Both the position numbers and the translations under genes were made by a program. Positions 1 to 64,000 of a stretch of DNA of 64,000 bases are shown one piece after another. The stretch lies in sequence record MT701590.1; one strand, 5' to 3'. The notes under the pieces were generated by a model. The model had not been told where the DNA came from. It did not search any database and was given only the letters and a program-made list of their open reading frames with translations. The stretch's first letter is position 1. Each line of letters starts with the position of its first letter. The stretch is from Klebsiella phage Miami.

Positions 1-627
1 TTTGAATATCTTAATATTCCTGGATCTTCCGGATCGGTTAGTTCCGCCGGAGGCGTGTTTGGAAAGGTCGTGTGTAAAACGGCCAGTTTTAGTTCTTCCG
101 TAATTCATAAAGGGTCATTTACGACATTGAATTTGTTAGGTAAAACTTACGTTAGGGATGTTGGGGCGGCAGCACTGGTCGTTTCAGGAGGAAAAAATAA
201 AATAGAGGATTCCTATATTTCTGGGAATGCAACTTTAGACGGCGGCGGAACAATATTTAACACGGACATAGCCGGACCCGCATCCTTTACTGGATCGTGG
301 GCGTCGAGAATGAATAGAGTTAATGGAAATTACTCTATTGGATCTTCCTCAGCTGAGACGTACGCGTCAGAACATAGTAACATTTTCGTAAACGGTCAGC
401 TTTCAATCAATGGATACGCTAAAGCATCGTTAGAAAAAATGACCGTGGGTAACATCTACTTCAATGTTACTGGCGGATGGTGTACTTTAGAAAAAATAAA
501 GATGGCCGGGGCTTTAAGTGGAAACCCAATAAGCGCAACAAATATTCCTGGGTACGGGTCGGTAACAACCAATCCTTCTACCGGGGCGATCTATGTTTAT
601 AAATCCACAGGATGGACGGAATTATAA
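1..627 (+). CDS. tail fiber protein, C-terminal fragment (5' end lies upstream of window)
   Basis: Frame of ORF 55..627 has no stop back to nt 1, so the CDS enters from upstream. Gly/Ser/Asn/Thr-rich, beta-rich composition is typical of distal fiber or receptor-binding domains. It sits directly upstream of another tail fiber gene. Confidence 0.5.
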   Translation, partial: FEYLNIPGSSGSVSSAGGVFGKVVCKTASFSSSVIHKGSFTTLNLLGKTYVRDVGAAALVVSGGKNKIEDSYISGNATLDGGGTIFNTDIAGPASFTGSWASRMNRVNGNYSIGSSSAETYASEHSNIFVNGQLSINGYAKASLEKMTVGNIYFNVTGGWCTLEKIKMAGALSGNPISATNIPGYGSVTTNPSTGAIYVYKSTGWTEL

Positions 628-644
628 ATTTAAAATCAATCTTA

Positions 645-668
645 TTTCCCTGACGGACGTCAGGGAAA
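645..668 (+). terminator. stem-loop (tttccctgac-ggac-gtcagggaaa) between fiber genes; weak terminator or RNA structure
   Basis: 10-bp inverted repeat read directly from the sequence. No clear U-tract follows. Confidence 0.3.
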
Positions 669-692
669 TGGCTATTAAAGAAAGGCTAGAAC

Positions 693-3600
693 ATGACCAC
701 GCCAACCGATAAAGATATACCGAGTAACTCGGTACAAGATAGACTGTATAACGCCGAGAAATTTGATGAGTTTATGAACTCGGATAATGTCAATTACACT
801 GACCGTAAAGGAAAAAGCAGATGGACATTATCGGGTATTAGACAAGCCGTCCAAAATTGGATGGATACTCTGAAAACCAGTTCAGGGGCTTCAGCTATCG
901 GCTACGGTACGAGCACAGTCGCCGATGAAATCGCTAAGACGGTCAAGCAGCAGATCACTTTCTCAACCGGCGGCACACTGAATACACCGTTAGATCGTAT
1001 AAGTGACGGAACGTATTTGTATTACTGGACCGGTGTATTCCCGAAACAAATCCCGGCGAATTCAACAATTGATTCAACCGGCGGCATGGGAGTTGGTGCG
1101 TGGGCCGCGGATACCGATTCATTATTGAGAAAAAAATTATCAGATGAGGGCGGTTCTCAGCTTATTTTCGGGTTAGGAAACATAATCGGGACAGTCGTCG
1201 AGATCCTGAATTCCACAGAATCCCCCCAGATATATCAGGCAAATGGGTTTTATGCGCAGAATGACGGCGGCGAAGGCGTTTGGGTAGCGACGGGGAATAC
1301 CTCTCCTGAATTATCAGGTAAACACGTGCCATCAAGCGCGGCGGTATACAACGCAAATGGCGTCGAATATCAACTGAAAGTACAATCTGGATTTGAATTA
1401 TCAGCAAAAGCTAACGGATCTAAGCCAGTCAGCAATGTCGATGCTCAAACCGAAGATTTCGTATGTCTTGGTGAAGTAGTGAACGGTATCACGTCGCGTG
1501 TCAAAACTATGAGCAATGACGACGATTTTTGGACGTACCTAAAAGTCACCATACCGTCCGAGACCCCATTACGTATCGGGAAAAGCAGTATCAAGGCTTA
1601 TTCGCGCTTGACGTTAGATTTTCAGCAGGCTTCAATTTACGTCAGGCCGAGCCCGTCAAAACGCCAGGAAGTCACCGGCGTTTATATGAACGCCATCGAG
1701 CGCGGTATTGAAGATATCAAGGCGATATCCGCAAAGTATGCCGGTAAGACGTCTTACTTTAATATGACCGTTTCGAATTTTCACATCATCGGTGGGAAGT
1801 TCTTCGGCGACCATAACACTGATAAGGGGGTTGCGAATTGCAGTACCGGCACTGGATTGCTCACTTACAATTTAGAAGAGTCCAGCGTCACTAATACGTG
1901 GTTCCAGGGATTTGCTTGTGGGCGTCAATACGTCCGCACCGTGTCCGGTTATTATTTCGATAACCTTGGGCGCAAAATAACGGGCACGCTGGTTCCAGAA
2001 GTTGCTTCTTCAGCCACTGGTTCTTATGAGGGCGTTAAGGAATGGTCCGTCACGGCTTATGGCTGCCGTTACATGTACCTGAGAACTGTCAGTAACTGGG
2101 CGAGATTCGAGAACTGCAAATTCGGTACCTACGCTGACTGGGGGTCAAGCCCTGATGGCAACCAGTGCGAATACTTCATTGAGAACCGAGGAGCCGGTGT
2201 AGTATTCAGTGGCGGTGTGATTGAAGCCAATACCTCGGCCGCCAACCCAACAAAAGGCTTTGTGAGGGACTTCGCCCGCGGGTGTACGTTCACAGGTATC
2301 TACTACGAGAACTGCCTGTCGGCTGGGTGGGTCATCACCACTCCTGAAAAGAGCCAGTACAACCGAGCTAATGGACTGTTCCTTACAGCTATTGGGAGTC
2401 AGTATACTGGATCGTCGAAGGGCGCCCCCCTGGTTAAATTTGAACCGGGATACTTTGGCTCATACGACGCTACTACGGGGCTGTATAAAACAGGTGGTTG
2501 GGAAACAAATTACCAGTATTCGGGTGGGGTTAACACCTGGTCTGTAGGTCAACCTGTTTTAGATTCCGGGGCTTTCCCTCACGGTGGGTATGACTTTAAA
2601 TATGGGACTTACGGGATCCATTATTCTGGAGCTGCGCCGGATGTAGACTCGCTTCGGGACACCCCTGAAGGTAATGAGTTTCTGTCTCAATATGGATTAC
2701 TGGTTAACTCCGGAGTTTTGTTATTCCCTGAATTATCCCCGGCATATCACTCTAACATCGTAGTTTGGTATAAAGACCTGACGGGTAACTTTGACCCAAG
2801 GGGTATTGTTGTTGGTGATTTCGACAATAACAACGTGTCTGATGGGACCAGCAATGCGCTCTACCGTACTAATGGGTTTAATTACTATGACTACGGTAAT
2901 GGGTATAAGGCGGCCATTGTGCCCTACGTTAACCCGCGCCCACTCGATAACAGGATGACAACGTCTGCCGGACGCAAGTTAAAAATTACTGTAACCAGTG
3001 ACGCTCCTATTATCCTGAAAAGCATTCAGGCGTTCGTAGGGGGGACTCCGATATTCCCGCCAGCCGTTAAGGAATATGTGCCTCGTTCACAACGAGACCG
3101 CATATGGGGTACTATGACTGGTGCCTCTACGAATTCTGGTGCGTATTACGGTCCACTGATTGGCGGCGGTATCTTCCGACCAGGTGATGTAGTGTTACCT
3201 TTTACGCCGTTCCAGAACCCCTTGTTGCTGGATCCGCTAACGTACACAGATATTTCCGGGACCTTTGGCTCGAGCGCAGAAATCGTTACTATTACCGGTG
3301 GTGCGACCTGGGGAGCTGGATTATCCGGTAAAACCATCGCCCTTACAGTAGTAGACCAAGACGCAACCCATGGCTGGACAACCGTCTCGGTACCGTCTGA
3401 CAGTTTGGCATACATCTTAACCGGGATGCCGGTTAACATAACGGCAAACTCCTCCGGGGGGGGTACAGGGTTTATAAATATTGTACGCAGGATTATTAAT
3501 TCCGATGGGACTCTGAGCAATAATTACGTGTTGTCCGGTACCCTTGGGGCCCCTGGTACGACCCTAACAGCGTCAACAAACGGGAGTTATACATTGCGCT

Positions 3601-4334
3601 CTGGGGTGTCTTCGACGCTTTCTGGTGTTTCTGGTTCGTTCAGTTCTGGATCGTGGTTAGGTTCGTCATCTGGAGATTTGCGCGTAGGGTATGGGGCTTC
3701 ATCTTCTAGTACGCGTCAAATACGTTACTACTACAACGGCACGGATGTGTCCGCCGGGATAGGGTCTAATGGTCTTACCTCCTTGTACTTAACAGGTACA
3801 GGCGGGATCACCCTCAATGGGTCTTTACTAACAAGTACAAGCTACTCATTTGGTAGTGCGTCGGCATACCCAGCGAACATCTACTCTCAAAACGCCGTAA
3901 CAGTAGTCTCTGACGAGAACTACAAAACCGACATAGTAGAGTTAGAAGATGCTGAGATTGAGTGCGCTAAAGCCTGCGCCAAGTTGTATCGCCGCTATAA
4001 GTTGAAAACAGCCGTAGCTTTAAAAGGTGAAGATGGGGCCAGATACCATGTGGGTACCATTGCTCAACTTGTTATGCAGGCTTTCACTGACGCTGGTCTG
4101 GACTGGACGAAGTACGGGATCATTACTTATGAGTCTTGGGAAGATTCCGATGCAGTTTTTGAAACTGTGGGTGCTACCTATGATGAAGAAGGTAATGAGT
4201 TAACTCCTGAAACTACTGTAGAAGTTACTCCTGCTAAAAAGGCCGGGGAAATCTACATGGTTCGCTACGACGAATTTAATAGTTTCGTTATGGCTGGACT
4301 AGAAGCGCGGATTCAAGACCTAGAGATTAAGTGA
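693..4334 (+). CDS. long tail fiber / tailspike protein with C-terminal intramolecular chaperone (peptidase S74-like) domain
   Basis: 1213 aa. N-terminus MTTPTDKDIPSNS..DRLYNAEKFDEF..YTDRKGKSR is homologous to the N-terminus of the minus-strand ORF 6753..9323. The C-terminal ~150 aa (DIVELEDAEIECAKACAKLYRRYKLK..GEDGARYHVG..TYESWED) matches the autoproteolytic chaperone domain of T5 pb1-type L-shaped fibers and endosialidases. Confidence 0.85.
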   Translation: MTTPTDKDIPSNSVQDRLYNAEKFDEFMNSDNVNYTDRKGKSRWTLSGIRQAVQNWMDTLKTSSGASAIGYGTSTVADEIAKTVKQQITFSTGGTLNTPLDRISDGTYLYYWTGVFPKQIPANSTIDSTGGMGVGAWAADTDSLLRKKLSDEGGSQLIFGLGNIIGTVVEILNSTESPQIYQANGFYAQNDGGEGVWVATGNTSPELSGKHVPSSAAVYNANGVEYQLKVQSGFELSAKANGSKPVSNVDAQTEDFVCLGEVVNGITSRVKTMSNDDDFWTYLKVTIPSETPLRIGKSSIKAYSRLTLDFQQASIYVRPSPSKRQEVTGVYMNAIERGIEDIKAISAKYAGKTSYFNMTVSNFHIIGGKFFGDHNTDKGVANCSTGTGLLTYNLEESSVTNTWFQGFACGRQYVRTVSGYYFDNLGRKITGTLVPEVASSATGSYEGVKEWSVTAYGCRYMYLRTVSNWARFENCKFGTYADWGSSPDGNQCEYFIENRGAGVVFSGGVIEANTSAANPTKGFVRDFARGCTFTGIYYENCLSAGWVITTPEKSQYNRANGLFLTAIGSQYTGSSKGAPLVKFEPGYFGSYDATTGLYKTGGWETNYQYSGGVNTWSVGQPVLDSGAFPHGGYDFKYGTYGIHYSGAAPDVDSLRDTPEGNEFLSQYGLLVNSGVLLFPELSPAYHSNIVVWYKDLTGNFDPRGIVVGDFDNNNVSDGTSNALYRTNGFNYYDYGNGYKAAIVPYVNPRPLDNRMTTSAGRKLKITVTSDAPIILKSIQAFVGGTPIFPPAVKEYVPRSQRDRIWGTMTGASTNSGAYYGPLIGGGIFRPGDVVLPFTPFQNPLLLDPLTYTDISGTFGSSAEIVTITGGATWGAGLSGKTIALTVVDQDATHGWTTVSVPSDSLAYILTGMPVNITANSSGGGTGFINIVRRIINSDGTLSNNYVLSGTLGAPGTTLTASTNGSYTLRSGVSSTLSGVSGSFSSGSWLGSSSGDLRVGYGASSSSTRQIRYYYNGTDVSAGIGSNGLTSLYLTGTGGITLNGSLLTSTSYSFGSASAYPANIYSQNAVTVVSDENYKTDIVELEDAEIECAKACAKLYRRYKLKTAVALKGEDGARYHVGTIAQLVMQAFTDAGLDWTKYGIITYESWEDSDAVFETVGATYDEEGNELTPETTVEVTPAKKAGEIYMVRYDEFNSFVMAGLEARIQDLEIK

Positions 4335-4443
4335 TTAATAACTCACAATTGATGTGGGGACCGGTGACGAGTGATAGAATCTGTAAGAGGTGACATCGTT
4401 ACAGATTTTTTGTTACCGCACCGGTCGATGTTATGAAAGGATC

Positions 4444-5247
4444 ATGGTTTTATCACACACAGCAGGTACTTATATGCATAATCGTAGTGTTAAGCGTGCT
4501 AACCGCGACGCTCGTCGCGAAGCAAGACGTCAAGATAAGTCCCAAAGTAGTCAACTGAAACTGGTGGACAACAATTTCAGTGAAGTAAACCTACCTCTTG
4601 CAAAAGCTGATCGGAGTAAGATTGAGCCGAAAACCCCAATGCAACAAAAATATTGGGATGGGTTACACGCCCACGATGTCGTCATCGGTATTGGTGAAGC
4701 GGGTAGCGGTAAAACGTTCCTCCCGACTTGTTACGCTGCAGAACGTCTGCTGGCTAAAGACGTGGAAAAGATTATCGTTACACGACCAGTCCTACAGGCC
4801 GATGAAGATCTGGGTTTTCTCCCCGGGGATGTTAATGAGAAATTCGCACCTTACTTCCGACCGGTCTACGATATCTTACTGAAGCGCCTGGGTGGTGGAA
4901 TGCTTAACTATTGCATGAAGCCTGGCGTGGAGAAAGTTGAAGTCGCCCCCTTTGCTTTTATGAGAGGTCGTACTTTTTCTGACTCAGTAGTGATTCTTGA
5001 CGAAGCGCAAAACGTTACAGTTATGCAGATGAAAATGTTCATCACTCGTATGGGTGAGAACACTACGGTAATCATCAACGGCGACCTTACCCAGTGCGAT
5101 CTTCCTAAAGGAGTTAAATCCGGTCTGGAAGATCTGCTGGAACGCATTGAACGAGATCCTGAAAATGGATTCCCGATTTATCGTTTCAATGCGGCTGATA
5201 GTGTGCGGTCAGAGATTTGTTCCAAAGCCCTGAAACTTTATAAGTAA
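4444..5247 (+). CDS. phoH: PhoH-like ATPase
   Basis: Walker A GEAGSGKTF, then LGFLPGD and PYFRPVYD motifs typical of PhoH. Start taken at the ATG with AAAGGA Shine-Dalgarno (MVLSHT...) rather than the upstream GTG of the ORF track. Confidence 0.85.
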   Translation: MVLSHTAGTYMHNRSVKRANRDARREARRQDKSQSSQLKLVDNNFSEVNLPLAKADRSKIEPKTPMQQKYWDGLHAHDVVIGIGEAGSGKTFLPTCYAAERLLAKDVEKIIVTRPVLQADEDLGFLPGDVNEKFAPYFRPVYDILLKRLGGGMLNYCMKPGVEKVEVAPFAFMRGRTFSDSVVILDEAQNVTVMQMKMFITRMGENTTVIINGDLTQCDLPKGVKSGLEDLLERIERDPENGFPIYRFNAADSVRSEICSKALKLYK

Positions 5248-5255
5248 GTTCTAAT

Positions 5256-5292
5256 AACTCCTACTCCCGATAAGGGAGTAGGAGTTATTTTA
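5256..5292 (+). terminator. rho-independent terminator, copy 1 of a repeated 29-nt hairpin (aactcctactccc-gataa-gggagtaggagtt) plus U-tract
   Basis: Perfect 13-bp stem and 5-nt loop followed by ATTTT. The identical hairpin recurs at 19055 and 40476. Confidence 0.8.
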
Positions 5293-5337
5293 AACGCACC
5301 ACGACCATTTATGAACTTTTCATAAGAGACTGTAATC

Positions 5338-5805
5338 ATGAACCTCATGTACGACAATTACTACGGAAAAGAAATACTTGGATTGGGTTTAGAGGGTGAA
5401 GTCATCACAATGCTAAATTTGGCGATGGCTGATATTAATCACTTCGCTAAGAAAAGTATCGCTAAAGATATCAACCCCTATCCGTTCAATCTGGAAGATT
5501 TTAAGCACAACCGTTTTAACGAACACTACTTCCTCGTTTTTGATGGGAAGAAAATAGTGTCGATTCTATCCGTCGTTTACGCTTTAGAGCATCATCTCAA
5601 AATAGCTAAAATCTTTAACGTTTATACGTTACCGGAGTATCGCCATAAAGGGCTTGCTAAACGCAACCTAATCGCCGCTATCGTGTCGGCAAGATCAAAT
5701 GGGTACATTGTGCAGTTAAACGTTTACAGGTCTAATAAAGCCGCTCAGAGGCTTTACAAGAGCCTTAAATTTAAACCCGTCGAATACACTATGCAGCTCG
5801 GTTAA
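5338..5805 (+). CDS. GNAT-family N-acetyltransferase
   Basis: 155 aa. Motif-A-like segment VYTLPEYRHKGLAKRNLIAA (Q/R-x-x-G-x-G/A) in the expected position. Confidence 0.5.
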   Translation: MNLMYDNYYGKEILGLGLEGEVITMLNLAMADINHFAKKSIAKDINPYPFNLEDFKHNRFNEHYFLVFDGKKIVSILSVVYALEHHLKIAKIFNVYTLPEYRHKGLAKRNLIAAIVSARSNGYIVQLNVYRSNKAAQRLYKSLKFKPVEYTMQLG

Positions 5806-5917
5806 TTTTAACGACCATAATGTTTTATTGGTAATAAACGAGAATACGTTGTTTTAAACATCGGTTTGAAATAACACGTTCTCATTTTAAACAATAAATA
5901 AAAAGGTAATAGCCGTT

Positions 5918-6706
5918 ATGAAAATCACGAAACAAGAATTATTATCCGCTTATGTTAACAACGGCACGTCAGATGTCTTAATTATCAATAAAGATAATGA
6001 CACGTTAACTCTTCGTCTTCGTCAGTCTGATACCGATTACGACGATTTCAAGAACATCATAGGTTGGTTAGAAGAAATCACCTTCGTTGGCCATAATGAA
6101 TTACGTCTAAATCCAGGATCCTCACTAACCGGTAAGATCCATCTGGATAACGTGAGTTCTGACGTAGCGAAACTTAATATCGGCCACAGCTCTCTTGGTG
6201 TAACTAAGATAATTGGACGTGGTAGTGTGGAACTCACTAACGCCAGGATACAAGCGGCCACGATCATCTCCAATGCAGGTGATGATGTTACGACAATTAA
6301 AGATTCCGAAATCATTAAAGTTGATGTGGGGGCGAGTAAGATAGCTAATAGTTCTTTGGTTTGTAAAGACATCGTAGGATCGTCCCTCAAAGTCCATAAC
6401 TCCGATATTTGTCATTCGGTTATTTACGCTAACGGGGGAGAGATATTGGATAAGGCGATACGTTCTATTGTCGTCGATACGGACTTATTCGAAGGGAAGT
6501 ATTTATCCATTGGATTCAACGGTTGTCAGATCGTTTGTTATACAAATAAGAACGAGAAGATCGTCGTTGTAGGCGATAAACGATACAACCTAGGACTGTG
6601 GGAAGAACAATTCGTTAATAAAGAGCAAAATTCATTCATTAAAATGGTGAATCAAAAGAAATTAGAAATGATGAATATGTTCTTCGATAGTTTGGCGTTT
6701 AAATAA
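5918..6706 (+). CDS. beta-solenoid-like repeat protein (possible fiber accessory or assembly protein)
   Basis: 262 aa with approximately 15-18 residue repeats (..SSLGVTKIIGRGSVELTNARI.., ..ASKIANSSLVCKDIVGSSLKVHNSDI..). AT-rich gene. Converges on the tailspike gene at the palindromic terminator. Confidence 0.45.
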   Translation: MKITKQELLSAYVNNGTSDVLIINKDNDTLTLRLRQSDTDYDDFKNIIGWLEEITFVGHNELRLNPGSSLTGKIHLDNVSSDVAKLNIGHSSLGVTKIIGRGSVELTNARIQAATIISNAGDDVTTIKDSEIIKVDVGASKIANSSLVCKDIVGSSLKVHNSDICHSVIYANGGEILDKAIRSIVVDTDLFEGKYLSIGFNGCQIVCYTNKNEKIVVVGDKRYNLGLWEEQFVNKEQNSFIKMVNQKKLEMMNMFFDSLAFK

Positions 6707-6712
6707 TAAAGT

Positions 6713-6748
6713 TTTACTCTACCTCGCGATATCGCGAGGTAGAGTAAA
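6713..6748. terminator. bidirectional terminator: perfect 36-bp palindrome tttactctacctcgcgat/atcgcgaggtagagtaaa
   Basis: Sits exactly between convergent genes 5918..6706 (+) and 6753..9323 (-). Confidence 0.75.
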
Positions 6749-6752
6749 TTGT

Positions 6753-9323
6753 TTAACTTACATAAATGGAAGTTAACGATAGCTGGGAGAATATCCCTGA
6801 AATGTACGCCTGAACACCTCGCGTCCCTACGGTGTAGCGATCAATAAAACTATTCATTTGGGTCGAACTAGTTCCTGAATAGTCAGTCCCTGAAACCGAC
6901 ACGGAGGTTGTTCCCGATAGAGTATTGACTGAACTGGTAATATTAGTGGCGATGGATCTCGCCAAAATACCACTTCCGGGATAGTCAATTTTAAAAACAT
7001 CAAAAAAGGTATTACCGGATTGCAAATGGGTGGCCTGCAGACAATTTCCTTTGGCCACATATAAAGCCCCGGACCAACTACTATTATTTACTCCGGTGTT
7101 CCAGATCATCAGAGAAGAAATTGGCGTACCTGAGTTATTATAATAGGAGCAGTCACTTAACCGGAACCATTGGGCTAAATTCAAATTAGATGATGTGACC
7201 GAACTTAACGAGTAGTCGCCGGAAAAACTTACCCCTGACGCTTTCAGTCTGTGAAGGAACGCCGAATCGGCGGTCGTTAAAGGCAAATTAGTCCCTGATT
7301 TGACACTCCCTCCCCTCATGTTAATTTCTACACGTTGATTGGCTTCCTGGGTGCCGTCGTTGGTAATGAACCTTGATAACTCACAGTCGTTGAAATTATA
7401 GGACCCCCTTTGTGAGATTCTCACTAGGGTGGGGGTGCCGTTGTAATTGGGGTTGTGTAATCTCCTAGCGTCGAGCCTAATATTGTGTTGAAATCCGTAA
7501 GATGGACGTTTGATAATTAAATTATCCACCCCTACGTTGTTCATACTGACTTTCATGTCGATAGGTTCGAACATAGTGTCGGTCGATGCAGAAGTATTGC
7601 TTGCCCTGGGCTTCGTGTTGGTGAAATCAATTTTTAACGTCCCGCCGGCGGCGTAGGTAACGTTGTCAAATCGAATATTCATAGGAGGGGTAACCGTTCT
7701 GTCGCGGTTTATCCAATAAATATTTTGAAGGCAACTAGAAGCTTCCGGAGTCTCAATAGTCAAGCCGTCAATATCTATTTTATTAAATAGCTCCCCAGCC
7801 ATCTGAGACCCAGTAGGTAAAGAAGTGTAATTATCGGCGGCTCCCTGTACAATGGACCCTTCTCCATTGGACGCTAAACTGTAATATTTCCAAAATCCTC
7901 TGACCCTGACGTTACGCATAATCAGCGTCCCATCGGTGATTCCTCCGGAAGTAGTCCTGGCCTGCACAAGTGAAGGGAAAAGAAATTTTCCGTAGTAAGG
8001 GTCTCCGGATCCCCTCCCCAGTTCGTATACTGTGTCAAGTATCTCGAGAGTTGAGTTTTTAGTACCTAAGAAAACAGCAGCTCCGTCACCAATCTTGCAG
8101 TTTACAAGTTTGTAATATCCGATGCTTGGGTTATGACTATCGAAGTTGTTGGCCGAGCAATTATCAAAAATGGTATCGGCTATCCAACCGGCCGCGGATA
8201 TCGACCCCCATCCGTAGCCAAACGCGTTTACGTTTCTTACGTATAACTTCGCCCCCCACCCATGGTGGAGTGTGTAAGATGCATAAATGGTCGTTTGATC
8301 CGAGGAAGAAAAGGAAGCGGTTGGGTGAGCGTCGTAGATGAAATCCACGTAGGTGTTGTAGTAATACTGAATGTCGATAACGTGACGTGATCCTATTTCC
8401 GTAATCGGTTTATTGAGTATTCTCCCCTCTTTTATGATCAAGTTGGACACATAAAAGAACTGGAAGAATATAGGTCTAGGTCCATAACGATAGTCGACGT
8501 CCGGCATAATAAATTCACTGAAACCAGCCTGGATAGGTAGCGCCGATATGCTAGTAATCGACGTCCCGTTGTAAGGGAAGACGTTATCCATTTTGCCGTT
8601 AGCGCTTATCCTGGTTACGTGAGCGAGTTTCTGAGTTTTTGCGCCAGCTTGGGTTTGTGTGCTATTATAAACATATAGGTCGTCTGAAAAATTCATAATG
8701 ACCATGCTGTCGTTTAAAGTCGTGTCCGATCCCAACGAATCTAAACAACCGTTTCCGCTTAAGAAGTCTGTGGAGGCATTAGCATTTAACTTAGTTACCA
8801 CGGAAGATCCGGAGGCATGGTTAACTAATCCGCTCGATTGAGAGATCCAGAAAGTCCCGGTAAAATCAGCCGCCGGAATAATTTTCATTCCCCCTAAATC
8901 GGTCTTCTTATTATCGATGATCCAGTTAAACTTGGCGTTACCGGAAATCAAGTACTCACCAGATTTTTGTTTTATAGGAATGCCCGTCAATGTCGACAAT
9001 TGAATAAGGGCTAAAAGTTTGTCGGTGACGTCAACATCCCCCGTGTTCTCTATACCAAACATGTCACAGGAAAGAAATGTTTGAAGGTTAGAGACTTTAC
9101 CTCCATAAGGAAGATTTATAATTGACGACCCGTCCCCTCCGGTTAAAACATTCAGGGTTTCCTGGACGGCCGCCGCTACCCCCTTAGCGGTCAATCTCTG
9201 GTTACCAAAACGATCAGTATAGGTATTCTCATCGGAATTAATGATCTCATCTAACTTTTCGGCATTAAATCTAACATCTATAGCGGTGCTACTGGGTATA
9301 CCATTTTGTGTTGGAGTCGTCAT
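6753..9323 (-). CDS. tailspike / tail fiber paralog (probable beta-helical polysaccharide depolymerase-type receptor-binding protein)
   Basis: 856 aa. The N-terminal ~60 aa (MTTPTQNGIPSS..DVRFNAEKLDEI..YTDRFGNQR) are clearly homologous to the N-terminus of 693..4334, and the rest is unrelated. Asn/Gly/Ser-rich with patterns like right-handed beta-helix tailspikes. Confidence 0.75.
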   Translation of the reverse strand: MTTPTQNGIPSSTAIDVRFNAEKLDEIINSDENTYTDRFGNQRLTAKGVAAAVQETLNVLTGGDGSSIINLPYGGKVSNLQTFLSCDMFGIENTGDVDVTDKLLALIQLSTLTGIPIKQKSGEYLISGNAKFNWIIDNKKTDLGGMKIIPAADFTGTFWISQSSGLVNHASGSSVVTKLNANASTDFLSGNGCLDSLGSDTTLNDSMVIMNFSDDLYVYNSTQTQAGAKTQKLAHVTRISANGKMDNVFPYNGTSITSISALPIQAGFSEFIMPDVDYRYGPRPIFFQFFYVSNLIIKEGRILNKPITEIGSRHVIDIQYYYNTYVDFIYDAHPTASFSSSDQTTIYASYTLHHGWGAKLYVRNVNAFGYGWGSISAAGWIADTIFDNCSANNFDSHNPSIGYYKLVNCKIGDGAAVFLGTKNSTLEILDTVYELGRGSGDPYYGKFLFPSLVQARTTSGGITDGTLIMRNVRVRGFWKYYSLASNGEGSIVQGAADNYTSLPTGSQMAGELFNKIDIDGLTIETPEASSCLQNIYWINRDRTVTPPMNIRFDNVTYAAGGTLKIDFTNTKPRASNTSASTDTMFEPIDMKVSMNNVGVDNLIIKRPSYGFQHNIRLDARRLHNPNYNGTPTLVRISQRGSYNFNDCELSRFITNDGTQEANQRVEINMRGGSVKSGTNLPLTTADSAFLHRLKASGVSFSGDYSLSSVTSSNLNLAQWFRLSDCSYYNNSGTPISSLMIWNTGVNNSSWSGALYVAKGNCLQATHLQSGNTFFDVFKIDYPGSGILARSIATNITSSVNTLSGTTSVSVSGTDYSGTSSTQMNSFIDRYTVGTRGVQAYISGIFSQLSLTSIYVS

Positions 9324-9436
9324 CTCTCCCTCCGACTATAAAAATTAACGGCCACACATATTACTATGCATGACTCCTAATGAACTTGGGTCATAAAATT
9401 CAACATGATATTAATCTACATTATTGAGGTTTTATT
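9324..9436. promoter_or_regulatory. divergent promoter region (tailspike on the minus strand, long + strand gene run)
   Basis: 113-bp AT-rich spacer between divergent genes. It contains a sigma70-like TTGGGT-N17-TATTAA facing the + strand. Confidence 0.4.
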
Positions 9437-9712
9437 ATGAAATTTACTTCTGCTGTTGCAAAACTCAAACCCGGTTACGGGATTCAGTGCACCGATTGGA
9501 ATGGTGCTAATCAATTTGTTTTTGATGCCTCTTTGACCATGTCTCTCGTTGAAGCACGCAAGCAGGGCTTCCCCGGCCCGGTTAAACTGAAACCGGTTTA
9601 CGTGTTGCATAACGCTAAAGGTGAGCTGCAACCTGGTTGGGTGCCTTCTCAGGGTGATCTGCGCAACGAGAACTGGGTCGTTGTCAAAATCAAAGACGCG
9701 CTGGCGAAATGA
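9437..9712 (+). CDS. DUF2829-like small protein (Tad2-like candidate anti-Thoeris sponge)
   Basis: 91 aa. AKLKPGYGIQCTDWNGANQFVF ... LQPGWVPSQGDLRNENWVVV fits my recollection of the DUF2829 consensus (..ALKxGKKVxRxGWNGKxMF.. / ..PWxASQxDLLAEDWxIV). Codon usage is strongly of the highly-expressed type. Confidence 0.45.
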   Translation: MKFTSAVAKLKPGYGIQCTDWNGANQFVFDASLTMSLVEARKQGFPGPVKLKPVYVLHNAKGELQPGWVPSQGDLRNENWVVVKIKDALAK

Positions 9713-10035
9713 ACTACCATCTCTTCTTCGTCGTAGGATTGACGGTTTGTTTGATCGTTTTTAGTGTCTTTGACGATTACTACACGAAAAGAGCGATTGG
9801 ACTTAAAGGTTACGTTCCTTTCTGGGCCGTCGCAGTAATTCCAGGAAAATCCAAACTTAGTCTTAAACTGATTAAGTTTAAGATGGCGTGTTATGTTTTA
9901 GTTTGGATTGCGTGGCTGGTCATTCTATCATCTCCGTTACCTTTTCTTGTTGCGTTGATGATGACGATCTTGGGATTACTCAGTTGTATCATGTTAGGAT
10001 CGTTGCTTCACAACATCGCTCAATCTAAAAAATAA
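9709..10035 (+). CDS. small membrane protein (3 predicted TM helices)
   Basis: 108 aa, hydrophobic segments. ATGA overlap with the upstream gene suggests translational coupling. Confidence 0.55.
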   Translation: MNYHLFFVVGLTVCLIVFSVFDDYYTKRAIGLKGYVPFWAVAVIPGKSKLSLKLIKFKMACYVLVWIAWLVILSSPLPFLVALMMTILGLLSCIMLGSLLHNIAQSKK

Positions 10036-10040
10036 ATCTA

Positions 10041-10067
10041 AGTAGGAGAGGTTTCCCCTCTCCTACT
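10041..10067 (+). terminator. terminator-like hairpin agtaggagagg-tttcc-cctctcctact
   Basis: 11-bp perfect stem directly after the stop codon. Confidence 0.55.
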
Positions 10068-10086
10068 TAATAAAGGATGATCTTTT

Positions 10087-11010
10087 ATGCCTATCATTAT
10101 CGTTCCAGTTAGCGGTGGGGTGGAATCCACTGCTTTACTCCATAAAGCCTTACAAGGTGACAACGAAGTTCATCCCGTATACGTTGCCGTCAACGGCGAT
10201 CCCAGATCATCAGTATTTGATTTAACCGCAGCCGAACATATAGTGAATTGGTTTGAAGAACATAAAGGTGGTTACGTCGGGAGATTAAGACCCTTAACGT
10301 ATATGATCAATCCGGTTTTCTTTCATCTCCATAACAACAACAAAATAGAAAACACTCCGGCTAATTATGGAGTGACCCAACAATTTCAATTGGTTTACAA
10401 CATTAGTCTTCTTCGATCTAAATTTTGGGATTGTAATCCAGGTGTCTGGATTGGTTGGTTAAAGGAGGATGGCAATGAATTTTCTTTTAACGAATACGAT
10501 TTCTCGGCAGAGGAGTATAAGGAACTATTAAAATTACCCGTGACACTAGGGACGTTATCTAATATAGATAGAACGTGTAAGCCTTTTAGAGCCCCCTTCT
10601 GGGAAATGACTAAATCGGATGTTTATCTGAGCTTACCTGAAGAACTTAAAACTTTAGTCGTTCCTAACGGTTCCGAGTATTATAACGGAGACGGTGACTT
10701 GGTCAGAACACCTTGGAAAGCTAAAAGGAAAGAATGGATCAATGCGAACATACCTATTAAAGACAGTTATGTATTTTCAGCAGCTCAGATTTCCCGCATA
10801 GGGCGATACGCCGGAAAGAAACTCTTGGGGAAAGATTTCAATCTCTCTCCTAATTACGACGCTTTAATCGAATTAGTTTATCGAGACTCTCGATGGCACC
10901 CCCTCCCCTTTACCAATAAAGACTTCTACACCATTTGTAGTGCGAATAACTTAAAAGACATCGTCAGGGAAGCCCAACACAACATCCCTGCTATCAGACC
11001 AATCGGTTAG
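10087..11010 (+). CDS. PP-loop ATP pyrophosphatase superfamily protein (QueC/ExsB-like N-terminus, unknown specificity)
   Basis: 307 aa. SGGVEST PP-loop at residues 9-15 (MPIIIVPVSGGVESTALL). Lacks the C-terminal Cys cluster of QueC. Confidence 0.55.
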   Translation: MPIIIVPVSGGVESTALLHKALQGDNEVHPVYVAVNGDPRSSVFDLTAAEHIVNWFEEHKGGYVGRLRPLTYMINPVFFHLHNNNKIENTPANYGVTQQFQLVYNISLLRSKFWDCNPGVWIGWLKEDGNEFSFNEYDFSAEEYKELLKLPVTLGTLSNIDRTCKPFRAPFWEMTKSDVYLSLPEELKTLVVPNGSEYYNGDGDLVRTPWKAKRKEWINANIPIKDSYVFSAAQISRIGRYAGKKLLGKDFNLSPNYDALIELVYRDSRWHPLPFTNKDFYTICSANNLKDIVREAQHNIPAIRPIG

Positions 11011-11061
11011 TTGGATGGCTTTATCTATTTTCAGTTCTACATTATCTTTTCGGAGTAATCA

Positions 11062-11250
11062 ATGAAATGTAATCACGATTTTGAAAAACCAACTTACGAA
11101 TTCTTAAAGAAGGAGCTGGGTTTCTTTCACTGCTTTAAACGAACGTGTAAACTATGCGGTCATGTTCACCAACAAGAAGTGAAACGTAAATCAGATGCGC
11201 CTCTCTGGGCTAAAGAAGCGGAAGAGGTATTTCACTATCACAAATTTTAG
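11062..11250 (+). CDS. small Cys/His-rich (zinc-ribbon-like) protein
   Basis: 62 aa with C3, H5, C24, C29, C32, H34, H36. Confidence 0.45.
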   Translation: MKCNHDFEKPTYEFLKKELGFFHCFKRTCKLCGHVHQQEVKRKSDAPLWAKEAEEVFHYHKF

Positions 11251-11262
11251 GAGTCAATATCA

Positions 11263-11658
11263 ATGGGTATGATCGATTATGTTTACGTTGAGGGAGATAA
11301 TAAGGTCGGAATCCCTAAACTAATCGGCGGTGAGCACTATCAAACCACGGAAATGGATTGTCTTTCGGTTAAATACAAAATTAATGAAAATGGTGTATTT
11401 TCTGTCGTGGGAAAGGGTAATTGGGAAGGTGATTACGAACAAGATGTTTTGGGTGGGCGTTTAACCGAAACAATTGCGCTCGTAGGAGAAACGGAAGAAG
11501 GTAATAAAGAGCTTTTTCTTTATATCGAGAATAACGTTGTTAAATTCGTTTTCGAATACGGTAACATTCGGTATAGAGCCGAAGATATTAACCTTGACAG
11601 CATGTATCGAAAATTCACCGATGAATTCTTGGGTGAATTCGAATTCTTATTAGAGTGA
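11263..11658 (+). CDS. hypothetical protein (131 aa)
   Basis: Co-oriented ORF with a Shine-Dalgarno (SD) sequence. Confidence 0.5.
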   Translation: MGMIDYVYVEGDNKVGIPKLIGGEHYQTTEMDCLSVKYKINENGVFSVVGKGNWEGDYEQDVLGGRLTETIALVGETEEGNKELFLYIENNVVKFVFEYGNIRYRAEDINLDSMYRKFTDEFLGEFEFLLE

Positions 11659-11665
11659 GGATAAA

Positions 11666-12232
11666 ATGGCTTTCTCTATTTCTGGAAATGGTCTAAAGAC
11701 AAAGGGTTTAAGGACACCTAATTGCTCTTGGATTAAAAATGCAAATGATCGATTCTATTCAATCGATAATGGTTGGGAGCGGTATATGAAAGCCTCTACA
11801 GAAGAGATCATTAATGGGGTAAAACGCATTAACCTCAGTTCACCTGATTTTGGCATTAACGATATTTTGATTAGTTTAATCGTTAGATTCAATACCGATA
11901 TTCGTTTGAGCAAAATCTTCAAGAAGGTTAACAATAACGATGTTCCTTCTTTGTTTAATGACAGCGACTTCGTAAAGCATTACACTCAGCGACCTCATAT
12001 AGAAAACGGGTTATTGAAATATAACAGTTGGACAGTGGGGGCGGGCCGTCTGCCAAAAATCCAGTCTTTTGATTGGAGAGTGTATGGGTCTGAGGGATTT
12101 AATATCATAACCATCCCCAACCCAAAACCTAAACTAAAGATCCGGTTTACAAGAAGTAATAAGCCAGGGTACGTTAATTTTGTTGTTAAAGAACAACCGG
12201 AACTTAACGAATGGGAGAAAGTTTATGGGTAA
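11666..12232 (+). CDS. hypothetical protein (188 aa)
   Basis: Co-oriented ORF. Confidence 0.5.
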   Translation: MAFSISGNGLKTKGLRTPNCSWIKNANDRFYSIDNGWERYMKASTEEIINGVKRINLSSPDFGINDILISLIVRFNTDIRLSKIFKKVNNNDVPSLFNDSDFVKHYTQRPHIENGLLKYNSWTVGAGRLPKIQSFDWRVYGSEGFNIITIPNPKPKLKIRFTRSNKPGYVNFVVKEQPELNEWEKVYG

Positions 12233-12443
12233 AGCGGATCGAATTAAAGTTAAACGGGCCGCGAAGTCATTGGCCTCGATGAAAGACGAGATGGCACGGG
12301 CGTTAGACAGGTCGTTTTTAGCCGCAATCGAAGCGTTAAAATCGGTTACGGCCCCACCCCAACCGGCTTTGGTGAAAAAGTCGGAAGCAGAGGACCTGGA
12401 CGAAGGTACGATCGTTGAGGAACGCAGTAATGACAAAACGTAA
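12225..12443 (+). CDS. hypothetical protein (72 aa)
   Basis: Start moved to the ATG (MGKADRIKV) preceded by GGGAGAAAG. It overlaps the stop of the previous gene. Confidence 0.4.
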   Translation: MGKADRIKVKRAAKSLASMKDEMARALDRSFLAAIEALKSVTAPPQPALVKKSEAEDLDEGTIVEERSNDKT

Positions 12444-12735
12444 GTTACTCTCTGGTCAAGGCATGACACGATCTGAAAAGAAGATTTTCAGATATTTCGA
12501 GGGTCGTGTTTTAAGGGGTCGGCGTAAGTATATTAAAATTACTCGTGATGAGATTTTATCTCGGAAATATGACGGGTCTTTCATGCCCGAATCGGCATTC
12601 GTCAAGATGTTGGAAAAATCCTTCGGTCACGCCTTCGAAGGAAAAATAAACGAACGCTGGTCTGCGAGTTTAGCCAACTATTCTTCTCTCAACAAAAAGG
12701 TCGCTCTTCGCGGACATTTAAGAGATTCTGTTTAA
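12430..12735 (+). CDS. hypothetical basic protein (101 aa)
   Basis: Start at ATG (MTKRKLL) with a GAGGA SD sequence. The ORF-track start is a TTG. Confidence 0.45.
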   Translation: MTKRKLLSGQGMTRSEKKIFRYFEGRVLRGRRKYIKITRDEILSRKYDGSFMPESAFVKMLEKSFGHAFEGKINERWSASLANYSSLNKKVALRGHLRDSV

Positions 12736-12761
12736 ACCTAATTACCGACAGGAAATAAAAA

Positions 12762-13151
12762 ATGAGTAAACGAGGATTATCATCCAGCCCCTATAGGAGT
12801 AGACTCGAAAAGAAAAAGTTGGATAAGAGGAGAGCCGATCTTTTCACAGGACCTAAACTGAGGGGCCGTAAAGCTATTCAACAGAAAATCCGGATTGAAT
12901 CATATTTTAAAGACATTTGTTGGAATCCCGACGGATACTTATTAAGTCAAAATCACACTCGTAAATTTAGACAAATGCTCTCCGCCACCCCAATTCTTAG
13001 TGCTTCAGCGGAAGCGCTTAATGGTTCCGCTAACCGACAAGAGAGTATCTACGAAACATTCTCTTTTTATACCCACAAAAATATTGACCTTAGAGATTAT
13101 CGCAAGGCTCATGGTCGTCCTTTAACTACTAACGGATTCCAACATGGCTAA
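12762..13151 (+). CDS. hypothetical highly basic protein (129 aa)
   Basis: Lys/Arg-rich N-terminus. Possible nucleic-acid-binding protein. Confidence 0.5.
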   Translation: MSKRGLSSSPYRSRLEKKKLDKRRADLFTGPKLRGRKAIQQKIRIESYFKDICWNPDGYLLSQNHTRKFRQMLSATPILSASAEALNGSANRQESIYETFSFYTHKNIDLRDYRKAHGRPLTTNGFQHG

Positions 13152-13692
13152 AAGTATCTGGAAACCGGGCGTTAAGATCACCCGTAAAGAAAAGAAAGCG
13201 CTTCGTCGTTTAATGCCGCATCCTAATAAGGGTCGTAAGCACTACCAGTGGCGGGTAGAAAACTTACGCATTAGTCACATCATGAAAAACGTATTGAATG
13301 ATGACGGTACGCTGAATATCGTTCAGGTTGCTAAACACTCGGTTCGCGTTTCGGCTAAACTCACGATGAAGAGAGAATTCGCGATATCGCGTGTCCAGGG
13401 TAAAGTAAAGGGTCCGATCTTTACAGAAGTCGATAACATCGGTCAAAATCAAGGGGAGGTCACCGAGAGACTGAGAACCGGATACCAATTCACCGTGACC
13501 TCCCCAGAGTTAGCGAAAACGATTAGGGAACTCCCCGCTGATATCGATCCGGTCCAATTCAAAGAAACCTGTGATAAGGTTATCGAACAATATCTCAGTG
13601 ATAACATTAAGAACGGAACCACCAATCCAGAAATAAAAGGAGTGCATCTTTGTGGCAAAGCCAGTAACATACCGCCAGTTCCTAAAGAATAA
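13144..13692 (+). CDS. hypothetical basic protein (182 aa)
   Basis: Co-oriented ORF. Basic N-terminus. Confidence 0.5.
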   Translation: MAKSIWKPGVKITRKEKKALRRLMPHPNKGRKHYQWRVENLRISHIMKNVLNDDGTLNIVQVAKHSVRVSAKLTMKREFAISRVQGKVKGPIFTEVDNIGQNQGEVTERLRTGYQFTVTSPELAKTIRELPADIDPVQFKETCDKVIEQYLSDNIKNGTTNPEIKGVHLCGKASNIPPVPKE

Positions 13693-13906
13693 CGGCATCC
13701 CTAAAGATAAGAAGGAACCCCTTATCCCACCCACAGCGACATTGCTGCCTAAACCGGAAGTTCCTAAAGGATTGGATTCTAGTCTTCGCGGTACAGATGG
13801 AATCGGGATTGATACGTTTGGGGACGTGGATGGTCGTTCAGGGAGGATTCAAATCATTAATGCTAAGAAAGCCCACGGAGAATGGTTTACTTGGCCTAAC
13901 AAATGA
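13652..13906 (+). CDS. hypothetical protein (84 aa)
   Basis: Overlaps the previous gene by 41 nt. Confidence 0.4.
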   Translation: MAKPVTYRQFLKNNGIPKDKKEPLIPPTATLLPKPEVPKGLDSSLRGTDGIGIDTFGDVDGRSGRIQIINAKKAHGEWFTWPNK

Positions 13907-14811
13907 GGTCCGCAAAGGTGGCAGTTAAAACAATCCCGCTTCACTCCCTCACAGTCTCTGAATTGAAAATAGATTTGGGTAAAACCACTAAAGACCGACC
14001 CGTTATCTTCCATCTCCTGATAATGGTGGCGGCTAACATCAGGTTTCCTTATTTAAGGACGGAACTCACCTACGGGGATAAAATAAAACACAGCTCTAAT
14101 TTCTCCATCCATATAGACGCTTTAAAGGAGATCGTAGCGGGAAAACAAAATGTGTTTAACTTTTTCATCAGTCACTTAAAAGAGACTCTTAATAAAGAAA
14201 CTGAATCGGCTTACTTTAGGGGCTTAAAAGAAGGTTGTGATAAGATAAAAATTCTTGGGAACAAGCTTGATCTTTTTGAAGAAGAGCCGGTGTGCTTCAA
14301 TCAAGTTTTCATTGAGCACGTTAATCGTATTTTTATGAAAAAAGAAGCGTCCGTGCGGCGTAGAATGCTATTCCACAAGGAACCTTTTAGATTAGTAGAA
14401 AGTTTCTCTTTCCCGCTAGAAACCAACGGACCGACTTTGTCCTTTTACATGGTTACGTCAGGAGAGAGGCAGCTGCCTTGGGTCCTTTGTATTATTGAGT
14501 TAGATTATCTGGTTAATAAAGAGTTTGACATTTATCTGACAAACGAAGATTTTCAGCTCATCATTAACAAAACGGTAAGCGCCGAAGAACTTTGTATTGG
14601 GAAAGCCATATTAGTAGCCAAAGGGATTTTTGGTGAGGAGTCATCTATTACGGGAAGGCTGAAAACACTATACGAGGCTTTCTTCCAGGTAGGGGTCGGG
14701 TCTGAAACATTAATCAGTTCTGGGTTTTATCAGGCAACGGTAAAAACATATTTGGATTGTGAAAATATCCAGAAAGCGCAGTTTAGTCAAAATTCAGAGA
14801 TGAAGAAATAA
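13903..14811 (+). CDS. hypothetical protein (302 aa)
   Basis: ATGA overlap with the upstream gene. Confidence 0.55.
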   Translation: MRSAKVAVKTIPLHSLTVSELKIDLGKTTKDRPVIFHLLIMVAANIRFPYLRTELTYGDKIKHSSNFSIHIDALKEIVAGKQNVFNFFISHLKETLNKETESAYFRGLKEGCDKIKILGNKLDLFEEEPVCFNQVFIEHVNRIFMKKEASVRRRMLFHKEPFRLVESFSFPLETNGPTLSFYMVTSGERQLPWVLCIIELDYLVNKEFDIYLTNEDFQLIINKTVSAEELCIGKAILVAKGIFGEESSITGRLKTLYEAFFQVGVGSETLISSGFYQATVKTYLDCENIQKAQFSQNSEMKK

Positions 14812-15110
14812 TGGAAACGTTAAAACTAGCACATAAATCTGGGAAGATGGATGTCTACACTTTTTCTTTTGGGACTAAATCCTTCTCGATTAGAACCACA
14901 CAACCTTTAACGAGGATGAATAGACTAAATAAATTAATCGAATATTTGAGTTCGTCTAATTCAGCAGTTAAAATTTCTCCCAAGGATGTTTGCGATCTTT
15001 ATAAACTTCGCGTAATGACAGATGATGGGAAGAACATTAGATTACTATTAACCATTAAAACTATGGTTGAGAAACTCATAGTCAAATTAGAGAAGGATAA
15101 CCAAAAATGA
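14811..15110 (+). CDS. hypothetical protein (99 aa)
   Basis: Overlapping start and stop with neighbours. Confidence 0.5.
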   Translation: METLKLAHKSGKMDVYTFSFGTKSFSIRTTQPLTRMNRLNKLIEYLSSSNSAVKISPKDVCDLYKLRVMTDDGKNIRLLLTIKTMVEKLIVKLEKDNQK

Positions 15111-15628
15111 TCATTAGTCTTATTATCGCATTGGACGAAAATAACGTTATTGGTCAAGATGATCATATTCCTTGGAATGAACCAGAGGATATGATGTGGT
15201 TTGTTAATAAAACCCGTCATAAAGCCATCGTAATGGGTCGTAAGACGTTTGATGGATTATCTAACCCATTACCAGATCGTTTGAATATCGTGCTCTCTAA
15301 GGACGGTAAAGATCGCCCTGGAGCCATTACGGCTAAAACACCATGGGATGTTCAGAAAGCGGCTATCGACTCAGGTTATAACGAATTGGTTATTTGTGGC
15401 GGCCCTGGGTTATACGACTACGCGCTGAATAACAATATTGTCGATAAGATTTACCTTACACGGGTTTTGAAAGAACACGAAGGTAACGTTAAATACGAAC
15501 ATCCTCTTTTGGAAGAACTCTTAGGCAGTGATAAAGTTGGTAATCTGTATGCCGATAAGTGGGTTCTGGATCAATTCGTCTCAGCACCGGGTTTGGTGTT
15601 CCGGACCTTAACCAAAGTAAGGAAATAA
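15107..15628 (+). CDS. folA: dihydrofolate reductase
   Basis: MIISLIIALDENNVIGQDDHIPWNEPEDMMWFVNKTRHKAIVMGRKTFDGL matches the DHFR N-terminal fold motifs. Confidence 0.85.
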   Translation: MIISLIIALDENNVIGQDDHIPWNEPEDMMWFVNKTRHKAIVMGRKTFDGLSNPLPDRLNIVLSKDGKDRPGAITAKTPWDVQKAAIDSGYNELVICGGPGLYDYALNNNIVDKIYLTRVLKEHEGNVKYEHPLLEELLGSDKVGNLYADKWVLDQFVSAPGLVFRTLTKVRK

Positions 15629-15629
15629 A

Positions 15630-16091
15630 ATGGGGCTGGTCATCAGAATAGGTAATGCGCGAATAAGACCTCAAGATCCGATGTTCCCGCATTACGAAAT
15701 GGATGTCGAGACGGAGGTTCTGGCAAGAGACGACAGTGCTCCGTTCACAGTTGGGATATGGTCGAGTAATGAGATTGAACCACGTTACTGCGATTGGATA
15801 TCCTTTTGTGGAGAGGTTGGTATATTCGAAGCATTTTTTTACATAGACCGTAATGGAGATCCTTGTGCTTACGGAGATCCGGGCGCCGTTTTCCTTTCTA
15901 ATGATATTTTGGATAGTTTTAAAGAAGCGTTAGAAACTTATCAAGCCAAATATCCCGATGTGGAAATAAAGGACGAACTGACGACCGATACAGTTAAAAC
16001 ATATCTTCATTATTTGAATTGGTTGATTTATTGGTCTGAAAGGGCTTTAAAAAACGAAGACATTCCGGCCATTGGGATTGGGGTTGAATAG
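15630..16091 (+). CDS. hypothetical protein (153 aa)
   Basis: Co-oriented ORF. Confidence 0.5.
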   Translation: MGLVIRIGNARIRPQDPMFPHYEMDVETEVLARDDSAPFTVGIWSSNEIEPRYCDWISFCGEVGIFEAFFYIDRNGDPCAYGDPGAVFLSNDILDSFKEALETYQAKYPDVEIKDELTTDTVKTYLHYLNWLIYWSERALKNEDIPAIGIGVE

Positions 16092-16100
16092 GGGTAAGAT

Positions 16101-16661
16101 ATGAAACAGAAATTTCATCAAGGCGATTTAGTTTTTATAAAAGAAGACCTCGGCCCATACATGTCCCATTTCGAAAGTGGGTGTCTGGCCATCGTTCAAT
16201 ACAGTTACAATGATCGTTACGGCGACAAAGATAAATCAAAAGAGTTTAAAAATGAGTCTGGCATCAGCTATTCTCTTTGGTTGGAAGGGAGGGGAAGTGT
16301 TGCTTGGTATCATCAGAACCAACTCATTCTCATTGAAGCGGGGAGAGGTGATCTCTTAGAACGGTGGGAAAAGGAAGAGGAAGAGAAAAAGGTTAGGGAA
16401 TCCGATCTGGATTATATCTTTTCCATTAAAGATCCAAATCAACTAGGCTATTACAGTCTGCAGGCCTTGGCTGACGTTATGGAACTGGGCTCGCTTTGGG
16501 GTTCAAGAGGAGAGGGCGTGGATTTGGTCCGTAATCAACACTGCATGCGTATTCTCTTTAGCCGATTCGTATCGTGTGAAAACCCAAAAGAAGAATTCCT
16601 GAAAGCCGTAGCCGAGTTTAAAGAGAAAGTTCGGTCTGACAAAATCGACACACAGATTTAA
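16101..16661 (+). CDS. hypothetical protein (186 aa)
   Basis: Co-oriented ORF. Confidence 0.5.
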   Translation: MKQKFHQGDLVFIKEDLGPYMSHFESGCLAIVQYSYNDRYGDKDKSKEFKNESGISYSLWLEGRGSVAWYHQNQLILIEAGRGDLLERWEKEEEEKKVRESDLDYIFSIKDPNQLGYYSLQALADVMELGSLWGSRGEGVDLVRNQHCMRILFSRFVSCENPKEEFLKAVAEFKEKVRSDKIDTQI

Positions 16662-16716
16662 TCAGGTCTTTAATATCTCTTCGTAAATCCAATTACTAAT
16701 TTTAGGAAAAAATATC

Positions 16717-17151
16717 ATGAGTGACGAAATCGAAAAACCAGATTGCTTTTATATTGCTGAAGGTCATCTGTCAGGATGCAGTTCTACGTCTTTCGACAAA
16801 GAAGGGTTCTTAAGTAATACCGAGGTCGATGAAACGCTGATTGAAAGTCTGGTCGGCGGGTATCTCGAAATAGAAGATCACGAAGATGGGCTTAGTTATT
16901 TTGAGGCGTTGGTGACCGTCTCGGAAGAACGGATTGGATGTGGATTTAAAACCCATACGGTAAAACGTCACACGCTCCATATCGAAGCCGTCAATGACGA
17001 ATCAGACACCCTGAAATTCACCATCGACAACGTTGATACGAAAGACTTCGACGCGCTAATCGAACGTTACAACGGTGTGATCTCCGCCTTTGATGAGAAT
17101 CGTCAACACTCTCTGTACTCGGCCTTTGCAACTGCTTTACAATACTGCTAA
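16717..17151 (+). CDS. hypothetical acidic protein (144 aa)
   Basis: Asp/Glu-rich. Preceded by the conserved leader motif. Confidence 0.5.
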   Translation: MSDEIEKPDCFYIAEGHLSGCSSTSFDKEGFLSNTEVDETLIESLVGGYLEIEDHEDGLSYFEALVTVSEERIGCGFKTHTVKRHTLHIEAVNDESDTLKFTIDNVDTKDFDALIERYNGVISAFDENRQHSLYSAFATALQYC

Positions 17152-17161
17152 TTAACATCAC

Positions 17162-17181
17162 TTTTAGGAATAAATATCATG
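17162..17181 (+). promoter_or_regulatory. conserved translation-initiation motif instance (ttttaggaataaatatcATG)
   Basis: One of at least 24 near-identical leaders TTTAGGAA-WW-AACATC-ATG. Confidence 0.6.
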
Positions 17182-17682
17182 TCTGACATCAAACGTATCG
17201 CTGACCTTATGTACCAATCGGTTATTCAAAGAAACCCGGATATTCTGAAAGCCGGTCTTATCGTGCTGGCCACCGACCAAAAAGTAATGGTAAAATCATC
17301 GGTTTATTTTATCCCCAGACCGATCACCGCCGGGAAGGACGAAGTAGAAGGAGAAGTTGAAGAAGCGGCTAAGGAATTCGATTTCCACGTCTATCATCTC
17401 GATAAGGTTAAGGTTATTTTGGATGAAGGGCTTAAAATAAGAGCCGTGATCATCAGTGGCGGGAGTGATAATTTCCCTGGTTTCCAACAACAGCATCTCG
17501 GATATGGCCGGTTCCCTCAAATGGGGGAAATCCACCCTACTGACGTGTTCGAGGTTATTGGGTTTTCTGACGCCGGAATGTATCCAGGAAACGTTTTCGG
17601 TTTATACGATGCGCTTTGTAAAATTTACGATGGTAAGGCGGTTCCCGGGGGACGCCGGGCTGACCGACCAGTTCCTTTCTGA
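17179..17682 (+). CDS. hypothetical protein (167 aa)
   Basis: Conserved leader motif. Confidence 0.5.
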   Translation: MSDIKRIADLMYQSVIQRNPDILKAGLIVLATDQKVMVKSSVYFIPRPITAGKDEVEGEVEEAAKEFDFHVYHLDKVKVILDEGLKIRAVIISGGSDNFPGFQQQHLGYGRFPQMGEIHPTDVFEVIGFSDAGMYPGNVFGLYDALCKIYDGKAVPGGRRADRPVPF

Positions 17683-17725
17683 TTGAACGAGAACATCGTG
17701 AAAACTACAATTATTAGGAATAAAA

Positions 17726-18091
17726 ATGATAGTAAGACTCGTAGTTAACCAACATTGTCGTCTAGGTTGGTGGTTTGAAAGAGAATATTTCTCCCACCTT
17801 AATCGTGATCTGAGAGACCTCGCCCCTAAGAATAGTGAGAAGTATTATTCTGGCGGGGAACATGGTGTTAACCTACTCACGGATGAAGGTGATGAGATCA
17901 GGGCGTGGTTAGAACTCGTCAAAGAAACTTATCCGGTTATTGAAGAAGAGATCGGTTTACTTCTTAAAGAAATCGGAAACAGTAAAGGTGGTTTTTACGA
18001 CATGCGTAAAATACTGCAGGATCGTAAACCCTCTTTACTTTGGCGGTGGTCTCCATTGAACAAGGACTTCTTACCCCCTTCTGTATTTTGA
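17726..18091 (+). CDS. hypothetical protein (121 aa), paralog of 21716..22108
   Basis: Shares RDLRDLAP / WLELVKETYPVIEEEIGLLLKEI with the 21716 ORF (KDLKDLAP / WLGLVADEFPEVGEEVELIVRAI). Confidence 0.5.
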   Translation: MIVRLVVNQHCRLGWWFEREYFSHLNRDLRDLAPKNSEKYYSGGEHGVNLLTDEGDEIRAWLELVKETYPVIEEEIGLLLKEIGNSKGGFYDMRKILQDRKPSLLWRWSPLNKDFLPPSVF

Positions 18092-18176
18092 TCTGCAGTA
18101 ATACCCAGACAAGGATGTCGTCAACACAGCTTAGTGCTGTTTCGAGTCAACTAATTAAACTCAACGAGGAATAAAC

Positions 18177-19052
18177 ATGTTAAGAAATATTCACGAATGC
18201 ATCCGCGCTATCGATATTCATTCTGGTGTAGTGATGTCACTCAGACTCAACGCAGATGATCGAGTAGAACGTCTCACTGCGTCGATCATGATCTCAGATA
18301 GATACGATAACCGGTTCTTAATATTACCGGATGAAATTAGAACATTCACACAAACCATCCGTGAGTTTGTGCACGGAATTATACCAGGATTTAATCCTAA
18401 CGCACCTAAACTTCAATATGTCGTAGTAGAAAACCTGAAAGAAAAACGGGTCAACATTTCTTTTAAAGGAACGACGATAAAAGTGGGCGGGGATAGAGAC
18501 CCAAGAATCAATCTTACTGAGATTCTTGAAACAATATCACTCTGGCACCCTTTCATTCTCCAGTGGGAATCCACCGGGATAATAGATCACTCTGCCCTTG
18601 ATCTGCTAAACAGAATGCTGTTGCTTCATCGAGACTCCGGCAACTTCCTTAAAGTTCTAACTCGGCAAGGAAATATGTCCAATCCGTTGACGACCATTAC
18701 TGTAAGAGATGGTCGAGGATCTCGCAAGGAGCTGGTGATTTCTAACAGAACCCAATTCTCGATGATTATTTCTGGTACTGCCGGTAAAGACATCTTGGAG
18801 TTGATTATCGAAACGCTCCAATCTAAACCAATGTTAGGTAATCGGAAAGGTCACATCAAAGAGCTGGCAGGGAAGTACGTTTTTGTCTGCTCCTTGATAA
18901 AAGCCCCTCGTAAAGAAAACTTTGATCGACGCCAGCTCACGATTATGAGTGAAGCCGGGCCCTATCCTCAAGCGATCCGTTTAAATTTTGAAACAGAAGA
19001 AGAAAGAAATGAAATTCTTTCTGGGTTAGAACACGCCTTAACAATCGTTTAA
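18177..19052 (+). CDS. hypothetical protein (291 aa)
   Basis: Co-oriented ORF. Confidence 0.5.
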   Translation: MLRNIHECIRAIDIHSGVVMSLRLNADDRVERLTASIMISDRYDNRFLILPDEIRTFTQTIREFVHGIIPGFNPNAPKLQYVVVENLKEKRVNISFKGTTIKVGGDRDPRINLTEILETISLWHPFILQWESTGIIDHSALDLLNRMLLLHRDSGNFLKVLTRQGNMSNPLTTITVRDGRGSRKELVISNRTQFSMIISGTAGKDILELIIETLQSKPMLGNRKGHIKELAGKYVFVCSLIKAPRKENFDRRQLTIMSEAGPYPQAIRLNFETEEERNEILSGLEHALTIV

Positions 19053-19054
19053 CC

Positions 19055-19089
19055 TATACTCCTACTCCCGATAAGGGAGTAGGAGTATA
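19055..19089 (+). terminator. terminator hairpin, copy 2 of the repeated 29-nt element
   Basis: tatactcctactccc-gataa-gggagtaggagtata. The core is identical to the copies at 5256 and 40476. Confidence 0.7.
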
Positions 19090-19185
19090 AACCTTATTAT
19101 TTTTTACTTGTATTTATTTATAGATCTTTATTATCAAAGCGTAAACTAAAACAACTGTTGACCTTATATGGTTGTTTTTTCCTAA

Positions 19186-19215
19186 CCGAGGAAATGGAAG
19201 TCCTCGGTCTTTTTT
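19186..19215 (+). terminator. rho-independent terminator ccgagga-aatggaag-tcctcgg plus TCTTTTTT
   Basis: Stem-loop with a U-tract. It is the second of two tandem terminators before gene 19248. Confidence 0.65.
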
Positions 19216-19247
19216 AATACGGAATGCAAATTTAGGAAACCCACATC

Positions 19248-19664
19248 ATGAAAAATATCTTTATCGCCCTCTCTCTGTTCGTTTTCTCTTTCTCTGCACT
19301 GGCTGAAGATTTTGTCTGTAAGACGGAAGCCTATGTCGCTGATCCGAAAGGAACTGATCCGGCCGTAATAACTCACGGTGTTTACAGTTTTGATTACAAT
19401 CGCTCTACCGATGTTTTAACCAAAATTGATGGTAAGAAAGATGACTTCGCAGTCCCTACCTTTGCAGTAGGTAAGGACGACAAAGGCATCACCGTCCGCG
19501 TGGGGTATAAAGGCAAAATGGTATATTGGTTTGGGTTTAACGGCCGTGCTATCGATTCCGTCATTCTGGCGGAACATAAAACCATGATAACCCGAGATTC
19601 TTTTAAAGGGGATACCATGGCGAAAACTGTTTATTTGAAAATGTACAGCGACTGTTCTTATTAA
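19248..19664 (+). CDS. secreted protein with signal peptide (138 aa)
   Basis: N-terminus MKNIFIALSLFVFSFSALA. Confidence 0.55.
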   Translation: MKNIFIALSLFVFSFSALAEDFVCKTEAYVADPKGTDPAVITHGVYSFDYNRSTDVLTKIDGKKDDFAVPTFAVGKDDKGITVRVGYKGKMVYWFGFNGRAIDSVILAEHKTMITRDSFKGDTMAKTVYLKMYSDCSY

Positions 19665-19673
19665 GGGACGACG

Positions 19674-20369
19674 ATGAAAAGAAATGTGTTTGTCGAAATG
19701 CTCGACAACGGAGTGAGGATAAGAGCGCTTTCAGAAGATGGTAAATCCACACTGATCGACCACACGTTCACCACTCAATCGTTGTTGACTTCCGAACAGT
19801 TTCGACACCTAGTGGACATCGCAGAAGAGAATTGGGAGATCGAAAGCCAGTTTAGAAGGTCTGTTCAGCTGTCTGTCCACTGGGGGGTAGTTACCAAGGA
19901 AATTGTAGACGGGTTAACTGAATACATCGGCGATCGTAAAGTTGCTGAACTGGGTTGCGGGCACGGTTATCTTCTTTCTTGTTTAAAAGAAAAAGGAGTC
20001 GATATCCGAGGATACGACCTGGGGATCGAATCAGGAGAGGCCGAAGAATGGTTGGGGTCTAAACTCGTAACTGATAAAAAGCACCATTTGTTTGCTTCTT
20101 ATACTTCGGGTAATTATAACGAACTCTCGTTCGATTATTACGATATCATTCTCATGGTCTGGCCTCGTAATGCCGACCAAGCATTACTCAAAATGAAGCC
20201 TGGGCGGACGCTCATTCTCATCGGGGAATTGGACGGCTGCACCGGAGGTCCTCTTCAAGAGAGGATTTTGGATGAGCGTTTTGAAGTCATAGAAGAAAAT
20301 TTCTTAGGGGAGCATTTTATTCGTTGGCCTGGATTGTACGACAAGATTAACATTTATCGTAAAAACTGA
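19674..20369 (+). CDS. SAM-dependent methyltransferase-like protein
   Basis: Motif I VAELGCGHGYLLSCLKEKGVDIRGYDLG. No DPPY or NPPY motif, so not an obvious DNA MTase. Confidence 0.45.
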   Translation: MKRNVFVEMLDNGVRIRALSEDGKSTLIDHTFTTQSLLTSEQFRHLVDIAEENWEIESQFRRSVQLSVHWGVVTKEIVDGLTEYIGDRKVAELGCGHGYLLSCLKEKGVDIRGYDLGIESGEAEEWLGSKLVTDKKHHLFASYTSGNYNELSFDYYDIILMVWPRNADQALLKMKPGRTLILIGELDGCTGGPLQERILDERFEVIEENFLGEHFIRWPGLYDKINIYRKN

Positions 20370-20396
20370 CATCAACTTTATTTAGGGAAACGTATC

Positions 20397-20852
20397 ATGT
20401 CATTACTGAAAAACATCGTTATTAAATCTTCTTCTATTTCCGCCATCTGCGGGATTCCGACTTATAAGGATAAACCTTGCGCTTACACCAACGTGGGGTT
20501 CAATCGCAAACTTTACGGCACTGGCGTGGATTACGTCCTTGATAATTCGGATGGGATCCTCAAACAAACTAATCTGGATGAAGCCAGTTCTGATCAGCCG
20601 ACTAAGCTTAACGGTGTTTTCATTATTAAACACATGACTGGGTTGGTTGACGGCAATTCCTGCGTAATCGGGGTTAAGGATGACGTTATCCTTTGCGTAG
20701 CGGATAGCAAGGGTCTTATTTGGACCCACCCCACCCATTCCACAATGACCATTCAGGATGAATGCCTCAAAGAGGTGATGACTCCGGATGGATTCGAGCA
20801 GTATAAGCTGGGGCGCAAACGTCGCTTCTCTGACGATCTGGCTTTCTTTTAA
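20397..20852 (+). CDS. hypothetical protein (151 aa)
   Basis: Conserved leader tttagggaaacgtatcATG. Confidence 0.5.
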   Translation: MSLLKNIVIKSSSISAICGIPTYKDKPCAYTNVGFNRKLYGTGVDYVLDNSDGILKQTNLDEASSDQPTKLNGVFIIKHMTGLVDGNSCVIGVKDDVILCVADSKGLIWTHPTHSTMTIQDECLKEVMTPDGFEQYKLGRKRRFSDDLAFF

Positions 20853-20864
20853 AGGAAACGAAAA

Positions 20865-21179
20865 ATGCACTCGCAACTCACGACCATTATCGACACGGTA
20901 GAACGGGTTAAAAACGATCGGTTTAATCCCGAGACCTTCATCACCAGTCGAAAAGTAAGCACCAACGATATGGTGTTTTCTTACAGTTATCTTTTGGGTA
21001 ATCTTTACATCAAAGGTGCGTTCGACGACGGCGAATTCGAAATCTTCAAAGATCACGCTACCTGGCAGGTTTGGATCTGGGGTGAAAAGAAACCTGATCG
21101 CTGTCAGTTCTCCTGTCCTGAACACGGGTACGATAAAGTAAAACACTTTATCGAAACCACTTTCCCAGAAACGAAATAA
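20865..21179 (+). CDS. hypothetical protein (104 aa)
   Basis: AAAGGAAACG SD sequence. Confidence 0.5.
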   Translation: MHSQLTTIIDTVERVKNDRFNPETFITSRKVSTNDMVFSYSYLLGNLYIKGAFDDGEFEIFKDHATWQVWIWGEKKPDRCQFSCPEHGYDKVKHFIETTFPETK

Positions 21180-21225
21180 CTTAATCGGGAGGAAACTCCC
21201 GATTGATAGATTAGGAAACCACGCC

Positions 21226-21690
21226 ATGTCCGATATTTTTGAAGCTAAGACTTATATCGAAATCGTTTCTTGTTCTGATGACGAGGTGATTCTTAGAGAT
21301 ACTCGCCATGACGGGATCTTGAAAATTAAATGCCTCGGTGATTTAAAAGGAACCGCCGTCTGTTCTGAAATCCAACATGCTTTTATTTACGGTAATCTGT
21401 TGCTGAGAATCAAAGGAGAGAATACTTTCTTCTGCAAAGAAGGGTTTGACCTATCAGGTAACGTTCAAATCCATAACGTTGTTCTTCTCGACCCTATTTT
21501 GGAAGATGCTTCTCTGATCGACGTTGAACTCCCTAATGCAGAGTTAAGCGTCCGTTTTGCTTCTCTTGAAAACGTTCCTTCTTATAAGCGACCAAAGAAA
21601 ATTACCTTGGCTTACGGGTTGTATGCAGGAAGCGATCTTTGTGGTTCTTCAGATATTAACCGTATTAACAGATCGAATGTAAGAGTCTAA
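21226..21690 (+). CDS. hypothetical protein (154 aa)
   Basis: Conserved leader. Confidence 0.5.
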   Translation: MSDIFEAKTYIEIVSCSDDEVILRDTRHDGILKIKCLGDLKGTAVCSEIQHAFIYGNLLLRIKGENTFFCKEGFDLSGNVQIHNVVLLDPILEDASLIDVELPNAELSVRFASLENVPSYKRPKKITLAYGLYAGSDLCGSSDINRINRSNVRV

Positions 21691-21715
21691 AATATTTATA
21701 TCACGGGAGATTAAA

Positions 21716-22108
21716 ATGGTTACTGTCGATTTAACAATGGGCTGTGTGACTCGTCTGGGTCTAATCATCAACAGAATCCAAAATTATCCGCGTCGTAAGG
21801 ACCTCAAAGATTTAGCTCCGCTATTTATCTTTGATGAAACCAATTGGTTTTATCCGCGTTGCGAAATAAAGTGGAATAACTCGGAAGCCTTAATCACCTG
21901 GTTGGGGTTGGTGGCTGACGAATTTCCCGAAGTCGGTGAAGAAGTCGAATTGATCGTTCGTGCGATCGAGGGTAAAACGTCCGGTCGGGTCAGTATTTTT
22001 GATTTACTCAATACCCCCACCCACCAACACCTTCTCCTGGTTTGGGATATCCATGAGAAGAAAACAACGGTTAAACATCCCGGCGGGGACCATCCCTATT
22101 CGAAATAA
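21716..22108 (+). CDS. hypothetical protein (130 aa), paralog of 17726..18091
   Basis: See 17726 for the shared motifs. Confidence 0.5.
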   Translation: MVTVDLTMGCVTRLGLIINRIQNYPRRKDLKDLAPLFIFDETNWFYPRCEIKWNNSEALITWLGLVADEFPEVGEEVELIVRAIEGKTSGRVSIFDLLNTPTHQHLLLVWDIHEKKTTVKHPGGDHPYSK

Positions 22109-22127
22109 CAAAATAAGGAGATGAGAA

Positions 22128-22460
22128 ATGGGCTTACCCTCTCGTTTCGCAGAAGAAATGTTTACCCCTATTACAGGGTATGCATTTTCAGAGAAAATAA
22201 ATCCCGGATATTTGGTCTCGTTGAAAGGGATTTCATACAAATCGGATATCTCGTTTTTAGAAAACCTCGGCGATATCGAGGAGTTCACTAAAGAGTTTAT
22301 CGATCAGGATTTCCAGTTCACGCTGGGGGTCGTCGTCGGAGTGACCGATTTGGAACTCATCGTAAAACTTCGGACAGGGGACCACGTTAAGATCTCTGAC
22401 ATAGGTGACGGAGAAATCGTCATTGCTCCGACAGTAAAAATCGCCGAGCGTTGGATATAA
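22128..22460 (+). CDS. hypothetical protein (110 aa)
   Basis: Co-oriented ORF. Confidence 0.5.
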   Translation: MGLPSRFAEEMFTPITGYAFSEKINPGYLVSLKGISYKSDISFLENLGDIEEFTKEFIDQDFQFTLGVVVGVTDLELIVKLRTGDHVKISDIGDGEIVIAPTVKIAERWI

Positions 22461-22484
22461 GACAACCTTTTAGGAATTGACACC

Positions 22485-22862
22485 ATGTCTAAGTTATCAT
22501 CTTCAGCGGTAAATGATTTATTTTGTGACTGTTTGGCTGAATCAGAAGAAGATCCCGACGTAAAGGTCGTAGTGGGTATCGTAGGGGTCTTTATCTTCGA
22601 TCCCGCTAAACTTATTGAAAACAAAGAAAGTATCGTTTCTTTTCTCATGGAGCTTCCTGAGAAATTTCAGGAAGAGAAAGGAGGCGGGTGGAGTTTCCTC
22701 GAAGCTTGTATGGACAAAGAGGGAAACCACTGGGCAGAACATCCAACCATCGAACGGCTAATGGGTCTGGGGATCGCCATAGATAAAGTAGAATACGTTC
22801 TACCGCGCGAAATGTGGTCCGTCCTCCCAGGCGGAATGCCGTATTTTGTTATTAAGAAATAA
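22485..22862 (+). CDS. hypothetical protein (125 aa)
   Basis: Conserved leader. Confidence 0.5.
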   Translation: MSKLSSSAVNDLFCDCLAESEEDPDVKVVVGIVGVFIFDPAKLIENKESIVSFLMELPEKFQEEKGGGWSFLEACMDKEGNHWAEHPTIERLMGLGIAIDKVEYVLPREMWSVLPGGMPYFVIKK

Positions 22863-22891
22863 CCAAACCTAACTTTTGAAAGGAACATCCA

Positions 22892-23350
22892 ATGAAAAGC
22901 ATCGTTTTAGTTTTACTCTCTTTCTTTTCCGCTTCCGTATTTGCTGGTGCAATGGGAATGGTCGATCCTCTGGACGTTGTAGGTGATCGTTGTGCCCCAG
23001 GTGATATCGTCTTTTACGGTCAAACTGAAAAAGGACATAAAGAAGTTCTCGTCTGCCGTTGGGACAATGATGTCTTTTACTCCTACGGTAAGATCGGTCA
23101 GAAACCCGAGCTGTATCTCAAAGTCAACGTTCGCGACGTAAGGGCTCAGGTTGAAGACACCGACAACACCAGCGGCGAACAAGTCATTATCAAAAATGGT
23201 AATGTGCTTTATTACGTTGGCGCGAAATCTTACTTCAACGAAGCCAAAGATGTAGGTTGGGTTAACGTTACCGATACCGATGGTAAAAAGATCGTTAACA
23301 TTCCACTGGTAGGCAGCGGAACCATAAGCGATATCCGTAACCAATTTTAA
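22892..23350 (+). CDS. secreted protein with signal peptide (152 aa)
   Basis: MKSIVLVLLSFFSASVFA. Confidence 0.55.
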   Translation: MKSIVLVLLSFFSASVFAGAMGMVDPLDVVGDRCAPGDIVFYGQTEKGHKEVLVCRWDNDVFYSYGKIGQKPELYLKVNVRDVRAQVEDTDNTSGEQVIIKNGNVLYYVGAKSYFNEAKDVGWVNVTDTDGKKIVNIPLVGSGTISDIRNQF

Positions 23351-23364
23351 CTGAGAAGATTAAG

Positions 23365-23712
23365 ATGACGTATAAAGAGCTCAACGAACTACTCTCTACC
23401 AAAACACCGACCGAACAGTTTGTTTGGTTGGAAGCTGAAGTTAAACGCCTCGGTCTCGAGATCACCGATAAGCGCCACGCCGATTGGATGACTGAAGGAA
23501 AGCAAGATCCTTTCGGAGGACAGTATGACGGCGATGACCGCCCGCATCAGTCTCAACGTACCGACTATGTCGTAGGGAACGCGGTTTACCTGGCGGATCG
23601 GCACGACCTCAGTCTCATCGCTCAACAAACCGAAGCTAAAGAACGCATCCGCTGGCTATCCCGGCAGTTGTATAAACATCGATTAATCCAGGCCATCCTT
23701 TTAGCCGAATAA
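23365..23712 (+). CDS. hypothetical protein (115 aa)
   Basis: Co-oriented ORF. Confidence 0.5.
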   Translation: MTYKELNELLSTKTPTEQFVWLEAEVKRLGLEITDKRHADWMTEGKQDPFGGQYDGDDRPHQSQRTDYVVGNAVYLADRHDLSLIAQQTEAKERIRWLSRQLYKHRLIQAILLAE

Positions 23713-23725
23713 CAAAGGTATCACC

Positions 23726-24079
23726 GTGAAAAACATTTTAGGTCTCATCATCCTGTTCTTTCTGGCAACAACCCCGGCCCGAGCCCACTTGTTTGGACCG
23801 GTGGACCAAGTCAACATCCGTGGTTACGAAACGACTCTGATCAACATGCGGTTAAAATCGGATCGTAACGACTACTACGCGTTTAGCGTCGGAGACGTCA
23901 CTAAGGTGGACAGTAAGGGCAATCCGGTTAAGATGTACGTGATGGCTGGCATGGAAGCCATTTTCCCGATGACCATCAGTAACAAGTACATTAAAAACGA
24001 CCACATCAAGATCTGTTCCTGGCCTCTTGATGCCCACTCGCAATTCACCGGAAAGGTATGCTTCGATGTTCGCGTATAA
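23726..24079 (+). CDS. secreted protein with signal peptide (117 aa)
   Basis: GTG start. MKNILGLIILFFLATTPARA. Confidence 0.5.
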   Translation: MKNILGLIILFFLATTPARAHLFGPVDQVNIRGYETTLINMRLKSDRNDYYAFSVGDVTKVDSKGNPVKMYVMAGMEAIFPMTISNKYIKNDHIKICSWPLDAHSQFTGKVCFDVRV

Positions 24080-24461
24080 AACACTCATCATCCTCATTGC
24101 AGCGTTTTTCACTAACCTGGCGTTAGCTGACGCACCCTACATGACTAACAACACCGCCTCGTCTTCTGAACGAGTACAGGTCGGTGATGTGAGTTGCGAT
24201 TCTTCTAAACCACAGTCGACTATTAATATAGGAGCTTACGGTAACAACGGCAATCGTTACAGTTACGAAGATTCTGATAAAGGCGGGTTCGTATCCATCT
24301 CCATCCCTATCGGGGAATCTGCCGTAAAGACGGATTGCTCGCGCCTCTATGACTTAGGCGTGAAGATGAAAGAAGTTGAATTAAAACAGCGTGAAATGGC
24401 TGTTGCTGCCGCCGAAGAAAACCTTCGGCTCCAACAGCAGCGAGCTTTAGATTTCAAATAA
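24066..24461 (+). CDS. secreted protein with signal peptide and C-terminal coiled coil (131 aa)
   Basis: Start moved to the ATG giving MFAYKTLIILIAAFFTNLALA. Overlaps the upstream stop. Confidence 0.5.
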   Translation: MFAYKTLIILIAAFFTNLALADAPYMTNNTASSSERVQVGDVSCDSSKPQSTINIGAYGNNGNRYSYEDSDKGGFVSISIPIGESAVKTDCSRLYDLGVKMKEVELKQREMAVAAAEENLRLQQQRALDFK

Positions 24462-24506
24462 CCAACCTTAACGTTATACCAACCAACCCAACAGGAAAAT
24501 TCCTAA

Positions 24507-24998
24507 ATGAAAAAGATCATGATCGCTATTGCTCTTCTGTCTACCACAGCATTCGCCAACGCCGCTTCTGAGCAGGTATGGAACGCGTCTCTCACCAACA
24601 GCCAAATCACCTGCGGCATCGACTACACCGGCGGCACCCAGGTTGAAGGCGGTATTCTTACCGCTAACGAAAGCGGGACGAATACATCCAAAGCGATTTC
24701 CTTCACCCTGATCGCGAACACGCAAAACGTCAACTGGCAGATCACCGAAGCCAAACTGGTTCAAAACACCGGCCGGTTTGATTTCAGCGATAACCTGCTG
24801 AGTGTAAACGATAAGACCAAAACGTCGGTCTACATCAACGATCAGGAATACGCGTGGCCTGACGCCGCTCAAGCTAAAGCGTTGGCCAGCAATTCTCGCG
24901 TGATCAAACTGGCGCCGAAAATCAATCTGGAACAGTCGGTCTTCCCGATTGGCCAAACAAGGATCGCTGGGAAAATTGTGATTACGTGCACGCAGTAA
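24507..24998 (+). CDS. secreted fimbrial-subunit-like protein (163 aa)
   Basis: Signal peptide MKKIMIAIALLSTTAFANA. Ser/Thr/Asn-rich beta protein with two Cys. Markedly higher GC and host-like high-expression codons. Confidence 0.45.
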   Translation: MKKIMIAIALLSTTAFANAASEQVWNASLTNSQITCGIDYTGGTQVEGGILTANESGTNTSKAISFTLIANTQNVNWQITEAKLVQNTGRFDFSDNLLSVNDKTKTSVYINDQEYAWPDAAQAKALASNSRVIKLAPKINLEQSVFPIGQTRIAGKIVITCTQ

Positions 24999-25013
24999 AT
25001 TAGGTTTACTTAT

Positions 25014-25049
25014 TTTAACCTACCGACCGGTTGGTCGGTAGGTTAAAAA
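25014..25049 (+). terminator. terminator-like palindrome aacctaccgacc..ggtcggtaggtt
   Basis: 12-bp stem directly after the stop codon. Confidence 0.55.
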
Positions 25050-25069
25050 CTTTTAAGTAAGGATATGAA

Positions 25070-26089
25070 ATGGGGCGGCTACCAACGAAATCTAAACATG
25101 AAATATACCTTGAAAGAGTTAAATTAAAACATAATAATTTTTATGATTACTCTAAAACTATCTTTACCGGGTCTCTGAACACAGTAAAAATAATTTGTCC
25201 TATTCACGGTGAATTCGAACAACGAGCATCCAAACATTTAGAGGGGTGTGGGTGTAAACAATGTGGAACCGACCGACAGCGAAAGGCTCTAAATAAAACA
25301 ACGGAAGATTTCATTAAAGAAGCCAAGGCAATTCACGGAGAAACATACGACTACTCACAAACGGTTTACTCAAATGGCCACTTCCCGGTAAAAATAATTT
25401 GCAGAACTCACGGTGTATTCTATCAGACGCCCTCCAATCACATTGGAGCGCATAAACATGGGTGTCAAAAATGTGTCTATGATAGCTTACGACTCGGATC
25501 TAAAATATTCATTGATCGGGCGAAAGAAGTGCATGGCGATAGGTACGATTATTCTAAAGTCGTTTACAATAAAAACTCTGAAGAGGTCGTCATCGTTTGT
25601 AAAGAACATGGGGAGTTCAAACAAACACCAAATACCCACACTGTCGACAAATCAGGGTGTCCCAGCTGTTCCAAAAAATTCACCAGAATGGTTCCGCTAA
25701 CGGTTTACTTTATAGTAAGCGAGGACCTTAAATTCATCAAGATAGGTGTTACACGATCTTTAGTAGGTAGATTAAAAACTCTCTTCTCTGCACGCCACAC
25801 CAAATTAATAGGATTCAATTCTTTCTTTTACACTAGAAAGTTTTATTCTGATGGTTACGAGGCTGGAGAAGCGGAGCGTAGTTTCAAAAATATGTTTTCA
25901 GAGTATAACGCCGGTTTCCTTATTGAAGGCTACTCTGGATCAACAGAATGGTTCAAGCTTAACCAAATAATTCTTAACTGGATAAAGGAGAATATAGACG
26001 ATCAACTCGATTTAACAGCACCGCCCTCTAACGCACGGTTAGGTTTAGACTCGATTCCTGGACAACCCGCATCCAAGGCAAGATTGTGA
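25070..26089 (+). CDS. T5orf172 (GIY-YIG-like) domain protein with three N-terminal Cys/His zinc-binding repeats
   Basis: Three ~50-aa repeats of ..HGxxYDYSxxxYxxxxxxVxIICxxHGxFxQxxxxHxxxxGCxxC. C-terminus YFIVSEDLKFIKIGVT...GSTEWFKL matches the T5orf172 signature (..GxxEWF). AT-rich gene. Confidence 0.55.
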   Translation: MGRLPTKSKHEIYLERVKLKHNNFYDYSKTIFTGSLNTVKIICPIHGEFEQRASKHLEGCGCKQCGTDRQRKALNKTTEDFIKEAKAIHGETYDYSQTVYSNGHFPVKIICRTHGVFYQTPSNHIGAHKHGCQKCVYDSLRLGSKIFIDRAKEVHGDRYDYSKVVYNKNSEEVVIVCKEHGEFKQTPNTHTVDKSGCPSCSKKFTRMVPLTVYFIVSEDLKFIKIGVTRSLVGRLKTLFSARHTKLIGFNSFFYTRKFYSDGYEAGEAERSFKNMFSEYNAGFLIEGYSGSTEWFKLNQIILNWIKENIDDQLDLTAPPSNARLGLDSIPGQPASKARL

Positions 26090-26179
26090 TCAACTGCATT
26101 CAGTAATCGTCATCTGTACTTCTTCAATAGGGGGAACGCTTCCCCTATTTTTCTCCATCTCACTTTTAGGAAAACACAA

Positions 26180-26578
26180 ATGTCTACTATCTCTCAAAAC
26201 TCAACTACTGATATGAACGGCAAAGTGACTTTTAATAAAGGCGCTTTCCCGCAGCTGATGACCCCAACTTTCATGATCTTCATCTGGGCCTATCAGCCGG
26301 TTATGAACGCCATCCAGGGCTGGAACCCGGCCATCGGTTTCATCTTCGCCTTTGTCGTCTTCCTGATCTGGTTTTGTCATGACCGCGCATTCTTGGCTTC
26401 ACAAGGTGCGTTCGTCCCTCACTGGCTTTGGTTCCTTTTCGTTCCGGTGTATATCTATAAACGCCAGAAACGTAACGGTAATAGCCGTTGGTGGGTTGTC
26501 TTCTGGCTGATCAGTGTATTAATGGGTCTGGTGGTTTCCGCCGCCACTATGGCAGTATTCCATCCCCAGGGTTACTAA
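26180..26578 (+). CDS. integral membrane protein (132 aa, 3-4 TM)
   Basis: Trp/Phe-rich hydrophobic segments. Highly-expressed codon signature. Confidence 0.55.
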   Translation: MSTISQNSTTDMNGKVTFNKGAFPQLMTPTFMIFIWAYQPVMNAIQGWNPAIGFIFAFVVFLIWFCHDRAFLASQGAFVPHWLWFLFVPVYIYKRQKRNGNSRWWVVFWLISVLMGLVVSAATMAVFHPQGY

Positions 26579-26586
26579 TTTCATAT

Positions 26587-26630
26587 GTGAGGCGGAATTC
26601 CGCCTCACAAAAACTCTCTTTTATTTTTTA
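26587..26630 (+). terminator. rho-independent terminator tgtgaggcggaattccgcctcaca plus T-rich tract
   Basis: Perfect palindromic stem followed by a T-rich tract. Confidence 0.75.
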
Positions 26631-26636
26631 TTTATT

Positions 26637-26656
26637 TCTTAGGAATAAACATCATG
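26637..26656 (+). promoter_or_regulatory. conserved translation-initiation motif instance (tcttaggaataaacatcATG)
   Basis: Matches the window-wide leader consensus. Confidence 0.6.
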
Positions 26657-27298
26657 GCAACTCCACGTAAAAAGAAACCTGCAACAAAAAACCGCATGAC
26701 TTTCGAACAAAAACGTCTGTCTGAAATCATTAAGAAAGTCTATCACGAGCTTTATTTTGTCGGGGCGTCTTTTTATAAACCGACGGCGGTCAACGCCAAT
26801 AAGCTCTTCTTGGGCGCTCAGGGCAAGGAAGTGCATACCGCCAGGAGAATTCTATTAGATCATTTGATCAGCCTTAAGACGAACTGGCCTTTATGGGTTG
26901 GGTGTTTCTTCAATACCCCTAATGGAATCTCTGTGGCTACCGCAGACTCTTTATGGGAAGCAGAGACGATGTTATCCTTCGGGGGACAGTTCAATAAAAG
27001 AATAGAGACTGTGGTAGATGGCATCATCGAAGCTGAAAATGACCCCGACTGCACTCGGGAAACATTGATAGGCTACGGATATTTCTTTAGCCACTGCGAC
27101 ATCTACAACATGTCTGGGACAGACGAACGTTTAGTAAAACTGATGCTCCCCTATATGGATAAACATTTGGCTAAAGAAGTTAAACCAGAAGACGTCGTCG
27201 TTAGCACAGACCTTTTGATCGAATCAATAGTCAAACGTGGTGGGGTCGCTAAAGATGGCAAAATCGAAGAATACATCGAGGTGTCGGAGGAGTGGTGA
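26654..27298 (+). CDS. hypothetical protein (214 aa)
   Basis: Conserved leader. Confidence 0.5.
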   Translation: MATPRKKKPATKNRMTFEQKRLSEIIKKVYHELYFVGASFYKPTAVNANKLFLGAQGKEVHTARRILLDHLISLKTNWPLWVGCFFNTPNGISVATADSLWEAETMLSFGGQFNKRIETVVDGIIEAENDPDCTRETLIGYGYFFSHCDIYNMSGTDERLVKLMLPYMDKHLAKEVKPEDVVVSTDLLIESIVKRGGVAKDGKIEEYIEVSEEW

Positions 27299-27852
27299 AA
27301 CGATTATACCTGTTACTCATTTTGCTCGGATTAAGTTTTAGTAGTTTGGCCAGAGTCGACATCGTCCTGGTCTGTAACAAAGTTGGAGAGACCAAAGGAA
27401 CTGGGGTTGTTAAACCGACTCTTTACAACACCGACATCAATTATTTTATAATTTCCAAAAATAAAATCTCGTTACTTAATGGGCGTTACGGTGGGGTTCT
27501 TATGGAACTGCCTTTTTTCCTTTTTCATGATAAAGGAAAAATAGAAGGTAGTGGGACTGCTGGGTACGATAAGATCGATCTCGGTTTTACTAACGGCGAC
27601 CTCGTCATAAACCTCACTAGGTTCACGAAATTCATAGCGACCCCGGATAACAAAGAGAACAAAGTAGATAAAACGATTGAGTTCTCAGAATGTTATATTT
27701 TGGATCGGATTATCACGCCTGATGTAGAAGAAGCAGTACCTTTCTCTGAAACTGATAATAGTGATGTTAAAGGCAGAAGAGGTCCTGGTCCGGGACCTGG
27801 TCCGGCTAATCCAGGCGGTCACCCCAACGGTCCTCCGGGACCACCCCGTTAA
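27292..27852 (+). CDS. secreted protein with Pro/Gly-rich C-terminus (186 aa)
   Basis: Signal peptide MVKRLYLLLILLGLSFSSLA. C-terminus RRGPGPGPGPANPGGHPNGPPGPPR. Confidence 0.5.
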   Translation: MVKRLYLLLILLGLSFSSLARVDIVLVCNKVGETKGTGVVKPTLYNTDINYFIISKNKISLLNGRYGGVLMELPFFLFHDKGKIEGSGTAGYDKIDLGFTNGDLVINLTRFTKFIATPDNKENKVDKTIEFSECYILDRIITPDVEEAVPFSETDNSDVKGRRGPGPGPGPANPGGHPNGPPGPPR

Positions 27853-27870
27853 TTACTCAAAGGAAATATC

Positions 27871-28488
27871 GTGGAAAAAACTATTTTTGACAAGATCGTC
27901 GACTGGTCTACTGAACGCAATATCATCACCGCGGGCAAGCCTTCCGGCCAAGTCCTTAAAGTCATGGAAGAAATGGGAGAAATCGCGGGCGGCGTTGCTC
28001 GCAATAAACTCGATTTGATCAAAGATGCCGTAGGTGATGTTTTGGTCATCATGACCAACGTCGCTAAGATGTACGGGGTTGAACCGTCTTCTGTTATTAC
28101 CTTTGACGAAGATGAACGAGGAGGGCATTTTGAATGGAGCGCAGGTACGATTGGGTTGATCGCGGACATGTACGCCTTTTGGGGGGAAGCTTTTAGCCTT
28201 GTAGAAGATCACGACGTCGAGCGCAATTTTACCGACCTAGACGCCGTCTATTATCCGGTACTCAATATCCTTTATGAGATCGCCCGCCGTTATAACTTTA
28301 CGTTGCAGGAAGCCATCGAAGCGTCTTACGACGAGATTAAAGATCGTAAGGGGGTTTTCTATAATGACGTCTTCGTTAAAGAAGCTGACTTTACTCCGGC
28401 TTGGGCGGTTGAGACGTTAGTGGATAAAGGTCTGTCGATGTCGGCTCGAGGATATCTCTCCCATTGGTTGGCGAGACAAGCCGGTTAG
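27871..28488 (+). CDS. mazG: MazG-like nucleoside triphosphate pyrophosphohydrolase, tandem-domain
   Basis: First domain EEMGEIAGGVARNKLDLIKDAVGDVLV (the EExxE..D..D motif). A second MazG-like repeat (..YEIARRYNFTLQEAIEASYDEIKDRKG) follows. Confidence 0.7.
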   Translation: MEKTIFDKIVDWSTERNIITAGKPSGQVLKVMEEMGEIAGGVARNKLDLIKDAVGDVLVIMTNVAKMYGVEPSSVITFDEDERGGHFEWSAGTIGLIADMYAFWGEAFSLVEDHDVERNFTDLDAVYYPVLNILYEIARRYNFTLQEAIEASYDEIKDRKGVFYNDVFVKEADFTPAWAVETLVDKGLSMSARGYLSHWLARQAG

Positions 28489-28534
28489 TAATCTTTGTGG
28501 GTGGGGCTTCCCACCCCCTATTTAGGAGAAAATT

Positions 28535-28810
28535 ATGGCTCAGGCGCCATCCATAGTTTATTATGCTGCACGCACCACACCGACGGGAATTCTTTTGGTT
28601 GGTCAGGATCCTGACACCAAAGAGGTTCGTAAGTTCGATGTACCTAAAGATAAGCTGAACGCCAAATTAGGCGAGAAGTTTCGTTTGAGTTTCGGGGAGT
28701 TTCTCAGGGAAGATGAGCCTGACCCGATTATCTTCAGGGTTCATGATCTGAGTAAACCCAAAAAGAAACTCAATCCAAATAAGAAACATGCTAAAAGGAA
28801 AAGAAAATGA
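28535..28810 (+). CDS. hypothetical protein (91 aa)
   Basis: Co-oriented ORF. Confidence 0.45.
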   Translation: MAQAPSIVYYAARTTPTGILLVGQDPDTKEVRKFDVPKDKLNAKLGEKFRLSFGEFLREDEPDPIIFRVHDLSKPKKKLNPNKKHAKRKRK

Positions 28811-29016
28811 TCACGGAGATAGTAACTATCGTACTATGTTACTTCGCCGGAGGGTGGTTTTTACATTTACTCTGGTGGCGTAATCAGAGAGCTCCAAAAG
28901 AAGGCTACGTCAAAACGTTATTCAAAGCCTGGCTTAGTCCTATATGGCATCTGTTTATTCTTATCGGCCATGCGTTCAAACGGGTAAGTGAATTCTTTTT
29001 GGAAATCTTTAAGTAG
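28807..29016 (+). CDS. small membrane protein (69 aa)
   Basis: One or two hydrophobic helices. ATGA overlap. Confidence 0.45.
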   Translation: MITEIVTIVLCYFAGGWFLHLLWWRNQRAPKEGYVKTLFKAWLSPIWHLFILIGHAFKRVSEFFLEIFK

Positions 29017-29018
29017 TC

Positions 29019-29243
29019 ATGTTAGAGTTTAAAATTAAATGCGTCAGAGGAAGACGGATGTATAAACTGTTTTCCTTTTTAAGGGAAGTTCTTTACGGGA
29101 GAGGGGTGATTTCTTCTACAGCGATTGACTGGGAGTTGGGAGAAATCACTTTGAGTATCTTTGCGCCGGGAGAAGAAGAAACACTGACAGAAGAAATAAA
29201 ACAGTATTGCGAACAACACAGCTCATTGACTTTTCTATCCTAG
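29019..29243 (+). CDS. hypothetical protein (74 aa)
   Basis: Co-oriented ORF. Confidence 0.4.
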   Translation: MLEFKIKCVRGRRMYKLFSFLREVLYGRGVISSTAIDWELGEITLSIFAPGEEETLTEEIKQYCEQHSSLTFLS

Positions 29244-29250
29244 TCTATCT

Positions 29251-29270
29251 TTTTAGGAACCAACATCATG
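29251..29270 (+). promoter_or_regulatory. conserved translation-initiation motif instance (ttttaggaaccaacatcATG)
   Basis: Matches the consensus. Confidence 0.6.
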
Positions 29271-29516
29271 ATGAATAGGTTGAAGTTAAGACTAAAGAAA
29301 AACCTTTCTAAGACCTATCGACAATCCATTAGGTTTGAATCAGATTACCGCTATAGGGTTATCGACCTCGGCAATCATTTTCGTATTGAAAAAAGGATCT
29401 CCGGATATTGGATATTTGCACACTGGATGCGTTTACCGGTTATTTTTAATACCTACGACAGGGCTAAGAACAAGATCATTATTCTCGGCATTCATCACAC
29501 GTTTAAACTCAACTAA
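29268..29516 (+). CDS. hypothetical protein (82 aa)
   Basis: Conserved leader. Confidence 0.45.
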   Translation: MMNRLKLRLKKNLSKTYRQSIRFESDYRYRVIDLGNHFRIEKRISGYWIFAHWMRLPVIFNTYDRAKNKIIILGIHHTFKLN

Positions 29517-29545
29517 TCGATTCACTACTAATTAAGGAAACAAAA

Positions 29546-29968
29546 ATGTATTTATGGTTATTTCGCATTTTAATGGTAATTGCTGTTGCGCTCAATCTTT
29601 ATGGGACGTCGGTTGGTAGCGAGCAAATCGTTTCGTTCGCTGACTGGTTATTTTTACTCTTCACGTCATTCACGATAGGTTGTGTTATCGCTTTGTGTTT
29701 AGTTTACGCCACCCTATTCGCAGCGGGTCAAAAAGTCAAAGATATAGCTAAGAATATCTTAGCTAAAAACGAAGAACGTAAGAAAAAATCATGGTACGGT
29801 CTCAGGGTATGTGTCGGTCGTATCTGGGTATTTGGTTTCATGGCGTTTATGGCTTACTCAGGTTCACCTATTTTGGCTACGCTCAGCATCGTCTTCGTAT
29901 TGATGTCATATGGGCTGAGTTCTTTGATCATGACAAAGGTAAAAGACGTTGTCGCTAAGGAGATTTAA
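29546..29968 (+). CDS. integral membrane protein (140 aa, 4 TM)
   Basis: Hydrophobic helices. Confidence 0.5.
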   Translation: MYLWLFRILMVIAVALNLYGTSVGSEQIVSFADWLFLLFTSFTIGCVIALCLVYATLFAAGQKVKDIAKNILAKNEERKKKSWYGLRVCVGRIWVFGFMAFMAYSGSPILATLSIVFVLMSYGLSSLIMTKVKDVVAKEI

Positions 29969-30216
29969 TGGAGAATATCTCTTTCGGCGATTACCGAAGA
30001 TCGTTAGGGCTGACTAGGACCAATCCTAAGACCGATAAAGAGTTCGCGGTTCCTGATCACGCAGAACGCGTTTACGAGATACCCACAGAGATTGATGTTA
30101 TCGAGGGCGGCGTAAAGCTTGAGTACATTAGCGGAAAGGGTCACGTGTACGCGACATACCGCTGGATCGGCGACATGGGTTGGTGGCGCTGGGAAAGCAG
30201 AAATAAACCAAATTAA
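29968..30216 (+). CDS. hypothetical protein (82 aa)
   Basis: Overlapping start and stop. Confidence 0.45.
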   Translation: MENISFGDYRRSLGLTRTNPKTDKEFAVPDHAERVYEIPTEIDVIEGGVKLEYISGKGHVYATYRWIGDMGWWRWESRNKPN

Positions 30217-30230
30217 CTTTAGGGAATATC

Positions 30231-30683
30231 ATGGCTAACGAATTCAACATTAACGGTAAAAGTATCAATGTGCCTTCAGGCGCGTCCATCAGTTTCTCCA
30301 ATGGAGAACTGTTAATTAACGGCAAACCTCCTTCAGAGATTGAGCCTGGTCAGAACATCACAGTTAATATCGTCGTACAGGGTTCTGTTACGAAAATCGA
30401 TATCGGATCAGGGACTGTCACTGTCAATGGATCGGCCGGGGAAATAAAAACAGCATCCGGCAACGTCAATGTCCAAGGTAATTGCGAGGGTCAGATAACC
30501 ACCGCATCGGGGGATGTGGGCGTTGGCCAAGAAGCAAGAAACGGAATAAAAACCGCGTCTGGTAACGTGACCACAAAGACTATAAAGGGCAACGTTGAAA
30601 CTTCTTCCGGAGATATTCAAGCTGATCAGATCGTCGGTAATGTTAAAACGACTTTCGGCACGATAAAACACCCTCATGGATAA
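30231..30683 (+). CDS. bactofilin-like beta-helical repeat protein
   Basis: 150 aa with periodic GNV/GDV/GDI repeats spaced about 8-9 and 17-18 residues (..TASGNVNVQGNCEGQITTASGDVGVGQEARNGIKTASGNVTTKTIKGNVETSSGDIQADQIVGNV..). This resembles the bactofilin (DUF583) triangular beta-helix. Confidence 0.4.
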   Translation: MANEFNINGKSINVPSGASISFSNGELLINGKPPSEIEPGQNITVNIVVQGSVTKIDIGSGTVTVNGSAGEIKTASGNVNVQGNCEGQITTASGDVGVGQEARNGIKTASGNVTTKTIKGNVETSSGDIQADQIVGNVKTTFGTIKHPHG

Positions 30684-30690
30684 ACCATTT

Positions 30691-30723
30691 ATACTCCTAC
30701 GGCGATTAAGCCGTAGGAGTATA
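30691..30723 (+). terminator. terminator hairpin atactcctacggc-gattaa-gccgtaggagtat
   Basis: 13-bp perfect stem after the stop codon. Confidence 0.6.
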
Positions 30724-30776
30724 TTTAAACGGTTATTTTTAGTTATTGAACTTCTCTTCCCTTTTAAGGATTATCT

Positions 30777-31640
30777 ATGAATTTTCAATCTTTGAAGAAA
30801 CTCGTCGGCCCGATTGAGTTATCTTGCATATCCTTCTGTTTGTTATTTATGATATTTAATCTACCGGCGGCTCAGGAGTCGTGGTTAGTCTCCGCAGTAT
30901 GTTATTTGGCTTTATTGTTCTCTGCCAGTTGGTTATTCAAAGCGGCAGGTTGTGTTCTGTGTTATAAAACGGAAGGCGGGTATGATGACGAACACGATCT
31001 AGAACATGTAGAGAACGTATTGCGAGGCGACCTTAGTTCTAAAGAGTGGTCTGCATTAACAGCGTGGCGAGTTCTAGTCGGGGTGGTTGTTCTGTTAGGA
31101 CTGGGAATATGGTACGGGGTGGGTTATTTCACCATGTTCTTTGCATCGCAGGGAATAGGTTTGCTTGTCAAAACCTATTACGATGATTGGAAGAAAAACA
31201 ACCAACCGTTATTAGAGAACGCCCGTAAAGAATTTCTTTTGGCTATTCAAGATGAAGGCGCTATTCTCAGCGGGGCTATTTTTATTAAAGGTCGGGGATC
31301 CTTCATTCTTAAGAAAGGATATAACGCAGCCGAATTTGACGCCATGTTAGATTGGTTAGATTTCGATTACGACCAAGAAGCATTAGAAGACGGATTCATG
31401 ATGATCCAGGGCTTCTTCGAACTCCAAGACAACTATCAAATTCAGCGTTATTGGGATGGGGAAGTTGGAGAATGCTGGGTGGTATTTAAGTGCCATGATC
31501 TAAGTACCATAACCGATCCGTTAACGTTATCGGCCGCATTATTAACCGATAATGAATTCGTAGAGGAATTCGAAGAATACCTCAAACAACATCCAGAAGA
31601 AATAGGATTAGAAAATGAAACCGATCGAACCGGGCTGTAA
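30777..31640 (+). CDS. membrane protein with acidic cytoplasmic C-terminal domain (287 aa)
   Basis: Four hydrophobic helices in the first 130 aa. Confidence 0.5.
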   Translation: MNFQSLKKLVGPIELSCISFCLLFMIFNLPAAQESWLVSAVCYLALLFSASWLFKAAGCVLCYKTEGGYDDEHDLEHVENVLRGDLSSKEWSALTAWRVLVGVVVLLGLGIWYGVGYFTMFFASQGIGLLVKTYYDDWKKNNQPLLENARKEFLLAIQDEGAILSGAIFIKGRGSFILKKGYNAAEFDAMLDWLDFDYDQEALEDGFMMIQGFFELQDNYQIQRYWDGEVGECWVVFKCHDLSTITDPLTLSAALLTDNEFVEEFEEYLKQHPEEIGLENETDRTGL

Positions 31641-32055
31641 GTGCCTGATTATTAAAGATATTTATTCTCCTGAGAACGTGGGTAAAGAGGTCACCGTGAT
31701 CAGGGTTTACGATCCCGGTACTCGCTTCTTTTTCTCATTTAAGGACGGTCAGGTGGGGAGCTTTATAACAGCGGGCAGATGTTGGAGTGTGTCTGAAATA
31801 ATCCCCGCCGTAGTGTTTGTGCGGACGGGCGGCGGTCGCATACCCAGCCAGGTCTTTGATATTAACGAATCGGGACGCTGCATCAATGGACTGGTGGGGG
31901 AACCCAGACTCATACGTATCGATGGGGAAGACTTCGACGATAATCCTTATCAGGAGAAGAAACCAATCTCAGATATACTGAGTTCTTTACAAGCCCACTG
32001 GGTCAACTCACCCGAAACATGGGATGAAAATCAAAGGAGGGTTCAACATGGATGA
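31615..32055 (+). CDS. hypothetical protein (146 aa)
   Basis: Overlaps the upstream gene by 26 nt. Confidence 0.45.
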   Translation: MKPIEPGCKCLIIKDIYSPENVGKEVTVIRVYDPGTRFFFSFKDGQVGSFITAGRCWSVSEIIPAVVFVRTGGGRIPSQVFDINESGRCINGLVGEPRLIRIDGEDFDDNPYQEKKPISDILSSLQAHWVNSPETWDENQRRVQHG

Positions 32056-32314
32056 TCTGATGAATTATCTTTGGGTTTTCCTGGCCATATTGGGGATAAA
32101 GTTCATCTTCGCTATTCATAAGGATAGCAAAGAAATGGGATACAGCCCCATCCCAAAAGTGGAATGGCGAGGGGGAGCGTTCTCTGCAGGGCCGGTGGTT
32201 TATTTTCTTTTCGGGTGTGCGATAGGGAATTACCAAAACATTTATTTATGTTTGGGTGTTCTAGCATTAATTATCGTTATTCTCAAATGCGATTTCTTTG
32301 TAAGAGAAGAGTAA
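32024..32314 (+). CDS. small membrane protein (96 aa)
   Basis: Two TM helices. Confidence 0.45.
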   Translation: MKIKGGFNMDDLMNYLWVFLAILGIKFIFAIHKDSKEMGYSPIPKVEWRGGAFSAGPVVYFLFGCAIGNYQNIYLCLGVLALIIVILKCDFFVREE

Positions 32315-32319
32315 TCTGA

Positions 32320-32345
32320 ATAGACCTAGTTATAACTAGGTCTAT
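32320..32345 (+). terminator. terminator-like palindrome atagacctagttataactaggtctat
   Basis: Perfect inverted repeat after the stop codon. Confidence 0.5.
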
Positions 32346-32384
32346 ATTACCTTTATGCCGAACTAACATTTAGGAATTAAAATC

Positions 32385-32972
32385 ATGATGAATCAATTGA
32401 AGGATTGGATTGACTACACCTCTTACTGGAATACGTATAACCGCGTTCTTCTTCGTAAAGGAGGGATGTACACCGAACAGATCGAACTGGAGCTCACCCC
32501 AATTAACGACGAGTGGGACGAAGTTAAACTCTGTAAAATCCGTAAGCATCGTACGAGCATGGGCCCGGGGGATAAAATTAGTCATCATCTCCATCCTGAC
32601 ATCTTTGCATTGATGGAAGAGAAGCTAGGATATCATTTAGCCCATTTTATCTTTCACTACGATATCTACACTAAGCTAACCAATTACGATGCGAGAAGAT
32701 ACTGGTACTTGCTTGATCGCTATGTCTTTAATGGTGGAGGTGGGATACCTCTGGTGTTGATAGATCCAAGCTTTGATTTGCTGAGAGAGGATTGGGCTAA
32801 AGGGACTTCCTCGGCTTACGCCGACGCTAAACAACGCATTATGGATAGATTGAACATAGGGTTGGATCAGGTAAACAATCTGAGTTTTTTCGGGGATTTA
32901 AGACGCTTGGACATTCACGATCACACACCATTTAGAGTGGGCGTGGCAACTTGGGTGGGGGATAAACGATGA
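32385..32972 (+). CDS. hypothetical protein (195 aa)
   Basis: Conserved leader. Confidence 0.5.
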   Translation: MMNQLKDWIDYTSYWNTYNRVLLRKGGMYTEQIELELTPINDEWDEVKLCKIRKHRTSMGPGDKISHHLHPDIFALMEEKLGYHLAHFIFHYDIYTKLTNYDARRYWYLLDRYVFNGGGGIPLVLIDPSFDLLREDWAKGTSSAYADAKQRIMDRLNIGLDQVNNLSFFGDLRRLDIHDHTPFRVGVATWVGDKR

Positions 32973-33388
32973 AACTCATTCATGGTAGAACTAGGTCGGT
33001 TATCCTCATAGGGAAATACGCCATAAAGCTCCCCTATTTGAAATCCTGGCCGTATTTCGTTAGAGGGTTACTGGACAACATGTTCGAGAAAAGCTATAAC
33101 CGATTCCCTAGTGAGTCATTGGCCCCTTTATTATTTTCTCTTCCTGGTGGTTTCTTAAACGTATACCCACGTTGTAGTGTAATAACCGATCCCAAAGACC
33201 CGCAACTTTGGAAACTATTCAAAAATCTTTACGAAGAGGATAACGAGTACATTTTAAATATCATAGAAGTCGCCGAGCCTTCCAACTTCGGTTATTATCA
33301 AGGTCGAATAGTAGCGATTGACTATGGCCATGGCCAACAGTACTTTTTGAACAAACGTATCGTCGAAGATGAATTGGGATTATTTTGA
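32969..33388 (+). CDS. hypothetical protein (139 aa)
   Basis: ATGA overlap. Confidence 0.5.
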   Translation: MKLIHGRTRSVILIGKYAIKLPYLKSWPYFVRGLLDNMFEKSYNRFPSESLAPLLFSLPGGFLNVYPRCSVITDPKDPQLWKLFKNLYEEDNEYILNIIEVAEPSNFGYYQGRIVAIDYGHGQQYFLNKRIVEDELGLF

Positions 33389-33438
33389 ATTTTTATCTAG
33401 TCAAGCGTGGTTTGGGCGGCTAAACCATAAGGAACGGT

Positions 33439-33684
33439 ATGAGAGATAATTTGGTAATATTGGGTAAGGGGTTCTATTTAGTAAGAACCCAGGCCGGTTT
33501 CAGAAAAGCGATTAAACATAGATTCTCTAATTCTCCGGATATCGCTGAAGAACGACCGTCCAATTATCCACGTTCGTACCCGGCCATTGTGTCCATATCG
33601 ACAGAATACAGGGGGTATTGGTATCCTAGTGTAAACTGGATCCCTTTAAACGACTTACTTGGTCAGATAAAGGAAAGTGAATGA
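33439..33684 (+). CDS. hypothetical protein (81 aa) of the RGYWYP paralog family
   Basis: Shares ..EYRGYWYPSVNWIPL.. with 33972..34283 (..GRGYWYPNRDNL..). Confidence 0.45.
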   Translation: MRDNLVILGKGFYLVRTQAGFRKAIKHRFSNSPDIAEERPSNYPRSYPAIVSISTEYRGYWYPSVNWIPLNDLLGQIKESE

Positions 33685-33950
33685 AATCGGAAATCATCGT
33701 TACCAGAACGTTCGCTCAGTTAAAAGAACTTCGGATAATGATCAGCCGTAAATTGGTTAAGTCGGCTTCTTTGGTTGAAACTACAGAGGGATGGTCGGTA
33801 GAGTTCAAAACAGAATACGGGGATAGAGTATTCTCTTCGTCAAAGAATGCGTACTATCCAAAGACCTTCAAAGGATTTACAGCACCCATCAAAATGTTGA
33901 GAAAGATGGGATTTGACGAAGTAAAGCTGGTATTTCTAAAGGCCAAATGA
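33681..33950 (+). CDS. hypothetical protein (89 aa)
   Basis: Co-oriented ORF. Confidence 0.45.
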   Translation: MKSEIIVTRTFAQLKELRIMISRKLVKSASLVETTEGWSVEFKTEYGDRVFSSSKNAYYPKTFKGFTAPIKMLRKMGFDEVKLVFLKAK

Positions 33951-33971
33951 TATTAATTTAGGAGAAATGAA

Positions 33972-34283
33972 ATGAAATTATTTCTGGTTCGTTCGTCCGA
34001 TAATCATGGGAAATACGAAAGATGGTGGGAATTGGTTGTTGCTGCTAAAGATGAGACGGAAGCAAAAGACATAACGTTCCCGCATCCTGATTTCGTTTCT
34101 GGCGCTTCAGTATTTGAACCAGTCCCTACTGGTGATAGTCATGGTTCGCTATCAGGTCTTCCTTATGGAGAAAAAGGCCGTGGGTATTGGTACCCTAACC
34201 GTGATAACCTCCATGTTATCTGTTTGGGCGAAACTCCTCTTACAGAGCCAGGAGCCATATCAGGGTTTTTCTACCACGCGTAA
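33972..34283 (+). CDS. hypothetical protein (103 aa) of the RGYWYP paralog family
   Basis: See 33439. Confidence 0.45.
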   Translation: MKLFLVRSSDNHGKYERWWELVVAAKDETEAKDITFPHPDFVSGASVFEPVPTGDSHGSLSGLPYGEKGRGYWYPNRDNLHVICLGETPLTEPGAISGFFYHA

Positions 34284-34306
34284 CAAGCATCTTTAGGGGA
34301 AATCTC

Positions 34307-34633
34307 ATGAAAGTAACAATCCAAGTGCTGGAAGACAGAGAAGTCGATATTATCGAGGCCTTAGAAAAAAGTTTGTTCATCCCCCATTTCTATTTCGTGC
34401 ATCGGGGGCGGGATAAAGGAGAATTCTTAGGGGAGGATGACGATTCTATTTTGATCATCTCACAGGAGTTGGTTGATTGTTGTCCTGAACTGGTCGTATT
34501 GGAATGCGGGGATTTGGAAAAACTATGTTTCTCCCAACGACGCACCAAAACCGAAAAAGAGGTTATTATCGAATACCTCAAAGCCAATCGAGAAAAGATT
34601 ATCAAAGTCACTGACTTGCCGGGGTACTATTAA
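34307..34633 (+). CDS. hypothetical acidic protein (108 aa)
   Basis: Conserved leader. Confidence 0.45.
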   Translation: MKVTIQVLEDREVDIIEALEKSLFIPHFYFVHRGRDKGEFLGEDDDSILIISQELVDCCPELVVLECGDLEKLCFSQRRTKTEKEVIIEYLKANREKIIKVTDLPGYY

Positions 34634-35166
34634 TGACTGCTCGTTGGTTCGCAGGGGATTTCCATTTAGGAGATCCTTCTATTATCAAATACCGTAAACA
34701 GTTTAAAACGGTAAAAGAGCACGATGAATTTATCGCCGATACGATTTTGGTTAAGCCTCGTGATCACGACGTGTTAACCATCGTTGGCGACGGATTCATT
34801 AAACCCGAATCGCTGTTCATCCTGAAGAAATTCCCGTATAAGAAACATCTTATCCCGGGGAATCACTGTATGGAGAAAGGCGTTAAGGTTACCGATCTTG
34901 CTGCTTTCTTCGACGTTGTTACCGGATCGTTTAAATGGAAGAGTGGGTTCTTCGTATCCCATGAACCTCAGCATCCTAATCATCTCCGAGGTCGCATCAA
35001 TATCCATGCTCATTTGCATGATAAAGTGATCGAAGACGAACGTTATATCGGGGTGTCGTTAGAACAAACCGGCTATCGTTTAATCCATCACGATGAGATC
35101 TTATCTGGTTCTTATCGTACTTATCGCAAACCAACCCTTGAAGACCATTTACATTTAGGAGAATAG
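34633..35166 (+). CDS. calcineurin-like metallophosphoesterase (Ser/Thr phosphatase-like), paralog A
   Basis: GDFHLGD...GDGF...PGNHC motifs of the metallophosphatase fold. Paralog of 49086..49883. Confidence 0.65.
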   Translation: MTARWFAGDFHLGDPSIIKYRKQFKTVKEHDEFIADTILVKPRDHDVLTIVGDGFIKPESLFILKKFPYKKHLIPGNHCMEKGVKVTDLAAFFDVVTGSFKWKSGFFVSHEPQHPNHLRGRINIHAHLHDKVIEDERYIGVSLEQTGYRLIHHDEILSGSYRTYRKPTLEDHLHLGE

Positions 35167-35168
35167 CC

Positions 35169-35465
35169 ATGGCTCGTAAACCTTCTACCGTAGGCGAGAT
35201 TATTAAGAAAGAGTATCTCGAACCGATGAACATGAGTATGATGGAACTCTGCCGTCGGACTCATTCAAGCAATGCCGCTATTTCCCGTCTGCTTAGCGGG
35301 AATACTCGTCTGAGTATTGAGATGGCGTTTAAACTCGCTAAGCTCTTTAACACAACTGAAGAGTTTTGGTTGAATCTTCAACGTCAAGTAGATCTTTACG
35401 AAGCTAAGCGAGATAAAGAGCTTAAGGCGACGTTAAAGAAAATTGTTCCCATTAGTAAGGTGTGA
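35169..35465 (+). CDS. HigA-like / XRE-family HTH protein (solo antitoxin-like)
   Basis: ..ELCRRTHSSNAAISRLLSGNTRLSIEMAFKLAKLFNTTEEFWLNLQRQVDLYEA matches the HigA/VapI antidote HTH, including the EFWLNLQ..YDL tail. No RelE/HigB-like toxin gene is adjacent. Confidence 0.55.
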   Translation: MARKPSTVGEIIKKEYLEPMNMSMMELCRRTHSSNAAISRLLSGNTRLSIEMAFKLAKLFNTTEEFWLNLQRQVDLYEAKRDKELKATLKKIVPISKV

Positions 35466-35812
35466 TAATGAGTCCGTTTAATATTTATTTTTCTGCTTCT
35501 CCCCTGGGGTCCGCTATAGGGTTAGCGATCTTGCTAGTCCTTGGGTGGTTTTTTATTTACCGCAGCCCTACAGCGATTAATCAAGTTATCGGTAAACAGA
35601 AACGCGTCTACGTTGTTTTGTTCGTCCTGGTATTTTTTATCGGGAGTTGTTTTAATATAGGTACTCGGCAAGCTGAGCTTAATCGTTCTCAGTTCGACGC
35701 CCAGATGAACACTGAGATCATCAAGAAATCACCTACCTCCACGGAAGTCTTCGATGCCCGTGGTAACTTTAATCAAGCGTTAGATAAAGCAAAAAAGGAA
35801 AATGAACAATGA
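35462..35812 (+). CDS. small membrane protein (116 aa)
   Basis: Two TM helices. Confidence 0.45.
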   Translation: MIMSPFNIYFSASPLGSAIGLAILLVLGWFFIYRSPTAINQVIGKQKRVYVVLFVLVFFIGSCFNIGTRQAELNRSQFDAQMNTEIIKKSPTSTEVFDARGNFNQALDKAKKENEQ

Positions 35813-36675
35813 AGAAACTTTTCTCAATTGTGGGATTAGTGATGATTGCAACTTTACTCTCTGGATGCGGTCAAATCGTAGAACCTGGTTTTAAAGCCAA
35901 GTTCCTTTCTTCCAGTGGTTACAGTAACGAGATCAAGGAGCCGGGTAAATATCAAGTTTGGTGGGGCGAGAAGTTGATTAAACTTGATACCTCGACCAAA
36001 GCGATATCCATTCCTCTCACTGTTAAGATGGCGGATGAAATGGATTTATCCTTTAGCGTTAACTTCCGTACCCGAGTCGGGGGTAACGATAAAGTCCTGA
36101 ACGCCATGTTTAACGACATTCGGCCTCAGGATACTGATAAGGGTCTGATCATCTCCTTAGATCAGGTATTCTCGGTTTACGGTAATGACGTAGTGAGTAA
36201 CGTTGCTCGTTCCGTAGTGGGGAAATACAAAGTCAGTGAGGTCTCTAAAAACTACGACACAATCAACGAGCAGCTTCAGGCTAAGTTAATCGAAGCGATG
36301 AAGAACAACCCGCTGGAAGTGTCCAACGTGACCGTCGCTAACATTACCTGGCCTAAAGTCATTACTGACGCCATCGAAAAGCAACAAGAACGTGAACTGG
36401 CAATCAAGACAGAAGAAAACCAGCAAGCTATAGAAATGGTCAAACGCACTAACCAGCTCAAACTCGCCGAAGCTGACCGAGAGATCGAACTCACTCGAGC
36501 GAGAACCCTGCGAGATCAGAACGCCATTACCGCCGATGGATTAAGTGATAAACTCATCGCTTATAAAGCGTTAGAGGTTCAACAATCCATGACAGATAAC
36601 AAGTCGGCGGTGTTTGTCCCTTATGAAGCGTTCAATGCACCCGGATTGTCCAACCGAATCTTTAGTGCCAAATAA
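35809..36675 (+). CDS. SPFH/band-7 (prohibitin-like) domain lipoprotein
   Basis: Lipobox LLSGC after the signal peptide. The C-terminal half has the Ala/Glu/Arg-rich coiled region typical of SPFH proteins (..ERELAIKTEENQQAIEMVKRTNQLKLAEADREIELTRARTLRDQ..). Confidence 0.5.
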   Translation: MKKLFSIVGLVMIATLLSGCGQIVEPGFKAKFLSSSGYSNEIKEPGKYQVWWGEKLIKLDTSTKAISIPLTVKMADEMDLSFSVNFRTRVGGNDKVLNAMFNDIRPQDTDKGLIISLDQVFSVYGNDVVSNVARSVVGKYKVSEVSKNYDTINEQLQAKLIEAMKNNPLEVSNVTVANITWPKVITDAIEKQQERELAIKTEENQQAIEMVKRTNQLKLAEADREIELTRARTLRDQNAITADGLSDKLIAYKALEVQQSMTDNKSAVFVPYEAFNAPGLSNRIFSAK

Positions 36676-36684
36676 TTAACAATT

Positions 36685-36712
36685 AATCTGGTTGGATAAG
36701 TCCAACCAGATT
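36685..36712 (+). terminator. terminator-like hairpin aatctggttgga-taag-tccaaccagatt
   Basis: 12-bp perfect stem after the stop codon. Confidence 0.55.
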
Positions 36713-36729
36713 ACTTTTACTTTAGGAGA

Positions 36730-37323
36730 ATGATGATGATCAACTGCTTAGAACCTAACGAATTCGTTCAGTTTAAAGAACAGTGGGATAAATATCTCGA
36801 GGAGGGTCTTCCCGGACTCGATGAAAGAATGAAGGGTCCGATGCTGATCCTGAACGCAATACCTGGGGTAGCGACCCGCTTTTGTTGTTCCGGTCATACC
36901 TTTGAAGAAAGGTTATCATCCCACCCGACCAAAGCGTATTCTCGAGTGCAGAAAAGGAACTTCATTTTTGTCGTTGAAGAAGGTCATGCCGATATTTTCT
37001 TTGCGTTTGAGATACTCTTCAAATTATTGAACAAAGACGAGTTTAGTTTTTGCCGGCCTTCTTTAGAAACCACTCTGCTCAAGAAAAACTTTGGTGAGTC
37101 GGAAACCTATCCGGTTTGGGTATTCGAAATGAATTGGGTTTACGAACTCACCGAGGAAGAAAAAATAAAGGGAAGGGATAAGACCCAGAAAGAACTTTGG
37201 GAGAAACTCCTCAGAGGACTGTTCATGATCACCGATCCAAAGGAACGCCATAAACACCGGGATATTCTGACCGAACCCTATTTCGACCAACCAGGACTTA
37301 TTAGGAAAACACATAATGTTTGA
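36730..37323 (+). CDS. hypothetical protein (approx. 195 aa; start may be the 2nd or 3rd ATG)
   Basis: Conserved leader. Overlaps the nadR start. Confidence 0.5.
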   Translation: MMMINCLEPNEFVQFKEQWDKYLEEGLPGLDERMKGPMLILNAIPGVATRFCCSGHTFEERLSSHPTKAYSRVQKRNFIFVVEEGHADIFFAFEILFKLLNKDEFSFCRPSLETTLLKKNFGESETYPVWVFEMNWVYELTEEEKIKGRDKTQKELWEKLLRGLFMITDPKERHKHRDILTEPYFDQPGLIRKTHNV

Positions 37324-38425
37324 TATCGGCATCGTCGTTGGTAAATTTGCCCCTCTCACCCAGGGGCACATCAACCTCATCACCCAAGCCTCCCTCCAGG
37401 CTAAGAAAGTTATCGTTGTGTTAAGTCATGACAGTCGCTGGTTAGCGCAACAATGTCCTCGTGATCAGAAGGCGTTGACGTTCACTAACCGTCTTCGTTG
37501 GTTACAGCAGCATTACGCCGATTCTGACCACATTGATATTAAATATATCATCGAAGATGACATCCCGGAATTCCCCAACGGATGGAGCGCTTACTGTAAC
37601 CTCCTCAGGAAGATCTACACTGAGGAACAGCACAAGAACTATAAAGGAATCGGATCAGTCGACAACACTCGTCGGATTGCTCAAACCGTGGCCATTTTCA
37701 GTAGTGAAATCGATTACGATAAAGGTTACGAGGAGCATCTTCCTGAAGTCAGTCACGTCGTCGTTGATGCGCATCGTACAGCGGTTCCCATTAGTGCGAC
37801 TAAAATTCGTGAGAATCTTTACGCCAACTGGGAATACCTCCCTTCTATTGTTCGTAAGGACTACACCAAACGGATTGTCATCCTCGGCCAGGAATCTTGC
37901 GGTAAAAGCGTCATGGTCAAGAATCTGGCTAAGATGTTTAATACGTCCTGGGTAGAGGAGTACGGTCGGACGTATTGTGAAACTGAGCTCTGTGGTTCAG
38001 AATCGACACTCCGTAGTGATGATTACCCGATCATCGCTTATCGCCATAAGGAACTGGAAATCCAAGCAATGCGTTCGGCTAACCGCATTTGCATCGTGGA
38101 TACGAACGCATTCATTACCGAGTACTACCATCGGTTGTATGAAGGCAAACCTAATCGTATCGTCTCTGCTATAGCAGCTGAGGAAAACTACGATCTGGTC
38201 ATCGTGCTCGAACCTACGGTGGAATGGGTTGATGACGGCCTTCGTAGTAATCCCGAAAGACAACGGACGACCGAATTATTTAACCTCATGAGTCTGGAGT
38301 TCCCTAACCAGTTCCCGGAAGGAAGAACGTTCCATATTTCTTCCCCTGATTACAAAGTTAGGTTCGACCAGGCTTACGAAATTATCAAAACCTTCACTCA
38401 GCGTGTTAACTCAGGTGAATTTTAA
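37316..38425 (+). CDS. nadR: NadR-type bifunctional NMN adenylyltransferase / ribosylnicotinamide kinase (no N-terminal HTH)
   Basis: N-terminus GIVVGKFAPLTQGHINLITQA (nucleotidyltransferase H/TxGH motif, ISATKIR). C-terminal half has VILGQESCGKSVMVKNLAKMFNTSWVEEYGR (Walker A of the ribosylnicotinamide kinase domain). Collinear with E. coli NadR residues ~60-410. Confidence 0.8.
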   Translation: MFDIGIVVGKFAPLTQGHINLITQASLQAKKVIVVLSHDSRWLAQQCPRDQKALTFTNRLRWLQQHYADSDHIDIKYIIEDDIPEFPNGWSAYCNLLRKIYTEEQHKNYKGIGSVDNTRRIAQTVAIFSSEIDYDKGYEEHLPEVSHVVVDAHRTAVPISATKIRENLYANWEYLPSIVRKDYTKRIVILGQESCGKSVMVKNLAKMFNTSWVEEYGRTYCETELCGSESTLRSDDYPIIAYRHKELEIQAMRSANRICIVDTNAFITEYYHRLYEGKPNRIVSAIAAEENYDLVIVLEPTVEWVDDGLRSNPERQRTTELFNLMSLEFPNQFPEGRTFHISSPDYKVRFDQAYEIIKTFTQRVNSGEF

Positions 38426-39121
38426 ATGAAAGAACTTTTTAGCGTAATCTATACTGATTTCCAGAGCGGATGGAGTCGTAAGGAATGGCTGTGGTTAGTC
38501 GTAGCCGTCTCGGCTGTTGTAGTTGGGAGTATTTCCGCTTCGCCACTGGAATTCTGGGCGGGGATATTCAACGTCGTCTGCGTTATTCTTGTTGCTAAAG
38601 GCCGACTCTCCAATTACTATTGGGGGCTATTAGGGGTGGTTCTCTACGCGATCGTTTCCTACAAGCAACAACTCTACGGCAACATGGCGCTTAACGTCAT
38701 TTACTTCGGATTCCAATTCTGGGGTATTTACGAATGGCGTAAAACACTGCTGAATAAGACTGATGCTGGCGTTGACGTATCCGTTAGGCGATTGTCACTC
38801 CTTCAGTTCCTTCAGATGACGTTCGTTGTTTTGGCAGGGACCTTTGCAGTAAGCTTGTTCCTTCGTCATATCGGGGATAGTTCACCCGTATTAGATGCGT
38901 TTACGATGGTAGCGAGCTTAATCGCTATGGGCTTGATGGTTAAACAGTATTCCGAACAATGGTTACTCTGGATACTGGTCGATATCGCTTCTATTTACAT
39001 GTGGGTCATTCCTGCTTTAGACCAGCCTGGTTCTTGGTCCATGGTAGCAATGTGGACGGTCATCACCGGTAACGCGCTGTACGGCGCTTACATGTGGTTT
39101 GTTGTTAAGATAAATAAATAA
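38426..39121 (+). CDS. pnuC: nicotinamide riboside transporter PnuC
   Basis: 231 aa, 7-8 TM helices. Motifs ..FWAGIFNVVCVILVAKGRLSNYYWGL..YGNMALNVIYFGFQFWGIYEW.. typical of PnuC. Immediately downstream of nadR. Confidence 0.75.
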   Translation: MKELFSVIYTDFQSGWSRKEWLWLVVAVSAVVVGSISASPLEFWAGIFNVVCVILVAKGRLSNYYWGLLGVVLYAIVSYKQQLYGNMALNVIYFGFQFWGIYEWRKTLLNKTDAGVDVSVRRLSLLQFLQMTFVVLAGTFAVSLFLRHIGDSSPVLDAFTMVASLIAMGLMVKQYSEQWLLWILVDIASIYMWVIPALDQPGSWSMVAMWTVITGNALYGAYMWFVVKINK

Positions 39122-39150
39122 ATAATTCCGACAATAGAGGATAAAATATC

Positions 39151-39852
39151 ATGCGTAAGAACTATGACATTAATGCCACTTCAGACGACGTCTTCTTTAA
39201 TCACTCTAAATCATTTAAGCTGGTGAGAAAAGCGATTAAGAAGATCGGTTCAGCAAAATGGGAGGGGGTTTTTAGTGACCCTACCCAAAATGCTGCCCGT
39301 GGGTATGATGAAGAGCGATTTGATAACGTCCTCCGCGCCATGTATTCTGAAGATTTGGCGAGGACCTTGGATTTTGCTATTCATCGCAACGAGATTGCTC
39401 GAATCGATATCGCCATTATGATGATGAAACCTGAAACCAAAATCGATTACCATTTTAGGCACGACATCCCCTATCGTCAATGGGGATTTCTTAGTTTCCG
39501 ATCTGATTTAACAATTACCAGCGCGGATCAGCTCGACAACAATCCCTTTTTCTTCACTACGCTCTTGCGGGAGCTCAAAAGAGCGGGGATTTACGATTAC
39601 AACGTGAACGCGATCAGCGAGCTTTATCAACTTGTACATCTGGCCTCTATCGCGCTGTCGTACACTGGTTTGAGTGGATTGGGGGAATCGGATTCCTACC
39701 AGAACGCAATCGGTGTCGCCATGCAGGTAATTCGTCGTTGGGGCGCGGGAGAGAGTTCTGAAGTTATGAGTGATCTTGATCGAGCCACTCAGATTTGGTC
39801 GCCTTCGGAATCGGACTATGTTAAGTTTTACGAAGAATTGATCATCGGATAA
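39151..39852 (+). CDS. hypothetical protein (233 aa)
   Basis: Co-oriented ORF. Confidence 0.5.
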   Translation: MRKNYDINATSDDVFFNHSKSFKLVRKAIKKIGSAKWEGVFSDPTQNAARGYDEERFDNVLRAMYSEDLARTLDFAIHRNEIARIDIAIMMMKPETKIDYHFRHDIPYRQWGFLSFRSDLTITSADQLDNNPFFFTTLLRELKRAGIYDYNVNAISELYQLVHLASIALSYTGLSGLGESDSYQNAIGVAMQVIRRWGAGESSEVMSDLDRATQIWSPSESDYVKFYEELIIG

Positions 39853-39951
39853 CGAAGCGTAATTAAATTTAATAGTATGGTCAGTCGACCTAGGTGAGAG
39901 TGATCTTGTGGGTTACTCTCATTCCTTTCGTAAATATCGGAGAAATAAAAA

Positions 39952-40467
39952 ATGGCTAAAGAAAACGTTGTTCGTATTCCACTGTATAATTTAGGTAATC
40001 TTTCTTGCGTAGGGTATCGAGAAGGGTGCGGGTATAACGTTAAGATTTATTGGGGCGATTATGTGCTGGCCTCTAAACCTAATCTCACTCAAGCGCTCGA
40101 CTTCGCTTATATCGGGGTTCGGCTCTTCTCCCCGATCCACAGTGAATGGTTAACCAACGATCTGCGTTTAGCTATTTGTGAATCGTTGATAAAAGCCCGT
40201 TTATTAATTGATGGCAATCATAGCGTGGAGCGTTCTTCTGTTCTTTCAGAGGGATTCCTTAAGCATTGGAAAACAGGTGAATCGGGGGTAGAGTATTATC
40301 TGGAAGTACGTCTTGCTAGAGACCCGGGTAAAATAGAAGACGACATCGTTCAAGTCACCTTAAAGTACGACAACGATGGGTGCAGCTTCACACATAGCTT
40401 CAAGAAATACGCTTCCGTTTTCAACTATAAAGAACATTTAGGTCTTTTCAAACAAGTTACCCGCTGA
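39952..40467 (+). CDS. hypothetical protein (171 aa)
   Basis: Co-oriented ORF. Confidence 0.5.
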   Translation: MAKENVVRIPLYNLGNLSCVGYREGCGYNVKIYWGDYVLASKPNLTQALDFAYIGVRLFSPIHSEWLTNDLRLAICESLIKARLLIDGNHSVERSSVLSEGFLKHWKTGESGVEYYLEVRLARDPGKIEDDIVQVTLKYDNDGCSFTHSFKKYASVFNYKEHLGLFKQVTR

Positions 40468-40475
40468 GTCAACCT

Positions 40476-40506
40476 AACTCCTACTCCCGATAAGGGAGTA
40501 GGAGTT
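40476..40506 (+). terminator. terminator hairpin, copy 3 of the repeated 29-nt element
   Basis: aactcctactccc-gataa-gggagtaggagtt then TATTA. Confidence 0.7.
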
Positions 40507-40582
40507 ATTACACATGTAAATAAAAACAGACCTTTATTATCTCTATGTGGAATAAACCATAATCTTTTTAGGAGCATGTAAC

Positions 40583-40885
40583 GTGAACATCTATTTAGTT
40601 AAACCAATGGAATTTACTGGCGACGAAGATATCAACGGTATGGTCGTTGTAGCACCTGACACCAACACCGCCTTGCTGACCCACCCTCATATCGACGCAG
40701 ACGGCAATACCTTCGAATGGGAAGTCGAAACCAATTCTGAAGCCGGTAACTGGGTGGATGATGAGGGCCGAACTGACATCTTCCACGGTTGCGCTTGGCC
40801 GGCTCCTGATCGTTTACACTGTGTTCTGTTGGGCGTAGCCGCCGACGGGATGGAAGAAGGTATCGTGTTGGTCGATCGTGATTAA
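40583..40885 (+). CDS. hypothetical protein (100 aa), GTG start
   Basis: Leader aaccataatctttttaggagcatgtaacGTG. The 20-mer is shared with the GroEL leader. Confidence 0.5.
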   Translation: MNIYLVKPMEFTGDEDINGMVVVAPDTNTALLTHPHIDADGNTFEWEVETNSEAGNWVDDEGRTDIFHGCAWPAPDRLHCVLLGVAADGMEEGIVLVDRD

Positions 40886-40895
40886 GGGGTAACGC

Positions 40896-41414
40896 ATGAA
40901 AGTCGTTAGATTTGGGAACCTGACCGTTAATAAAGATAACAAGCTGGAGATAACACAGTTTAATTTTTCCAGTGAGTCCAACGGCGAACCCGTCACACCG
41001 GCTGGTATGGTGAAAGCTATTGTCAAATGGCTAAACAGTCATGTCGGGAACACCGATGGGATGTTCAACCCCATCAAAGACTTAAACGGAGTCCCGCTTA
41101 TCGCAGGAGTAAATATCCCAATTGATCAATCCAAGTTGGTTATGCCTAAAAGTGTGGCTTTAGCCGAACTGGATCCTCCTGTTTTTAGCACCAACGAATA
41201 TACGTTCCTGGAAGTAGAGGAACGCGTTTATCAGCTCATAGCGATGCAAATAGGAATAACGCTCACTACCGAAATGGGTGTCATTCCTGGCTCGGTTGAA
41301 CTGATTGATGTGGATGACTCTCGTCCACATCCCGACAATGTCGTAGGTTACTGCCTGACATTAGAAAATCCACCGCGGTATTTCTTGAAAGTTAAGAATA
41401 AAGGAGTTCGGTAA
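40896..41414 (+). CDS. hypothetical protein (172 aa)
   Basis: Co-oriented ORF. Confidence 0.5.
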   Translation: MKVVRFGNLTVNKDNKLEITQFNFSSESNGEPVTPAGMVKAIVKWLNSHVGNTDGMFNPIKDLNGVPLIAGVNIPIDQSKLVMPKSVALAELDPPVFSTNEYTFLEVEERVYQLIAMQIGITLTTEMGVIPGSVELIDVDDSRPHPDNVVGYCLTLENPPRYFLKVKNKGVR

Positions 41415-42199
41415 TGTTAGAGACCCAGCTTAAAGATCGCCTGACCATCCTGAACACTTTCGAATGGTTTACCTACTTCTGGAATAAATTCGAGGAAGGC
41501 ATGTATGATGTAAGGCGAACCATGCATAGCGCTTCGGTTGCGATTAATAACGGAGATTGCGCGGTAGCCGCTTTAGCGGTAAGTTCCGTTTTGAATCGTC
41601 GACTGGATGTTGACGTTGGAATGGCTCGCAATACTCTTCACGCCTGGGTCACTATCGGTAACGATATCTTCGATACCGAATACCCCACAGGACACGATAT
41701 ATCAAGTTTTAAATCTAAATGGGGCGATCGTATCAGTGAGGTGGTTTTAACACCTGAGACCCTCGTAGAAGAGTTTATGCCGTGCGATCTGGCAGGCGCT
41801 TATCTCGTAAAAGAATTCTGCGGGATAATGTGTGAACCGCATCCTAAAGAAATCGATTTTCTCCTGAATAATCCTACCGAATACGAATCACGGGAGGGCG
41901 TTCACAAAATCGAAAAGGCTATTGCGTTCGCAGTAGAGGAAACTCTGAAAGCTCGCCGGGCAGTAACCACCATCAAACACGAGTCTTACTTCACTGCTAA
42001 AGAAGCCACGATGGATCATGAACTCAAAGATCACGTCAGGGATATCTATTCCGGTATTCTGATCTGCGTACTGGTGGATAAGAACGATTACAAAGTGATC
42101 GGAGAGTCTTATCGCAAAGGACCAGAAACAGAACGCACACTACTGGCGAGATCAAGAGCCAAGTTTATCGCCCTGGATAAACTTAAAGACGTGGCGTGA
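41414..42199 (+). CDS. transglutaminase-like cysteine protease-fold protein
   Basis: ..GDCAVAALAVSSVL..ARNTLHAWVTIGNDIFDTEYP.. fits the Cys / His-aromatic / Asp core of the transglutaminase-like superfamily. Confidence 0.4.
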   Translation: MLETQLKDRLTILNTFEWFTYFWNKFEEGMYDVRRTMHSASVAINNGDCAVAALAVSSVLNRRLDVDVGMARNTLHAWVTIGNDIFDTEYPTGHDISSFKSKWGDRISEVVLTPETLVEEFMPCDLAGAYLVKEFCGIMCEPHPKEIDFLLNNPTEYESREGVHKIEKAIAFAVEETLKARRAVTTIKHESYFTAKEATMDHELKDHVRDIYSGILICVLVDKNDYKVIGESYRKGPETERTLLARSRAKFIALDKLKDVA

Positions 42200-42223
42200 T
42201 CATTCAATTTAGGAAATAAAATC

Positions 42224-43768
42224 ATGAACGAAGAAAATAAAATCGCGATCGTTTCTCATGGGGAGGTTGTTGAGTTTGATCCTAACAGTGCTGAGCATCG
42301 AAAGATTCTTGAGTCGGCAAATAGGAAACTTATAACGAACGAACTCTACCAGCGAGATTTAAAACGCTTTAAAGACCTGGTTTTGTTTTATCAAAGTGCG
42401 GTTAGCAAAGAAACCATCGATGATAAAATTGAGGAGTTCTTAAGGGCTACCGGGATAAGGTTGGACTATTCTGATCTGGCCATTTTTAACTATGGGTACC
42501 CGGACATAGATGGATACTTCGGTACTCTCTATAACCGCGCAATGGGGATTGAACCCCCTTCTGTGTCTGCTGATGAGAATCCGATAGTTGAACTGAAAGA
42601 AAATAGCTTAAAACCCCAACTCCCCTCAAGCCACACTGGCGGGGAATTATTGTACGATATTCTGCTTCGTAAATTTAACCGTTTCATGCAGAACATAACG
42701 ACCGAGCTTTTAATATTAGGGCGCGGAAGATCCTTAACAACGGAATGTCGGATTGAAACAAACATACTCAGAAAAATAGAGGGGTTTAATAAAGAAACGA
42801 ATCTGGGGCTGGATCGTGAGATCGTACAAAATTGCCCAATCGATGAAAATTTGCAAACTGGGTATTTTAATGTTCTTTTCGTAGGTCTAATTAAACGATC
42901 AGAAGAATTCAGAATGCAAACGATGCCTCTTTCAGAGAAAATAGGGTTTATCCAACCGAAATACGGTAAGGACGAGGGGGTTAAGGCGAATCCAAACATC
43001 CGTTTTTGGTACGATAAGTTTGGAGTGGGTCATGAGATACCTCCCAATAAACCCATGGAAGCAGGTAGTGTTAAACGGAATGAGGGTTGTGTTATGGCTT
43101 ATCAACCATACGGTAACGGGGGATCTGTTCCTTCTCCTGATCCCCGCGATGAAAGTGTAAGGAGTAAAGATACTGTTATTCAAAACAGCGTTTCAATTAG
43201 CCCCGGGAAAGTCAACATAGAGGTGCTTGAGGCAGCATGTCGGACAATGGCCGAAAGTATGAAAGTCATGCACCGCAAGCCCGTCTCTGATGAATTTCGC
43301 GATAAACTTTACGAGGCGCTGGCCGCCTTTTATCATCGACATCACTCTCTAGGAAATGCTTCAAGAGAGTTCCTGTACGGGGATGTTATTTGCATCGAAC
43401 GGTTTAAGCGCGAGTTTGGAATCGTTTTCTCCGCTAGGGACGTGGACGCTTTTCTTAATGGAGTTATGACTATCCCTGTGTTACTCGGCAAATACGTTAG
43501 AGAACGCCATCCCGGTGAAAAGAAAATCACAACTTACCCACAATACGCTTTAGCTCTAAACACATTAACCTCGTTATTGTGTTTGTTTCCCTCAAACGTA
43601 AGGACGAGAGAAGATATTGAACGTGCTAAAGCATTACACGTTCAATTCAATATTCGTTTTGACATTGATATGTCCGAAGAGGATTTTTTAGCGATTATCT
43701 ATCGTCATGGGACTCCCCGCCATTTTCTCAAAAAACACGCTACCACTGAAGCCACTAAAGGTGAATAA
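42224..43768 (+). CDS. hypothetical protein (514 aa), AT-rich
   Basis: Conserved leader. No recognisable motifs. Confidence 0.55.
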   Translation: MNEENKIAIVSHGEVVEFDPNSAEHRKILESANRKLITNELYQRDLKRFKDLVLFYQSAVSKETIDDKIEEFLRATGIRLDYSDLAIFNYGYPDIDGYFGTLYNRAMGIEPPSVSADENPIVELKENSLKPQLPSSHTGGELLYDILLRKFNRFMQNITTELLILGRGRSLTTECRIETNILRKIEGFNKETNLGLDREIVQNCPIDENLQTGYFNVLFVGLIKRSEEFRMQTMPLSEKIGFIQPKYGKDEGVKANPNIRFWYDKFGVGHEIPPNKPMEAGSVKRNEGCVMAYQPYGNGGSVPSPDPRDESVRSKDTVIQNSVSISPGKVNIEVLEAACRTMAESMKVMHRKPVSDEFRDKLYEALAAFYHRHHSLGNASREFLYGDVICIERFKREFGIVFSARDVDAFLNGVMTIPVLLGKYVRERHPGEKKITTYPQYALALNTLTSLLCLFPSNVRTREDIERAKALHVQFNIRFDIDMSEEDFLAIIYRHGTPRHFLKKHATTEATKGE

Positions 43769-43945
43769 ATGCAACCACTGATCAGCCTTAAAGAGTTAGC
43801 CAAACTCCTGGGTGTTTCCGTTAAAACCCTGAAAATTCGTATTAGCAAAGGTACTGTTCCCCAGCCTTTCGTTAGCGAGGGGAAAAATATGCGTTGGATG
43901 CGTTCTGACGTTGAACATCTCTTCTCTAAAGAAGAAGTCGTTTAA
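43769..43945 (+). CDS. AlpA/Xis-like HTH DNA-binding protein (58 aa; absent from ORF track because under 60 aa)
   Basis: MQPLISLKELAKLLGVSVKTLKIRISKGTVPQPFVSEGKNMRWMRSDVEHLFSKEEVV matches the AlpA-type pattern (L..keva..lgvS..Tiyr....G.FP.P...G.r..rW...dv..w). ATG overlaps the upstream stop (TAAATG). Confidence 0.55.
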   Translation: MQPLISLKELAKLLGVSVKTLKIRISKGTVPQPFVSEGKNMRWMRSDVEHLFSKEEVV

Positions 43946-43947
43946 GT

Positions 43948-43961
43948 TGTAAATATTTACA
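43948..43961. promoter_or_regulatory. perfect 14-bp palindrome TGTAAATATTTACA (candidate operator)
   Basis: Located 3 nt after the alpA-like stop, within a sigma70-like promoter upstream of the codon-optimised gene 44020..44301. Confidence 0.45.
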
Positions 43962-44019
43962 GCCCTGTACTATTGTAATGGTTAACCGACCGTAAACTTT
44001 AATTAAAGGAAAAGAAGTT

Positions 44020-44301
44020 ATGTCTAAAATCAAACTGACCGAAGAACAACTCGCCACCCTGAATGGTTCGGAATCCTTCGTCGTCTCCGGCCTGGCTGCC
44101 GGCAAAGTCTCCCTGGCAACCGACGTGTCGGTCATCACCCTCGATCTCGATCCGGGTCAGCTGACCATCGGCCAAACCCTGAAGATCAAAGACGGCGTCC
44201 TCGTCACGGACAAAGCCCAGGAACAAAAGGCCGAAAAAGCCAAAGGTAAAAACAACCCGTCTCCGGAAATGGCGGCCAAACTTGCCGGCAGCGCCTGCTA
44301 A
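44020..44301 (+). CDS. small abundant-protein candidate (93 aa) with Lys/Ala-rich tail
   Basis: SD sequence AAAGGAAAAG. Extreme high-expression codon usage (ctg, acc, atc, ggc, gtc, tcc). The C-terminal KAQEQKAEKAKGKNNPSPEMAAKLAG is histone-tail-like. Confidence 0.55.
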   Translation: MSKIKLTEEQLATLNGSESFVVSGLAAGKVSLATDVSVITLDLDPGQLTIGQTLKIKDGVLVTDKAQEQKAEKAKGKNNPSPEMAAKLAGSAC

Positions 44302-44311
44302 GTTAAGGTAA

Positions 44312-44356
44312 AGTAGGAGGGGGGTTTCCTCCTCCTACTCCCTCGTGTTTATTTTT
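44312..44356 (+). terminator. rho-independent terminator agtaggagg..cctcctact plus TTTATTTTTT
   Basis: GC-rich stem followed by a U-tract. Confidence 0.75.
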
Positions 44357-44370
44357 TGGGAATTTCGTTA

Positions 44371-44934
44371 ATGACCATAAAGACTCTTTCCGGGAGATTA
44401 TTTCTTAACCGAGATAAATCTAATCTCAACAGCGTAAGTTGGTCGGCTAAAGTCACCATTGTCGATTATGAAACGAAAAAGAAAGAAAAAATCCATAACG
44501 AGATTTTTGACGCTAATCTTACCATTCGTAAAGGGAATTCAAGCGTAGTCCTCCATACCAATAATGACGGGGTAGACAAAAATTTTGAATCTTTTTTGTC
44601 TAAGCTTCGGCTCATCAGCACTCACGTTCGTGATTTCGTTGAGCAATGCGAGATTAAGCGCAGTAAACCAACCCAGGTTAAAACCGAGCGCTACTGGTTA
44701 AATGACCCTGAAGGAATCGATAAATCATTTACTGGGTCACTGGTAAAGATATACGATACTTATAGCGACACCATAGAAATAAGTTCCTGTGAGCGATCAG
44801 CGCGTTGGTATATCAATAGTTACCTTAATCGAGGGAAGTCCGAGATTGGCGAACTTATTGTTTTACAGCGCGCCATAGATCGGCTCATTAGAGATATTGG
44901 TATTGTTTTAAAAGAGGTTAAAAATGGGGCGTAA
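44371..44934 (+). CDS. hypothetical protein (187 aa)
   Basis: Start placed at the first ATG (MTIKTLSG). The ORF-track start is a TTG inside the terminator. Confidence 0.5.
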   Translation: MTIKTLSGRLFLNRDKSNLNSVSWSAKVTIVDYETKKKEKIHNEIFDANLTIRKGNSSVVLHTNNDGVDKNFESFLSKLRLISTHVRDFVEQCEIKRSKPTQVKTERYWLNDPEGIDKSFTGSLVKIYDTYSDTIEISSCERSARWYINSYLNRGKSEIGELIVLQRAIDRLIRDIGIVLKEVKNGA

Positions 44935-45343
44935 GAGTCACGGGGAAGATTATTCCGACGCAGAGCTTGATTTTATCGCAAGCGTAGCGCACAGCGTGCA
45001 ATGTGGGATAGACTATGCCTTTGGTCTACCGGAATTATATCAATGGGGGTTGATGGGAGAGGGGTATAAAGCCCAAATGAAAGCATCCGTCAGAGCCGTT
45101 CTGGTTCATGACAAATCACCAAAATCTCTCCATGGTAGTTGGCTTAGTCGACTAACCCAAGAAGGTTGGGTTCATGGAGAAGTAAAGGATGCGGAAAAGA
45201 AAACCCATCCGTTATTAGTTCCATTCGACGAACTTCCTATCGAATGGAAACTTCGTCTTCGTCAATTCCGAGCAGCAGTCATTCCTTTTAGAAAAACCAA
45301 AAATGCAGTGAGATCTAATCTCATTACCTTTTCAACAAAATAA
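44924..45343 (+). CDS. RyR-domain protein
   Basis: ..HGSWLSRLTQEGWVHGEVKDAEKKTHPLLVPFDELPIEWK.. matches the bacterial/phage RyR domain pattern (HE.W...K...GW.YG..RD...K.HP.LVPY.ELPE.EK). Confidence 0.55.
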   Translation: MGRKSHGEDYSDAELDFIASVAHSVQCGIDYAFGLPELYQWGLMGEGYKAQMKASVRAVLVHDKSPKSLHGSWLSRLTQEGWVHGEVKDAEKKTHPLLVPFDELPIEWKLRLRQFRAAVIPFRKTKNAVRSNLITFSTK

Positions 45344-45367
45344 CCTCACTAATTTAGGGCTACGATT

Positions 45368-46111
45368 ATGAGCGAGAACATTCCTTACGTTTACCTTCCT
45401 TCCGACATCAAACACGATTCCGGCGTTGTTTTGAATCGCGATAAGATCAACCGTTCGAAAACGATCATTAAAACGTTGGGGGTCAAAATAAAAGACCACA
45501 ACAACACCGTAAAGATGTTTGATAAAGCGATGTCTGGTGAGCTTTATCAAACCAAGGAGGGGAGAAAATACCGTTCGGTAACCTTCAAGTTACACGCCAA
45601 GCGAAAGAAGGAACTTCTGGAAGCGCTTAAAGCGGAAGAGAAGGTATTACAAGCAATGAAAGAATTCGGCGTGATTCTTCAACAGAATATTTACGATGCT
45701 CAGTCGATGAGTTTCGCTCCTTTCCCTTTAAAAGATTTTCTCGACTCTAAAGCACTCGGCAGTATTCCGGGTAAATCTGAATTGCGGGATCTTCGTCAGT
45801 CGTTAACCAAATTAATTGAAGTGGATCCTGATGCGGTTATCTGGATTGCAAAAAGAAATCTGGACGGGGTTCCGGTTGCTTTTATCGCCGGGCGAGACAA
45901 AGGCGATGACGCCTTCGACATGTCTATTTTCTATTCACACACTGAGGATGCAGAACGGCATAATGAGGTAATGAAATATCTCATTAAGCGTCTAAAATCG
46001 ATAGGGGTCACCCCTATCAGTCTGATCTCGATTTCTCCTGATTTTAGTGCGGCTGGTCACGCAATGGAGAAAATGGGCGGGCGCATGACTTCGGCACAAT
46101 TTGACTTTTAA
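45368..46111 (+). CDS. hypothetical protein (247 aa)
   Basis: Co-oriented ORF. Confidence 0.5.
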   Translation: MSENIPYVYLPSDIKHDSGVVLNRDKINRSKTIIKTLGVKIKDHNNTVKMFDKAMSGELYQTKEGRKYRSVTFKLHAKRKKELLEALKAEEKVLQAMKEFGVILQQNIYDAQSMSFAPFPLKDFLDSKALGSIPGKSELRDLRQSLTKLIEVDPDAVIWIAKRNLDGVPVAFIAGRDKGDDAFDMSIFYSHTEDAERHNEVMKYLIKRLKSIGVTPISLISISPDFSAAGHAMEKMGGRMTSAQFDF

Positions 46112-46123
46112 GGGTGATTAAAC

Positions 46124-46798
46124 ATGGGTGTAAATTCTAGAACGATGTCGCTTTCTTACTACAAGACAAAAACGACAGATGAAAAAGACGAGTTTCCTAT
46201 TGACTCCGATATCAATACTGTCATCTTTGATTTCGAAACCGCTTCGCTTGGCATTAATCCAGCGATCCTCAGTATGGGCGCGTTTGCTTTCGATCGGTTT
46301 AGTTTAGAAACCACACAACGTCGAATGAAGAATCCTCAGGATAAGGATACGTTTTATCGTAATCTTAATCTAAAGGAATCGTTCTTCTTGGGTTTCGACA
46401 TCTCCAAAGAAACCGGAGAATGGCATTACAAAAAGAACGGAACTAACCTCGGTAAGATGTTAGAAAACGAGGTTTCTCCCTACGCGGCCTTACGGGAATT
46501 CAAACGCTTCATCATGTCTTATCGCCGTAAGACCGAGGACATGGTTATTCTGATTCGTCGCACTCACGCAGATTACATTTGGTTAGAGAATCTGTGTAAG
46601 CGATTGGATACAGAGATGTTCCTCAGGCACAACGACGTGATTGACATCCCAAGCATCGTGTTTGCTAAAACAGGTGACGTCAAAGGGCATTACACCCTAG
46701 AGGAAAGTTTGTTTGAAGGCCTTGTAAGTCATCATGCGCTGACCGATTGTTATTTGGATGCGCTTCGCATTTGTTCGCTGTACCAAGAAACGAAGTAA
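46124..46798 (+). CDS. DEDDh (DnaQ-like) 3'-5' exonuclease
   Basis: Exo I motif VIFDFETASLG, and Exo III motif HHALTDCYLDALRI near the C-terminus. Confidence 0.6.
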   Translation: MGVNSRTMSLSYYKTKTTDEKDEFPIDSDINTVIFDFETASLGINPAILSMGAFAFDRFSLETTQRRMKNPQDKDTFYRNLNLKESFFLGFDISKETGEWHYKKNGTNLGKMLENEVSPYAALREFKRFIMSYRRKTEDMVILIRRTHADYIWLENLCKRLDTEMFLRHNDVIDIPSIVFAKTGDVKGHYTLEESLFEGLVSHHALTDCYLDALRICSLYQETK

Positions 46799-46804
46799 AA
46801 ACGC

Positions 46805-46843
46805 AGAGGGGTTAACGCCCCTCTCTCTTATTTTGTCTTTTTT
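46805..46843 (+). terminator. rho-independent terminator agagggg-ttaacg-cccctct plus T-rich tract
   Basis: Stem-loop then CTCTTATTTTGTCTTTTTT. Confidence 0.7.
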
Positions 46844-46859
46844 AGGAATTAACATCATG
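46840..46859 (+). promoter_or_regulatory. conserved translation-initiation motif instance (ttttaggaattaacatcATG)
   Basis: Matches the consensus. Confidence 0.6.
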
Positions 46860-47153
46860 GGTTTAGAATCTTTCTTTCGTCAATTACTAGATTGGCCTGA
46901 ATACGAAACACCATCGTACTTTATTAAAGACGGGGTATGTACGATTATAGACGGCGAAGACCAAATCAGTTTTCGCATAAGAGATATCAGCCGAATACGT
47001 TTGGTTAACCGCACCGTTAACCTCTACAGCCGCACGGGAATAGAGATCGCGTTCTACGGAAGGAAACCTCGCATTCACGTAGAGAGTTCTTCTGACTTTA
47101 AAGAGTATTTCGTTAAAATGATGTCCGATATCTTCGCTGGAAGGGAATGCTGA
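46857..47153 (+). CDS. hypothetical protein (98 aa)
   Basis: Start moved to the ATG after the conserved leader (MGLESFF). Confidence 0.5.
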   Translation: MGLESFFRQLLDWPEYETPSYFIKDGVCTIIDGEDQISFRIRDISRIRLVNRTVNLYSRTGIEIAFYGRKPRIHVESSSDFKEYFVKMMSDIFAGREC

Positions 47154-47716
47154 TGAAAAGTATCAAACGTAAGTACGTAACGGCTAACGAACTTAAGAAT
47201 AGTAAGTTCATTATCTTCGGGGAAATGCATACAACAGAAGATCGTGATGAAGTCGATTTTTTGATTCGACGGGCTCACACGCTAAAGCCGTTTAAAGTCC
47301 TCTTTAGTGAGGAATGCGGAAGTGAAGTGTTCCTCACACCTAATGCCATTAAGCGAGGACTGGCATTAGAGAAATGGTCAATCAGCGATCGTTCGTTTAA
47401 ATTAGCGTTAGAGCTCGGGTTACAAGTCGTAGGGTGCGATCTTTGGGATAAATCCGTTTACGCCTGGGATAAGAAAGACGAGAACGGAATCTACACAGAT
47501 TGTCGACGTAGCTTCGCATTAAGAGAGCAGTTTATGATCGATCAGATCATGGGGCTGTGCAACCCTAACAATCCACATGTGCGTGGCTGTATGATCGTAG
47601 GAGACAGTCACCTAAGGATGACAAAAAATCCCGTTATGGGGGATGCCAGTGCGCTTGGCAAGCTTGTTTATAATCGGGGGTTAATCCTTCGTAGTGACAT
47701 TGGGGAAGTGGCATGA
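47147..47716 (+). CDS. hypothetical protein (189 aa)
   Basis: Contains GEMHT. Only a weak resemblance to the TIKI/ChaN/TraB GxxH motif, so not called. Confidence 0.45.
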   Translation: MLMKSIKRKYVTANELKNSKFIIFGEMHTTEDRDEVDFLIRRAHTLKPFKVLFSEECGSEVFLTPNAIKRGLALEKWSISDRSFKLALELGLQVVGCDLWDKSVYAWDKKDENGIYTDCRRSFALREQFMIDQIMGLCNPNNPHVRGCMIVGDSHLRMTKNPVMGDASALGKLVYNRGLILRSDIGEVA

Positions 47717-48141
47717 GAATATTCTTAATTCAGGAAAATTTTTGTAGTCGTGAATTCTTTTCTCTTTTAAAGGATTACGGGGTTCCTAAGGGGAATCTGG
47801 ATACGAATAAGGATGGGTATATCTACGTTCGCACCGGGATAGAGCCAAAGGAAATTATCCGGCGAATTAAGCTGGCCGATAGTCGCAAAATGAAAGTTGT
47901 TTTCATTATTCCGCATTATCTCAACCAGAGTAAAGAGCTGTACGCGGCTCTCAAGGACGATGGTCACAATTGGGAGAATCACCTAAGCATAGTCGGAAAT
48001 CATTTGGAAGAAGCCGATTATGTTGATTTTGTCAGAGACGACAACCTCACAGATATTGTAAAGATCATTCAGCGCGTTAAAACTGAGTGGGGTCGGGTCA
48101 CCCATCCCGCTTATTCGTCTATTTTTGGTTCAGTTAACTGA
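47713..48141 (+). CDS. hypothetical protein (142 aa)
   Basis: ATGA overlap. Confidence 0.45.
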   Translation: MRIFLIQENFCSREFFSLLKDYGVPKGNLDTNKDGYIYVRTGIEPKEIIRRIKLADSRKMKVVFIIPHYLNQSKELYAALKDDGHNWENHLSIVGNHLEEADYVDFVRDDNLTDIVKIIQRVKTEWGRVTHPAYSSIFGSVN

Positions 48142-48207
48142 AAACCCAATACTCGCCACCTTTATGTTTAAAGGTGGAGTGAGTAGAATAATTGGTCGGA
48201 GATGATC

Positions 48208-48630
48208 ATGAGACTATCCCAGTATAAAGATCTATTACAAAGTGTTTCGGCTGAGCCGATTCGGTTTAACTCTGAGTTCTACGAAAAAGTTATCCCTTTC
48301 CCTATTACAGGGAAAGACTCTACTAAGGCGCATTGGAGTTTGGTATTAAATCGCCCAGTTTCGGTAGAAGCGGCTTTCCTCAAATACGCGACTGGGGTCT
48401 TCGTTGATTTCGGGGAATACTTTACGATAAAGGAGCCGTTATCCTTAGCGGACTTCGTATTCCAATATAGCCGTAACGGCGGGTTTCAGTTAACGGAGTA
48501 TTTCACTCACTTTATTCCCGCCCCCGATATCACCAGCCCATACGGCTGGGCTACGGTATCACGTAACCCCTTAAATATTAAAGCGCACTACGATCTGTTC
48601 GTGGGGAACCCCAAGTTCATTAAAAAATAA
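48208..48630 (+). CDS. hypothetical protein (140 aa)
   Basis: Start at the 2nd ATG, 6 nt after a GGAG SD sequence. Confidence 0.45.
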   Translation: MRLSQYKDLLQSVSAEPIRFNSEFYEKVIPFPITGKDSTKAHWSLVLNRPVSVEAAFLKYATGVFVDFGEYFTIKEPLSLADFVFQYSRNGGFQLTEYFTHFIPAPDITSPYGWATVSRNPLNIKAHYDLFVGNPKFIKK

Positions 48631-48653
48631 TCACATATTTAATTGGAGGGATT

Positions 48654-49061
48654 ATGGCTAGATTTAAAAGACGCGGCGGTTACCGTTCCGATCATGGGCC
48701 GGAAGCTGAGTCCCTGAAGATAGAATTAATTCTCAATACGGGGTTGATTAACGAGCTTACAGAAGCGATAAAAGAGAGAAAATATTCAAGATTGCAACTC
48801 CAAATAGCTTACCACAATTACCGTCGGAGTCATTTAAATAAAACACAACCATTGACCGAATTGGAAAAGAACGCCCACATCGCAAAAATAGATCGGGTGA
48901 GCCGGATCCTTGCGGGGCTTTGCCTGCAGCATAAAGCCGCCGTCGGCAGACAAATCACCCTCAAGAGTCAATACCGAGAGGCATACACTGAGTATTATCG
49001 GGCTAACGGAATCAACACACATTTAATAATAGGGAGTTGGGGTTACATCCCGACCTCCTAA
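48654..49061 (+). CDS. hypothetical basic protein (135 aa)
   Basis: Co-oriented ORF. Confidence 0.45.
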   Translation: MARFKRRGGYRSDHGPEAESLKIELILNTGLINELTEAIKERKYSRLQLQIAYHNYRRSHLNKTQPLTELEKNAHIAKIDRVSRILAGLCLQHKAAVGRQITLKSQYREAYTEYYRANGINTHLIIGSWGYIPTS

Positions 49062-49085
49062 GAAACCCTTTTAGGAACTAACATC

Positions 49086-49883
49086 ATGACAGACCAATGT
49101 GAGTGGAAAGACGTTTATGTGACAGGCTGCAATCATGTAAATGATAAGATCATGTTAAAATATCGCCCTCAGTTTAGTACGATGGAAGAACATGATAATG
49201 AAACCTGGGGTCTTCTCGACCAAGTCCCAGAAGATAAAATCGTTATCTTCTTAGGTGACAACTTCCTCAGTCCAGAAAGTCTAATAAGACTAAAACAGTA
49301 TAAGTTTTACAAAGTCCACGTACTCGGTAACCACGATCTCCAAAACGGAGTGAATATAAAAATGATTACCGACGTGATGGATGAAGTCCATGGCAGCATT
49401 AAAATGGACGGGATATGGTTCTCGCACATCCCGATGCATAAACACGCTTTAGGGCATGGTTATATTAACATCCACGCTCACATGCATACCGACACGTTAT
49501 ACGACGATCGTTACGTCAACGTAAGTATGGAGGCGACTAATTATCGTTTATTCTCTGTCGATGAAATACTGAACGGCAAGTACGTTCCTTTTTCCTTCCT
49601 CCCTAAAGGAAAAACAGAATCCTTAGATTTAACTGTCCCGATAAACGTTACTCGGTTTATTCTCGACGAAGAGATCTTTGATCAGGAAGGCAACTTGGTC
49701 GCAGAAATTAAATCAGTTGACGCCAGCCGCCCAATGAAGATAGACGTGAATATAAAAATGTTGCTTAGTGAATTTAAAGCGCATTTTAAATCACCTACCC
49801 AGTTCAAATTCGTCGCAGGTAGGGGGGAGGTTCACTCTAAAATTGTTTTCAACAAAATATCAACTCAGGAGTTATCATCGTGA
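49086..49883 (+). CDS. calcineurin-like metallophosphoesterase, paralog B
   Basis: ..VTGCNHVND..IFLGDNF..LGNHD..HIPMH..HAHMH. Collinear with 34633..35166. Confidence 0.65.
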   Translation: MTDQCEWKDVYVTGCNHVNDKIMLKYRPQFSTMEEHDNETWGLLDQVPEDKIVIFLGDNFLSPESLIRLKQYKFYKVHVLGNHDLQNGVNIKMITDVMDEVHGSIKMDGIWFSHIPMHKHALGHGYINIHAHMHTDTLYDDRYVNVSMEATNYRLFSVDEILNGKYVPFSFLPKGKTESLDLTVPINVTRFILDEEIFDQEGNLVAEIKSVDASRPMKIDVNIKMLLSEFKAHFKSPTQFKFVAGRGEVHSKIVFNKISTQELSS

Positions 49884-50236
49884 AAGAGGAAAGATTACTG
49901 CAGCTCATTGCTTCTTCTAAAGTTCTCGAAGTCGTCACAATCACCCATAAAGAACTCCTGGAAATTGCAGAGTGTCGGATTCAGGTAAAAACCTTTTATC
50001 CCGACATTGTTGATCGTTACCTCGGTTATCTCAAAAACTCTCCTGAACTAGGTACGGGTAAAACCAAAACGTCGCATCTCATCTGGATGCTGGAGAGTAT
50101 AAGGGATAATTCTGAAATGTCCCTTACTAAGAAACATCGTTGGTTGGGATACATTCAAGGTATTATGGTTTCTCACGGTATTCTTGATGTAGACGAAGAA
50201 CGTGACAGCACCAGAGAGATTTTCAGGGGATTGTGA
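49880..50236 (+). CDS. hypothetical protein (118 aa)
   Basis: Overlapping start and stop. Confidence 0.45.
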   Translation: MKEERLLQLIASSKVLEVVTITHKELLEIAECRIQVKTFYPDIVDRYLGYLKNSPELGTGKTKTSHLIWMLESIRDNSEMSLTKKHRWLGYIQGIMVSHGILDVDEERDSTREIFRGL

Positions 50237-50296
50237 TGACCAAGAACGGTGCGGGTAAACAACTTTACGTAAAACTTAATAACCTGGGGAAATAAA

Positions 50297-50890
50297 ATGG
50301 CGAATATTGAATTAATAAAGCAAACCAACGAAGAGGCGTTCAGTAATCCGCTTCCTGGCGATCTCTGGCACGAGATGTTTAACGAACAGCTCCGGGTCAT
50401 TAAGGTTAATGACGACGGGTCCTTATTTATCAGATACTCCCCATCTGGAATAAACCAGATCTTGAAGATTAATCGCTCGCAGTTCGCCCTTATGTTAAAG
50501 TACAAACATAATGATAATTTTTGTCTTGACGTGATAAGGGGCAAGAGTGTTTTCGATCTCCCAAGAAAGATCAGTAACGGTTTATTCGTTAAATTTGAAG
50601 ACAGCGGTTTAAGCTGCCGGGTAGTGGAGATCTTTAAAGACGTTTACGTTGTTGCAGACGCTAGCGCGCTGACTAACCTTTGCCTGGAAGTTGGGATGAA
50701 GAAGCCGTTAGTTCCCGATAATTTGCGTTATCCTTTAATCGTTCATCTTGGCGGGGTAGGTCAAGCCGATGAGTTACTAAAAGAAACCTCTCTAGCAAAA
50801 ATTAATCGCATCTTTGACTCGGTCAATTACAATAACTCGGTCAAAACGATTTACGGCTATAATCACTGGTTGGTATTCCGTAATTTTTAA
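50297..50890 (+). CDS. hypothetical protein (197 aa)
   Basis: Co-oriented ORF. Confidence 0.5.
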   Translation: MANIELIKQTNEEAFSNPLPGDLWHEMFNEQLRVIKVNDDGSLFIRYSPSGINQILKINRSQFALMLKYKHNDNFCLDVIRGKSVFDLPRKISNGLFVKFEDSGLSCRVVEIFKDVYVVADASALTNLCLEVGMKKPLVPDNLRYPLIVHLGGVGQADELLKETSLAKINRIFDSVNYNNSVKTIYGYNHWLVFRNF

Positions 50891-50899
50891 GGATTCTAA

Positions 50900-51337
50900 A
50901 TGAGCTTACGCGCTTTGTATTGTGGTGGTGTCGTTAAAAATGGAATAGTGGCTTGGGGTAACCATATCCCGGTCACTCATCGAGAAACTTTCCTTCAATT
51001 TAAATTTCAACTCAAAGGATGTAAATCGGCTGGGTTCTTAGGGGACGAAGAAGGGTATTTGAAAATTTATGGTAAGAGTATTAGTCTCGGTATCGAGGCT
51101 AACGATTTTACTAATAAACGAATCAGGGCGGGTCAAGACAACTACCGGTTCTTCCGTTGCATGGTGACCGTAGGTAACTACGAATTCCCGTTATTATTTT
51201 GCGGAACTTACGAACCCGAGTTCTTTGAGTTACGTAAGGAAATCACCAGAGACGAGCTTGGCGATGCGTTGAGTCAGCTCGAACAACTGGGCTGCAATTA
51301 TGTCAGCAACGATCGCAGAACCGTTAACTGGCTTTAG
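50900..51337 (+). CDS. hypothetical protein (145 aa)
   Basis: Co-oriented ORF. Confidence 0.45.
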   Translation: MSLRALYCGGVVKNGIVAWGNHIPVTHRETFLQFKFQLKGCKSAGFLGDEEGYLKIYGKSISLGIEANDFTNKRIRAGQDNYRFFRCMVTVGNYEFPLLFCGTYEPEFFELRKEITRDELGDALSQLEQLGCNYVSNDRRTVNWL

Positions 51338-51346
51338 GAAAATGAA

Positions 51347-52570
51347 ATGTTCGAATATCTCATTCAGATAAATCAGGTTCTCTCTTCTGTTCCTATTATC
51401 GGTGGGAGTTTAGCGGTAGCCTTAGGCGGCGGGATCATTGCCGCCTTCTGGAAAGGTCCAGCGTTACTCTCGAGGATTTTTAACTCCACTGTTGTGGTTT
51501 CCTTCACTCTTAATAACTCAGGGTGGGGCAATAATACCAAGCACTACATTGCGTTTATTAAATGGTTTAACCGTTCAGATATTCTTAAGATAACGCGATC
51601 TACTGGTTACGAGGCCGTTTACGACAGCTCTGGTAAAGGGCCTAGTGTCGGCAGTCATTTATTTCGATTTAAGAATAAATGGTACTATCTCAAAATCAAA
51701 GAACTCCCTTCTACGGGAAGCGAGCGTGAGAAGAAAGAGATATGTATAAAGACGTTAGGGTGTTCTGTCAGCATTTTCGACGATCTCTTCGAGGCCTTTA
51801 AGGATAAGACAGATGACGACGGAGAACTCAAAGTAAAACGGTTCAGGGACAATCACTGGTACGACGCCTGTCTTCTCAGCAGGAGGTCGTGGGATACCGT
51901 CATCTTAAACAAAGAAAAGAAGGTGGAAATAGTCGAACTCATCGAAGAGTTTTACGCGTCGAGGGAGTGGTACCGAGAAAGAGGAATACCGTATAAACTC
52001 GTTATTGTATTGTACGGCCCGGCTGGGACGGGTAAGAGTACCGTTATCAAAGCGTTAGCACGCCTGTTTAACAAAAACCTTAACCTCATTTATCTTCACC
52101 AAATGACGGATAACACCTTCCCGGCCAGCATAGAGACGGTAGAGCAAGATTCTTTTATTGCCATAGAGGATTTTGATACGGTTTCTTCTATAGGGTCGAG
52201 GACCAAACCTAAGGAGGAGAAAGATCCGTTCCAAATAGACCTTTCAGACGGAGGATTAAACCTGACCACTGTTTTAAATACATTGGATGGGATCGCTGAA
52301 TTGAACGGTCAGGTCATCTTTATGTCCACCAATCATCTTGAAAAGATCGATAGTGCGCTGATTCGAACCGGTAGGGTAGATGCAAAAATCCATATCGGGT
52401 TTTTAGGTAAAGAAGAGGTCGGAGACTTCATTCAGATGATGTATCCCGGAACGGAAGCTGATTTGGATTTTGTTACAGAAATCTCTGGGTCGGATCTTCA
52501 GTCGTATGCGTTAGCCAACAAAAGAAATTCGGAAGGTTTCTTAAAAGAGCTTAAGGACCATTTTAAATAA
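51347..52570 (+). CDS. membrane-anchored BCS1-like AAA+ ATPase
   Basis: N-terminal TM helix (VPIIGGSLAVALGGGIIAAFW). Walker A VLYGPAGTGKST, Walker B FIAIEDFD, then GLNLTTVLNTLDGIA and RTGRVD as in BCS1-type AAA proteins. Confidence 0.65.
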   Translation: MFEYLIQINQVLSSVPIIGGSLAVALGGGIIAAFWKGPALLSRIFNSTVVVSFTLNNSGWGNNTKHYIAFIKWFNRSDILKITRSTGYEAVYDSSGKGPSVGSHLFRFKNKWYYLKIKELPSTGSEREKKEICIKTLGCSVSIFDDLFEAFKDKTDDDGELKVKRFRDNHWYDACLLSRRSWDTVILNKEKKVEIVELIEEFYASREWYRERGIPYKLVIVLYGPAGTGKSTVIKALARLFNKNLNLIYLHQMTDNTFPASIETVEQDSFIAIEDFDTVSSIGSRTKPKEEKDPFQIDLSDGGLNLTTVLNTLDGIAELNGQVIFMSTNHLEKIDSALIRTGRVDAKIHIGFLGKEEVGDFIQMMYPGTEADLDFVTEISGSDLQSYALANKRNSEGFLKELKDHFK

Positions 52571-52594
52571 CCTTTTATTTTAGGACAAACATCG

Positions 52595-53149
52595 ATGATT
52601 TTACAAGCAGTTAGCGTCGGTGGTAAGAAAACCACCATAGAAATAGAAGAAGGGCTTGTTAATGTTTGGCTGTTAGCTAAGCACGACGTCTTCTTACAAA
52701 ACTTACCTCCTCTGGTTTGTCATGCGTTGATTAAAGAACATATCGAACGCAATATTACCCGTCGACCCGACATTCCTTTAACAGCCCAAGTACGCGAGCT
52801 GATGTACCGTGATATTACCATTAAGCTCAACGGTAAACCAAACTCGGTCATTCCCGTAATTAAAGTAAGGCCGAGTAAAACCAGAAACCAGCTGAACCGA
52901 ATCGTCAAAGAGTACTTCACGGTAAACAGCATGGAGTTCGATAAGAAACTCACTGTTGGGGAAATGCGTAAATTGGAGAAATACCTCCTTTCTTTTTACA
53001 AAGAACCTGTGGAGATCCACAAGAAAGAATTCCCTAATGGGGTTTATAAACTCACCGGCGTGGAATACGAAAATGAGCGGTTTGAAATAACCTTCTCTGA
53101 CGATTTCTTCTTCGCCTTATTTAAAGGACCTGAATACCGTGTTCAATAA
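52595..53149 (+). CDS. hypothetical protein (184 aa)
   Basis: Conserved leader. Confidence 0.5.
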   Translation: MILQAVSVGGKKTTIEIEEGLVNVWLLAKHDVFLQNLPPLVCHALIKEHIERNITRRPDIPLTAQVRELMYRDITIKLNGKPNSVIPVIKVRPSKTRNQLNRIVKEYFTVNSMEFDKKLTVGEMRKLEKYLLSFYKEPVEIHKKEFPNGVYKLTGVEYENERFEITFSDDFFFALFKGPEYRVQ

Positions 53150-53558
53150 TGTCATTTTATTTGTCTATGACGACAGCGAGCTCGCCACCCAGTACACCGT
53201 GGCTAATAAAGGTGGGGCAAGAAGATTAACAACCCCAGGTCACAGTGTTCTCTTATCTGACGTCAAAGACAGAGTGGGGAAAAGCAGTTTCCATAACAGC
53301 ATTGTGGTATTTCTACGAGGAGGGGTTTTCTTTGTTTTCATGTGCGGGTCCGTTCTATACGGATTGGTGGGTGATCTCGATCACCTTCTGGATCACTTGT
53401 TGAAGATCAGGGACGAACTCAATACTCGGGCAGACATACGCAATCGGACAATACTGCATATCTCCGAGGCAGGGTTCGGGCGGTACGACATCATTCCGAC
53501 CATCGATCCCGTCGCGCACAAGGCATTGGCCGATTACCAAAATAATAAATTATTCTAA
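53139..53558 (+). CDS. hypothetical protein (139 aa)
   Basis: Overlapping start. Confidence 0.45.
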   Translation: MFNNVILFVYDDSELATQYTVANKGGARRLTTPGHSVLLSDVKDRVGKSSFHNSIVVFLRGGVFFVFMCGSVLYGLVGDLDHLLDHLLKIRDELNTRADIRNRTILHISEAGFGRYDIIPTIDPVAHKALADYQNNKLF

Positions 53559-53564
53559 CAGTTA

Positions 53565-53607
53565 CTGGAGTGGGGATGACCCCACTCCAGTAAGTTATTT
53601 TTTTTTT
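53565..53607 (+). terminator. strong rho-independent terminator ctggagtgggg-atga-ccccactccag plus T10
   Basis: 11-bp GC-rich stem followed by TTTTTTTTTT. Confidence 0.85.
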
Positions 53608-53674
53608 CATATTATTTTAAAACTATATTACCTAAACGTATAGACGACTTCTTTTATTTAACTGGAGTAGTAAA

Positions 53675-53923
53675 ATGATTTATTTCGATTTAGATTTTTT
53701 ACTCGGGTCAAAAATCACGAAAGAAGAATTTAAGGAGCTATTTCCGGATGCAGATCCGGACCATCTATCCTGTTCCTCTACCGAGGAGGAAATTGATTTC
53801 GAAAATGCTTTTTGTGCGGAAGATCCTTATGATTCGGAAATCCTTCACCGATCCGTACCCATAATCGAAGGATCAAAATCAGATTTAATTTCGTCATACA
53901 AATTAGCGGAGGATGAGATATGA
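53675..53923 (+). CDS. hypothetical acidic protein (82 aa)
   Basis: Asp/Glu-rich. Confidence 0.45.
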   Translation: MIYFDLDFLLGSKITKEEFKELFPDADPDHLSCSSTEEEIDFENAFCAEDPYDSEILHRSVPIIEGSKSDLISSYKLAEDEI

Positions 53924-54912
53924 TTATTGCTTTAAAAACGTTTGTTGGTAGTAAACTGTTTGGATTAGAAACAGAGAATTCGGATACGGATATAAAGGGA
54001 ATTTATATTCCTTCTGCTAAGGATATTCTCTTACATCGTTATCACCCTGTGATCGATAAATCTTCTAATAAGGGGACTTATCGAGCCAACAAGCCGGAAG
54101 ATACAGATGAAGTCTATTTCTCTTTGGACAAATTTATCGAGCTTCTCATAAAAGCCGATACAACAGCTTTCGATATGCTGCACGCACCAGAAAGCAAAAT
54201 CCTCATCTCCACTGACATTCATCATGAGCTTTGGAGAAACCGGTCCAAGTTTTATACTAGCCGATTGGATGGTCTGTTCGGGCAGGTTATTACCGAAGCG
54301 AATACTTACGGTGTTCGGAGTATGCGAGCCGCCGCTTTAAAAGAGGTCGTTGAAATCGTTTCTTCGTGGGATGATTTTAAATTGTCGGGCTGCAGATTGG
54401 GTGGACTGATTTCTCAGCTCCCAGTCGATAACGTGTACACGCGTATAACGCGGGATGAGACACAGAGGGCCGGGTGTCAGGATTTCTATGAAATTCTAGA
54501 TCGTAAATTTCAGTACACCATCTCGGCTTTGAAATTCAAAACTGCTATTCTGGAATTATGGTCCTCCTACGGAGAAAGGGTTAAGAAGGTGGAGTTATCT
54601 GGGGGTAATGATTGGAAGGCGTTAAGCCATGCTTTCAGAATCGGATATCAGCTGTTAGATATCTATCGAGAGGGCGATTACACCTTCCCTTTAAAGCAAA
54701 GCTCTACGATTATGAAAATTAAACTCGGGGAGGTTTCAGAAGAAGAATCAAGAGAAATGCTGAATCAACTCATTTCCGATGTTAAAACTGCAGCAGGTAA
54801 ATCCGGACTTCCTACTGAAATCGATCCAGAGCCATGGTACGATTGGGTGGCAGACGTTTACGCCGGGGTAGTTAAGAAAGCTTATTTACCTAAGGGGTTT
54901 AGATTATCATGA
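53920..54912 (+). CDS. Pol-beta superfamily nucleotidyltransferase (RlaP/PF10127-like)
   Basis: N-terminus KTFVGSKLFGLETENSDTDIKGIY has the GS-x9-13-D-x-D nucleotidyltransferase motif. Confidence 0.55.
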   Translation: MIIALKTFVGSKLFGLETENSDTDIKGIYIPSAKDILLHRYHPVIDKSSNKGTYRANKPEDTDEVYFSLDKFIELLIKADTTAFDMLHAPESKILISTDIHHELWRNRSKFYTSRLDGLFGQVITEANTYGVRSMRAAALKEVVEIVSSWDDFKLSGCRLGGLISQLPVDNVYTRITRDETQRAGCQDFYEILDRKFQYTISALKFKTAILELWSSYGERVKKVELSGGNDWKALSHAFRIGYQLLDIYREGDYTFPLKQSSTIMKIKLGEVSEEESREMLNQLISDVKTAAGKSGLPTEIDPEPWYDWVADVYAGVVKKAYLPKGFRLS

Positions 54913-55091
54913 CATCAGCAATGATTTTAGGAAGTTGTTTTGTGGTAGGGGGTTTTATCTTCCTTTACGTCTTAATCAGAATCTTAATTAAGAACAGCTT
55001 AGATGCCTTTGACAAAATGTTCGTTGCTGGGGCTGGGTTAACTGCCGTTGGGCTTATTATATTTTCTTGCGGTCTAATCCAAGGAGTCTGA
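54909..55091 (+). CDS. small membrane protein (60 aa)
   Basis: Two TM helices. Confidence 0.4.
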   Translation: MTSAMILGSCFVVGGFIFLYVLIRILIKNSLDAFDKMFVAGAGLTAVGLIIFSCGLIQGV

Positions 55092-55115
55092 CACGCAAGA
55101 TCTGGAGGAGTAACA

Positions 55116-55382
55116 ATGAAATATTTTTTAGGGTTATTAGTTTTGTGTTGTGGTTTGTCTTATGCGAAAAATTCTACAGTAACCGGGAGTTGCGTTGCGA
55201 TGGATCATTACGAAAAGACGGTCTATCAGTGCAGCGATGGAACGGTAACCGTCATGGACCAAGACAACGCGACCATTTGTCGTCCTAATGATTCTGCTGT
55301 AACTGGAGGTGCTCAGCGCTGCTACCGGGTGGATTTAAAAACCGGGGAATCGCATGAAATGGAAAAAGGAGTTAACAAATGA
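55116..55382 (+). CDS. small secreted Cys-rich protein (88 aa)
   Basis: Signal peptide MKYFLGLLVLCCGLSYA, with six further Cys. Confidence 0.5.
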   Translation: MKYFLGLLVLCCGLSYAKNSTVTGSCVAMDHYEKTVYQCSDGTVTVMDQDNATICRPNDSAVTGGAQRCYRVDLKTGESHEMEKGVNK

Positions 55383-55591
55383 TCGATTTCTTTTTCGCTC
55401 CGGTTTCTAAGGGATGGTTTATCGTTCAGGTCATGTGCACGGTTTACGTTTTACTAAAATGTGTAACGTCCTATATCGACTACTGCAAGAACCCGAATAA
55501 AACTGATCTGATCATTTATTGGATTCAGGCGGGACTCGGGATAATCGTAACAACAAAAACGATTTGCTTCTTGGCGGCTGGGAGTTTCTAA
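55379..55591 (+). CDS. small membrane protein (70 aa)
   Basis: Hydrophobic helices. Confidence 0.4.
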   Translation: MIDFFFAPVSKGWFIVQVMCTVYVLLKCVTSYIDYCKNPNKTDLIIYWIQAGLGIIVTTKTICFLAAGSF

Positions 55592-55906
55592 ATGAAAAGT
55601 GTTCCTGAGTTAAGTAAATTGAACGATGTTTACGCTTGGGTCCGTCGTATAAACGAACACTACCCCAGACTGTGGGTAGAGGGTTATATGGTGATCGGTA
55701 ATATAAACCGGCCGGTTTTATTCTCAACCTTCGCAGATCTTAGTTGTCTCCATGCCGTATGGGATCGGGAGTTCGCCGGTAAAGAATTCTTTTTAGAGGA
55801 TAAACTGGTGTTAAGGGTGAAATGTTCCCAGTCAACCAGGGATAAACTCAGACGCTTGAAAATCCACAGTACCCTGGAGGTTCCTTTGGTATGGAACATG
55901 AATTAA
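55592..55906 (+). CDS. hypothetical protein (104 aa)
   Basis: Co-oriented ORF. Confidence 0.45.
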   Translation: MKSVPELSKLNDVYAWVRRINEHYPRLWVEGYMVIGNINRPVLFSTFADLSCLHAVWDREFAGKEFFLEDKLVLRVKCSQSTRDKLRRLKIHSTLEVPLVWNMN

Positions 55907-56229
55907 AAATAGCTTTAGCGAGTTACGGAAGATTAACTATATTAAACCCACTCAGGGGGATCATAGGCCATTTTGTCCCAAGATTAATAGTAGAGTGGTC
56001 AGTAGAAGAAAGAACGCTCAGATTCCGTCCTAGCGGCACTGAGGGGAATAAGTATTATAAAGGGTTTATTAAGTTAAGTCCTACCGCATGCGTCCATTTA
56101 ATAGCGCCTATTCTTAGAAAAGCAGAATACGGTAAAAAGATGGATAATCCAGATATCGTTGAAGTTCTCGGGCATACTGTCACGATCAAAGTCAAAGAAC
56201 AAGACGGCTGGTATTGCGCACAATTTTAA
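55891..56229 (+). CDS. hypothetical protein (112 aa)
   Basis: Co-oriented ORF. Confidence 0.45.
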   Translation: MEHELKIALASYGRLTILNPLRGIIGHFVPRLIVEWSVEERTLRFRPSGTEGNKYYKGFIKLSPTACVHLIAPILRKAEYGKKMDNPDIVEVLGHTVTIKVKEQDGWYCAQF

Positions 56230-56256
56230 CTCGAGTATCAATTTAGGAAAAATATC

Positions 56257-56706
56257 ATGCAATTAGATAACATTTGGTTTTTCGGCATAGACGCAGAAGA
56301 TCTAGAAAATTTTAAAGCGATCTTTACCGTAGAAGGGTTAAAGGAACCCTTCGATTTTAATTTCATTCCCTTCACCATTTCGCCTCAGTCGATGGTCGCT
56401 CACACTAAAGAACTGACGATCACGCTTTACCCCGTTAAAGAGAAAATTTTATTAAATGGTAAAGTAGAACAAACGATCTTTAAAGGTTCCGACGGAAGGT
56501 TGTATTTTAACCTGGGTTCGATTATCCAGGTGATGAATAGTCAAATAGCCGCCTTTGTAGCCAAATCCTTTTCTGGGTTTAATAAACTGGGCTGGTTTAT
56601 TAAAGAGATCGACGGAAGTTTTATCCTATTCAACGTCCAGAGCTTCAGTGACGAGGGGTTGATTAAACTGTATCGATCCTCTAGCGTAACCGATAGCTCT
56701 AATTAA
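56257..56706 (+). CDS. hypothetical protein (149 aa)
   Basis: Conserved leader atttaggaaaaatatcATG. Confidence 0.5.
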   Translation: MQLDNIWFFGIDAEDLENFKAIFTVEGLKEPFDFNFIPFTISPQSMVAHTKELTITLYPVKEKILLNGKVEQTIFKGSDGRLYFNLGSIIQVMNSQIAAFVAKSFSGFNKLGWFIKEIDGSFILFNVQSFSDEGLIKLYRSSSVTDSSN

Positions 56707-56715
56707 GGAAACCTT

Positions 56716-56907
56716 ATGGTAATCTCAAACGCTGTTATCGTGTTGGTGGTTTGGCTCACCGTTATCCCTCTCCTAATCTGGGAGACGCGTAACGACGGTT
56801 ACAAGCCGTTGAAGCGCTATATCTTCATCGTCATATGGCCTATCTCTGCGGTAGGGATATTTTTACATATCGTCTGGCAACTCCTGAAATATAAAGGATG
56901 GAAATAA
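56716..56907 (+). CDS. small membrane protein (63 aa)
   Basis: Two TM helices. Confidence 0.4.
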   Translation: MVISNAVIVLVVWLTVIPLLIWETRNDGYKPLKRYIFIVIWPISAVGIFLHIVWQLLKYKGWK

Positions 56908-57254
56908 TGGGAATATTCTACGCCGGATTAATCCTTATTACCGGCCTTTTATTCGGGGTGGGATACTTGCTCTTTAAAAAGAGAAAAGACCCGCAGCTGG
57001 TATACTGGGACGACTGGATAAAACTTCATTGGAAGAAGTTTTTAATTGTCTTAATGATCTCGCTGGGTGTTTATACTCTAATTTGTATCAAGCCCCTTTA
57101 CCACACAACCAAATGTTACTTCTACGGTAAAACGTATAAGACATACACCGAATACAGTTGGATTCTTGGTGAGTGTTTGTATAAAGGTAAGACGGGGGCG
57201 ATGTTGCCTTTGCAGATCACTCGGGATAATCCAGACGGAGACGTCGAGGAGTAG
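56898..57254 (+). CDS. membrane protein (118 aa)
   Basis: Two TM helices. Confidence 0.45.
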   Translation: MEIMGIFYAGLILITGLLFGVGYLLFKKRKDPQLVYWDDWIKLHWKKFLIVLMISLGVYTLICIKPLYHTTKCYFYGKTYKTYTEYSWILGECLYKGKTGAMLPLQITRDNPDGDVEE

Positions 57255-57257
57255 AAC

Positions 57258-57695
57258 ATGATTTGGGTAAAACAAGCCTGTTCGTTATGGTACGAAAAAA
57301 GAACATTGAAGGACTGGGGTGAGATCCTCACTTTTATTAGTATGTTCTGTCTGATTGTAACACTATGTGCAAGTTTTGCAACTAGTTCTGTTCTTTGGCT
57401 AACATTGTGTGCGATCAATATAGTGCTGATGATTTCTTTAGGGCCTTTGTTCGACTGGTTACACAAAAACAAATCCACGATCGTAATGAGGGTAGAACGC
57501 GAAAGGATGTTAAAAGATCCTTTCGATAGCATGATCCATGCTTATCTGGAAACAGACGGTGCTGATATTGAAGAACTGTTGGACGTACTGCGAATGGATT
57601 CGTTTACGTTACACAATCAAATTAAAAACACGGAGCTTAAAAGTAGGGTGTCTGACGCTATCGCCAAGATGCACCGAAAACAAAGCTCAAATTAA
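57258..57695 (+). CDS. membrane protein (145 aa)
   Basis: Two TM helices. Confidence 0.45.
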   Translation: MIWVKQACSLWYEKRTLKDWGEILTFISMFCLIVTLCASFATSSVLWLTLCAINIVLMISLGPLFDWLHKNKSTIVMRVERERMLKDPFDSMIHAYLETDGADIEELLDVLRMDSFTLHNQIKNTELKSRVSDAIAKMHRKQSSN

Positions 57696-57707
57696 TTAGG
57701 AAAACAA

Positions 57708-58571
57708 ATGAAAACAGCAGAACAACAGTATTTGGATTTAGGGTTTCGCATTGTCGAAGAAGGTGTGTGGGTAGAAAACAAACGAACCGGCGTTCGTTGT
57801 CTAACTGTGGCCAATGAAACTCTTCATTACGACGTGGAAAACGGGTTGACTCCTGTTCTCTCCACCCGCCCCGTCCCTTATAAAGGAGGGTTAGGGGAGT
57901 CCATCGCTTACTTGCAAGGGAAAGGGAACGCCGCTGAATTCCGTGAGTTGGGTTCCAACACCTGGAACTCTAATGCCAACGAGAACGAAGCCTGGCTGAA
58001 CAATCCTAACCGTAAAGGCGAGGATGACATGGGTCGGGTCTATGGCGTTCAAGGACGTGATTGGACTAACCAATTCGGCGCTAAGTTAGACCAGCTGAAG
58101 AAAATCATCGACAACCTTAATCGAGGAATTGATGATCGCGGAGAGATTCTGACTTTCTGGAATCCCGGGGAATTTGAATATGGGTGTTTGCGTCCTTGTA
58201 TGCACACGCACCAGTTTACCCTACTCGGCAATAAACTCCACCTCACCTCGGTGCAAAGAAGCTTCGATTGGGCGTTAGGTGGGCCGGCAAATATGCTTCA
58301 ATGTTATTTCTTCTTACAGTTGATGGCTCAGGTCACGGGACATACCGCCGGTCAGGTCACTCATCACGTGGTCAACGCGCATATCTACGAGAACCAGCTG
58401 GAGTTGGCTAAAGAGCAACTCAAAAGAACTCCTCACCGAACAGATACTCAGTTCTGGGTTAATCCAAATATCCGCACCCTGGAAGATATCGATAAGATGA
58501 CCAAGAACGACGTCAAACTTATCGGTTACTTCAGCGACTACGACCCGATCAAATATCCGTTTACGGTGTAA
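57708..58571 (+). CDS. thyA: thymidylate synthase (ThyA) family enzyme (thymidylate synthase, or a dUMP/dCMP hydroxymethylase-type paralog)
   Basis: Collinear with E. coli ThyA: YLDLGFRIVEEG, NRTG, GRVYGVQGRDW, RGEILTFWNPGE, catalytic Cys in LRPCMHTHQF, QRSFDWALGGPANM. Contains an approx. 45-aa insertion and non-canonical residues around the catalytic Cys. Confidence 0.75.
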   Translation: MKTAEQQYLDLGFRIVEEGVWVENKRTGVRCLTVANETLHYDVENGLTPVLSTRPVPYKGGLGESIAYLQGKGNAAEFRELGSNTWNSNANENEAWLNNPNRKGEDDMGRVYGVQGRDWTNQFGAKLDQLKKIIDNLNRGIDDRGEILTFWNPGEFEYGCLRPCMHTHQFTLLGNKLHLTSVQRSFDWALGGPANMLQCYFFLQLMAQVTGHTAGQVTHHVVNAHIYENQLELAKEQLKRTPHRTDTQFWVNPNIRTLEDIDKMTKNDVKLIGYFSDYDPIKYPFTV

Positions 58572-58589
58572 CTCGCAATAAAACAAAAA

Positions 58590-58622
58590 CTTTATCCTAC
58601 CTGGATTCCCAGGTAGGATAAA
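58590..58622. terminator. bidirectional terminator (tatcctacctgg-attc-ccaggtaggata inside the larger palindrome aaacttta..taaagttt)
   Basis: Between convergent thyA-like (+) and DUF1353 (-) genes. T/A tracts on both sides. Confidence 0.7.
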
Positions 58623-58628
58623 TAAAGT

Positions 58629-59009
58629 TTATCTTTTTTGGATGACGTTGCCCTCAGCTTTACGTTTGGTAAAATGAGAGGATCCGCAGAGTCGGACAAA
58701 CACCCACATTACAAGCCAGTAGCGCCAGCTGAGTTTTAAACGATAACGCATATTGTCTCGGAAGAGATTGTCGCACTCTTTCCTTTCGTATAACCCGGAA
58801 CCGTACATGTAATCGTGCACAGCCGCAGCCGGGAAATATTTATAGTAAGCTGGGTATAAACCCTGTAGCCAACGAGGAACACTCGCACCGTCCGTTACCA
58901 AGCCTTTAGGGACGGTGACTTCTGGGGTCGGGTAATCTTCTCTGAACCGAAATTTATCCTCGGTTATAACGTAGTCAAGCGGGATGTCGGTAAAACTAAA
59001 TTCTTCCAT
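58629..59009 (-). CDS. DUF1353-family protein
   Basis: ..VPKGLVTDGASVPRWLQGL..YFPAAAVHDYMY.. matches the DUF1353 signature (PxGFxTDGASIP...AAxxHDxxY). Only the second minus-strand gene in the window. Confidence 0.55.
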   Translation of the reverse strand: MEEFSFTDIPLDYVITEDKFRFREDYPTPEVTVPKGLVTDGASVPRWLQGLYPAYYKYFPAAAVHDYMYGSGLYERKECDNLFRDNMRYRLKLSWRYWLVMWVFVRLCGSSHFTKRKAEGNVIQKR

Positions 59010-59131
59010 TTCGCTATTCTCTGAATTAGTTAGTAATAAACGATCATAGCATTTTAGACTTTCGACACATAGAAGTTTTCAGTTCTATATTACTGTTATG
59101 TAAACACAACCTATCATTAAGGAAAGGCATC
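59010..59131. promoter_or_regulatory. divergent promoter region (DUF1353 on the minus strand, LysM gene on the plus strand)
   Basis: AT-rich. + strand TCGACA-N18-TATATT about 30 nt upstream of the GTG at 59132. Confidence 0.4.
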
Positions 59132-59617
59132 GTGAAACTCGTTAATCAAAAAGTTTATATTGTTAAGCCAGGCGATACGCTGTCAGAAATAGCAAACCAT
59201 TTTTGTGGGAATCCTGCTATCGGATACGATATAGCTGAGGACAACGGCATTATCAACGCCGGACTCATCTATCAAGGGCAAAGAATCTGGATAAGGGAGG
59301 GATTTCTAAAGGAAGAATTTAAGGGCTCTCCTAATACCCAACCCAAAGAAGAACCTTTCAGAAAAGGTCAGGTCGTTCATATCGCTCAGTCCGGCGTTCT
59401 AACAAGACCAAAACTTACCGACTGGGTTGAAAGTATCGATCATCTAATCGATGGCTGTTTTTTAATTGTACAAGACCAAGATCAGAATCGCTCTTCGGTC
59501 CTGGTCCAAGATAACAAGAAGCAGTTTTATTACTTCGATCTGAACGAATCAAGAGAAGTGGTTAGGGTTCAAGGAGCGATAGAAATCTGCCCTGGTCGTT
59601 TTATGGCGTTAGGTTAA
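59132..59617 (+). CDS. LysM-domain protein
   Basis: GTG start. YIVKPGDTLSEIANHF....DNGIINAGLIYQGQRIWI is a canonical LysM peptidoglycan-binding motif. Confidence 0.6.
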   Translation: MKLVNQKVYIVKPGDTLSEIANHFCGNPAIGYDIAEDNGIINAGLIYQGQRIWIREGFLKEEFKGSPNTQPKEEPFRKGQVVHIAQSGVLTRPKLTDWVESIDHLIDGCFLIVQDQDQNRSSVLVQDNKKQFYYFDLNESREVVRVQGAIEICPGRFMALG

Positions 59618-59634
59618 ATCCAACTGAGGGTTAC

Positions 59635-60030
59635 ATGAAAAAGATTATAATCTACACAGCCCCGAGGTCAAGCTTCTTAGGGGCGGGACTCAAAGAAAAA
59701 CTTTTAAAGGAACTGGAAGTGACTTTCGGTTATCTCTTTGATGTACAGGAGATAACCGAAATGGGGATTGAACTAACGGCGCACGAATTCATCATTTCCG
59801 ATGAAGGATTCAATATTCTCGCTAAGGAGTGGGAGAATAAGTTTGAGGATCCGGAGATTCACAAGATGGAGGACGTTTACATGTTCCCGTCTGAGTTACG
59901 TAAAGCAAGCTTGGATAAGTTGAAAGGGGTTAGGGAACTCTTTACGATTAGAGTCGCAACCTTCCTTTCATGCTTACCAGAAGAAACGGCAGTTTTAATC
60001 GAAGCTCAACCCGTCGAAGAAGACGAATAA
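59635..60030 (+). CDS. hypothetical acidic protein (131 aa)
   Basis: Co-oriented ORF. Confidence 0.45.
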   Translation: MKKIIIYTAPRSSFLGAGLKEKLLKELEVTFGYLFDVQEITEMGIELTAHEFIISDEGFNILAKEWENKFEDPEIHKMEDVYMFPSELRKASLDKLKGVRELFTIRVATFLSCLPEETAVLIEAQPVEEDE

Positions 60031-60047
60031 CTTTAGGATTTAACATC

Positions 60048-60425
60048 ATGTATGAGGTTACTGTTTACCATTTCTCCAGACAAGAACTGGAAAAGAAAGA
60101 TCAGGATTTCTTCGAAGACCTGACCAAGAACGAAGGTTGGGTAGAAGACATCGAAGATATTGAAATGGCACTGGGTTCCAGGGAGGGTTGCATTGAAGGT
60201 CAAGAATTCAGATTACCCGTCTCTGCTTTAGATATCCTGGAAATGAAATGGGAGGGGCGTTTTGACTCTGGCATTTGCATGTGTTCCGCCATTTACTATT
60301 TCTCGCCTGAATGCATTGAATCCGTATGTCGCGATCTTTCCGATCATGGTACTCGGGAGGCCGCTCTCTTAGCAGAGTACCTGCAGGGCATCCCCGATAC
60401 CGAAATCGTCGTTATCGAAATCTAA
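60048..60425 (+). CDS. hypothetical protein (125 aa)
   Basis: Start at the ATG after the conserved leader ctttaggatttaacatcATG. The ORF-track start is further upstream. Confidence 0.5.
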   Translation: MYEVTVYHFSRQELEKKDQDFFEDLTKNEGWVEDIEDIEMALGSREGCIEGQEFRLPVSALDILEMKWEGRFDSGICMCSAIYYFSPECIESVCRDLSDHGTREAALLAEYLQGIPDTEIVVIEI

Positions 60426-60452
60426 TTGCTGTGTAGTTGTGGTAGTTCTTTT

Positions 60453-60477
60453 GGGGGCCTTCGGGCCCTCCTTTTTT
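60453..60477 (+). terminator. rho-independent terminator with UUCG tetraloop (gggggcc-ttcg-ggccctcc plus CTTTTTT)
   Basis: GC stem, UUCG loop, U-tract. Confidence 0.75.
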
Positions 60478-60489
60478 AAGGAAAGTGAA

Positions 60490-60930
60490 ATGCGGGAAGA
60501 CAGAAATATTTATCGTAACACAGCTTATATCAACGATCGTTATGAGAGGATAGGTGATGCAGTAGAGGTAACACTATTTTCTTTTTCGACGTTTGAAATA
60601 GAGCAGAAAATCGTGTTTGAGTGGGTCAAGAAAAATCCCGCTATCAAACTCGAACTTTATCGAGGTCTGAGTGATAAAGATTCACCAGTAAATATCTGCG
60701 GGTCCGTTACTAATATAAGGATCAACCCCCTAGATTTCAAAGTCACCGGTACACTTCGACCCGAAGGAAGAATGCGCAAAATACTGGAAGATACCATCAA
60801 TCGGCATCAGCCTGTCACCATTAACATGCGAGGGATATTTGATTTTAGACATTCCGTTTATCGTTGTACCGAAATCAAAGGTCTGGTGCTAATGTCTGAC
60901 TTTAGTGCCTATCGTAAAAGGAGTATTTAA
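60490..60930 (+). CDS. hypothetical protein (146 aa)
   Basis: Start at ATG (MREDRN) after an AAGGAAAG SD sequence. Confidence 0.5.
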   Translation: MREDRNIYRNTAYINDRYERIGDAVEVTLFSFSTFEIEQKIVFEWVKKNPAIKLELYRGLSDKDSPVNICGSVTNIRINPLDFKVTGTLRPEGRMRKILEDTINRHQPVTINMRGIFDFRHSVYRCTEIKGLVLMSDFSAYRKRSI

Positions 60931-61018
60931 CTTCCATAATTTTTTAAATCGATATTACCACTGTGTCTCAAAATAAAACTTTTTAGGTTGTTTTAACATC
61001 ACTTAGGAGTACGCCCGT

Positions 61019-61393
61019 ATGCGTTATCAACATTTTTCTATCGTCTCTTCCAAAGAAGCATTTTCCATTCGTCTTTCTTACATCCTGCAACATCTGAACA
61101 AAACAGAAACTCAGCGCTCTATCGCGGAGTATTGTGGGGTGAGCACGAGTACCATCTCCGCCATCTGCAACGAGCACGTCCAGTATGTATCCCTCAATAC
61201 GCTGATGAAAATCGCGGATAAACTGAAACTCAACTACGAGGTTGTCTTTAAAGGCAATCGCGGTAAAGTGAGTAACTTTGTTACTGTTGAATCCGCCGTG
61301 GATTACATGAAGCTCGGCAAGCTGAACCCCGTTCGTAAAAATGTGATGAAGGGTAGCTCCCCTGCATTTAAAGGACGGGTGGCGACGCATTAA
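61019..61393 (+). CDS. XRE-family HTH transcriptional regulator
   Basis: ..ETQRSIAEYCGVSTSTISAICNEH..VSLNTLMKIADKLKL is an HTH_3 (Cro/CI-type) motif. Confidence 0.55.
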   Translation: MRYQHFSIVSSKEAFSIRLSYILQHLNKTETQRSIAEYCGVSTSTISAICNEHVQYVSLNTLMKIADKLKLNYEVVFKGNRGKVSNFVTVESAVDYMKLGKLNPVRKNVMKGSSPAFKGRVATH

Positions 61394-61396
61394 TCA

Positions 61397-61424
61397 TGGT
61401 GGGGGTCCGCAAGGGCTCCCACGC
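61397..61424 (+). terminator. terminator-like hairpin gtgggggtcc-gcaa-gggctcccac (GNRA loop)
   Basis: 10-bp stem with two G-U pairs, followed by a T-rich tract. Confidence 0.5.
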
Positions 61425-61454
61425 TATTTATCAATTTATTTTTTAGGATAAAAC

Positions 61455-62012
61455 ATGACCATTATCGTAGGGGTTGTAAAAGAAAAATCGTTAAGTGCGG
61501 ACCGTTATATACTGGATTATAAGCAGATCAACAAAACAGTGTCTTCGGTTTCACGCTACACCGAGAGTAAATTAAAAATATCTCCGGACAATCATTTTTG
61601 TTATGTCTTCTGTGGCGAACAAAAAGAAGAGATTGTTCCATTGGTTCTTAACTATTTACTCAGATTCGAAAAAGGTCTGGTAAAGGAAGACGAATTTATT
61701 CATTGCGGACTTAAATCCTGCGACTCCCTCATTGTGATGTCCGCGAGACATTTTTATTCAATTCAGTTAAATGAAAAACAGGGGGTTTTAGAAGTTCAAA
61801 TTCGTTTGGATGGCGCGGTCACCTATCCTTTTTTAAACAACCATATGGTCGCCGGACTCGATCTCCCAGGGGAAGTAATTCGTCAAGCACTGATGGAAGC
61901 CAATCTCATTCTCCACACCGATGAAAATGAAGTTGATGTAGTCCATCAAAAAGACCTCACTCTTATTAAGAAAGCCACCAAAAAGGAAATTAAAAATGCT
62001 CTTTTATCTTAA
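61455..62012 (+). CDS. hypothetical protein (185 aa)
   Basis: Conserved leader ttttaggataaaacATG. Confidence 0.5.
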   Translation: MTIIVGVVKEKSLSADRYILDYKQINKTVSSVSRYTESKLKISPDNHFCYVFCGEQKEEIVPLVLNYLLRFEKGLVKEDEFIHCGLKSCDSLIVMSARHFYSIQLNEKQGVLEVQIRLDGAVTYPFLNNHMVAGLDLPGEVIRQALMEANLILHTDENEVDVVHQKDLTLIKKATKKEIKNALLS

Positions 62013-62454
62013 CAAGCGGGTTATCGTTGACAGCGTAGCGAACATCTTTATGTTAGCGGACGATACTCCTCACGTCGAGTTCTTATTGGATGGCGACAAA
62101 CGATGGGCTTTCATTCCCTATCATGAAAATAACGGCAGTACGTTATCTGCGGCTATCTCAGTGAATGAGCACGGTGTTTGTTATAATGCGCATTTCAACT
62201 ATAAAACGTTAAGTCTCGATCGTCGTATTCCGTTACCCTCTAATTTGTTAAAAGCCTTTCAAACAGGGGGAGATTCCGACTACTGTAACAACATGCACGT
62301 CGCTAAGGCCGCTTTCTATCACTATAACTGTACCTTTGACGAATTCCAAGCATTGCTAAATAAATCAGGCCGGGAGTACAAAATGTTTGATTTATTAGCG
62401 GTCTCTAAAAGACTTAAGACGATGCAGCCGGAACAATTTAACTGGGTTATTTAA
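61996..62454 (+). CDS. hypothetical protein (152 aa)
   Basis: Overlapping start. Confidence 0.45.
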   Translation: MLFYLNKRVIVDSVANIFMLADDTPHVEFLLDGDKRWAFIPYHENNGSTLSAAISVNEHGVCYNAHFNYKTLSLDRRIPLPSNLLKAFQTGGDSDYCNNMHVAKAAFYHYNCTFDEFQALLNKSGREYKMFDLLAVSKRLKTMQPEQFNWVI

Positions 62455-62544
62455 AACCAAGATTCCTATTATACGTTAAAGAATTTTGGATCTATATCAC
62501 CGTCTTGATGCACTAACCATAATCTTTTTAGGAGTATTAACATC

Positions 62545-64000
62545 GTGAACGTTCGTGGCGTAAAAGTAAAAGCAGAAACCCGTCAAATTATTGATAACAC
62601 CGTAGAGCTCGTTGCAACCGCGGTAACCTCGACCATGGGCCCTAACGGCAAGCTGGTTGTTATTGACGAAACGGGTAATCCTAAAATGACCAAGGATGGG
62701 GTGACAGTAGCGCGCTCTATCCGTTTGGATGATCGGGCAATGGACATCATCGCCAAGATGATCACCGAAGCCTCGATCAAAACGGATGCCGAATGTGGCG
62801 ATGGGACCACCACCACTGTATTCTTAACAAGAGCGTTTTATAACGCCTTTAAAGATAAACTGGATTTCATGACCAAACGCCGGGTGGAAGAGTTAACCAA
62901 AGAAACGATCGAAATGCTCAAAGGAATGACGAAGGTTATTTCTCTTGATAGCCCAGTCCTTCACAATCTGGCGTTAACAACCAGTAATAACGATCTGGAT
63001 ATCGTGGATAAACTCTACGATATCTTTAAGACCATACCTGATCCCATGATTGATTATCGTCGGGGTGTAACAGGTATTGACGAGATCGAATACAGTAAGG
63101 GCAAGGAATTCACAGGCGGGTACGCGCACCCTACTTTCACTAAAGATGGAAGTGGTAGCCCGATTACGATCGAATCGGGTTATGCGTGCATCTTTGAAGG
63201 GAAGTTCAGTATTCCAGATGACGAGTCGGAATTCCTGAAGCTCTTCGATGAGATCACTGAAAGGGGATATCGTCAGACTGTTGTTATCGCACGTGAATTC
63301 GACGAACACACCCTGATGGTGATGAACAAAATGAATCACGTTATGCTGACGCAGAAACTGGTGGAGGAACCGGTTTTCATTCCCGTGCGGGTTCAGGCTA
63401 TCGGAACAGCGGGAGTGGGGATCATTGGAGATATTGCAACGGTACTGGGATTAAACCAGGATGTGGACTATTCAGGTTGGAAGTCTCGCAACTATGAAGT
63501 ACGCCCCATTGAAAACGTTGTAGTGAAAGGCGCGCTATTCTTTGTGGGTAGCATGTCCGATGATGTCTCGGAACGTACAGTAAAGCGTATCGCGCAAATT
63601 AAAGATCAAATCGATAACTTGCCAGCTGCTCAGAAACACACGCCTTTGGCGAAGATCCTGAGACACCGTATCTCTACTCTGATGGGTAACCGAGTGACTG
63701 TAACCGTTGGAGGAGAAACCGCTTCCGACATCAAAGAACGACTGGATCGATTTGAAGACGTCGGTCGGGCTATCGCATCAGCGTTAACTAACGGCGTCCT
63801 TCCGGGCATTGGTTATTCATTGGCTTATGTTGGTAGTGAGCTGGTGAAGAAATATCCTGACGATTCTATAGTGAAACTGTACGCCGATGTATTGGGCGAG
63901 CAGCTTCACATGTTGATGGGTCGGGAATTCAATGATCCTGAATTAGTCTATGTCAATCTGGCTACTGGGGAAACCGGTAAGCATCCTCAAGACATCAACG
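62545..64000 (+). CDS. groL: GroEL-like (group I) chaperonin, N-terminal ~485 aa (3' end beyond window)
   Basis: GTG start after the conserved leader. KAETRQIIDNTVELVATAVTSTMGPNGKLVVIDETGNPKMTKDGVTVARSIRLDD...AECGDGTTTTVFLTRAF aligns with GroEL residues ~5-95 (..LGPKGRNVVLD..PTITKDGVSVAREIELED..AGDGTTTATVLAQA). The frame is open to nt 64000. Confidence 0.8.
   Translation, partial: MNVRGVKVKAETRQIIDNTVELVATAVTSTMGPNGKLVVIDETGNPKMTKDGVTVARSIRLDDRAMDIIAKMITEASIKTDAECGDGTTTTVFLTRAFYNAFKDKLDFMTKRRVEELTKETIEMLKGMTKVISLDSPVLHNLALTTSNNDLDIVDKLYDIFKTIPDPMIDYRRGVTGIDEIEYSKGKEFTGGYAHPTFTKDGSGSPITIESGYACIFEGKFSIPDDESEFLKLFDEITERGYRQTVVIAREFDEHTLMVMNKMNHVMLTQKLVEEPVFIPVRVQAIGTAGVGIIGDIATVLGLNQDVDYSGWKSRNYEVRPIENVVVKGALFFVGSMSDDVSERTVKRIAQIKDQIDNLPAAQKHTPLAKILRHRISTLMGNRVTVTVGGETASDIKERLDRFEDVGRAIASALTNGVLPGIGYSLAYVGSELVKKYPDDSIVKLYADVLGEQLHMLMGREFNDPELVYVNLATGETGKHPQDIN

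Follow-up and report, generated by a model that had tools for sequence, protein, structure and literature searches.

A divergent Tad2-family protein in a Klebsiella jumbo phage, a probable sponge for an ADP-ribose-derived immune signal

What does a small gene that is annotated as a "hypothetical protein" in all five related GenBank phage genomes do for its phage? We asked this of the copy in Klebsiella phage Miami, a jumbo phage of roughly 250 kb, using a 64,000-nucleotide stretch of its genome (record MT701590.1; here called the window). An earlier note on this DNA had read the product as a DUF2829/Tad2-like protein on the basis of one sequence motif near each end. The 91-amino-acid (aa) open reading frame (ORF) is indeed present with the sequence quoted there, starting with an ATG that has a GAGG Shine-Dalgarno sequence 7 nt 5' of it (9426-9429). 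Both motifs are found in the product as well, where they line up with the two segments that bind the ligand in solved Tad2 structures. The gene and the codons discussed below are as follows.

9437..9712, + strand: Tad2-family (PF11195/DUF2829) gene, 91 aa, ATG start; the product is a predicted immune-signal sponge
9497..9505, + strand: W21-N22-G23 codons, for the beta1-beta2 loop, which lies over the ligand in solved Tad2 structures; counterpart of SPO1 W25/N26 and HgmTad2 W21/N22/G23
9638..9658, + strand: W68-V-P-S71-Q-G73-D74 codons, encoding the second ligand-binding segment; aligns to SPO1 W73/S76/T78/D79 and HgmTad2 W87/L88/S90/T92/D93
9488..9496 and 9662..9673, + strand: codons 18-20 and 76-79, with the replaced residues R18C, G20D, F76R, A77N, and D79N, found in the query's phage lineage only

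Membership of this product in the Tad2 family is secure. A Pfam profile search, one of the checks that the earlier note had proposed, matched the protein to all of the PF11195 profile (positions 1-73 of 73) at 53.2 bits, compared with a gathering cutoff of 25 bits (E = 4.5e-14). A sequence search of the PDB returned only SptTad2, SPO1 Tad2, ModTad2, HgmTad2/AcrIIA7, and a second AcrIIA7 entry, and with a profile of the query's clade the matches to Tad2 structures strengthened to E = 1e-14 to 2e-21. Built with 101 homologs, the AlphaFold2 single-chain model reaches an average pLDDT of 91.1 and shows the N-terminal helix, antiparallel sheet, and short loop helices of the Tad2 fold. When this model was compared with the PDB using Foldseek, all 24 matches at E <= 1e-3 were Tad2-family chains (TM, 0.6 to 0.8), and the next match had an E value of 1.3; the assignment to DUF2829/Tad2 is thus confirmed by both profile and predicted structure. 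In its length and its origin from a Klebsiella jumbo phage, the protein also conforms to the short, single-domain phage and prophage proteins that make up the family. Searching with the clade HMM against six-frame fragments revealed no second Tad2-like copy in the window. With 1,908 homologs recovered here at E <= 1e-3 and 2,783 non-redundant ones from phages counted previously (PMC12393519), the Tad2 family is well known and very widespread; the protein is a new member of it, somewhat divergent, and in this respect a fairly ordinary find.

Taking the family together with the features described below, we consider it probable that the protein is a moderately codon-adapted, homotetrameric sponge for an ADP-ribose-derived TIR signal, most likely 3'cADPR. 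By analogy with the solved homologs, the small protein would assemble into a homotetramer, and pockets between the protomers would bind and sequester an alarm molecule derived from ADP-ribose by host TIR-domain immunity. With the signal sequestered, an NAD+-degrading or otherwise lethal effector would stay off. The default candidate for the ligand is 3'cADPR (1''-3' gcADPR) of type I Thoeris. SPO1 Tad2 (Gp34.65; PDB 8SME/8SMF/8SMG), the founding anti-Thoeris sponge for 1''-3' gcADPR, has nearly the same length as the query (89 versus 91 aa), the same fold (Foldseek E = 2.5e-5, ~30% identity), and a near-equal insertion, with 44 versus 43 residues between the WNG and GW motifs; the query differs in coming from a jumbo phage of a Gram-negative host.

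How well the query fits this ligand can be judged from the binding pocket. We mapped the published ligand contacts of SPO1 Tad2 and HgmTad2 onto the query, checking both numberings against the residue names in the papers and placing the HgmTad2 residues by ungapped anchored blocks. SPO1 Tad2 holds its ligand through the core residues W25, N26, W73, and D79, a hydrogen bond from T78 to adenine, nonpolar contacts of I63 and T65, and waters at D67, H71, and S76; its adenine contacts are few. The contacts of HgmTad2 are W21, N22, G23, M76, A78, T82, V84, W87, L88, S90, T92, and D93, and binding is lost in its W21A/N22A and S90A/T92A/D93A mutants. In the query, the ribose/phosphate core is complete (W21, N22, G23, W68, S71, and D74, with W21, N22, W68, S71, and D74 equivalent to SPO1 W25, N26, W73, S76, and D79), and 101 clade sequences show no variation at its W, N, W, S, and D. 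The base side is different. The Thr that makes the sole direct hydrogen bond to adenine (SPO1 T78, HgmTad2 T92) is replaced by G73, a Gly in 94 of the 101 clade members. N59, present in 99 of the 101, stands in place of SPO1 T65 and HgmTad2 A78; HgmTad2 V84 is Q65, SPO1 H71 and HgmTad2 N85 are P66, and SPO1 D67 is K61, where the clade residue is Q.

The adenine-bonding Thr concerns gcADPR recognition in characterized Tad2 members and lies outside the Pfam definition of the family. ModTad2 (PDB 9EIB/8V3E), a sponge for His-ADPR (type II Thoeris) and for cUMP/cCMP (Pycsar), has a Ser at this position (WTPSVSD versus WVPSQGD in the query). More broadly, the Tad2 homologs tested to date inhibit, between them, Thoeris types I, II, and IV, CBASS, and Pycsar; proven members are specific for His-ADPR, N7-cADPR, cyclic dinucleotides, or cUMP/cCMP, and Tad2_71 binds several ADPR isomers (PMC12393519). 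Because members differ in their proven ligands, the ligand cannot be read from family membership. The claim that this protein sponges gcADPR consequently does not stand as it was made: the ligands of the family vary, the adenine-contact Thr is Gly, and several invariant residues are replaced. The identity of the ligand is the weak link of the sponge reading, and the remodeling of the base side could have shifted or broadened specificity. The homologs assayed in the discovery paper come from other phyla. We also considered whether the query is Tad2_71 itself and rejected this, as the sequence rebuilt from the Tad2_71 primers (MENNVIETVDFG...EDWIIKS) differs.

We know of no tested member of the Tad2 clade to which the query belongs. 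Outside the query's own phage group, its nearest relatives (41 to 48% identity) are proteins of enterobacterial phages and prophages, including IME_EC2 (gp24), the N4-like phages Bas86-88, and prophages of Yersinia, Klebsiella, and Pectobacterium, and this enterobacterial clade carries the signature WNGANQF...NAQG.MQPGWVPSQGDLFAEDW. G73, N59, Q65, and P66 are common to the query and the clade. In contrast, the query lineage is without the "PGSDY" segment of the clade, has C18, D20, R76, N77, and N79 where the clade has R, G, F, A, and D, and ends in an extra C-terminal helix (KIKDALAK). Three of these replacements, R18C, F76R, and D79N, are shared by the query and its two closest metagenomic relatives and fall at positions where the other 97 clade sequences show no variation (100% conserved); G20D, adjoining W21 at a 99% conserved position, and A77N (96%) occur in the query and the same two relatives. 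R18 and D79 (query numbering) are retained by all four solved Tad2 proteins, including SPO1 Tad2. The coordinated replacement of these five residues may be the trace of an Arg-Asp salt bridge that was lost and compensated for.

This divergence is not decay. Among six sequences of the Tad2-like gene, dN/dS is 0.03 to 0.10 at a dS of 0.14 to 0.39, which is evidence of strong purifying selection. Compared with a distant syntenic relative, P0003, the Tad2-like protein is 68% identical, versus 46% for the neighboring PP-loop protein. P0003 retains the ancestral R18, G20, A77, and D79, and its metagenomic contig has the same synteny as the window, with a divergent ~660-aa gene, the Tad2-like gene, and a 307-aa PP-loop protein in order. 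The gene is thus old in the lineage, and the substitutions arose within it. Because some members of the clade are naturally fused to Sequestin (PF21825), a separate 3'cADPR sponge, on the N- or C-terminal side (P0027, P0057, P0063, P0064, and P0099), there is independent support for action of the clade on immune signals. Several of the Tad2-Sequestin fusions have PSMGD where the ligand motif is otherwise PSQGD. In a tblastn search for a link between the clade and the highly expressed Kapi1_043, Kapi1 was not among the matches listed, and Kapi1_043 is support at the level of the Tad2 family only.

Judged from sequence, the points that count against a sponge for 3'cADPR are the Gly at the T78/T92 position, the altered N59, K61, Q65, and P66, the replaced invariants R18C and D79N, and, in addition, F76R and G20D. 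A possible but clearly less probable reading is that the protein is a Tad2-family sponge retuned to another signal, such as His-ADPR (type II Thoeris), N7-cADPR (type IV), or an undescribed Enterobacterales TIR product. The prevalence of the Thr-to-Gly change at the adenine contact throughout the clade, alongside N59, Q65, and P66, which are specific to the clade and line the base side, would suit such retuning, as would the deviation at the same position of ModTad2, which binds His-ADPR and not gcADPR, the broad and shifting specificities of tested homologs, and the location of the lineage-specific G20D and R18C next to the ligand loop. However, the ribose and phosphate contacts are unaltered, the adenine contacts of SPO1 Tad2 are so few that one lost hydrogen bond may leave specificity as it is, and the tolerance of Tad2_71 for several ADPR isomers means that "retuned" and "broad" are perhaps inseparable. 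We think it rather unlikely, though worth stating, that the enterobacterial "PSQGD" clade with its remodeled base side, and in particular the query sub-lineage with its additional C18, D20, R76, N77, and N79, sequesters a signal different from every structurally characterized Tad2 ligand, for example an undescribed TIR-derived molecule of Enterobacterales. In that case, specificity would have switched a second time, within the jumbo phages, and the joint loss of the Arg and Asp that are invariant in the family would be the mark of this switch.

The remaining readings depart further from the known sponges. The coordinated changes R18C, G20D, F76R, A77N, and D79N under strong purifying selection, together with the C-terminal helix specific to the lineage, might indicate that the Tad2 fold was kept but repurposed in the jumbo-phage lineage, e.g., for binding a host or phage protein. 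We regard this as improbable: all core ligand-contact residues are kept and invariant, which would be unexpected if ligand binding had been lost, and continuity of function is favored by the ancestral R18, G20, and D79 that persist in P0003, the 68%-identical protein encoded at the same genomic position. It is more improbable still that the query acts as a dual sponge like HgmTad2/AcrIIA7 (PDB 8KBI-8KBM), which binds gcADPR and, in a second pocket, CBASS cyclic dinucleotides (cGG, 3'3'-cGAMP). Of the residues that characterize this pocket (R31, N85, S47, and F70), R31 is A31 and N85 is P66 in the query, and S47 has no alignable equivalent; an R31A/N85A double mutation in HgmTad2 abolishes dinucleotide binding. 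Moreover, the WNG-to-GW spacing of 43 in the query compares with 62 in HgmTad2 and 56 in SptTad2, leaving the pocket-building beta2-beta5 insertion ~19 residues shorter than that of HgmTad2. The least credible reading, which we give almost no weight, is an AcrIIA7-type anti-CRISPR protein directed against Cas9. AcrIIA7 has the same domain and is a top structural match, but its binding to Cas9 was never demonstrated, and the family has since been reinterpreted as sponges. Klebsiella and its relatives are also known to carry type I, not type II-A, CRISPR systems.

We return to a Tad2-family sponge as the preferred reading and consider how its gene is placed and expressed. The gene would form part of its own small transcription unit, just after the divergent tail fiber gene, in the following surroundings.

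6753..9323, - strand: tail fiber gene, 856 aa (phrog_16586, E = 4e-86)
9324..9436, no strand assigned: divergent intergenic spacer, 113 nt, with the GAGG ribosome-binding site; presumed promoter region
9709..10035, + strand: hydrophobic ORF, 108 aa, overlapping the Tad2 stop codon (ATGA)
10038..10070, no strand assigned: hairpin with a perfect 14-bp stem, directly 3' of the two-gene unit formed by the Tad2-like gene and the 108-aa ORF
10087..11010, in the + strand run: PP-loop/QueC-like ATPase, 307 aa (phrog_8825, E = 1e-27, with a weaker QueC-like PHROG match)

From 8800 to 11200, the window shares 97.9% identity with Klebsiella phage KPN8 (256.6 kb) and 91 to 98% with YC1, phiKp_32, Raoultella phage VB_ZK_P1, and Stenotrophomonas phage BUCTxx100. 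In all five of these sister phages, the positions of the spacer and the Tad2-like gene are constant, and the spacer has equal length and 92 to 100% identity, whereas the tail fiber ranges in length between 602 and 856 aa and the genes downstream differ from phage to phage. The tail fiber gene, which is the only - strand gene between long + strand runs, fits the description of a swappable host-range cassette. The Tad2-like gene had been described as the first gene of a long + strand run, and it is the first after the inverted tail fiber gene in a run that extends to ~58.5 kb. More + strand genes lie at 310..6706, however, so the + strand run is interrupted by one inverted gene and does not start here.

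A promoter somewhere in 9324..9436 is likely on geometric grounds. The divergent promoter that the earlier note had named was not borne out: a sigma-70 scan of 9100..10200 gave three sites compared with 2.4 expected by chance, and the one 9/12 match in the spacer, a single + strand sigma-70-like site, has no conserved counterpart in the distant syntenic relative. When the spacer was footprinted against that relative, conservation was limited to an A/T-rich box (CTATAAAAATTAACG, ~9336-9350, beside the tail fiber start) and the first codons of the gene. A literature search for transcriptomics or expression data on the query's phage group found none.

Downstream, the 108-aa ORF, which has no Pfam or PHROG match, is probably cotranscribed with the Tad2-like gene. 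It is not a conserved partner; KPN8 and YC1 have it, BUCTxx100 and VB_ZK_P1 have an unrelated 138-aa ORF instead (L002/L003 3885..4301), and none is annotated in phiKp_32. The Tad2-like protein itself is longer by 4 residues (SAVI) in BUCTxx100 and VB_ZK_P1. The hairpin at 10038..10070 has a T-run on the - strand only, with no - strand gene nearby; it is a possible + strand terminator without a U-tract, RNA stabilizer, or processing site. The PP-loop gene also adjoins the Tad2-like gene in the distant relative (L006 2526..3449, 46% identity) and is apparently absent from BUCTxx100 and VB_ZK_P1; its product could be a nucleotide- or DNA-modification enzyme. In phiKp_32, an IS200/IS605-family TnpB gene (L004 5128..6264) lies just downstream of the PP-loop gene, and because the same junction in the window is without TnpB, the neighborhood of the Tad2-like gene is an active insertion site. 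No tRNA genes were found in the window.

The codon usage of the gene had been called extreme and ribosomal-protein-like. Using the Sharp-Li weights for E. coli, we obtained a codon adaptation index (CAI) of 0.433 for the Tad2-like gene, ranking second among 103 window ORFs (z = 2.9 relative to the window mean of 0.249). Resampling the same protein from the codon usage of the window never reached this value (0 of 5,000), five orthologs have CAIs of 0.40 to 0.48, and the excess persists after regression on GC3 (residual z = 2.85). A raised bias is thus evident, but its degree was overstated. Enterobacterial ribosomal-protein genes have CAIs of roughly 0.6 to 0.8 (Sharp & Li 1987), well above that of the Tad2-like gene, which also contains poor codons (two each of CCC, CCT, CTC, TTG, GTC, and AAT and one GGG). 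In addition, an unsupervised principal-component analysis of codon usage in 94 genes, which is independent of the Sharp-Li weights, places the gene 10th on the "optimal codon" axis (z = -1.2). This first axis separates ATC, AAC, ACC, CTG, CAG, TTC, and CCG, the classic enterobacterial major codons, from ATT, GGG, AAT, AGA, and TTA.

The Tad2-like gene is not alone in its raised CAI but is one of about eight such small genes.

19248..19664, 22892..23350, 24507..24998, 26180..26578, 40607..40885, 44020..44301, and 11062..11250: seven further small genes with raised CAI (0.39 to 0.47)

This set includes three proteins with N-terminal signal peptides and one multi-pass membrane protein, and several of its genes are preceded by terminator-like hairpins. 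None of the seven other genes has a convincing Pfam match, and inspection by eye found no common upstream motif among the eight. These genes look like autonomous accessory units or moron cassettes, which bears on how the codon signal of the Tad2-like gene is explained. It is conceivable, if somewhat doubtful, that the raised CAI reflects the host-like composition of horizontally acquired morons instead of selection for making the protein in bulk. The GC content peaks locally at the gene (0.49, compared with 0.38 to 0.41 in its neighbors), the other high-CAI genes are small and of accessory type, and the prophage members of the clade sit in classic moron positions. Yet the excess that outlasts the GC3 regression is at odds with such an origin, the favored T-ending codons GTT, GGT, TCT, and GCT are translational optima that would not be expected from GC pressure, the bias is kept in orthologs despite a dS of up to 0.39, and the gene is ancestral to the lineage with no recent acquisition. 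Both explanations are viable; we lean toward expression, because T-ending optimal codons are favored and the bias outlasts substantial synonymous divergence. As for the timing and level of expression, we infer that moderate codon adaptation would allow efficient translation from the gene's own unit, as fits a protein needed in stoichiometric amounts.

The window also contains genes of NAD+ metabolism, and the earlier note had linked a nadR-pnuC pair to the Tad2-like gene as parts of one strategy against NAD+-depleting immunity.

37316..38425, + strand: NadR-like bifunctional NMN adenylyltransferase/ribosylnicotinamide kinase (NARP3 enzyme; Pfam CTP_transf_like and AAA_28)
38426..39121, + strand: PnuC nicotinamide riboside transporter (NARP3 transporter; PF04973, E = 2.5e-43)

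Pfam domains bear out the identity of both genes. The NadR-like protein matches PDB 9x6f/9x6h, which is Bas30_86, the NARP3 enzyme (E = 2.5e-139), and the start of pnuC directly follows the stop of nadR (38425/38426), so that the pair has the adjacent NadR-like enzyme and PnuC-like transporter of a phage NARP3, the same two genes in the same order as Bas30_86 and Bas30_87. Experiments have shown that NARP3 replenishes the NAD+ that Sir2-HerA depletes; it is reported to occur only sporadically in Klebsiella phages, and the word "jumbo" is absent from the text of that paper (PMC13464706). NARP3 differs from a Tad2-family sponge in that it rebuilds NAD+ instead of intercepting the signal. A link of this locus to NAD+ counter-defense is reasonable given the NARP3 homologs, but the two loci lie 28 kb apart and are connected by co-residence only; their cooperation in a joint strategy is a plausible reading, not a finding.

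With a function assigned to a gene labeled "hypothetical protein" in related phages, these related jumbo phages of Klebsiella, Raoultella, and Stenotrophomonas would have at least two layers of counter-defense against NAD+-centered immunity, a Tad2-family signal sponge and the rebuilding of NAD+ by NARP3. This may be relevant to the choice or engineering of therapeutic Klebsiella phages that overcome Thoeris- or Sir2-type defenses. The scientific advance is incremental; its notable feature is the pocket variant, Gly for Thr plus the replaced invariants, under strong purifying selection, which amounts to a natural experiment on what determines the specificity of Tad2. A DUF2829 gene is present in KVP40-like giant vibriophages as well (records H90-H105). 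These vibriophages are known for NAD+ salvage genes of their own, and this suggests that large phages have repeatedly combined Tad2-family genes with NAD+ salvage.

Follow-up and report, generated by a model that had tools for sequence, protein, structure and literature searches.

The stretch of Klebsiella phage Miami DNA analysed here (MT701590.1, 64,000 nucleotides; hereafter the window) comes from a phiKZ-like (Chimalliviridae) Klebsiella jumbo phage that forms a nucleus and is ~95-97% identical to phage KPN8. Roughly one in four of the small genes in the window carries a leader of ~19 bases in which a T-run, AGGA, an A-rich spacer, ATC and the start ATG follow in this order. TTAGG stands at the Shine-Dalgarno (SD) position of 32 window genes, and 14 of these 32 also have ATC at -3..-1. 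The composite leaders, with coordinates that include the start codon, are the following:

16698..16719, + strand: full composite leader TTTTAGGAAAAAATATC-ATG, TTAGG and ATC, 1 mismatch to the 16-nt core
17160..17181, + strand: full composite leader, 27-nt gap from the upstream stop
19229..19250, + strand: composite leader TTTAGGAAACCCACATC-ATG, spacing 16, first gene past a terminator hairpin and promoter-like motif
20378..20399, + strand: composite leader TTTAGGGAAACGTATC-ATG, 27-nt gap
26635..26656, + strand: full composite leader, hairpin and T-run upstream
29249..29270, + strand: full composite leader, 24-nt gap
30212..30233, + strand: composite leader TTTAGGGAATATC-ATG, short spacing
32366..32387, + strand: full composite leader, 28 nt downstream of a promoter-like motif
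42205..42226, + strand: full composite leader, 24-nt gap
46838..46859, + strand: composite leader, perfect consensus match (0 mismatches), hairpin and T-run upstream
49067..49088, + strand: full composite leader of a Ser/Thr phosphatase-like gene, 24-nt gap
56238..56259, + strand: composite leader, spacing 14, 27-nt gap
60029..60050, + strand: full composite leader
62526..62547, + strand: composite leader of a GroEL-like chaperonin gene, GTG start, spacing 17, downstream of a promoter-like motif

As for the sequence-only reading of the window, all 24 starts that it had listed are an ATG or GTG behind a T-rich tract and AGGR, and the ORFs agree with the KPN8 annotation. Its description of the leaders as near-identical was too strong: TTAGG falls within the SD window in 22 of the 24, and only 14 also have ATC at -3..-1; the 16-nt core is present in register with at most 2 mismatches in 10 of the 24 and not in the others, the match at 61455 being out of register and overlapping the ATG. 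At 29546, TTAAGG takes the place of TTAGG. Ten TTAGG leaders were absent from that list (starts at 11263, 28535, 33972, 35169, 36733, 37316, 45368, 51347, 57708 and 61019), and they are marked as new among the partial leaders:

11244..11265, + strand: partial leader TTTTAGGAGTCAATATCA-ATG, new
17707..17728, + strand: partial leader ATTAGGAATAAAA-ATG, base before AGG variable among orthologues
21207..21228, + strand: partial leader ATTAGGAAACCACGCC-ATG, hairpin upstream
22466..22487, + strand: near-complete leader TTTTAGGAATTGACACC-ATG, 24-nt gap
26161..26182, + strand: partial leader TTTTAGGAAAACACAA-ATG, hairpin upstream
28516..28537, + strand: partial leader ATTTAGGAGAAAATT-ATG, hairpin upstream, new
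33953..33974, + strand: partial leader ATTTAGGAGAAATGAA-ATG, new
34288..34309, + strand: partial leader CTTTAGGGGAAATCTC-ATG, 23-nt gap, mosaic junction in 4/4 relatives
35150..35171, + strand: partial leader ATTTAGGAGAATAGCC-ATG, new
36714..36735, + strand: partial leader CTTTAGGAGA-ATGATGATG; the 36730 listed earlier is the first of three ATGs, and the site suits ATG 36733 (new) better
37297..37318, + strand: partial leader ATTAGGAAAACACATA-ATG of a NadR-like gene, new
40564..40585, + strand: partial leader TTTTTAGGAGCATGTAAC-GTG, first gene past a terminator hairpin and promoter-like motif
45349..45370, + strand: partial leader ATTTAGGGCTACGATT-ATG, 24-nt gap, new
51328..51349, + strand: partial leader CTTTAGGAAAATGAA-ATG of an AAA ATPase gene, new
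52576..52597, + strand: near-complete leader TTTTAGGACAAACATCG-ATG, one-base shift, 24-nt gap
57689..57710, + strand: partial leader ATTAGGAAAACAA-ATG of a thymidylate synthase gene, new
61000..61021, + strand: partial leader CTTAGGAGTACGCCCGT-ATG, new
60983-61006: second leader-like TTTTTAGG..AACATCAC, just upstream of the leader at 61000..61021
61436..61457, + strand: partial leader TTTTTTAGGATAAAAC-ATG, hairpin upstream

Regarding its frequency, TTTAGGAAWWAACATCATG matched 11 times in the window with at most 3 mismatches, always on the + strand, while shuffled sequences gave an expectation of 0.11; TTTAGGA occurred 24 times on the + strand versus 6 on the - strand, and it was the top enriched intergenic 7-mer in KPN8 (31 observed versus 2.5 expected). 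The start of an ORF of at least 50 aa followed 39 of the 78 TTAGG sites on the + strand and 7 of the 59 on the - strand; the distance from TTAGG to the start had a mode of 15 nt (range 12-17), in real ORFs and on the coding strand only, and AGGA occupied the position that the SD has in other genes. Conservation extended beyond AGGA: in the KPN8 leaders with spacing 15 (n=20), the upstream side had T-16 in 18/20 and T-17 in 14/20, and the spacer had A-6 in 17/20, C-4 in 13/20, A-3 in 18/20, T-2 in 13/20 and C-1 in 17/20. Because the motif exceeds its controls and is conserved outside AGGA, the original observation stands.

The two halves of the leader, T-run/AGG and ATC, were coupled in the window (odds ratio 8.9, p=6e-5; p=0.002 for free-standing leaders only) and across the KPN8 genome (odds ratio 14, p=3e-12), so that the earlier argument that an SD alone would not account for the T-run and AYATC is borne out. 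Among free-standing KPN8 leaders, ATC was found in 22/44 of the TAGG type versus 1/26 of the AAGG type (p=4.5e-5) and 7/124 of all others (p=6e-10); TAGG plus ATC leaders are a discrete composite class. The leader was absent from a sister-genus phage, from an unrelated Klebsiella phage and from E. coli ribosomal-protein operons, and it is lineage-specific, not host-generic. ATC at -3..-1 was mildly favoured in unrelated Enterobacterial sequences too (5-8%), which suggests that it suits the host ribosome; since the motif is absent from the control sequences, the host ribosome alone does not dictate the leader.

That the leader could be an ordinary AT-rich SD context over-read by eye is scarcely credible. 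The intergenic DNA is AT-rich, and leaders in general have A at -3 and few G in the spacer; this explanation is refuted by the counts against shuffles on one strand, by the coupling of the halves, by the control genomes with the same ribosome and by the TAGG/AAGG class split.

The genes with the leader are a biased set, as had been proposed. In KPN8, TTAGG leaders were found on 0-1 of the 39 genes in the structural 0-50 kb block versus 24-26 of the 94 in the 100-150 kb small-gene array (composite leaders: 17/94), so that ~25-30% of the array genes carry one. At 28-47 nt upstream of first genes there is a separate, well-conserved promoter-like motif, rich in AT and made up of a T-run, CTATATTAYC and GTAAAC; it is probably the early promoter of the virion RNA polymerase (vRNAP):

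32337..32356, + strand: putative vRNAP early promoter, best window copy TAGGTCTATATTACCTTTAT; context, outside the leader
11032, 19121, 40527, 53618, 59080, 60945 and 62487: other window copies of the putative vRNAP early promoter

This motif also precedes the homologues of chimallin and nvRNAP-gp71, which are early genes in phiKZ (PMC4666361). The leader was on 11/20 genes adjoining the putative early promoter versus 40/273 others (p=8e-5), a 7-fold enrichment, and the leader-carrying genes are thus probably early.

The suggestion that the leader combines promoter and ribosome loading was not supported in its promoter part, because the promoter-like motif is separate and many leaders lie in intercistronic gaps of 24-27 nt with nothing conserved beyond ~-19; what survives is a class-specific element beyond the SD. 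In a narrower form, the T-run and AGG would be, or contain, a start-site promoter element of the phage non-virion RNA polymerase, comparable to the 4-nt TATG of the phiKZ late start site, and transcripts would then have very short leaders, with their first base at the SD or just upstream of it. A very small motif at the start site is indeed what Chimalliviridae nvRNAPs recognise (PMC4666361, PMC12809450), the ~149 start sites of phiKZ, ~1 per 2 kb (PMC10914365), have a density similar to that of the leader, and nine window leaders follow a terminator-like hairpin at 5-25 nt, with an interval that contains nothing else conserved. Still, this is improbable: the motif keeps a fixed SD spacing to the start codon, which a promoter would not require, and is missing from the structural (late) genes; a transcript with the G of AGGA as its first base would have only half of the SD left; most phiKZ 5'UTRs measure 31-40 nt, and none of the mRNAs is leaderless (PMC8244752); and on first genes the leader sits downstream of the promoter-like motif. 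Given its absence from the control sequences, the separate promoter-like motif and the small-gene bias, the leader is neither a generic SD context nor the promoter.

As for its history, the leader-carrying genes are not paralogues of each other, and leader flanks are shared no more than by chance, except for one copy pair, the 5'UTR of the 62545 gene having 20 bases identical with the leader at 40583. Between orthologues, the leader is conserved and the bases upstream of ~-19 diverge: the leader at 32366..32387 is invariant in 5/5 relatives and the bases just upstream vary, and that at 60029..60050 has three different upstream contexts in relatives, with ATC-ATG kept in all. Orthologous leaders are more conserved than adjacent non-coding bases, which points to selection on the leader sequence itself. 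Mosaic breakpoints fall inside the leader at 22485, 49086 (in BUCTxx100) and 60048; relatives of the 22485 locus have another upstream gene and a TTTAGGAATTAACATC leader, which places the junction within the leader.

Such junctions bear on the alternative that the likeness is mainly historical, a good leader having been spread or homogenised among hyperplastic early-array cassettes through recombination or gene conversion where genes meet, as with T4 PeSL cassettes (PMC2839356, PMC4122927), and functioning as an ordinary RBS and nothing more. Junctions are enriched at motif leaders (13/31 versus 13/69, p=0.025), an effect that is modest and confounded with being free-standing; in addition, the leaders are lineage-specific and concentrated in the most indel-rich region, where coverage between relatives is only 33-86%, and the 40583/62545 pair is a clear copy. 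This history is nonetheless distinctly unlikely as the main cause: other flanks are not shared, orthologous leaders outlast their neighbouring bases, and copying could not easily have placed a 19-nt unit precisely against the ATGs of >30 non-homologous genes.

The reading that we prefer, with about even confidence, is that the leader is a lineage-specific, modular translation-initiation region, used by about a quarter of the early/non-structural array genes. On the mRNA, it has a U-run (about -17 to -14); an SD kept "deliberately" short at 4 nt, AGGA (-13 to -10), with flanking bases on both sides that do not extend the pairing with the 16S 3' end; and a G-free, A-rich 9-nt spacer ending in AUC before the start codon, which, having no G, holds no competing start codon. 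In cis, host 30S subunits would load on it, probably with high efficiency, the U-run serving as a platform for ribosomal protein S1 and the SD duplex being of moderate strength, both on promoter-proximal 5'UTRs and in the 24-27 nt intercistronic gaps of polycistronic early transcripts. As a secondary consequence, the shared 16-19 nt module would offer microhomology for the exchange of gene cassettes among related phages. Some observations count against a loading site: if initiation strength alone mattered, a stronger SD, TAAGGAGG, would be expected; the exclusivity of TAGG plus ATC versus AAGG looks more like specific sequence recognition than a gradient of RBS quality; the control sequences lack the motif; and the predicted accessibility of -16..+3 was no better than in other leaders.

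Instead, the leader might be what a lineage-specific post-transcriptional factor encoded by the phage recognises, such as an endoribonuclease, a translational repressor or activator, or a protein that modifies the ribosome; this factor would switch the whole early regulon on or off together, with the logic of T4 RegB/S1 cleavage of GGAGRAYARAA in early SD regions. The class is discrete, without a gradient, lineage-specific and biased to putative early genes, with none on structural genes, and it has conserved bases without a role in 16S pairing (T-16/-17, C-4, C-1); the 11-nt extended SD motif of T4 early mRNAs, due to RegB/S1, is a precedent (PMC1702504), and the different repeated leader of phiKZ early genes, GTAAAAAGGRA, would fit co-evolving pairs of factor and site. 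On the other hand, neither KPN8 nor the window yielded a RegB/RegA homologue (best E 0.16-0.6), and no RNA-binding protein emerged as a candidate, the annotated "ribonucleases" being RNase H and a protein resembling Acb1 or an exonuclease; at RegB positions 4 and 9 the motif has A and C, respectively, which T4 RegB/S1 disfavours (PMC1702504); no antisense leader copy that could encode an anti-leader RNA exists (core copies: 19 on the + strand, 0 on the - strand); and a leader on only part of the array genes is not a whole-class mark. By analogy, a RegB/RegA-like regulator is possible; a phage-encoded factor of any of these types is, in our view, rather unlikely.

As regards known systems, the analogy with RegA/RegB is legitimate. 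An 11-nt RegB/S1 site is common to T4 early mRNAs (PMC1702504), and host S1 takes part in its recognition (PMC1702504, PMC3014915); both there and here, an extended class-specific sequence surrounds the SD GGA of early phage genes and leads into a single-stranded, A-rich stretch. AGGAA replaces GGAG as the core here, C is common at a position where it never occurs in T4 sites, and the 5' T-run and the ATC at -3..-1 are conserved, whereas T4 needs nothing upstream; cleavage is a feature of T4, and no RegB homologue was detected here. The PeSL cassettes of T4-like phages are likewise short conserved intergenic elements, repeated through hyperplastic small early-gene regions and placed where close relatives differ by an insertion, deletion or replacement (PMC2839356); they comprise a sigma70 promoter and a terminator stem-loop over ~50-70 nt, whereas the leader is a 19-nt RBS module that often adjoins the phage's own promoter and terminator motifs, yet is separable from them. 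The phiKZ leader (8-9 nt before ATG) is also a repeated extended SD context of Chimalliviridae early genes, with five exact copies in 2.7-7.4 kb, all on the + strand; in this one 50-kb phiKZ sample, an A-run stands where the leader here has its T-run, and the spacer is different. Finally, the leader can be likened to the S1-binding A/U-rich enhancers 5' of the SD, of the T7 gene 10 "epsilon" type, in which a U-rich tract likewise lies directly 5' of a moderate SD with an A-rich, G-poor spacer in highly expressed phage genes; the leader is far more defined (~12 informative positions) and forms a discrete class restricted to one phage genus.

The leader consists of a T-run, AGGA as Shine-Dalgarno (SD) sequence, an A-rich spacer and ATC, directly followed by ATG or GTG. 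Counted against shuffled and reverse-strand controls, the 19-mer TTTAGGAAWWAACATCATG with at most 3 mismatches had 11 matches in the window, all on the + strand, versus 0.11 expected, and chance as the origin of the motif is excluded; the shorter TTTAGGA occurred 24 times on the + strand and 6 times on the - strand. The sequence-only reading had listed 24 start codons behind near-identical leaders: all 24 are ATG or GTG behind a T-run and AGGR, and the SD half of the motif held, with TTAGG at the SD position in 22 of them, but ATC is also present at -3 to -1 in only 14, and 10 are in register with at most 2 mismatches to the 16-nt core. Ten more TTAGG leaders, absent from that list, occur in the window.

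As for the genome that carries it, most of the window matches Klebsiella phage KPN8 (OP079919.1, 256.6 kb) at 95-97% identity, and its identity to phages YC1, BUCTxx100, phiKp_32 and VB_ZK_P1 is 84-96%. KPN8 has genes for the PhuZ tubulin and for split beta/beta' RNA-polymerase subunits, and it also encodes homologues of the phiPA3 nuclear-shell protein PhuN and of the phiKZ nvRNAP subunit gp71; thus, the source of the window is a nucleus-forming jumbo phage of the phiKZ type (Chimalliviridae), and the next closest genus is that of Vibrio phage Aphrodite1, with ~41% PhuZ identity. Between 11 and 64 kb, the window holds a one-directional array of ~100 small genes, mostly of unknown function; across this array, 'Stenotrophomonas phage' BUCTxx100 (OR529409.1) has ~96% identity to these Klebsiella phages, so that either its host label looks doubtful or its host range looks unusually wide. 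The tail-spike gene at 693-4334 (1213 aa) has an N-terminal TSP1/Gp66 domain and a C-terminal endosialidase-chaperone; unrelated Klebsiella phages of 47 kb and 160 kb have tail-fibre genes with ~80% DNA identity to its central and C-terminal part, which is not shared with KPN8, so that a capsule-specific module for receptor binding seems to have been exchanged horizontally. The gene at 25070-26089 (339 aa), with T5orf172/MUG113 and zinc-finger domains of the GIY-YIG-like homing-endonuclease type, has no counterpart at the same position in KPN8, YC1, BUCTxx100 and VB_ZK_P1, and it is likely a mobile endonuclease insertion. Outside the window, KPN8_60 (16758-17225 of L003, a stretch of KPN8), annotated as 'RNA ligase', matches the anti-CBASS Acb1 family (E 6e-13) and is a probable counter-defence gene.

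Regarding the anatomy of the leader, half of the TTAGG copies begin 15 nt 5' of the A of ATG (range 11-17 in the window, 12-20 in KPN8), and at this spacing AGGA is invariant or near-invariant at -13 to -10. Read directly against the 3' end of E. coli 16S rRNA (CCUCC), AGGA is complementary, but the duplex stops at 4 bp, since neither the T on its 5' side nor the A on its 3' side adds a base pair; the modal spacer of 9 nt (range 6-11) agrees with the 5-10 nt of an SD sequence on the coding strand, and all copies lie on the + strand, ahead of ORFs of at least 50 aa. A U/A-rich tract lies directly 5' of the SD, with T at -14 to -17 in 70-100% of leaders; the informative columns outside AGGA, in the spacing-15 leaders, are T-16, T-17, A-10, A-6, C-4, A-3, T-2 and C-1, and there is no conservation upstream of about -19. 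Pairing of ATC with GAU of the 16S 3' end (GAUCACCUCCUUA) was rejected, by reasoning only, since a 3-bp helix would have to close a 6x4 internal loop. Predicted accessibility and minimum free energy of the -35 to +35 region did not differ significantly between motif and non-motif leaders, and the window had no Rfam match.

Three results back the leader as more than an SD sequence in an AT-rich context. Its two halves are coupled, with an odds ratio (OR) of 8.9 (p=6e-5) in the window and p=0.002 when the window leaders are restricted to those having 20 nt or more of non-coding sequence; among the 295 genes of the KPN8 genome, 52 have TTAGG, 40 have ATC and 25 have both (OR 14, p=3e-12). Then, it is a discrete class with no gradient of ribosome-binding-site (RBS) quality: in free-standing KPN8 leaders, ATC accompanied 22 of 44 TAGG-type SDs versus 1 of 26 of the AAGG type (p=4.5e-5), which pairs better with 16S rRNA. 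Finally, TTTAGGA is the top enriched 7-mer in KPN8 upstream non-coding DNA, poly-C run aside (31 observed, 2.5 expected). The earlier argument that an SD alone would be insufficient is borne out, given that the T-tract and the bases on the AACATC side are conserved and both halves are statistically coupled.

The composite leader (TTAGG with ATC at -3 to -1) is absent from the structural block of KPN8 (0-50 kb) and from all its 38 minus-strand genes, and it is concentrated at 50-150 kb, in agreement with the gene-class bias proposed from the sequence; it precedes the genes of DNA ligase, protease, GroEL and phosphatase, and a partial form precedes those of PhuZ and thymidylate synthase. Where genes overlap, the junction never carries a motif leader. 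In 9 of 31, the gap after the upstream stop codon is exactly 24 or 27 nt (eleven with the 21- and 23-nt gaps included), and there the module plus ~5 nt is the entire intergenic region; nine others come after a GC-rich hairpin, the T-tail of which continues into the T-run of the leader. At 233835-233898 of KPN8 (33835-33898 of its stretch L005), 5' of the nvRNAP gp71 homologue, the 5'UTR contains the leader-like TTTAGGAATAACAAC, which no start codon follows, and the real SD of this gene (AGAGG) is found 10 nt after; TTTAGGAATAACAAC may be a decayed or displaced leader.

As for its distribution, composite leaders numbered 12-14 apiece in the syntenic 49 kb of three other KPN8-like phages, and none occurred in 100 kb of the sister-genus phage Aphrodite1, in 50 kb of an unrelated Klebsiella phage, or in 50 kb of E. 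coli ribosomal-protein operons; the motif is not dictated by the host ribosome. A mild bias towards ATC alone at -3 to -1 is seen everywhere (5-8%); this part of the motif may therefore stem from a preference of ribosomes in general. An exact-pattern scan of IMG/VR for TTTAGGAANNAACATCATG gave 13 contigs with one match each, which is chance level, and no relatives there. The early genes of phiKZ (L030, NC_004629.1), PHIKZ014 included, have their own extended leader, GTAAAAAGGRA, 8-9 nt 5' of ATG, with five exact copies on the + strand at 2700, 4201, 4551, 6187 and 7405, within 5 kb; because these genes share a different leader, lineage-specific early-gene leaders may be general in Chimalliviridae.

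The long intergenic regions carry two further repeated elements, a hairpin family and an AT-rich T-run/CTATATTAYC motif, which occur in the window as listed here.

Repeated intergenic elements of the window (coordinates, strand or location, element)
5256-5290, intergenic, recurring perfect hairpin
10040-10070, intergenic, recurring perfect hairpin
19057-19090, intergenic, recurring perfect hairpin
30692-30722, intergenic, recurring perfect hairpin
40476-40510, intergenic, recurring perfect hairpin
44310-44345, intergenic, recurring perfect hairpin
11032-11051, + strand, early-promoter-like motif
19121-19140, + strand, early-promoter-like motif
32337-32356, + strand, early-promoter-like motif
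40527-40546, + strand, early-promoter-like motif
53618-53637, + strand, early-promoter-like motif
59080-59099, + strand, early-promoter-like motif
60945-60964, + strand, early-promoter-like motif
62487-62506, + strand, early-promoter-like motif

The hairpins are conserved in sequence, ACTCCTACTCCC-loop-GGGAGTAGGAGT and variants followed by T-runs, with the stem ACTCCTAC(TCCC)/(GGGA)GTAGGAGT, often in a TA..TA frame and with a T-rich tail; more than 20 of them occur in KPN8, where GGAGTAGGAG was observed 10 times versus 0.32 expected. They are probably intrinsic terminators, partly bidirectional, and resemble the conserved intrinsic terminator motif reported for phiKZ (PMC10914365). At 16001-36000 of the window, terminator-like hairpins were twice as frequent as expected (38 versus 18.7).

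The second element, obtained with a PWM built from the long intergenic regions, reads T-run, (R)(W)(Y)CTATATTAYC, ~6 nt and GTAAAC, and lies 28-47 nt before start codons; a naive search with CTTTATTATC as the promoter was discarded for its too few copies. KPN8 has ~25 strong copies, essentially all intergenic and on the coding strand, and the motif stands before the chimallin and nvRNAP-gp71 homologues. The early promoters of phiKZ are described as an AT-rich box, similar to an extended -10 element, preceded by a T-rich tract, and their 5'UTRs measure 31-40 nt (PMC8244752, PMC7598289); the genes of the shell protein and of the nvRNAP belong to the early ones in phiKZ (PMC4666361). Because the CTATATTAYC motif fits this description and precedes the homologues of these genes, we infer that it is probably the virion-RNAP early promoter of this phage lineage. 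Sigma70-type promoter matches at 16001-36000 were fewer than in shuffles (25 versus 35 +/- 5.5), as expected for a phage not using the host RNA polymerase.

The TTAGG leader was found on 11 of 20 genes immediately 3' of the early-promoter-like motif versus 40 of 273 others (OR 7.1, p=8e-5); hence, it is separate from the promoter and downstream of it, and it preferentially marks the putative early transcription units, at first and internal genes alike. The idea of a combined promoter and ribosome-loading module is not supported as to its promoter part: it is the CTATATTAYC motif that fits the early-promoter description (AT-rich, extended -10-like, ~30-40 nt before ATG), and the leader does not, because it contains GG, abuts ATG and occurs in 24-nt intercistronic gaps. 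That it embeds an nvRNAP start-site promoter is highly improbable: phiKZ-type late promoters have TATG at the start site and precede late genes, and the leader has no TATG and is missing from the KPN8 structural 0-50 kb block.

The best-supported reading, at about an even chance, is that the leader is a cis-acting translation-initiation module for host ribosomes: the U-run would likely be a platform for S1, the 4-bp SD would pair with the host 16S rRNA, and a G-free, A-rich spacer would lead to AUC directly before the start. This reading does not fully explain the discreteness and lineage specificity of the leader, and these features keep alive the idea that a dedicated phage-encoded factor reads it, a doubtful alternative for which T4 RegB/S1, where the early genes are a class marked by an extended SD motif, is a true precedent (PMC1702504). 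However, the T4 site rules are violated: RegB/S1 wants G at position 4 (GGAG), and the leader has A in 12/20 KPN8 and 12/15 window leaders (spacing 15), GGAA being very poorly cut by T4 RegB; besides, the T4 site is A-rich at positions 5-11 with no C at 9, where the C column of the leader (-4, 13/20) falls in the GGAAWWAAC frame (PMC1702504). Searches of KPN8 and the window with T4 RegB (tblastn, phmmer) gave no homologue (best E 0.16-0.63), though the phage may have a non-homologous enzyme, and those with T4 RegA gave none either (best E 0.23-2.2); nor was any anti-leader RNA found, the core having no reverse-strand copy. An unlikely extension is that the leader would be a regulon-wide address label on early mRNAs, read by a phage-encoded protein that binds or cleaves RNA, or by ribosomes that the phage has modified. 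This reader would either prioritise early transcripts on host ribosomes or switch all of them off together; every lineage of Chimalliviridae would have its own label (TTTAGGAA..ATC here, GTAAAAAGGRA in phiKZ), co-evolving with its reader.

Regarding its evolution, a purely historical copy-and-spread origin is improbable. Similar flanks among leaders are in slight excess (11 pairs versus 4 expected), with one clear copy pair, the 5'UTRs at 40583 and 62545, which share 20 identical bases; copying of leaders together with their flanks was rejected, flanks not being common beyond chance except in one pair. The motif genes are not paralogues: the window has one paralogous pair, with the motif on one member only. 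Between orthologues, leaders are well conserved and the adjacent upstream bases vary, as at 32385, with single-base swaps between TTTAGGA and TTAAGGA at 59132. Relatives have a different upstream neighbour for 13/31 motif leaders versus 13/69 otherwise (p=0.025), and breakpoints fall inside the leader at 22485, 49086, 60048 and 16717/17179. Together, conserved leaders and junctions show a module under selection as sequence that also serves, or suffers, as recombination microhomology. Its place at recombination junctions is reminiscent of the T4 PeSL cassettes (PMC2839356): like them, the leader is a conserved, repeated intergenic element of hyperplastic regions, found at indel and replacement junctions of close relatives. 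However, PeSL combines a promoter and a terminator stem-loop, and the 19-nt leader has neither; the promoter-like and hairpin motifs found here are separate from the leader and present at some sites only, unlike the PeSL composition.

In nucleus-forming jumbo phages, post-transcriptional control has scarcely been explored, and their mRNAs must exit a vesicle or the proteinaceous nucleus and then compete for host ribosomes. A discrete, lineage-specific leader common to ~50 mostly putative early genes is a ready, testable handle, with which a dedicated regulator of translation or mRNA decay, if these phages have one, could be brought to light. Combined with the early-promoter-like and terminator motifs, the leader yields a first map of transcription and translation for the KPN8-like Klebsiella phages, which are therapy candidates, and it marks sites of gene-cassette recombination; even as nothing more than a good RBS, it would be of use as a strong, portable initiation module and in correcting start-codon annotation.

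In conclusion, the finding is solid and testable. In the literature on KPN8, YC1, BUCTxx100, phiKp_32 and VB_ZK_P1, no transcriptome or motif work, and no description of this motif, was found. The leader belongs to a known kind, the extended, class-specific RBS contexts of phage early genes; what is new here is the sequence, the host-phage system and the unusually sharp two-class structure.

Follow-up and report, generated by a model that had tools for sequence, protein, structure and literature searches.

A probable NARP3-type nicotinamide riboside salvage pair in Klebsiella phage Miami

A nadR-like gene and a pnuC gene lie back to back in a 64,000-nucleotide stretch of Klebsiella phage Miami (MT701590.1; this whole stretch is referred to as the window, and all positions are given in it). 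We consider it likely, at a probability of roughly 0.8, that the two genes constitute a phage-borne nicotinamide riboside (NR) salvage pair of the NARP3 type. NARP3 consists of Bas30_86 (NadR-like) and Bas30_87 (PnuC-like) of Escherichia phage TrudiRoth (Yan et al., Sci Adv 2026, PMC13464706; PDB 9x6f/9x6h). These proteins bind NR, convert it via NMN to NAD+ and restore NAD+; their NR-dependent rescue of phages from Sir2-HerA and DSR1 reached 10^3- to 10^4-fold (NR EC50 approximately 4–6 µM), in tests that included Klebsiella Sir2-HerA and Klebsiella phages, and the two alone were sufficient in E. coli (PMC13464706). A preliminary description of the Miami locus had called such a route a distinct third solution to NAD+ depletion. 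The route itself stands, having been demonstrated as NARP3, but the claim to novelty does not: a NadR/PnuC counter-NADase route was anticipated by Iyer et al. (2022), proposed explicitly by Osterman et al. (2024) and named in 2026, so the finding is correct but not new.

The phage origin of the window was confirmed by its 92–97% nucleotide identity to the ~250-kb jumbo phages BUCTxx100, KPN8 and YC1. Genes for a tail spike, PhoH and MazG are also present within it. All four open reading frames reported earlier for the locus were recovered on the plus strand at the same coordinates (Table 1). The TAA stop codon of nadR (38423–38425) directly abuts the ATG of pnuC (38426), and an AGGTGA ribosome-binding site is located 8 nucleotides upstream of this ATG. 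With stop and start codons directly adjoining, co-translation of the two genes is probable; they would lie in a transcription unit extending from ORF197 to ORF233.

Table 1. Features of the nadR–pnuC locus of phage Miami (window positions).
Feature	Position	Strand	Evidence or remark
SPFH/Band-7 lipoprotein, 288 aa	35809–36675	+	Pfam Band_7, PHROG 200
Hairpin, 13-bp stem, followed by T-rich tract	36684–36713	+	Terminator scan, sequence read, inverted repeat I4
ORF197, 197 aa	36730–37323	+	PHROG 7413 only
nadR-like gene, 369 aa, putative bifunctional NMN adenylyltransferase/ribosylnicotinamide kinase	37316–38425	+	Pfam, NCBIfam, PDB matches
NMNAT domain (HIGH-superfamily nucleotidyltransferase) of NadR, approx. 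residues 1–170	37316–37825	+	Pfam CTP_transf_like
Ribosylnicotinamide kinase (P-loop) domain of NadR, approx. residues 186–369	37871–38422	+	Pfam AAA_28
pnuC, 231-aa putative nicotinamide riboside transporter	38426–39121	+	Pfam NMN_transporter, TIGR01528, PDB 4QTN
ORF233	39151–39852	+	Cassette passenger
Accessory cassette (3' end of ORF197, nadR, pnuC, ORF233)	37263–39866		Comparison with phiKp_32

The NadR protein matched Pfam AAA_28 (6.8e-29, residues 186–323) and CTP_transf_like (5.9e-5, residues 6–166), and scored 256.4 bits against the NCBIfam NadR equivalog NF005988 (cutoff 201). Only positions 65–405 of the 411-position profile were matched, and no Pfam match to a helix-turn-helix (HTH) domain was obtained; since the match starts at position 65, the N-terminal HTH is missing and the protein is an enzyme-only NadR, without the regulator domain of the trifunctional bacterial protein (HTH, NMNAT and ribosylnicotinamide kinase [RNK] domains) that NF005988 describes. 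These matches, together with the abutting TAA and ATG, agree with the preliminary description of an HTH-less nadR immediately followed by pnuC. Among structures, NadR aligned end to end from residue 1 with Bas30_86 (PDB 9x6f; E 2.5e-139, 57% identity) and also matched Haemophilus influenzae NadR (1LW7; E 3.7e-53). A script located the motifs GKFAPLTQGH (9–18), ISATKIR (159–165), Walker A GQESCGKS (191–198) and WVDDGLR (304–310).

Seventeen Bas30_86 residues named in PMC13464706, a mixture of modelled contacts and positions tested by mutagenesis (some with loss of function), were compared; 15 are identical in the phage Miami protein and two are conservative swaps. In site 2 (NMNAT), K10, F11, S37, E80, P84 and G89 are identical with the same numbers, and F110, S112, D115, V139 and I141 correspond to F128, S130, D133, V157 and I159. 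In site 1 (RNK), K163, D164, E230 and D275 correspond to K181, D182, E248 and D293, while R167 and K168 are replaced by K185 and R186. In pairwise alignment, the NMNAT domain also exceeds that of Bas30_86 by an 18-amino-acid insertion at approximately residues 99–124, which would count against a straightforward equivalence with NARP3. dN/dS values against three relatives were 0.014–0.066 for nadR and 0.029–0.069 for pnuC; with a range of 0.014–0.069 over both, the genes are not chance open reading frames and are under purifying selection.

PnuC was recognized by Pfam NMN_transporter (PF04973; 2.5e-43, 148.5 bits against a cutoff of 27.3) and by NCBIfam TIGR01528 (129.1 bits against 42.45), and matched Neisseria mucosa PnuC (PDB 4QTN; E 3e-33) over residues 14–225. 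Identity to Bas30_87 was 44%. The Pnu family also includes transporters for other vitamins, and a change in the binding pocket raises the question of whether the substrate of the Miami protein is shifted to NMN, nicotinic acid riboside or another nucleoside, in which case the locus would not encode a plain NR route. Two NR-binding residues of Bas30_87 are kept (N45 as N49, Q94 as Q97), but N180 is replaced by D186, and all four genomes of the lineage carry this Asp. Alanine substitution of N180 in Bas30_87 abolished NR binding (PMC13464706). Asp, however, occupies this column in 11 of 32 PnuC-family sequences sampled, including some named NMN transporters by their source, and is therefore probably tolerated. 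It could still hydrogen-bond the ribose hydroxyls; moreover, PnuC passes the TIGR01528 equivalog at three times the cutoff, and the NR and NMN site residues are all conserved in the partner NadR. We therefore regard a shifted substrate as very unlikely, and D186 as probably compatible with function, with NR as the putative specific substrate. Taken with the conserved catalytic residues, the homology of the two proteins to Bas30_86 and Bas30_87 lends support to the NR to NMN to NAD+ route against NADases that had been suggested for this locus.

Comparison with related phages revealed that nadR and pnuC are accessory. Nucleotide homology (blastn) between the window and phiKp_32 ends at 37262 and restarts at 39867, with 61 bp between these points in phiKp_32. 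No NadR, PnuC or ORF233 was found in phiKp_32 by tblastn (250,000 of 251,460 bp searched), and no repeats flanking the cassette were found. Of five related jumbo phages, three carry the 2.6-kb NadR–PnuC cassette. In VB_ZK_P1, NadR–PnuC is missing from the syntenic slot (the comparison covered the slot in this phage and the genome in phiKp_32). The absence of the cassette from phiKp_32, and from the slot in VB_ZK_P1, shows that it is dispensable on their hosts. Such a presence/absence pattern is typical of counter-defence cargo.

The same comparison bears on the alternative that NadR–PnuC is a general auxiliary metabolic module that increases the NAD+ supply of a large, long-cycle jumbo phage, with any benefit against NADases a by-product. 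KPN8 and phiKp_32 encode a LigA-type NAD-dependent DNA ligase irrespective of whether they carry the cassette, so the replication of these relatives depends directly on NAD+. Both NadR and PnuC occur widely among medium-sized and jumbo phages, often beside other NAD synthesis genes: in a set of 50,697 phage records, NadR was found in 791 and PnuC in 812, distributed over genera in almost the same way, and the literature describes phage NadR/PnuC as NAD+ 'synthesis systems'. No match to defence-related families was obtained in the neighbourhood of nadR–pnuC, and the NARP3 rescue data were obtained outside its native phage (PMC13464706). A metabolic module nevertheless appears unlikely as the primary explanation. 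The homologous pair rescues specifically under NADase attack, and an accessory cassette at a variable slot, in genomes that are otherwise nearly identical, looks more like conflict cargo than like core metabolism. Both readings invoke the same biochemistry and are not mutually exclusive.

ORF233, the last gene of the cassette, had no match in Pfam, PHROG, PADLOC or NCBIfam, and its AlphaFold2 model was unusable (pLDDT 45.7). The three cassette-bearing genomes are the only ones in the phage collection to contain it, and its dN/dS was 0.15–0.81. A homologue with 73% identity follows NadR–PnuC in L007; another, with 33–35% identity, occupies the same slot without NadR–PnuC in L008. We judge ORF233 to be a passenger of the cassette, not an obligate partner of NadR–PnuC.

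The preliminary description had suggested that the SPFH lipoprotein and a 195-aa ORF (ORF197, which measures 197 aa from its first ATG and 195 aa from its third) belong to the unit, and the four genes could form a single system in which, for example, an SPFH scaffold organizes the transporter. All are close together on the same strand, and the TGA of ORF197 (37321–37323) overlaps the nadR start (ATG 37316) by 8 nucleotides. The overlap, however, is not conserved in KPN8 and YC1, where ORF197 has 72–74% identity. ORF197 is kept at 93–94% identity in phiKp_32 and VB_ZK_P1, in slots lacking NadR–PnuC, is also found without the pair in L008, and is absent beside NadR–PnuC in a T5-like phage and in the 299-kb phage KpZh_LPS_45, where the NadR-then-PnuC pair is the sole stretch shared with the Miami locus. 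Its only family match in Pfam and PHROG was PHROG 7413, which has no assigned function. ORF197 is thus a flanking core gene of the phage clade, outside the NAD module.

The SPFH protein was matched by Pfam Band_7 (3.4e-17, 63.5 bits against a cutoff of 23.6) and PHROG 200 'lipoprotein' (1e-50); its N-terminus, MKKLFSIVGLVMIATLLSGC, contains the lipobox LSGC at residues 17–20, and its dN/dS was 0–0.023. The gene sits on a separate indel cassette (35445–36720) with a 116-aa membrane ORF (35462–35812). An unrelated-looking SPFH/Band_7 gene, Bas30_0085 (Pfam 2.9e-19), lies directly upstream of NadR–PnuC in TrudiRoth, placing SPFH genes beside the pair in two phage lineages. Both SPFH types are, on the other hand, far more widespread than the pair. 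The Miami type has homologues in 124 phage records, most of which lack NadR or carry it at an unlinked position; they include Pseudomonas PAK_P3-like phages and, with the genes unlinked, KVP40-like phages; the TrudiRoth type was found in 737 records, including T5-like IrisVonRoten, in which other genes fill the slot. YC1 carries NadR–PnuC but has no SPFH homologue in its genome, phiKp_32 retains ORF197 and lacks both SPFH and NadR–PnuC, and Bas30_86/87 suffice by themselves in E. coli. The hairpin, which begins 9 nucleotides after the SPFH stop codon, is terminator-like and probably marks the boundary between the SPFH unit and an ORF197–nadR–pnuC–ORF233 unit. Because relatives gain and lose SPFH and ORF197 each independently of NadR–PnuC, and because the hairpin follows SPFH, both genes were placed outside the module, contrary to the earlier suggestion; the SPFH lipoprotein is judged not to be part of it, and a four-gene system seems extremely improbable.

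In the favoured reading, that of a NARP3-type pair, PnuC, a predicted SWEET-like trimeric inner-membrane facilitator, would admit external NR to infected cells. NadR would then carry out both remaining steps, its kinase domain phosphorylating NR with ATP to NMN and its NMNAT domain adenylating NMN to NAD+. As the phage NadR has no repressor HTH, it would presumably be free of host NadR-mediated transcriptional feedback. The pair may thereby maintain NAD+ under cleavage by abortive-infection NADases of the host (Sir2-HerA, DSR, Thoeris-type), and would also serve NAD+ consumers in general, such as the NAD-dependent DNA ligase encoded by the close relatives KPN8 and phiKp_32.

The Miami locus resembles NARP3 in having nadR followed by pnuC on the same strand with an abutting junction, in a NadR with NMNAT and RNK domains and no HTH, and in being phage-encoded in an accessory slot, with a host range that includes Enterobacteriaceae. 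It differs in that the pair is carried by a ~250-kb jumbo phage, whereas that of TrudiRoth is on a ~114-kb T5-like siphovirus; in the 18-aa NMNAT insertion and the R167/K168 to K/R swaps of NadR; in the Asp at the N180 position of PnuC; and in the orphan 233-aa ORF that accompanies the putative pair. Bacterial NR salvage by NadR and PnuC (H. influenzae, Salmonella and E. coli; 1LW7, 8x7f, 4QTN) uses the same families and chemistry, namely NR uptake, NR kinase and NMN adenylyltransferase, but the E. coli genes are at separate loci, whereas the phage genes are joined in one cassette, and bacterial NadR has the N-terminal HTH repressor corresponding to the unmatched profile positions 1–64. NARP1 (Adps and Namat) and NARP2 (Nampt/NadV and NMNAT, e.g. 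in vibriophage KVP40) share the predicted outcome, NAD+ rebuilt during infection and, with it, escape of the phage from defences that deplete NAD+. A search of nine ORFs at and near the locus and of the 20 largest among the window's other ORFs found no Nampt/phosphoribosyltransferase or Adps/Namat domain. The starting substrates are nicotinamide and PRPP for NARP2, and ADP-ribose and nicotinamide for NARP1 (Osterman et al., 2024). Both thus recycle the products of NADases, whereas ADP-ribose and nicotinamide are not substrates of the NadR–PnuC route, which requires external NR and includes a transporter.

Over the flagged 3.3 kb, this ~250-kb jumbo phage shares 96.8% identity with Stenotrophomonas phage BUCTxx100 and 92.5% with Klebsiella phage KPN8, and Klebsiella phage YC1 matches about 71% of the stretch. 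Every gene within 35169-40467 lies on the + strand. The preliminary description had reported a nadR gene lacking the repressor helix-turn-helix (HTH) and followed immediately by pnuC, and this arrangement was confirmed by Pfam, by NCBIfam and by the sequence at both junctions. The NadR-like protein scored 256.4 bits against the NCBIfam equivalog NF005988 (cutoff 201) but matched profile positions 65-405 of 411 only, so that absence of the HTH is seen directly; PnuC scored 129.1 bits against a curated NCBIfam model (cutoff 42.45). NadR retains the nucleotidyltransferase motifs GKFAPLTQGH (residues 9-18) and ISATKIR (159-165), and its kinase part keeps the Walker A motif GQESCGKS (191-198) and the WVDDGLR segment (304-310). 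The stop codon of ORF197, described before as a 195-aa ORF, does overlap the nadR start in the window (ATGTTTGA), and the pnuC ATG directly follows the nadR TAA, with an AGGTGA ribosome-binding site upstream. Comparison with KPN8, YC1 and BUCTxx100 gave dN/dS values of 0.014-0.066 for nadR and 0.029-0.069 for pnuC at synonymous divergence of up to 0.32, indicating strong purifying selection on both genes.

Positions of the NadR-PnuC genes, their neighbours and other features of the window
Feature	Position	Strand	Length	Matches or structure
Tail spike ORF	693-4334	+	1213 aa	Tail_spike_N; C-terminal Peptidase_S74 chaperone domain
Insertion ORF	25070-26089	+	339 aa	DUF723, treble-clef zinc finger, T5orf172/MUG113 (GIY-YIG-like)
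HigA-type HTH protein	35169-35465	+	98 aa	TIGR02607, 86 bits (cutoff 47.7); PHROG 1381 'plasmid antitoxin'
Membrane ORF	35462-35812	+	116 aa	
SPFH/Band-7 lipoprotein	35809-36675	+		Pfam Band_7 3.4e-17
Hairpin	36684-36713			Perfect 13-bp stem (TAATCTGGTTGGA/TCCAACCAGATTA), 4-nt loop, T-rich tail
ORF197	36730-37323	+	197 aa	
NadR-like protein	37316-38425	+	369 aa	Pfam AAA_28 6.8e-29, CTP_transf_like 5.9e-5
PnuC	38426-39121	+	231 aa	Pfam NMN_transporter 2.5e-43
ORF233 (orphan)	39151-39852	+	233 aa	
ORF171	39952-40467	+	171 aa	
Rv2179c-like 3'-5' exoribonuclease	46124-46798	+		
AAA ATPase	51347-52570	+		BCS1_N-like N-terminus
RlaP-type (RNA-repair-associated) nucleotidyltransferase	53920-54912	+		

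A two-gene system of this kind has been described. NARP3, reported by Yan et al. (Sci Adv 2026; PMC13464706), is an operon of the T5-like phage TrudiRoth encoding Bas30_86, a NadR-like enzyme without the HTH, and Bas30_87, a PnuC-like transporter. In that work, the transporter bound nicotinamide riboside (NR) with a Kd of ~0.66 uM, and Bas30_86 turned NR into NMN and then NAD+. Both genes together, and neither alone, restored NAD+ and NADH depleted by Sir2-HerA and counteracted DSR1; phage plating rose 10^3-10^4-fold with the pair, rescue required external NR (EC50 3.6-5.6 uM), and Klebsiella Sir2-HerA was also overcome. That work could not test the pathway in a native phage. Iyer et al. (2022) had already noted the possibility of NadR-PnuC NAD+ reconstitution, Osterman et al. 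(2024) considered phage NadR-PnuC operons a likely further reconstitution pathway, and the jumbo-phage NAD genes in a 2024 survey include both pnuC and nadR. In KPN8, YC1 and BUCTxx100, existing annotation already names the two genes, nadR as a NadR-like protein or as a ribosylnicotinamide kinase and pnuC as a PnuC transporter. The proposal that NadR and PnuC form a third solution beside NARP1 and NARP2 is therefore upheld for the route, through homology to NARP3, but not for its newness, the idea having been raised in 2022 and 2024 and published in 2026.

The locus is best explained as a NARP3-type NR salvage route. NR would enter through PnuC, the NadR kinase domain would convert it to NMN and the nucleotidyltransferase (NMNAT) domain would convert NMN to NAD+, which would thereby be sustained under NADase attack; for the window phage, we infer these biochemical steps and the counter-defence role from the homologue, while gene identity, motifs, selection and accessory status are direct results of the sequence comparisons. 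The main alternative is that the pair serves general NAD+ supply. Relatives encode a LigA-type NAD-dependent DNA ligase (phiKp32_1030 in phage phiKp_32; KPN8_48, DNA_ligase_aden 1.7e-32), so the phage needs NAD+ whatever the defence; supply would, however, use the same chemistry as counter-defence and does not exclude it.

The preliminary description had also suggested that the SPFH lipoprotein gene and ORF197 might belong to the same unit, and comparisons with relatives speak against it. Two distinct indels set the window apart from Klebsiella phage phiKp_32: 35445-36720, which holds the membrane ORF and the SPFH gene, and 37263-39866, which holds the 3' end of ORF197, nadR, pnuC and ORF233. 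The intervening ORF197 is kept in phiKp_32 at 94% identity; a tblastn search covering 250,000 of that genome's 251,460 bp found none of NadR, PnuC, SPFH or ORF233. YC1 has ORF197-nadR-pnuC-ORF233 and lacks SPFH, and the ORF197 copies of KPN8 and YC1 share only 72-74% identity with that of the window and have no overlap with nadR. Only NadR-then-PnuC is common to the window, TrudiRoth and the 299-kb phage KpZh_LPS_45. Taken together with the evidence on ORF233 (below), these comparisons indicate that the functional unit is the two-gene NadR-PnuC pair. The pair is accessory, occupying a variable slot and present in three of five database genomes of the clade; VB_ZK_P1 has the syntenic slot without the cassette. 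A search for flanking repeats as a mobility signature returned only short, chance-level matches. ORF197 itself has 3 homologues in a large protein database, and its AlphaFold2 model (pLDDT 51) gave no Foldseek match in the PDB at E < 0.001.

A four-gene unit of SPFH, ORF197, NadR and PnuC is unlikely. It draws on a recurrence: the TrudiRoth gene directly upstream of Bas30_86 (bas30_0085, positions 3791-4735 of that locus) is also an SPFH/Band_7 gene (2.9e-19), so that, within a sample of the ~800 phage genomes that carry the pair, SPFH adjoins NadR-PnuC in two unrelated lineages, the window jumbo phage and T5-like Epseptimavirus; the two SPFH proteins are too diverged to be linked by tblastn. 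Against it, Bas30_86 and Bas30_87 sufficed on their own (PMC13464706), and SPFH genes, in 124 (window type) and 737 (TrudiRoth type) phage records, are far commoner than the NadR-PnuC pair. They occur in phages without the pair, lie apart from NadR in KVP40-like and Aeromonas T5-like phages, and in the T5-like phage IrisVonRoten are followed by other genes. Membership of SPFH in the NAD unit was rejected on presence/absence and distribution, and we regard the adjacency as a lead without counting it as evidence of shared function. The hairpin, which also speaks against a shared unit, lies 9 nt past the SPFH stop codon, at the right boundary of the indel that holds the membrane ORF and SPFH.

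ORF233 accompanies the pair in all three database genomes with the cassette and in a further relative's locus, L007. A homologue of 33-35% identity fills the same slot without NadR-PnuC in the metagenomic relative L008, which argues against ORF233 as a third component, and ORF233 is less constrained than nadR or pnuC by dN/dS. Relatives carry alleles as divergent as this (33-35% identity) between ORF197 and ORF171. A search of 5.8 billion proteins yielded only 8 homologues; the ORF233 protein has an invariant core of PFFFTTLLRELKR..IYDY and NxIGV..VIRRW, and it matched no family in Pfam, PHROG, PADLOC or NCBIfam, and its AlphaFold2 model was unusable (pLDDT 45.7).

Among 50,697 phage records, 791 have NadR homologues and 812 have PnuC homologues, with near-identical genus breakdowns (NadR/PnuC: Salmonella 174/176, Klebsiella 45/45, Escherichia 38/38, Bacillus 24/24). 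Within the window, the 29 ORFs scanned contained no other NAD gene, and no tRNA was found. An Rfam search for a regulatory RNA or NAD+ riboswitch ahead of nadR/pnuC brought no family to its gathering score anywhere in the window, and the only sRNA match close to the locus was at chance level (E 0.1). A sigma-70 promoter scan found fewer sites than in shuffled sequence and was uninformative, and PADLOC defence models gave no meaningful match for nine neighbourhood proteins.

Several other features were recorded. The HigA-family antitoxin-like gene, conserved in phiKp_32, KPN8 and YC1, has no adjoining HigB-like toxin gene, the gene upstream encoding a metallophosphoesterase; such a lone phage antitoxin could neutralize a host toxin-antitoxin defence. 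A ~1.1-kb insertion relative to KPN8 (24948-26059) is probably a homing-endonuclease-type selfish element. Positions 1-4453, which hold the tail spike ORF, have no megablast match in KPN8, which is collinear elsewhere, suggesting that the receptor-binding module has been swapped and that capsule or host specificity probably differs. Clade annotations (KPN8 211923-212885 and 176781-182647; phiKp_32 111851-113755) include a chaperonin, a tubulin-like protein and split RNA-polymerase beta subunits, a set that suggests a nucleus-forming (chimallivirus-like) jumbo phage. The LigA-type ligase is annotated as well, and phiKp_32 also has a pair of TnpB genes. BUCTxx100 (OR529409.1), with Stenotrophomonas maltophilia as recorded isolation host, is 96-97% identical here to Klebsiella and Raoultella phages, so either its host range is unusually broad or its host label is doubtful.

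The practical value of the locus is modest but real. The clade supplies natural near-isogenic cassette variants for the study of native NARP3: KPN8, YC1, BUCTxx100 and the window phage carry the cassette, and phiKp_32 (genome-wide) and VB_ZK_P1 (in the syntenic slot) lack it. The variant phages were all isolated on Klebsiella or related hosts, in which Sir2-HerA is known to restrict phages. NARP3-type cargo thus occurs in large phages; the tubulin-like and split RNA-polymerase genes of the relatives mark phages of a type believed to protect their DNA from nucleases, against which defences that act on metabolism, NAD+ depletion among them, may be of greater weight.

Comparison with TrudiRoth places the pair, on homology grounds, as an orthologue of NARP3 and of a kind already known. 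NadR matched PDB entry 9x6f, identical in sequence to Bas30_86, with E 2.5e-139. NadR is 57% identical to Bas30_86 and PnuC 44% identical to Bas30_87; pathway, structure and counter-defence role are published for that pair, and little new knowledge is added here. Residues named in PMC13464706 were mapped by alignment and the mapping checked by script. All 11 NMNAT-site residues (K10, F11, S37, E80, P84, G89, F110, S112, D115, V139 and I141, Bas30_86 numbering) and four kinase-site residues (K163, D164, E230 and D275) are identical, whereas R167 and K168 of Bas30_86 are K and R in the window protein, which also has an 18-aa insertion in the NMNAT domain.

In PnuC, the NR-binding residues N45 and Q94 of Bas30_87 are conserved, while N180 is replaced by Asp (D186). 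All four genomes of the window lineage carry this Asp, in contrast to the Asn of KpZh_LPS_45, Bas30_87 and Neisseria PnuC (4QTN), and could alter affinity or substrate range. A shift in PnuC specificity is nevertheless unlikely: Asp stands in this column in 11 of 32 aligned PnuC-family sequences, including distant members named by their source as NMN transporters, and we read D186 as a probably tolerated family variant, although the NR-binding set is the one defining NARP3 feature that the window pair shares only in part. It also seems quite improbable that the jumbo-phage pair is more than a plain orthologue of NARP3, namely a functionally distinct variant. Besides the PnuC Asp, the pointers would be ORF233, which travels with the pair and could be a third component, and the SPFH adjacency, which could point to a genuine functional connection at the membrane; what supports these pointers is co-location. 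TrudiRoth and the window share the nadR-then-pnuC order. The NadR homologue of KpZh_LPS_45 (403 aa, 64% identity, with a C-terminal extension) is separated from pnuC by 143 nt (6001-7212 and 7356-8045 of that locus), so the abutting junction is not universal among these pairs.
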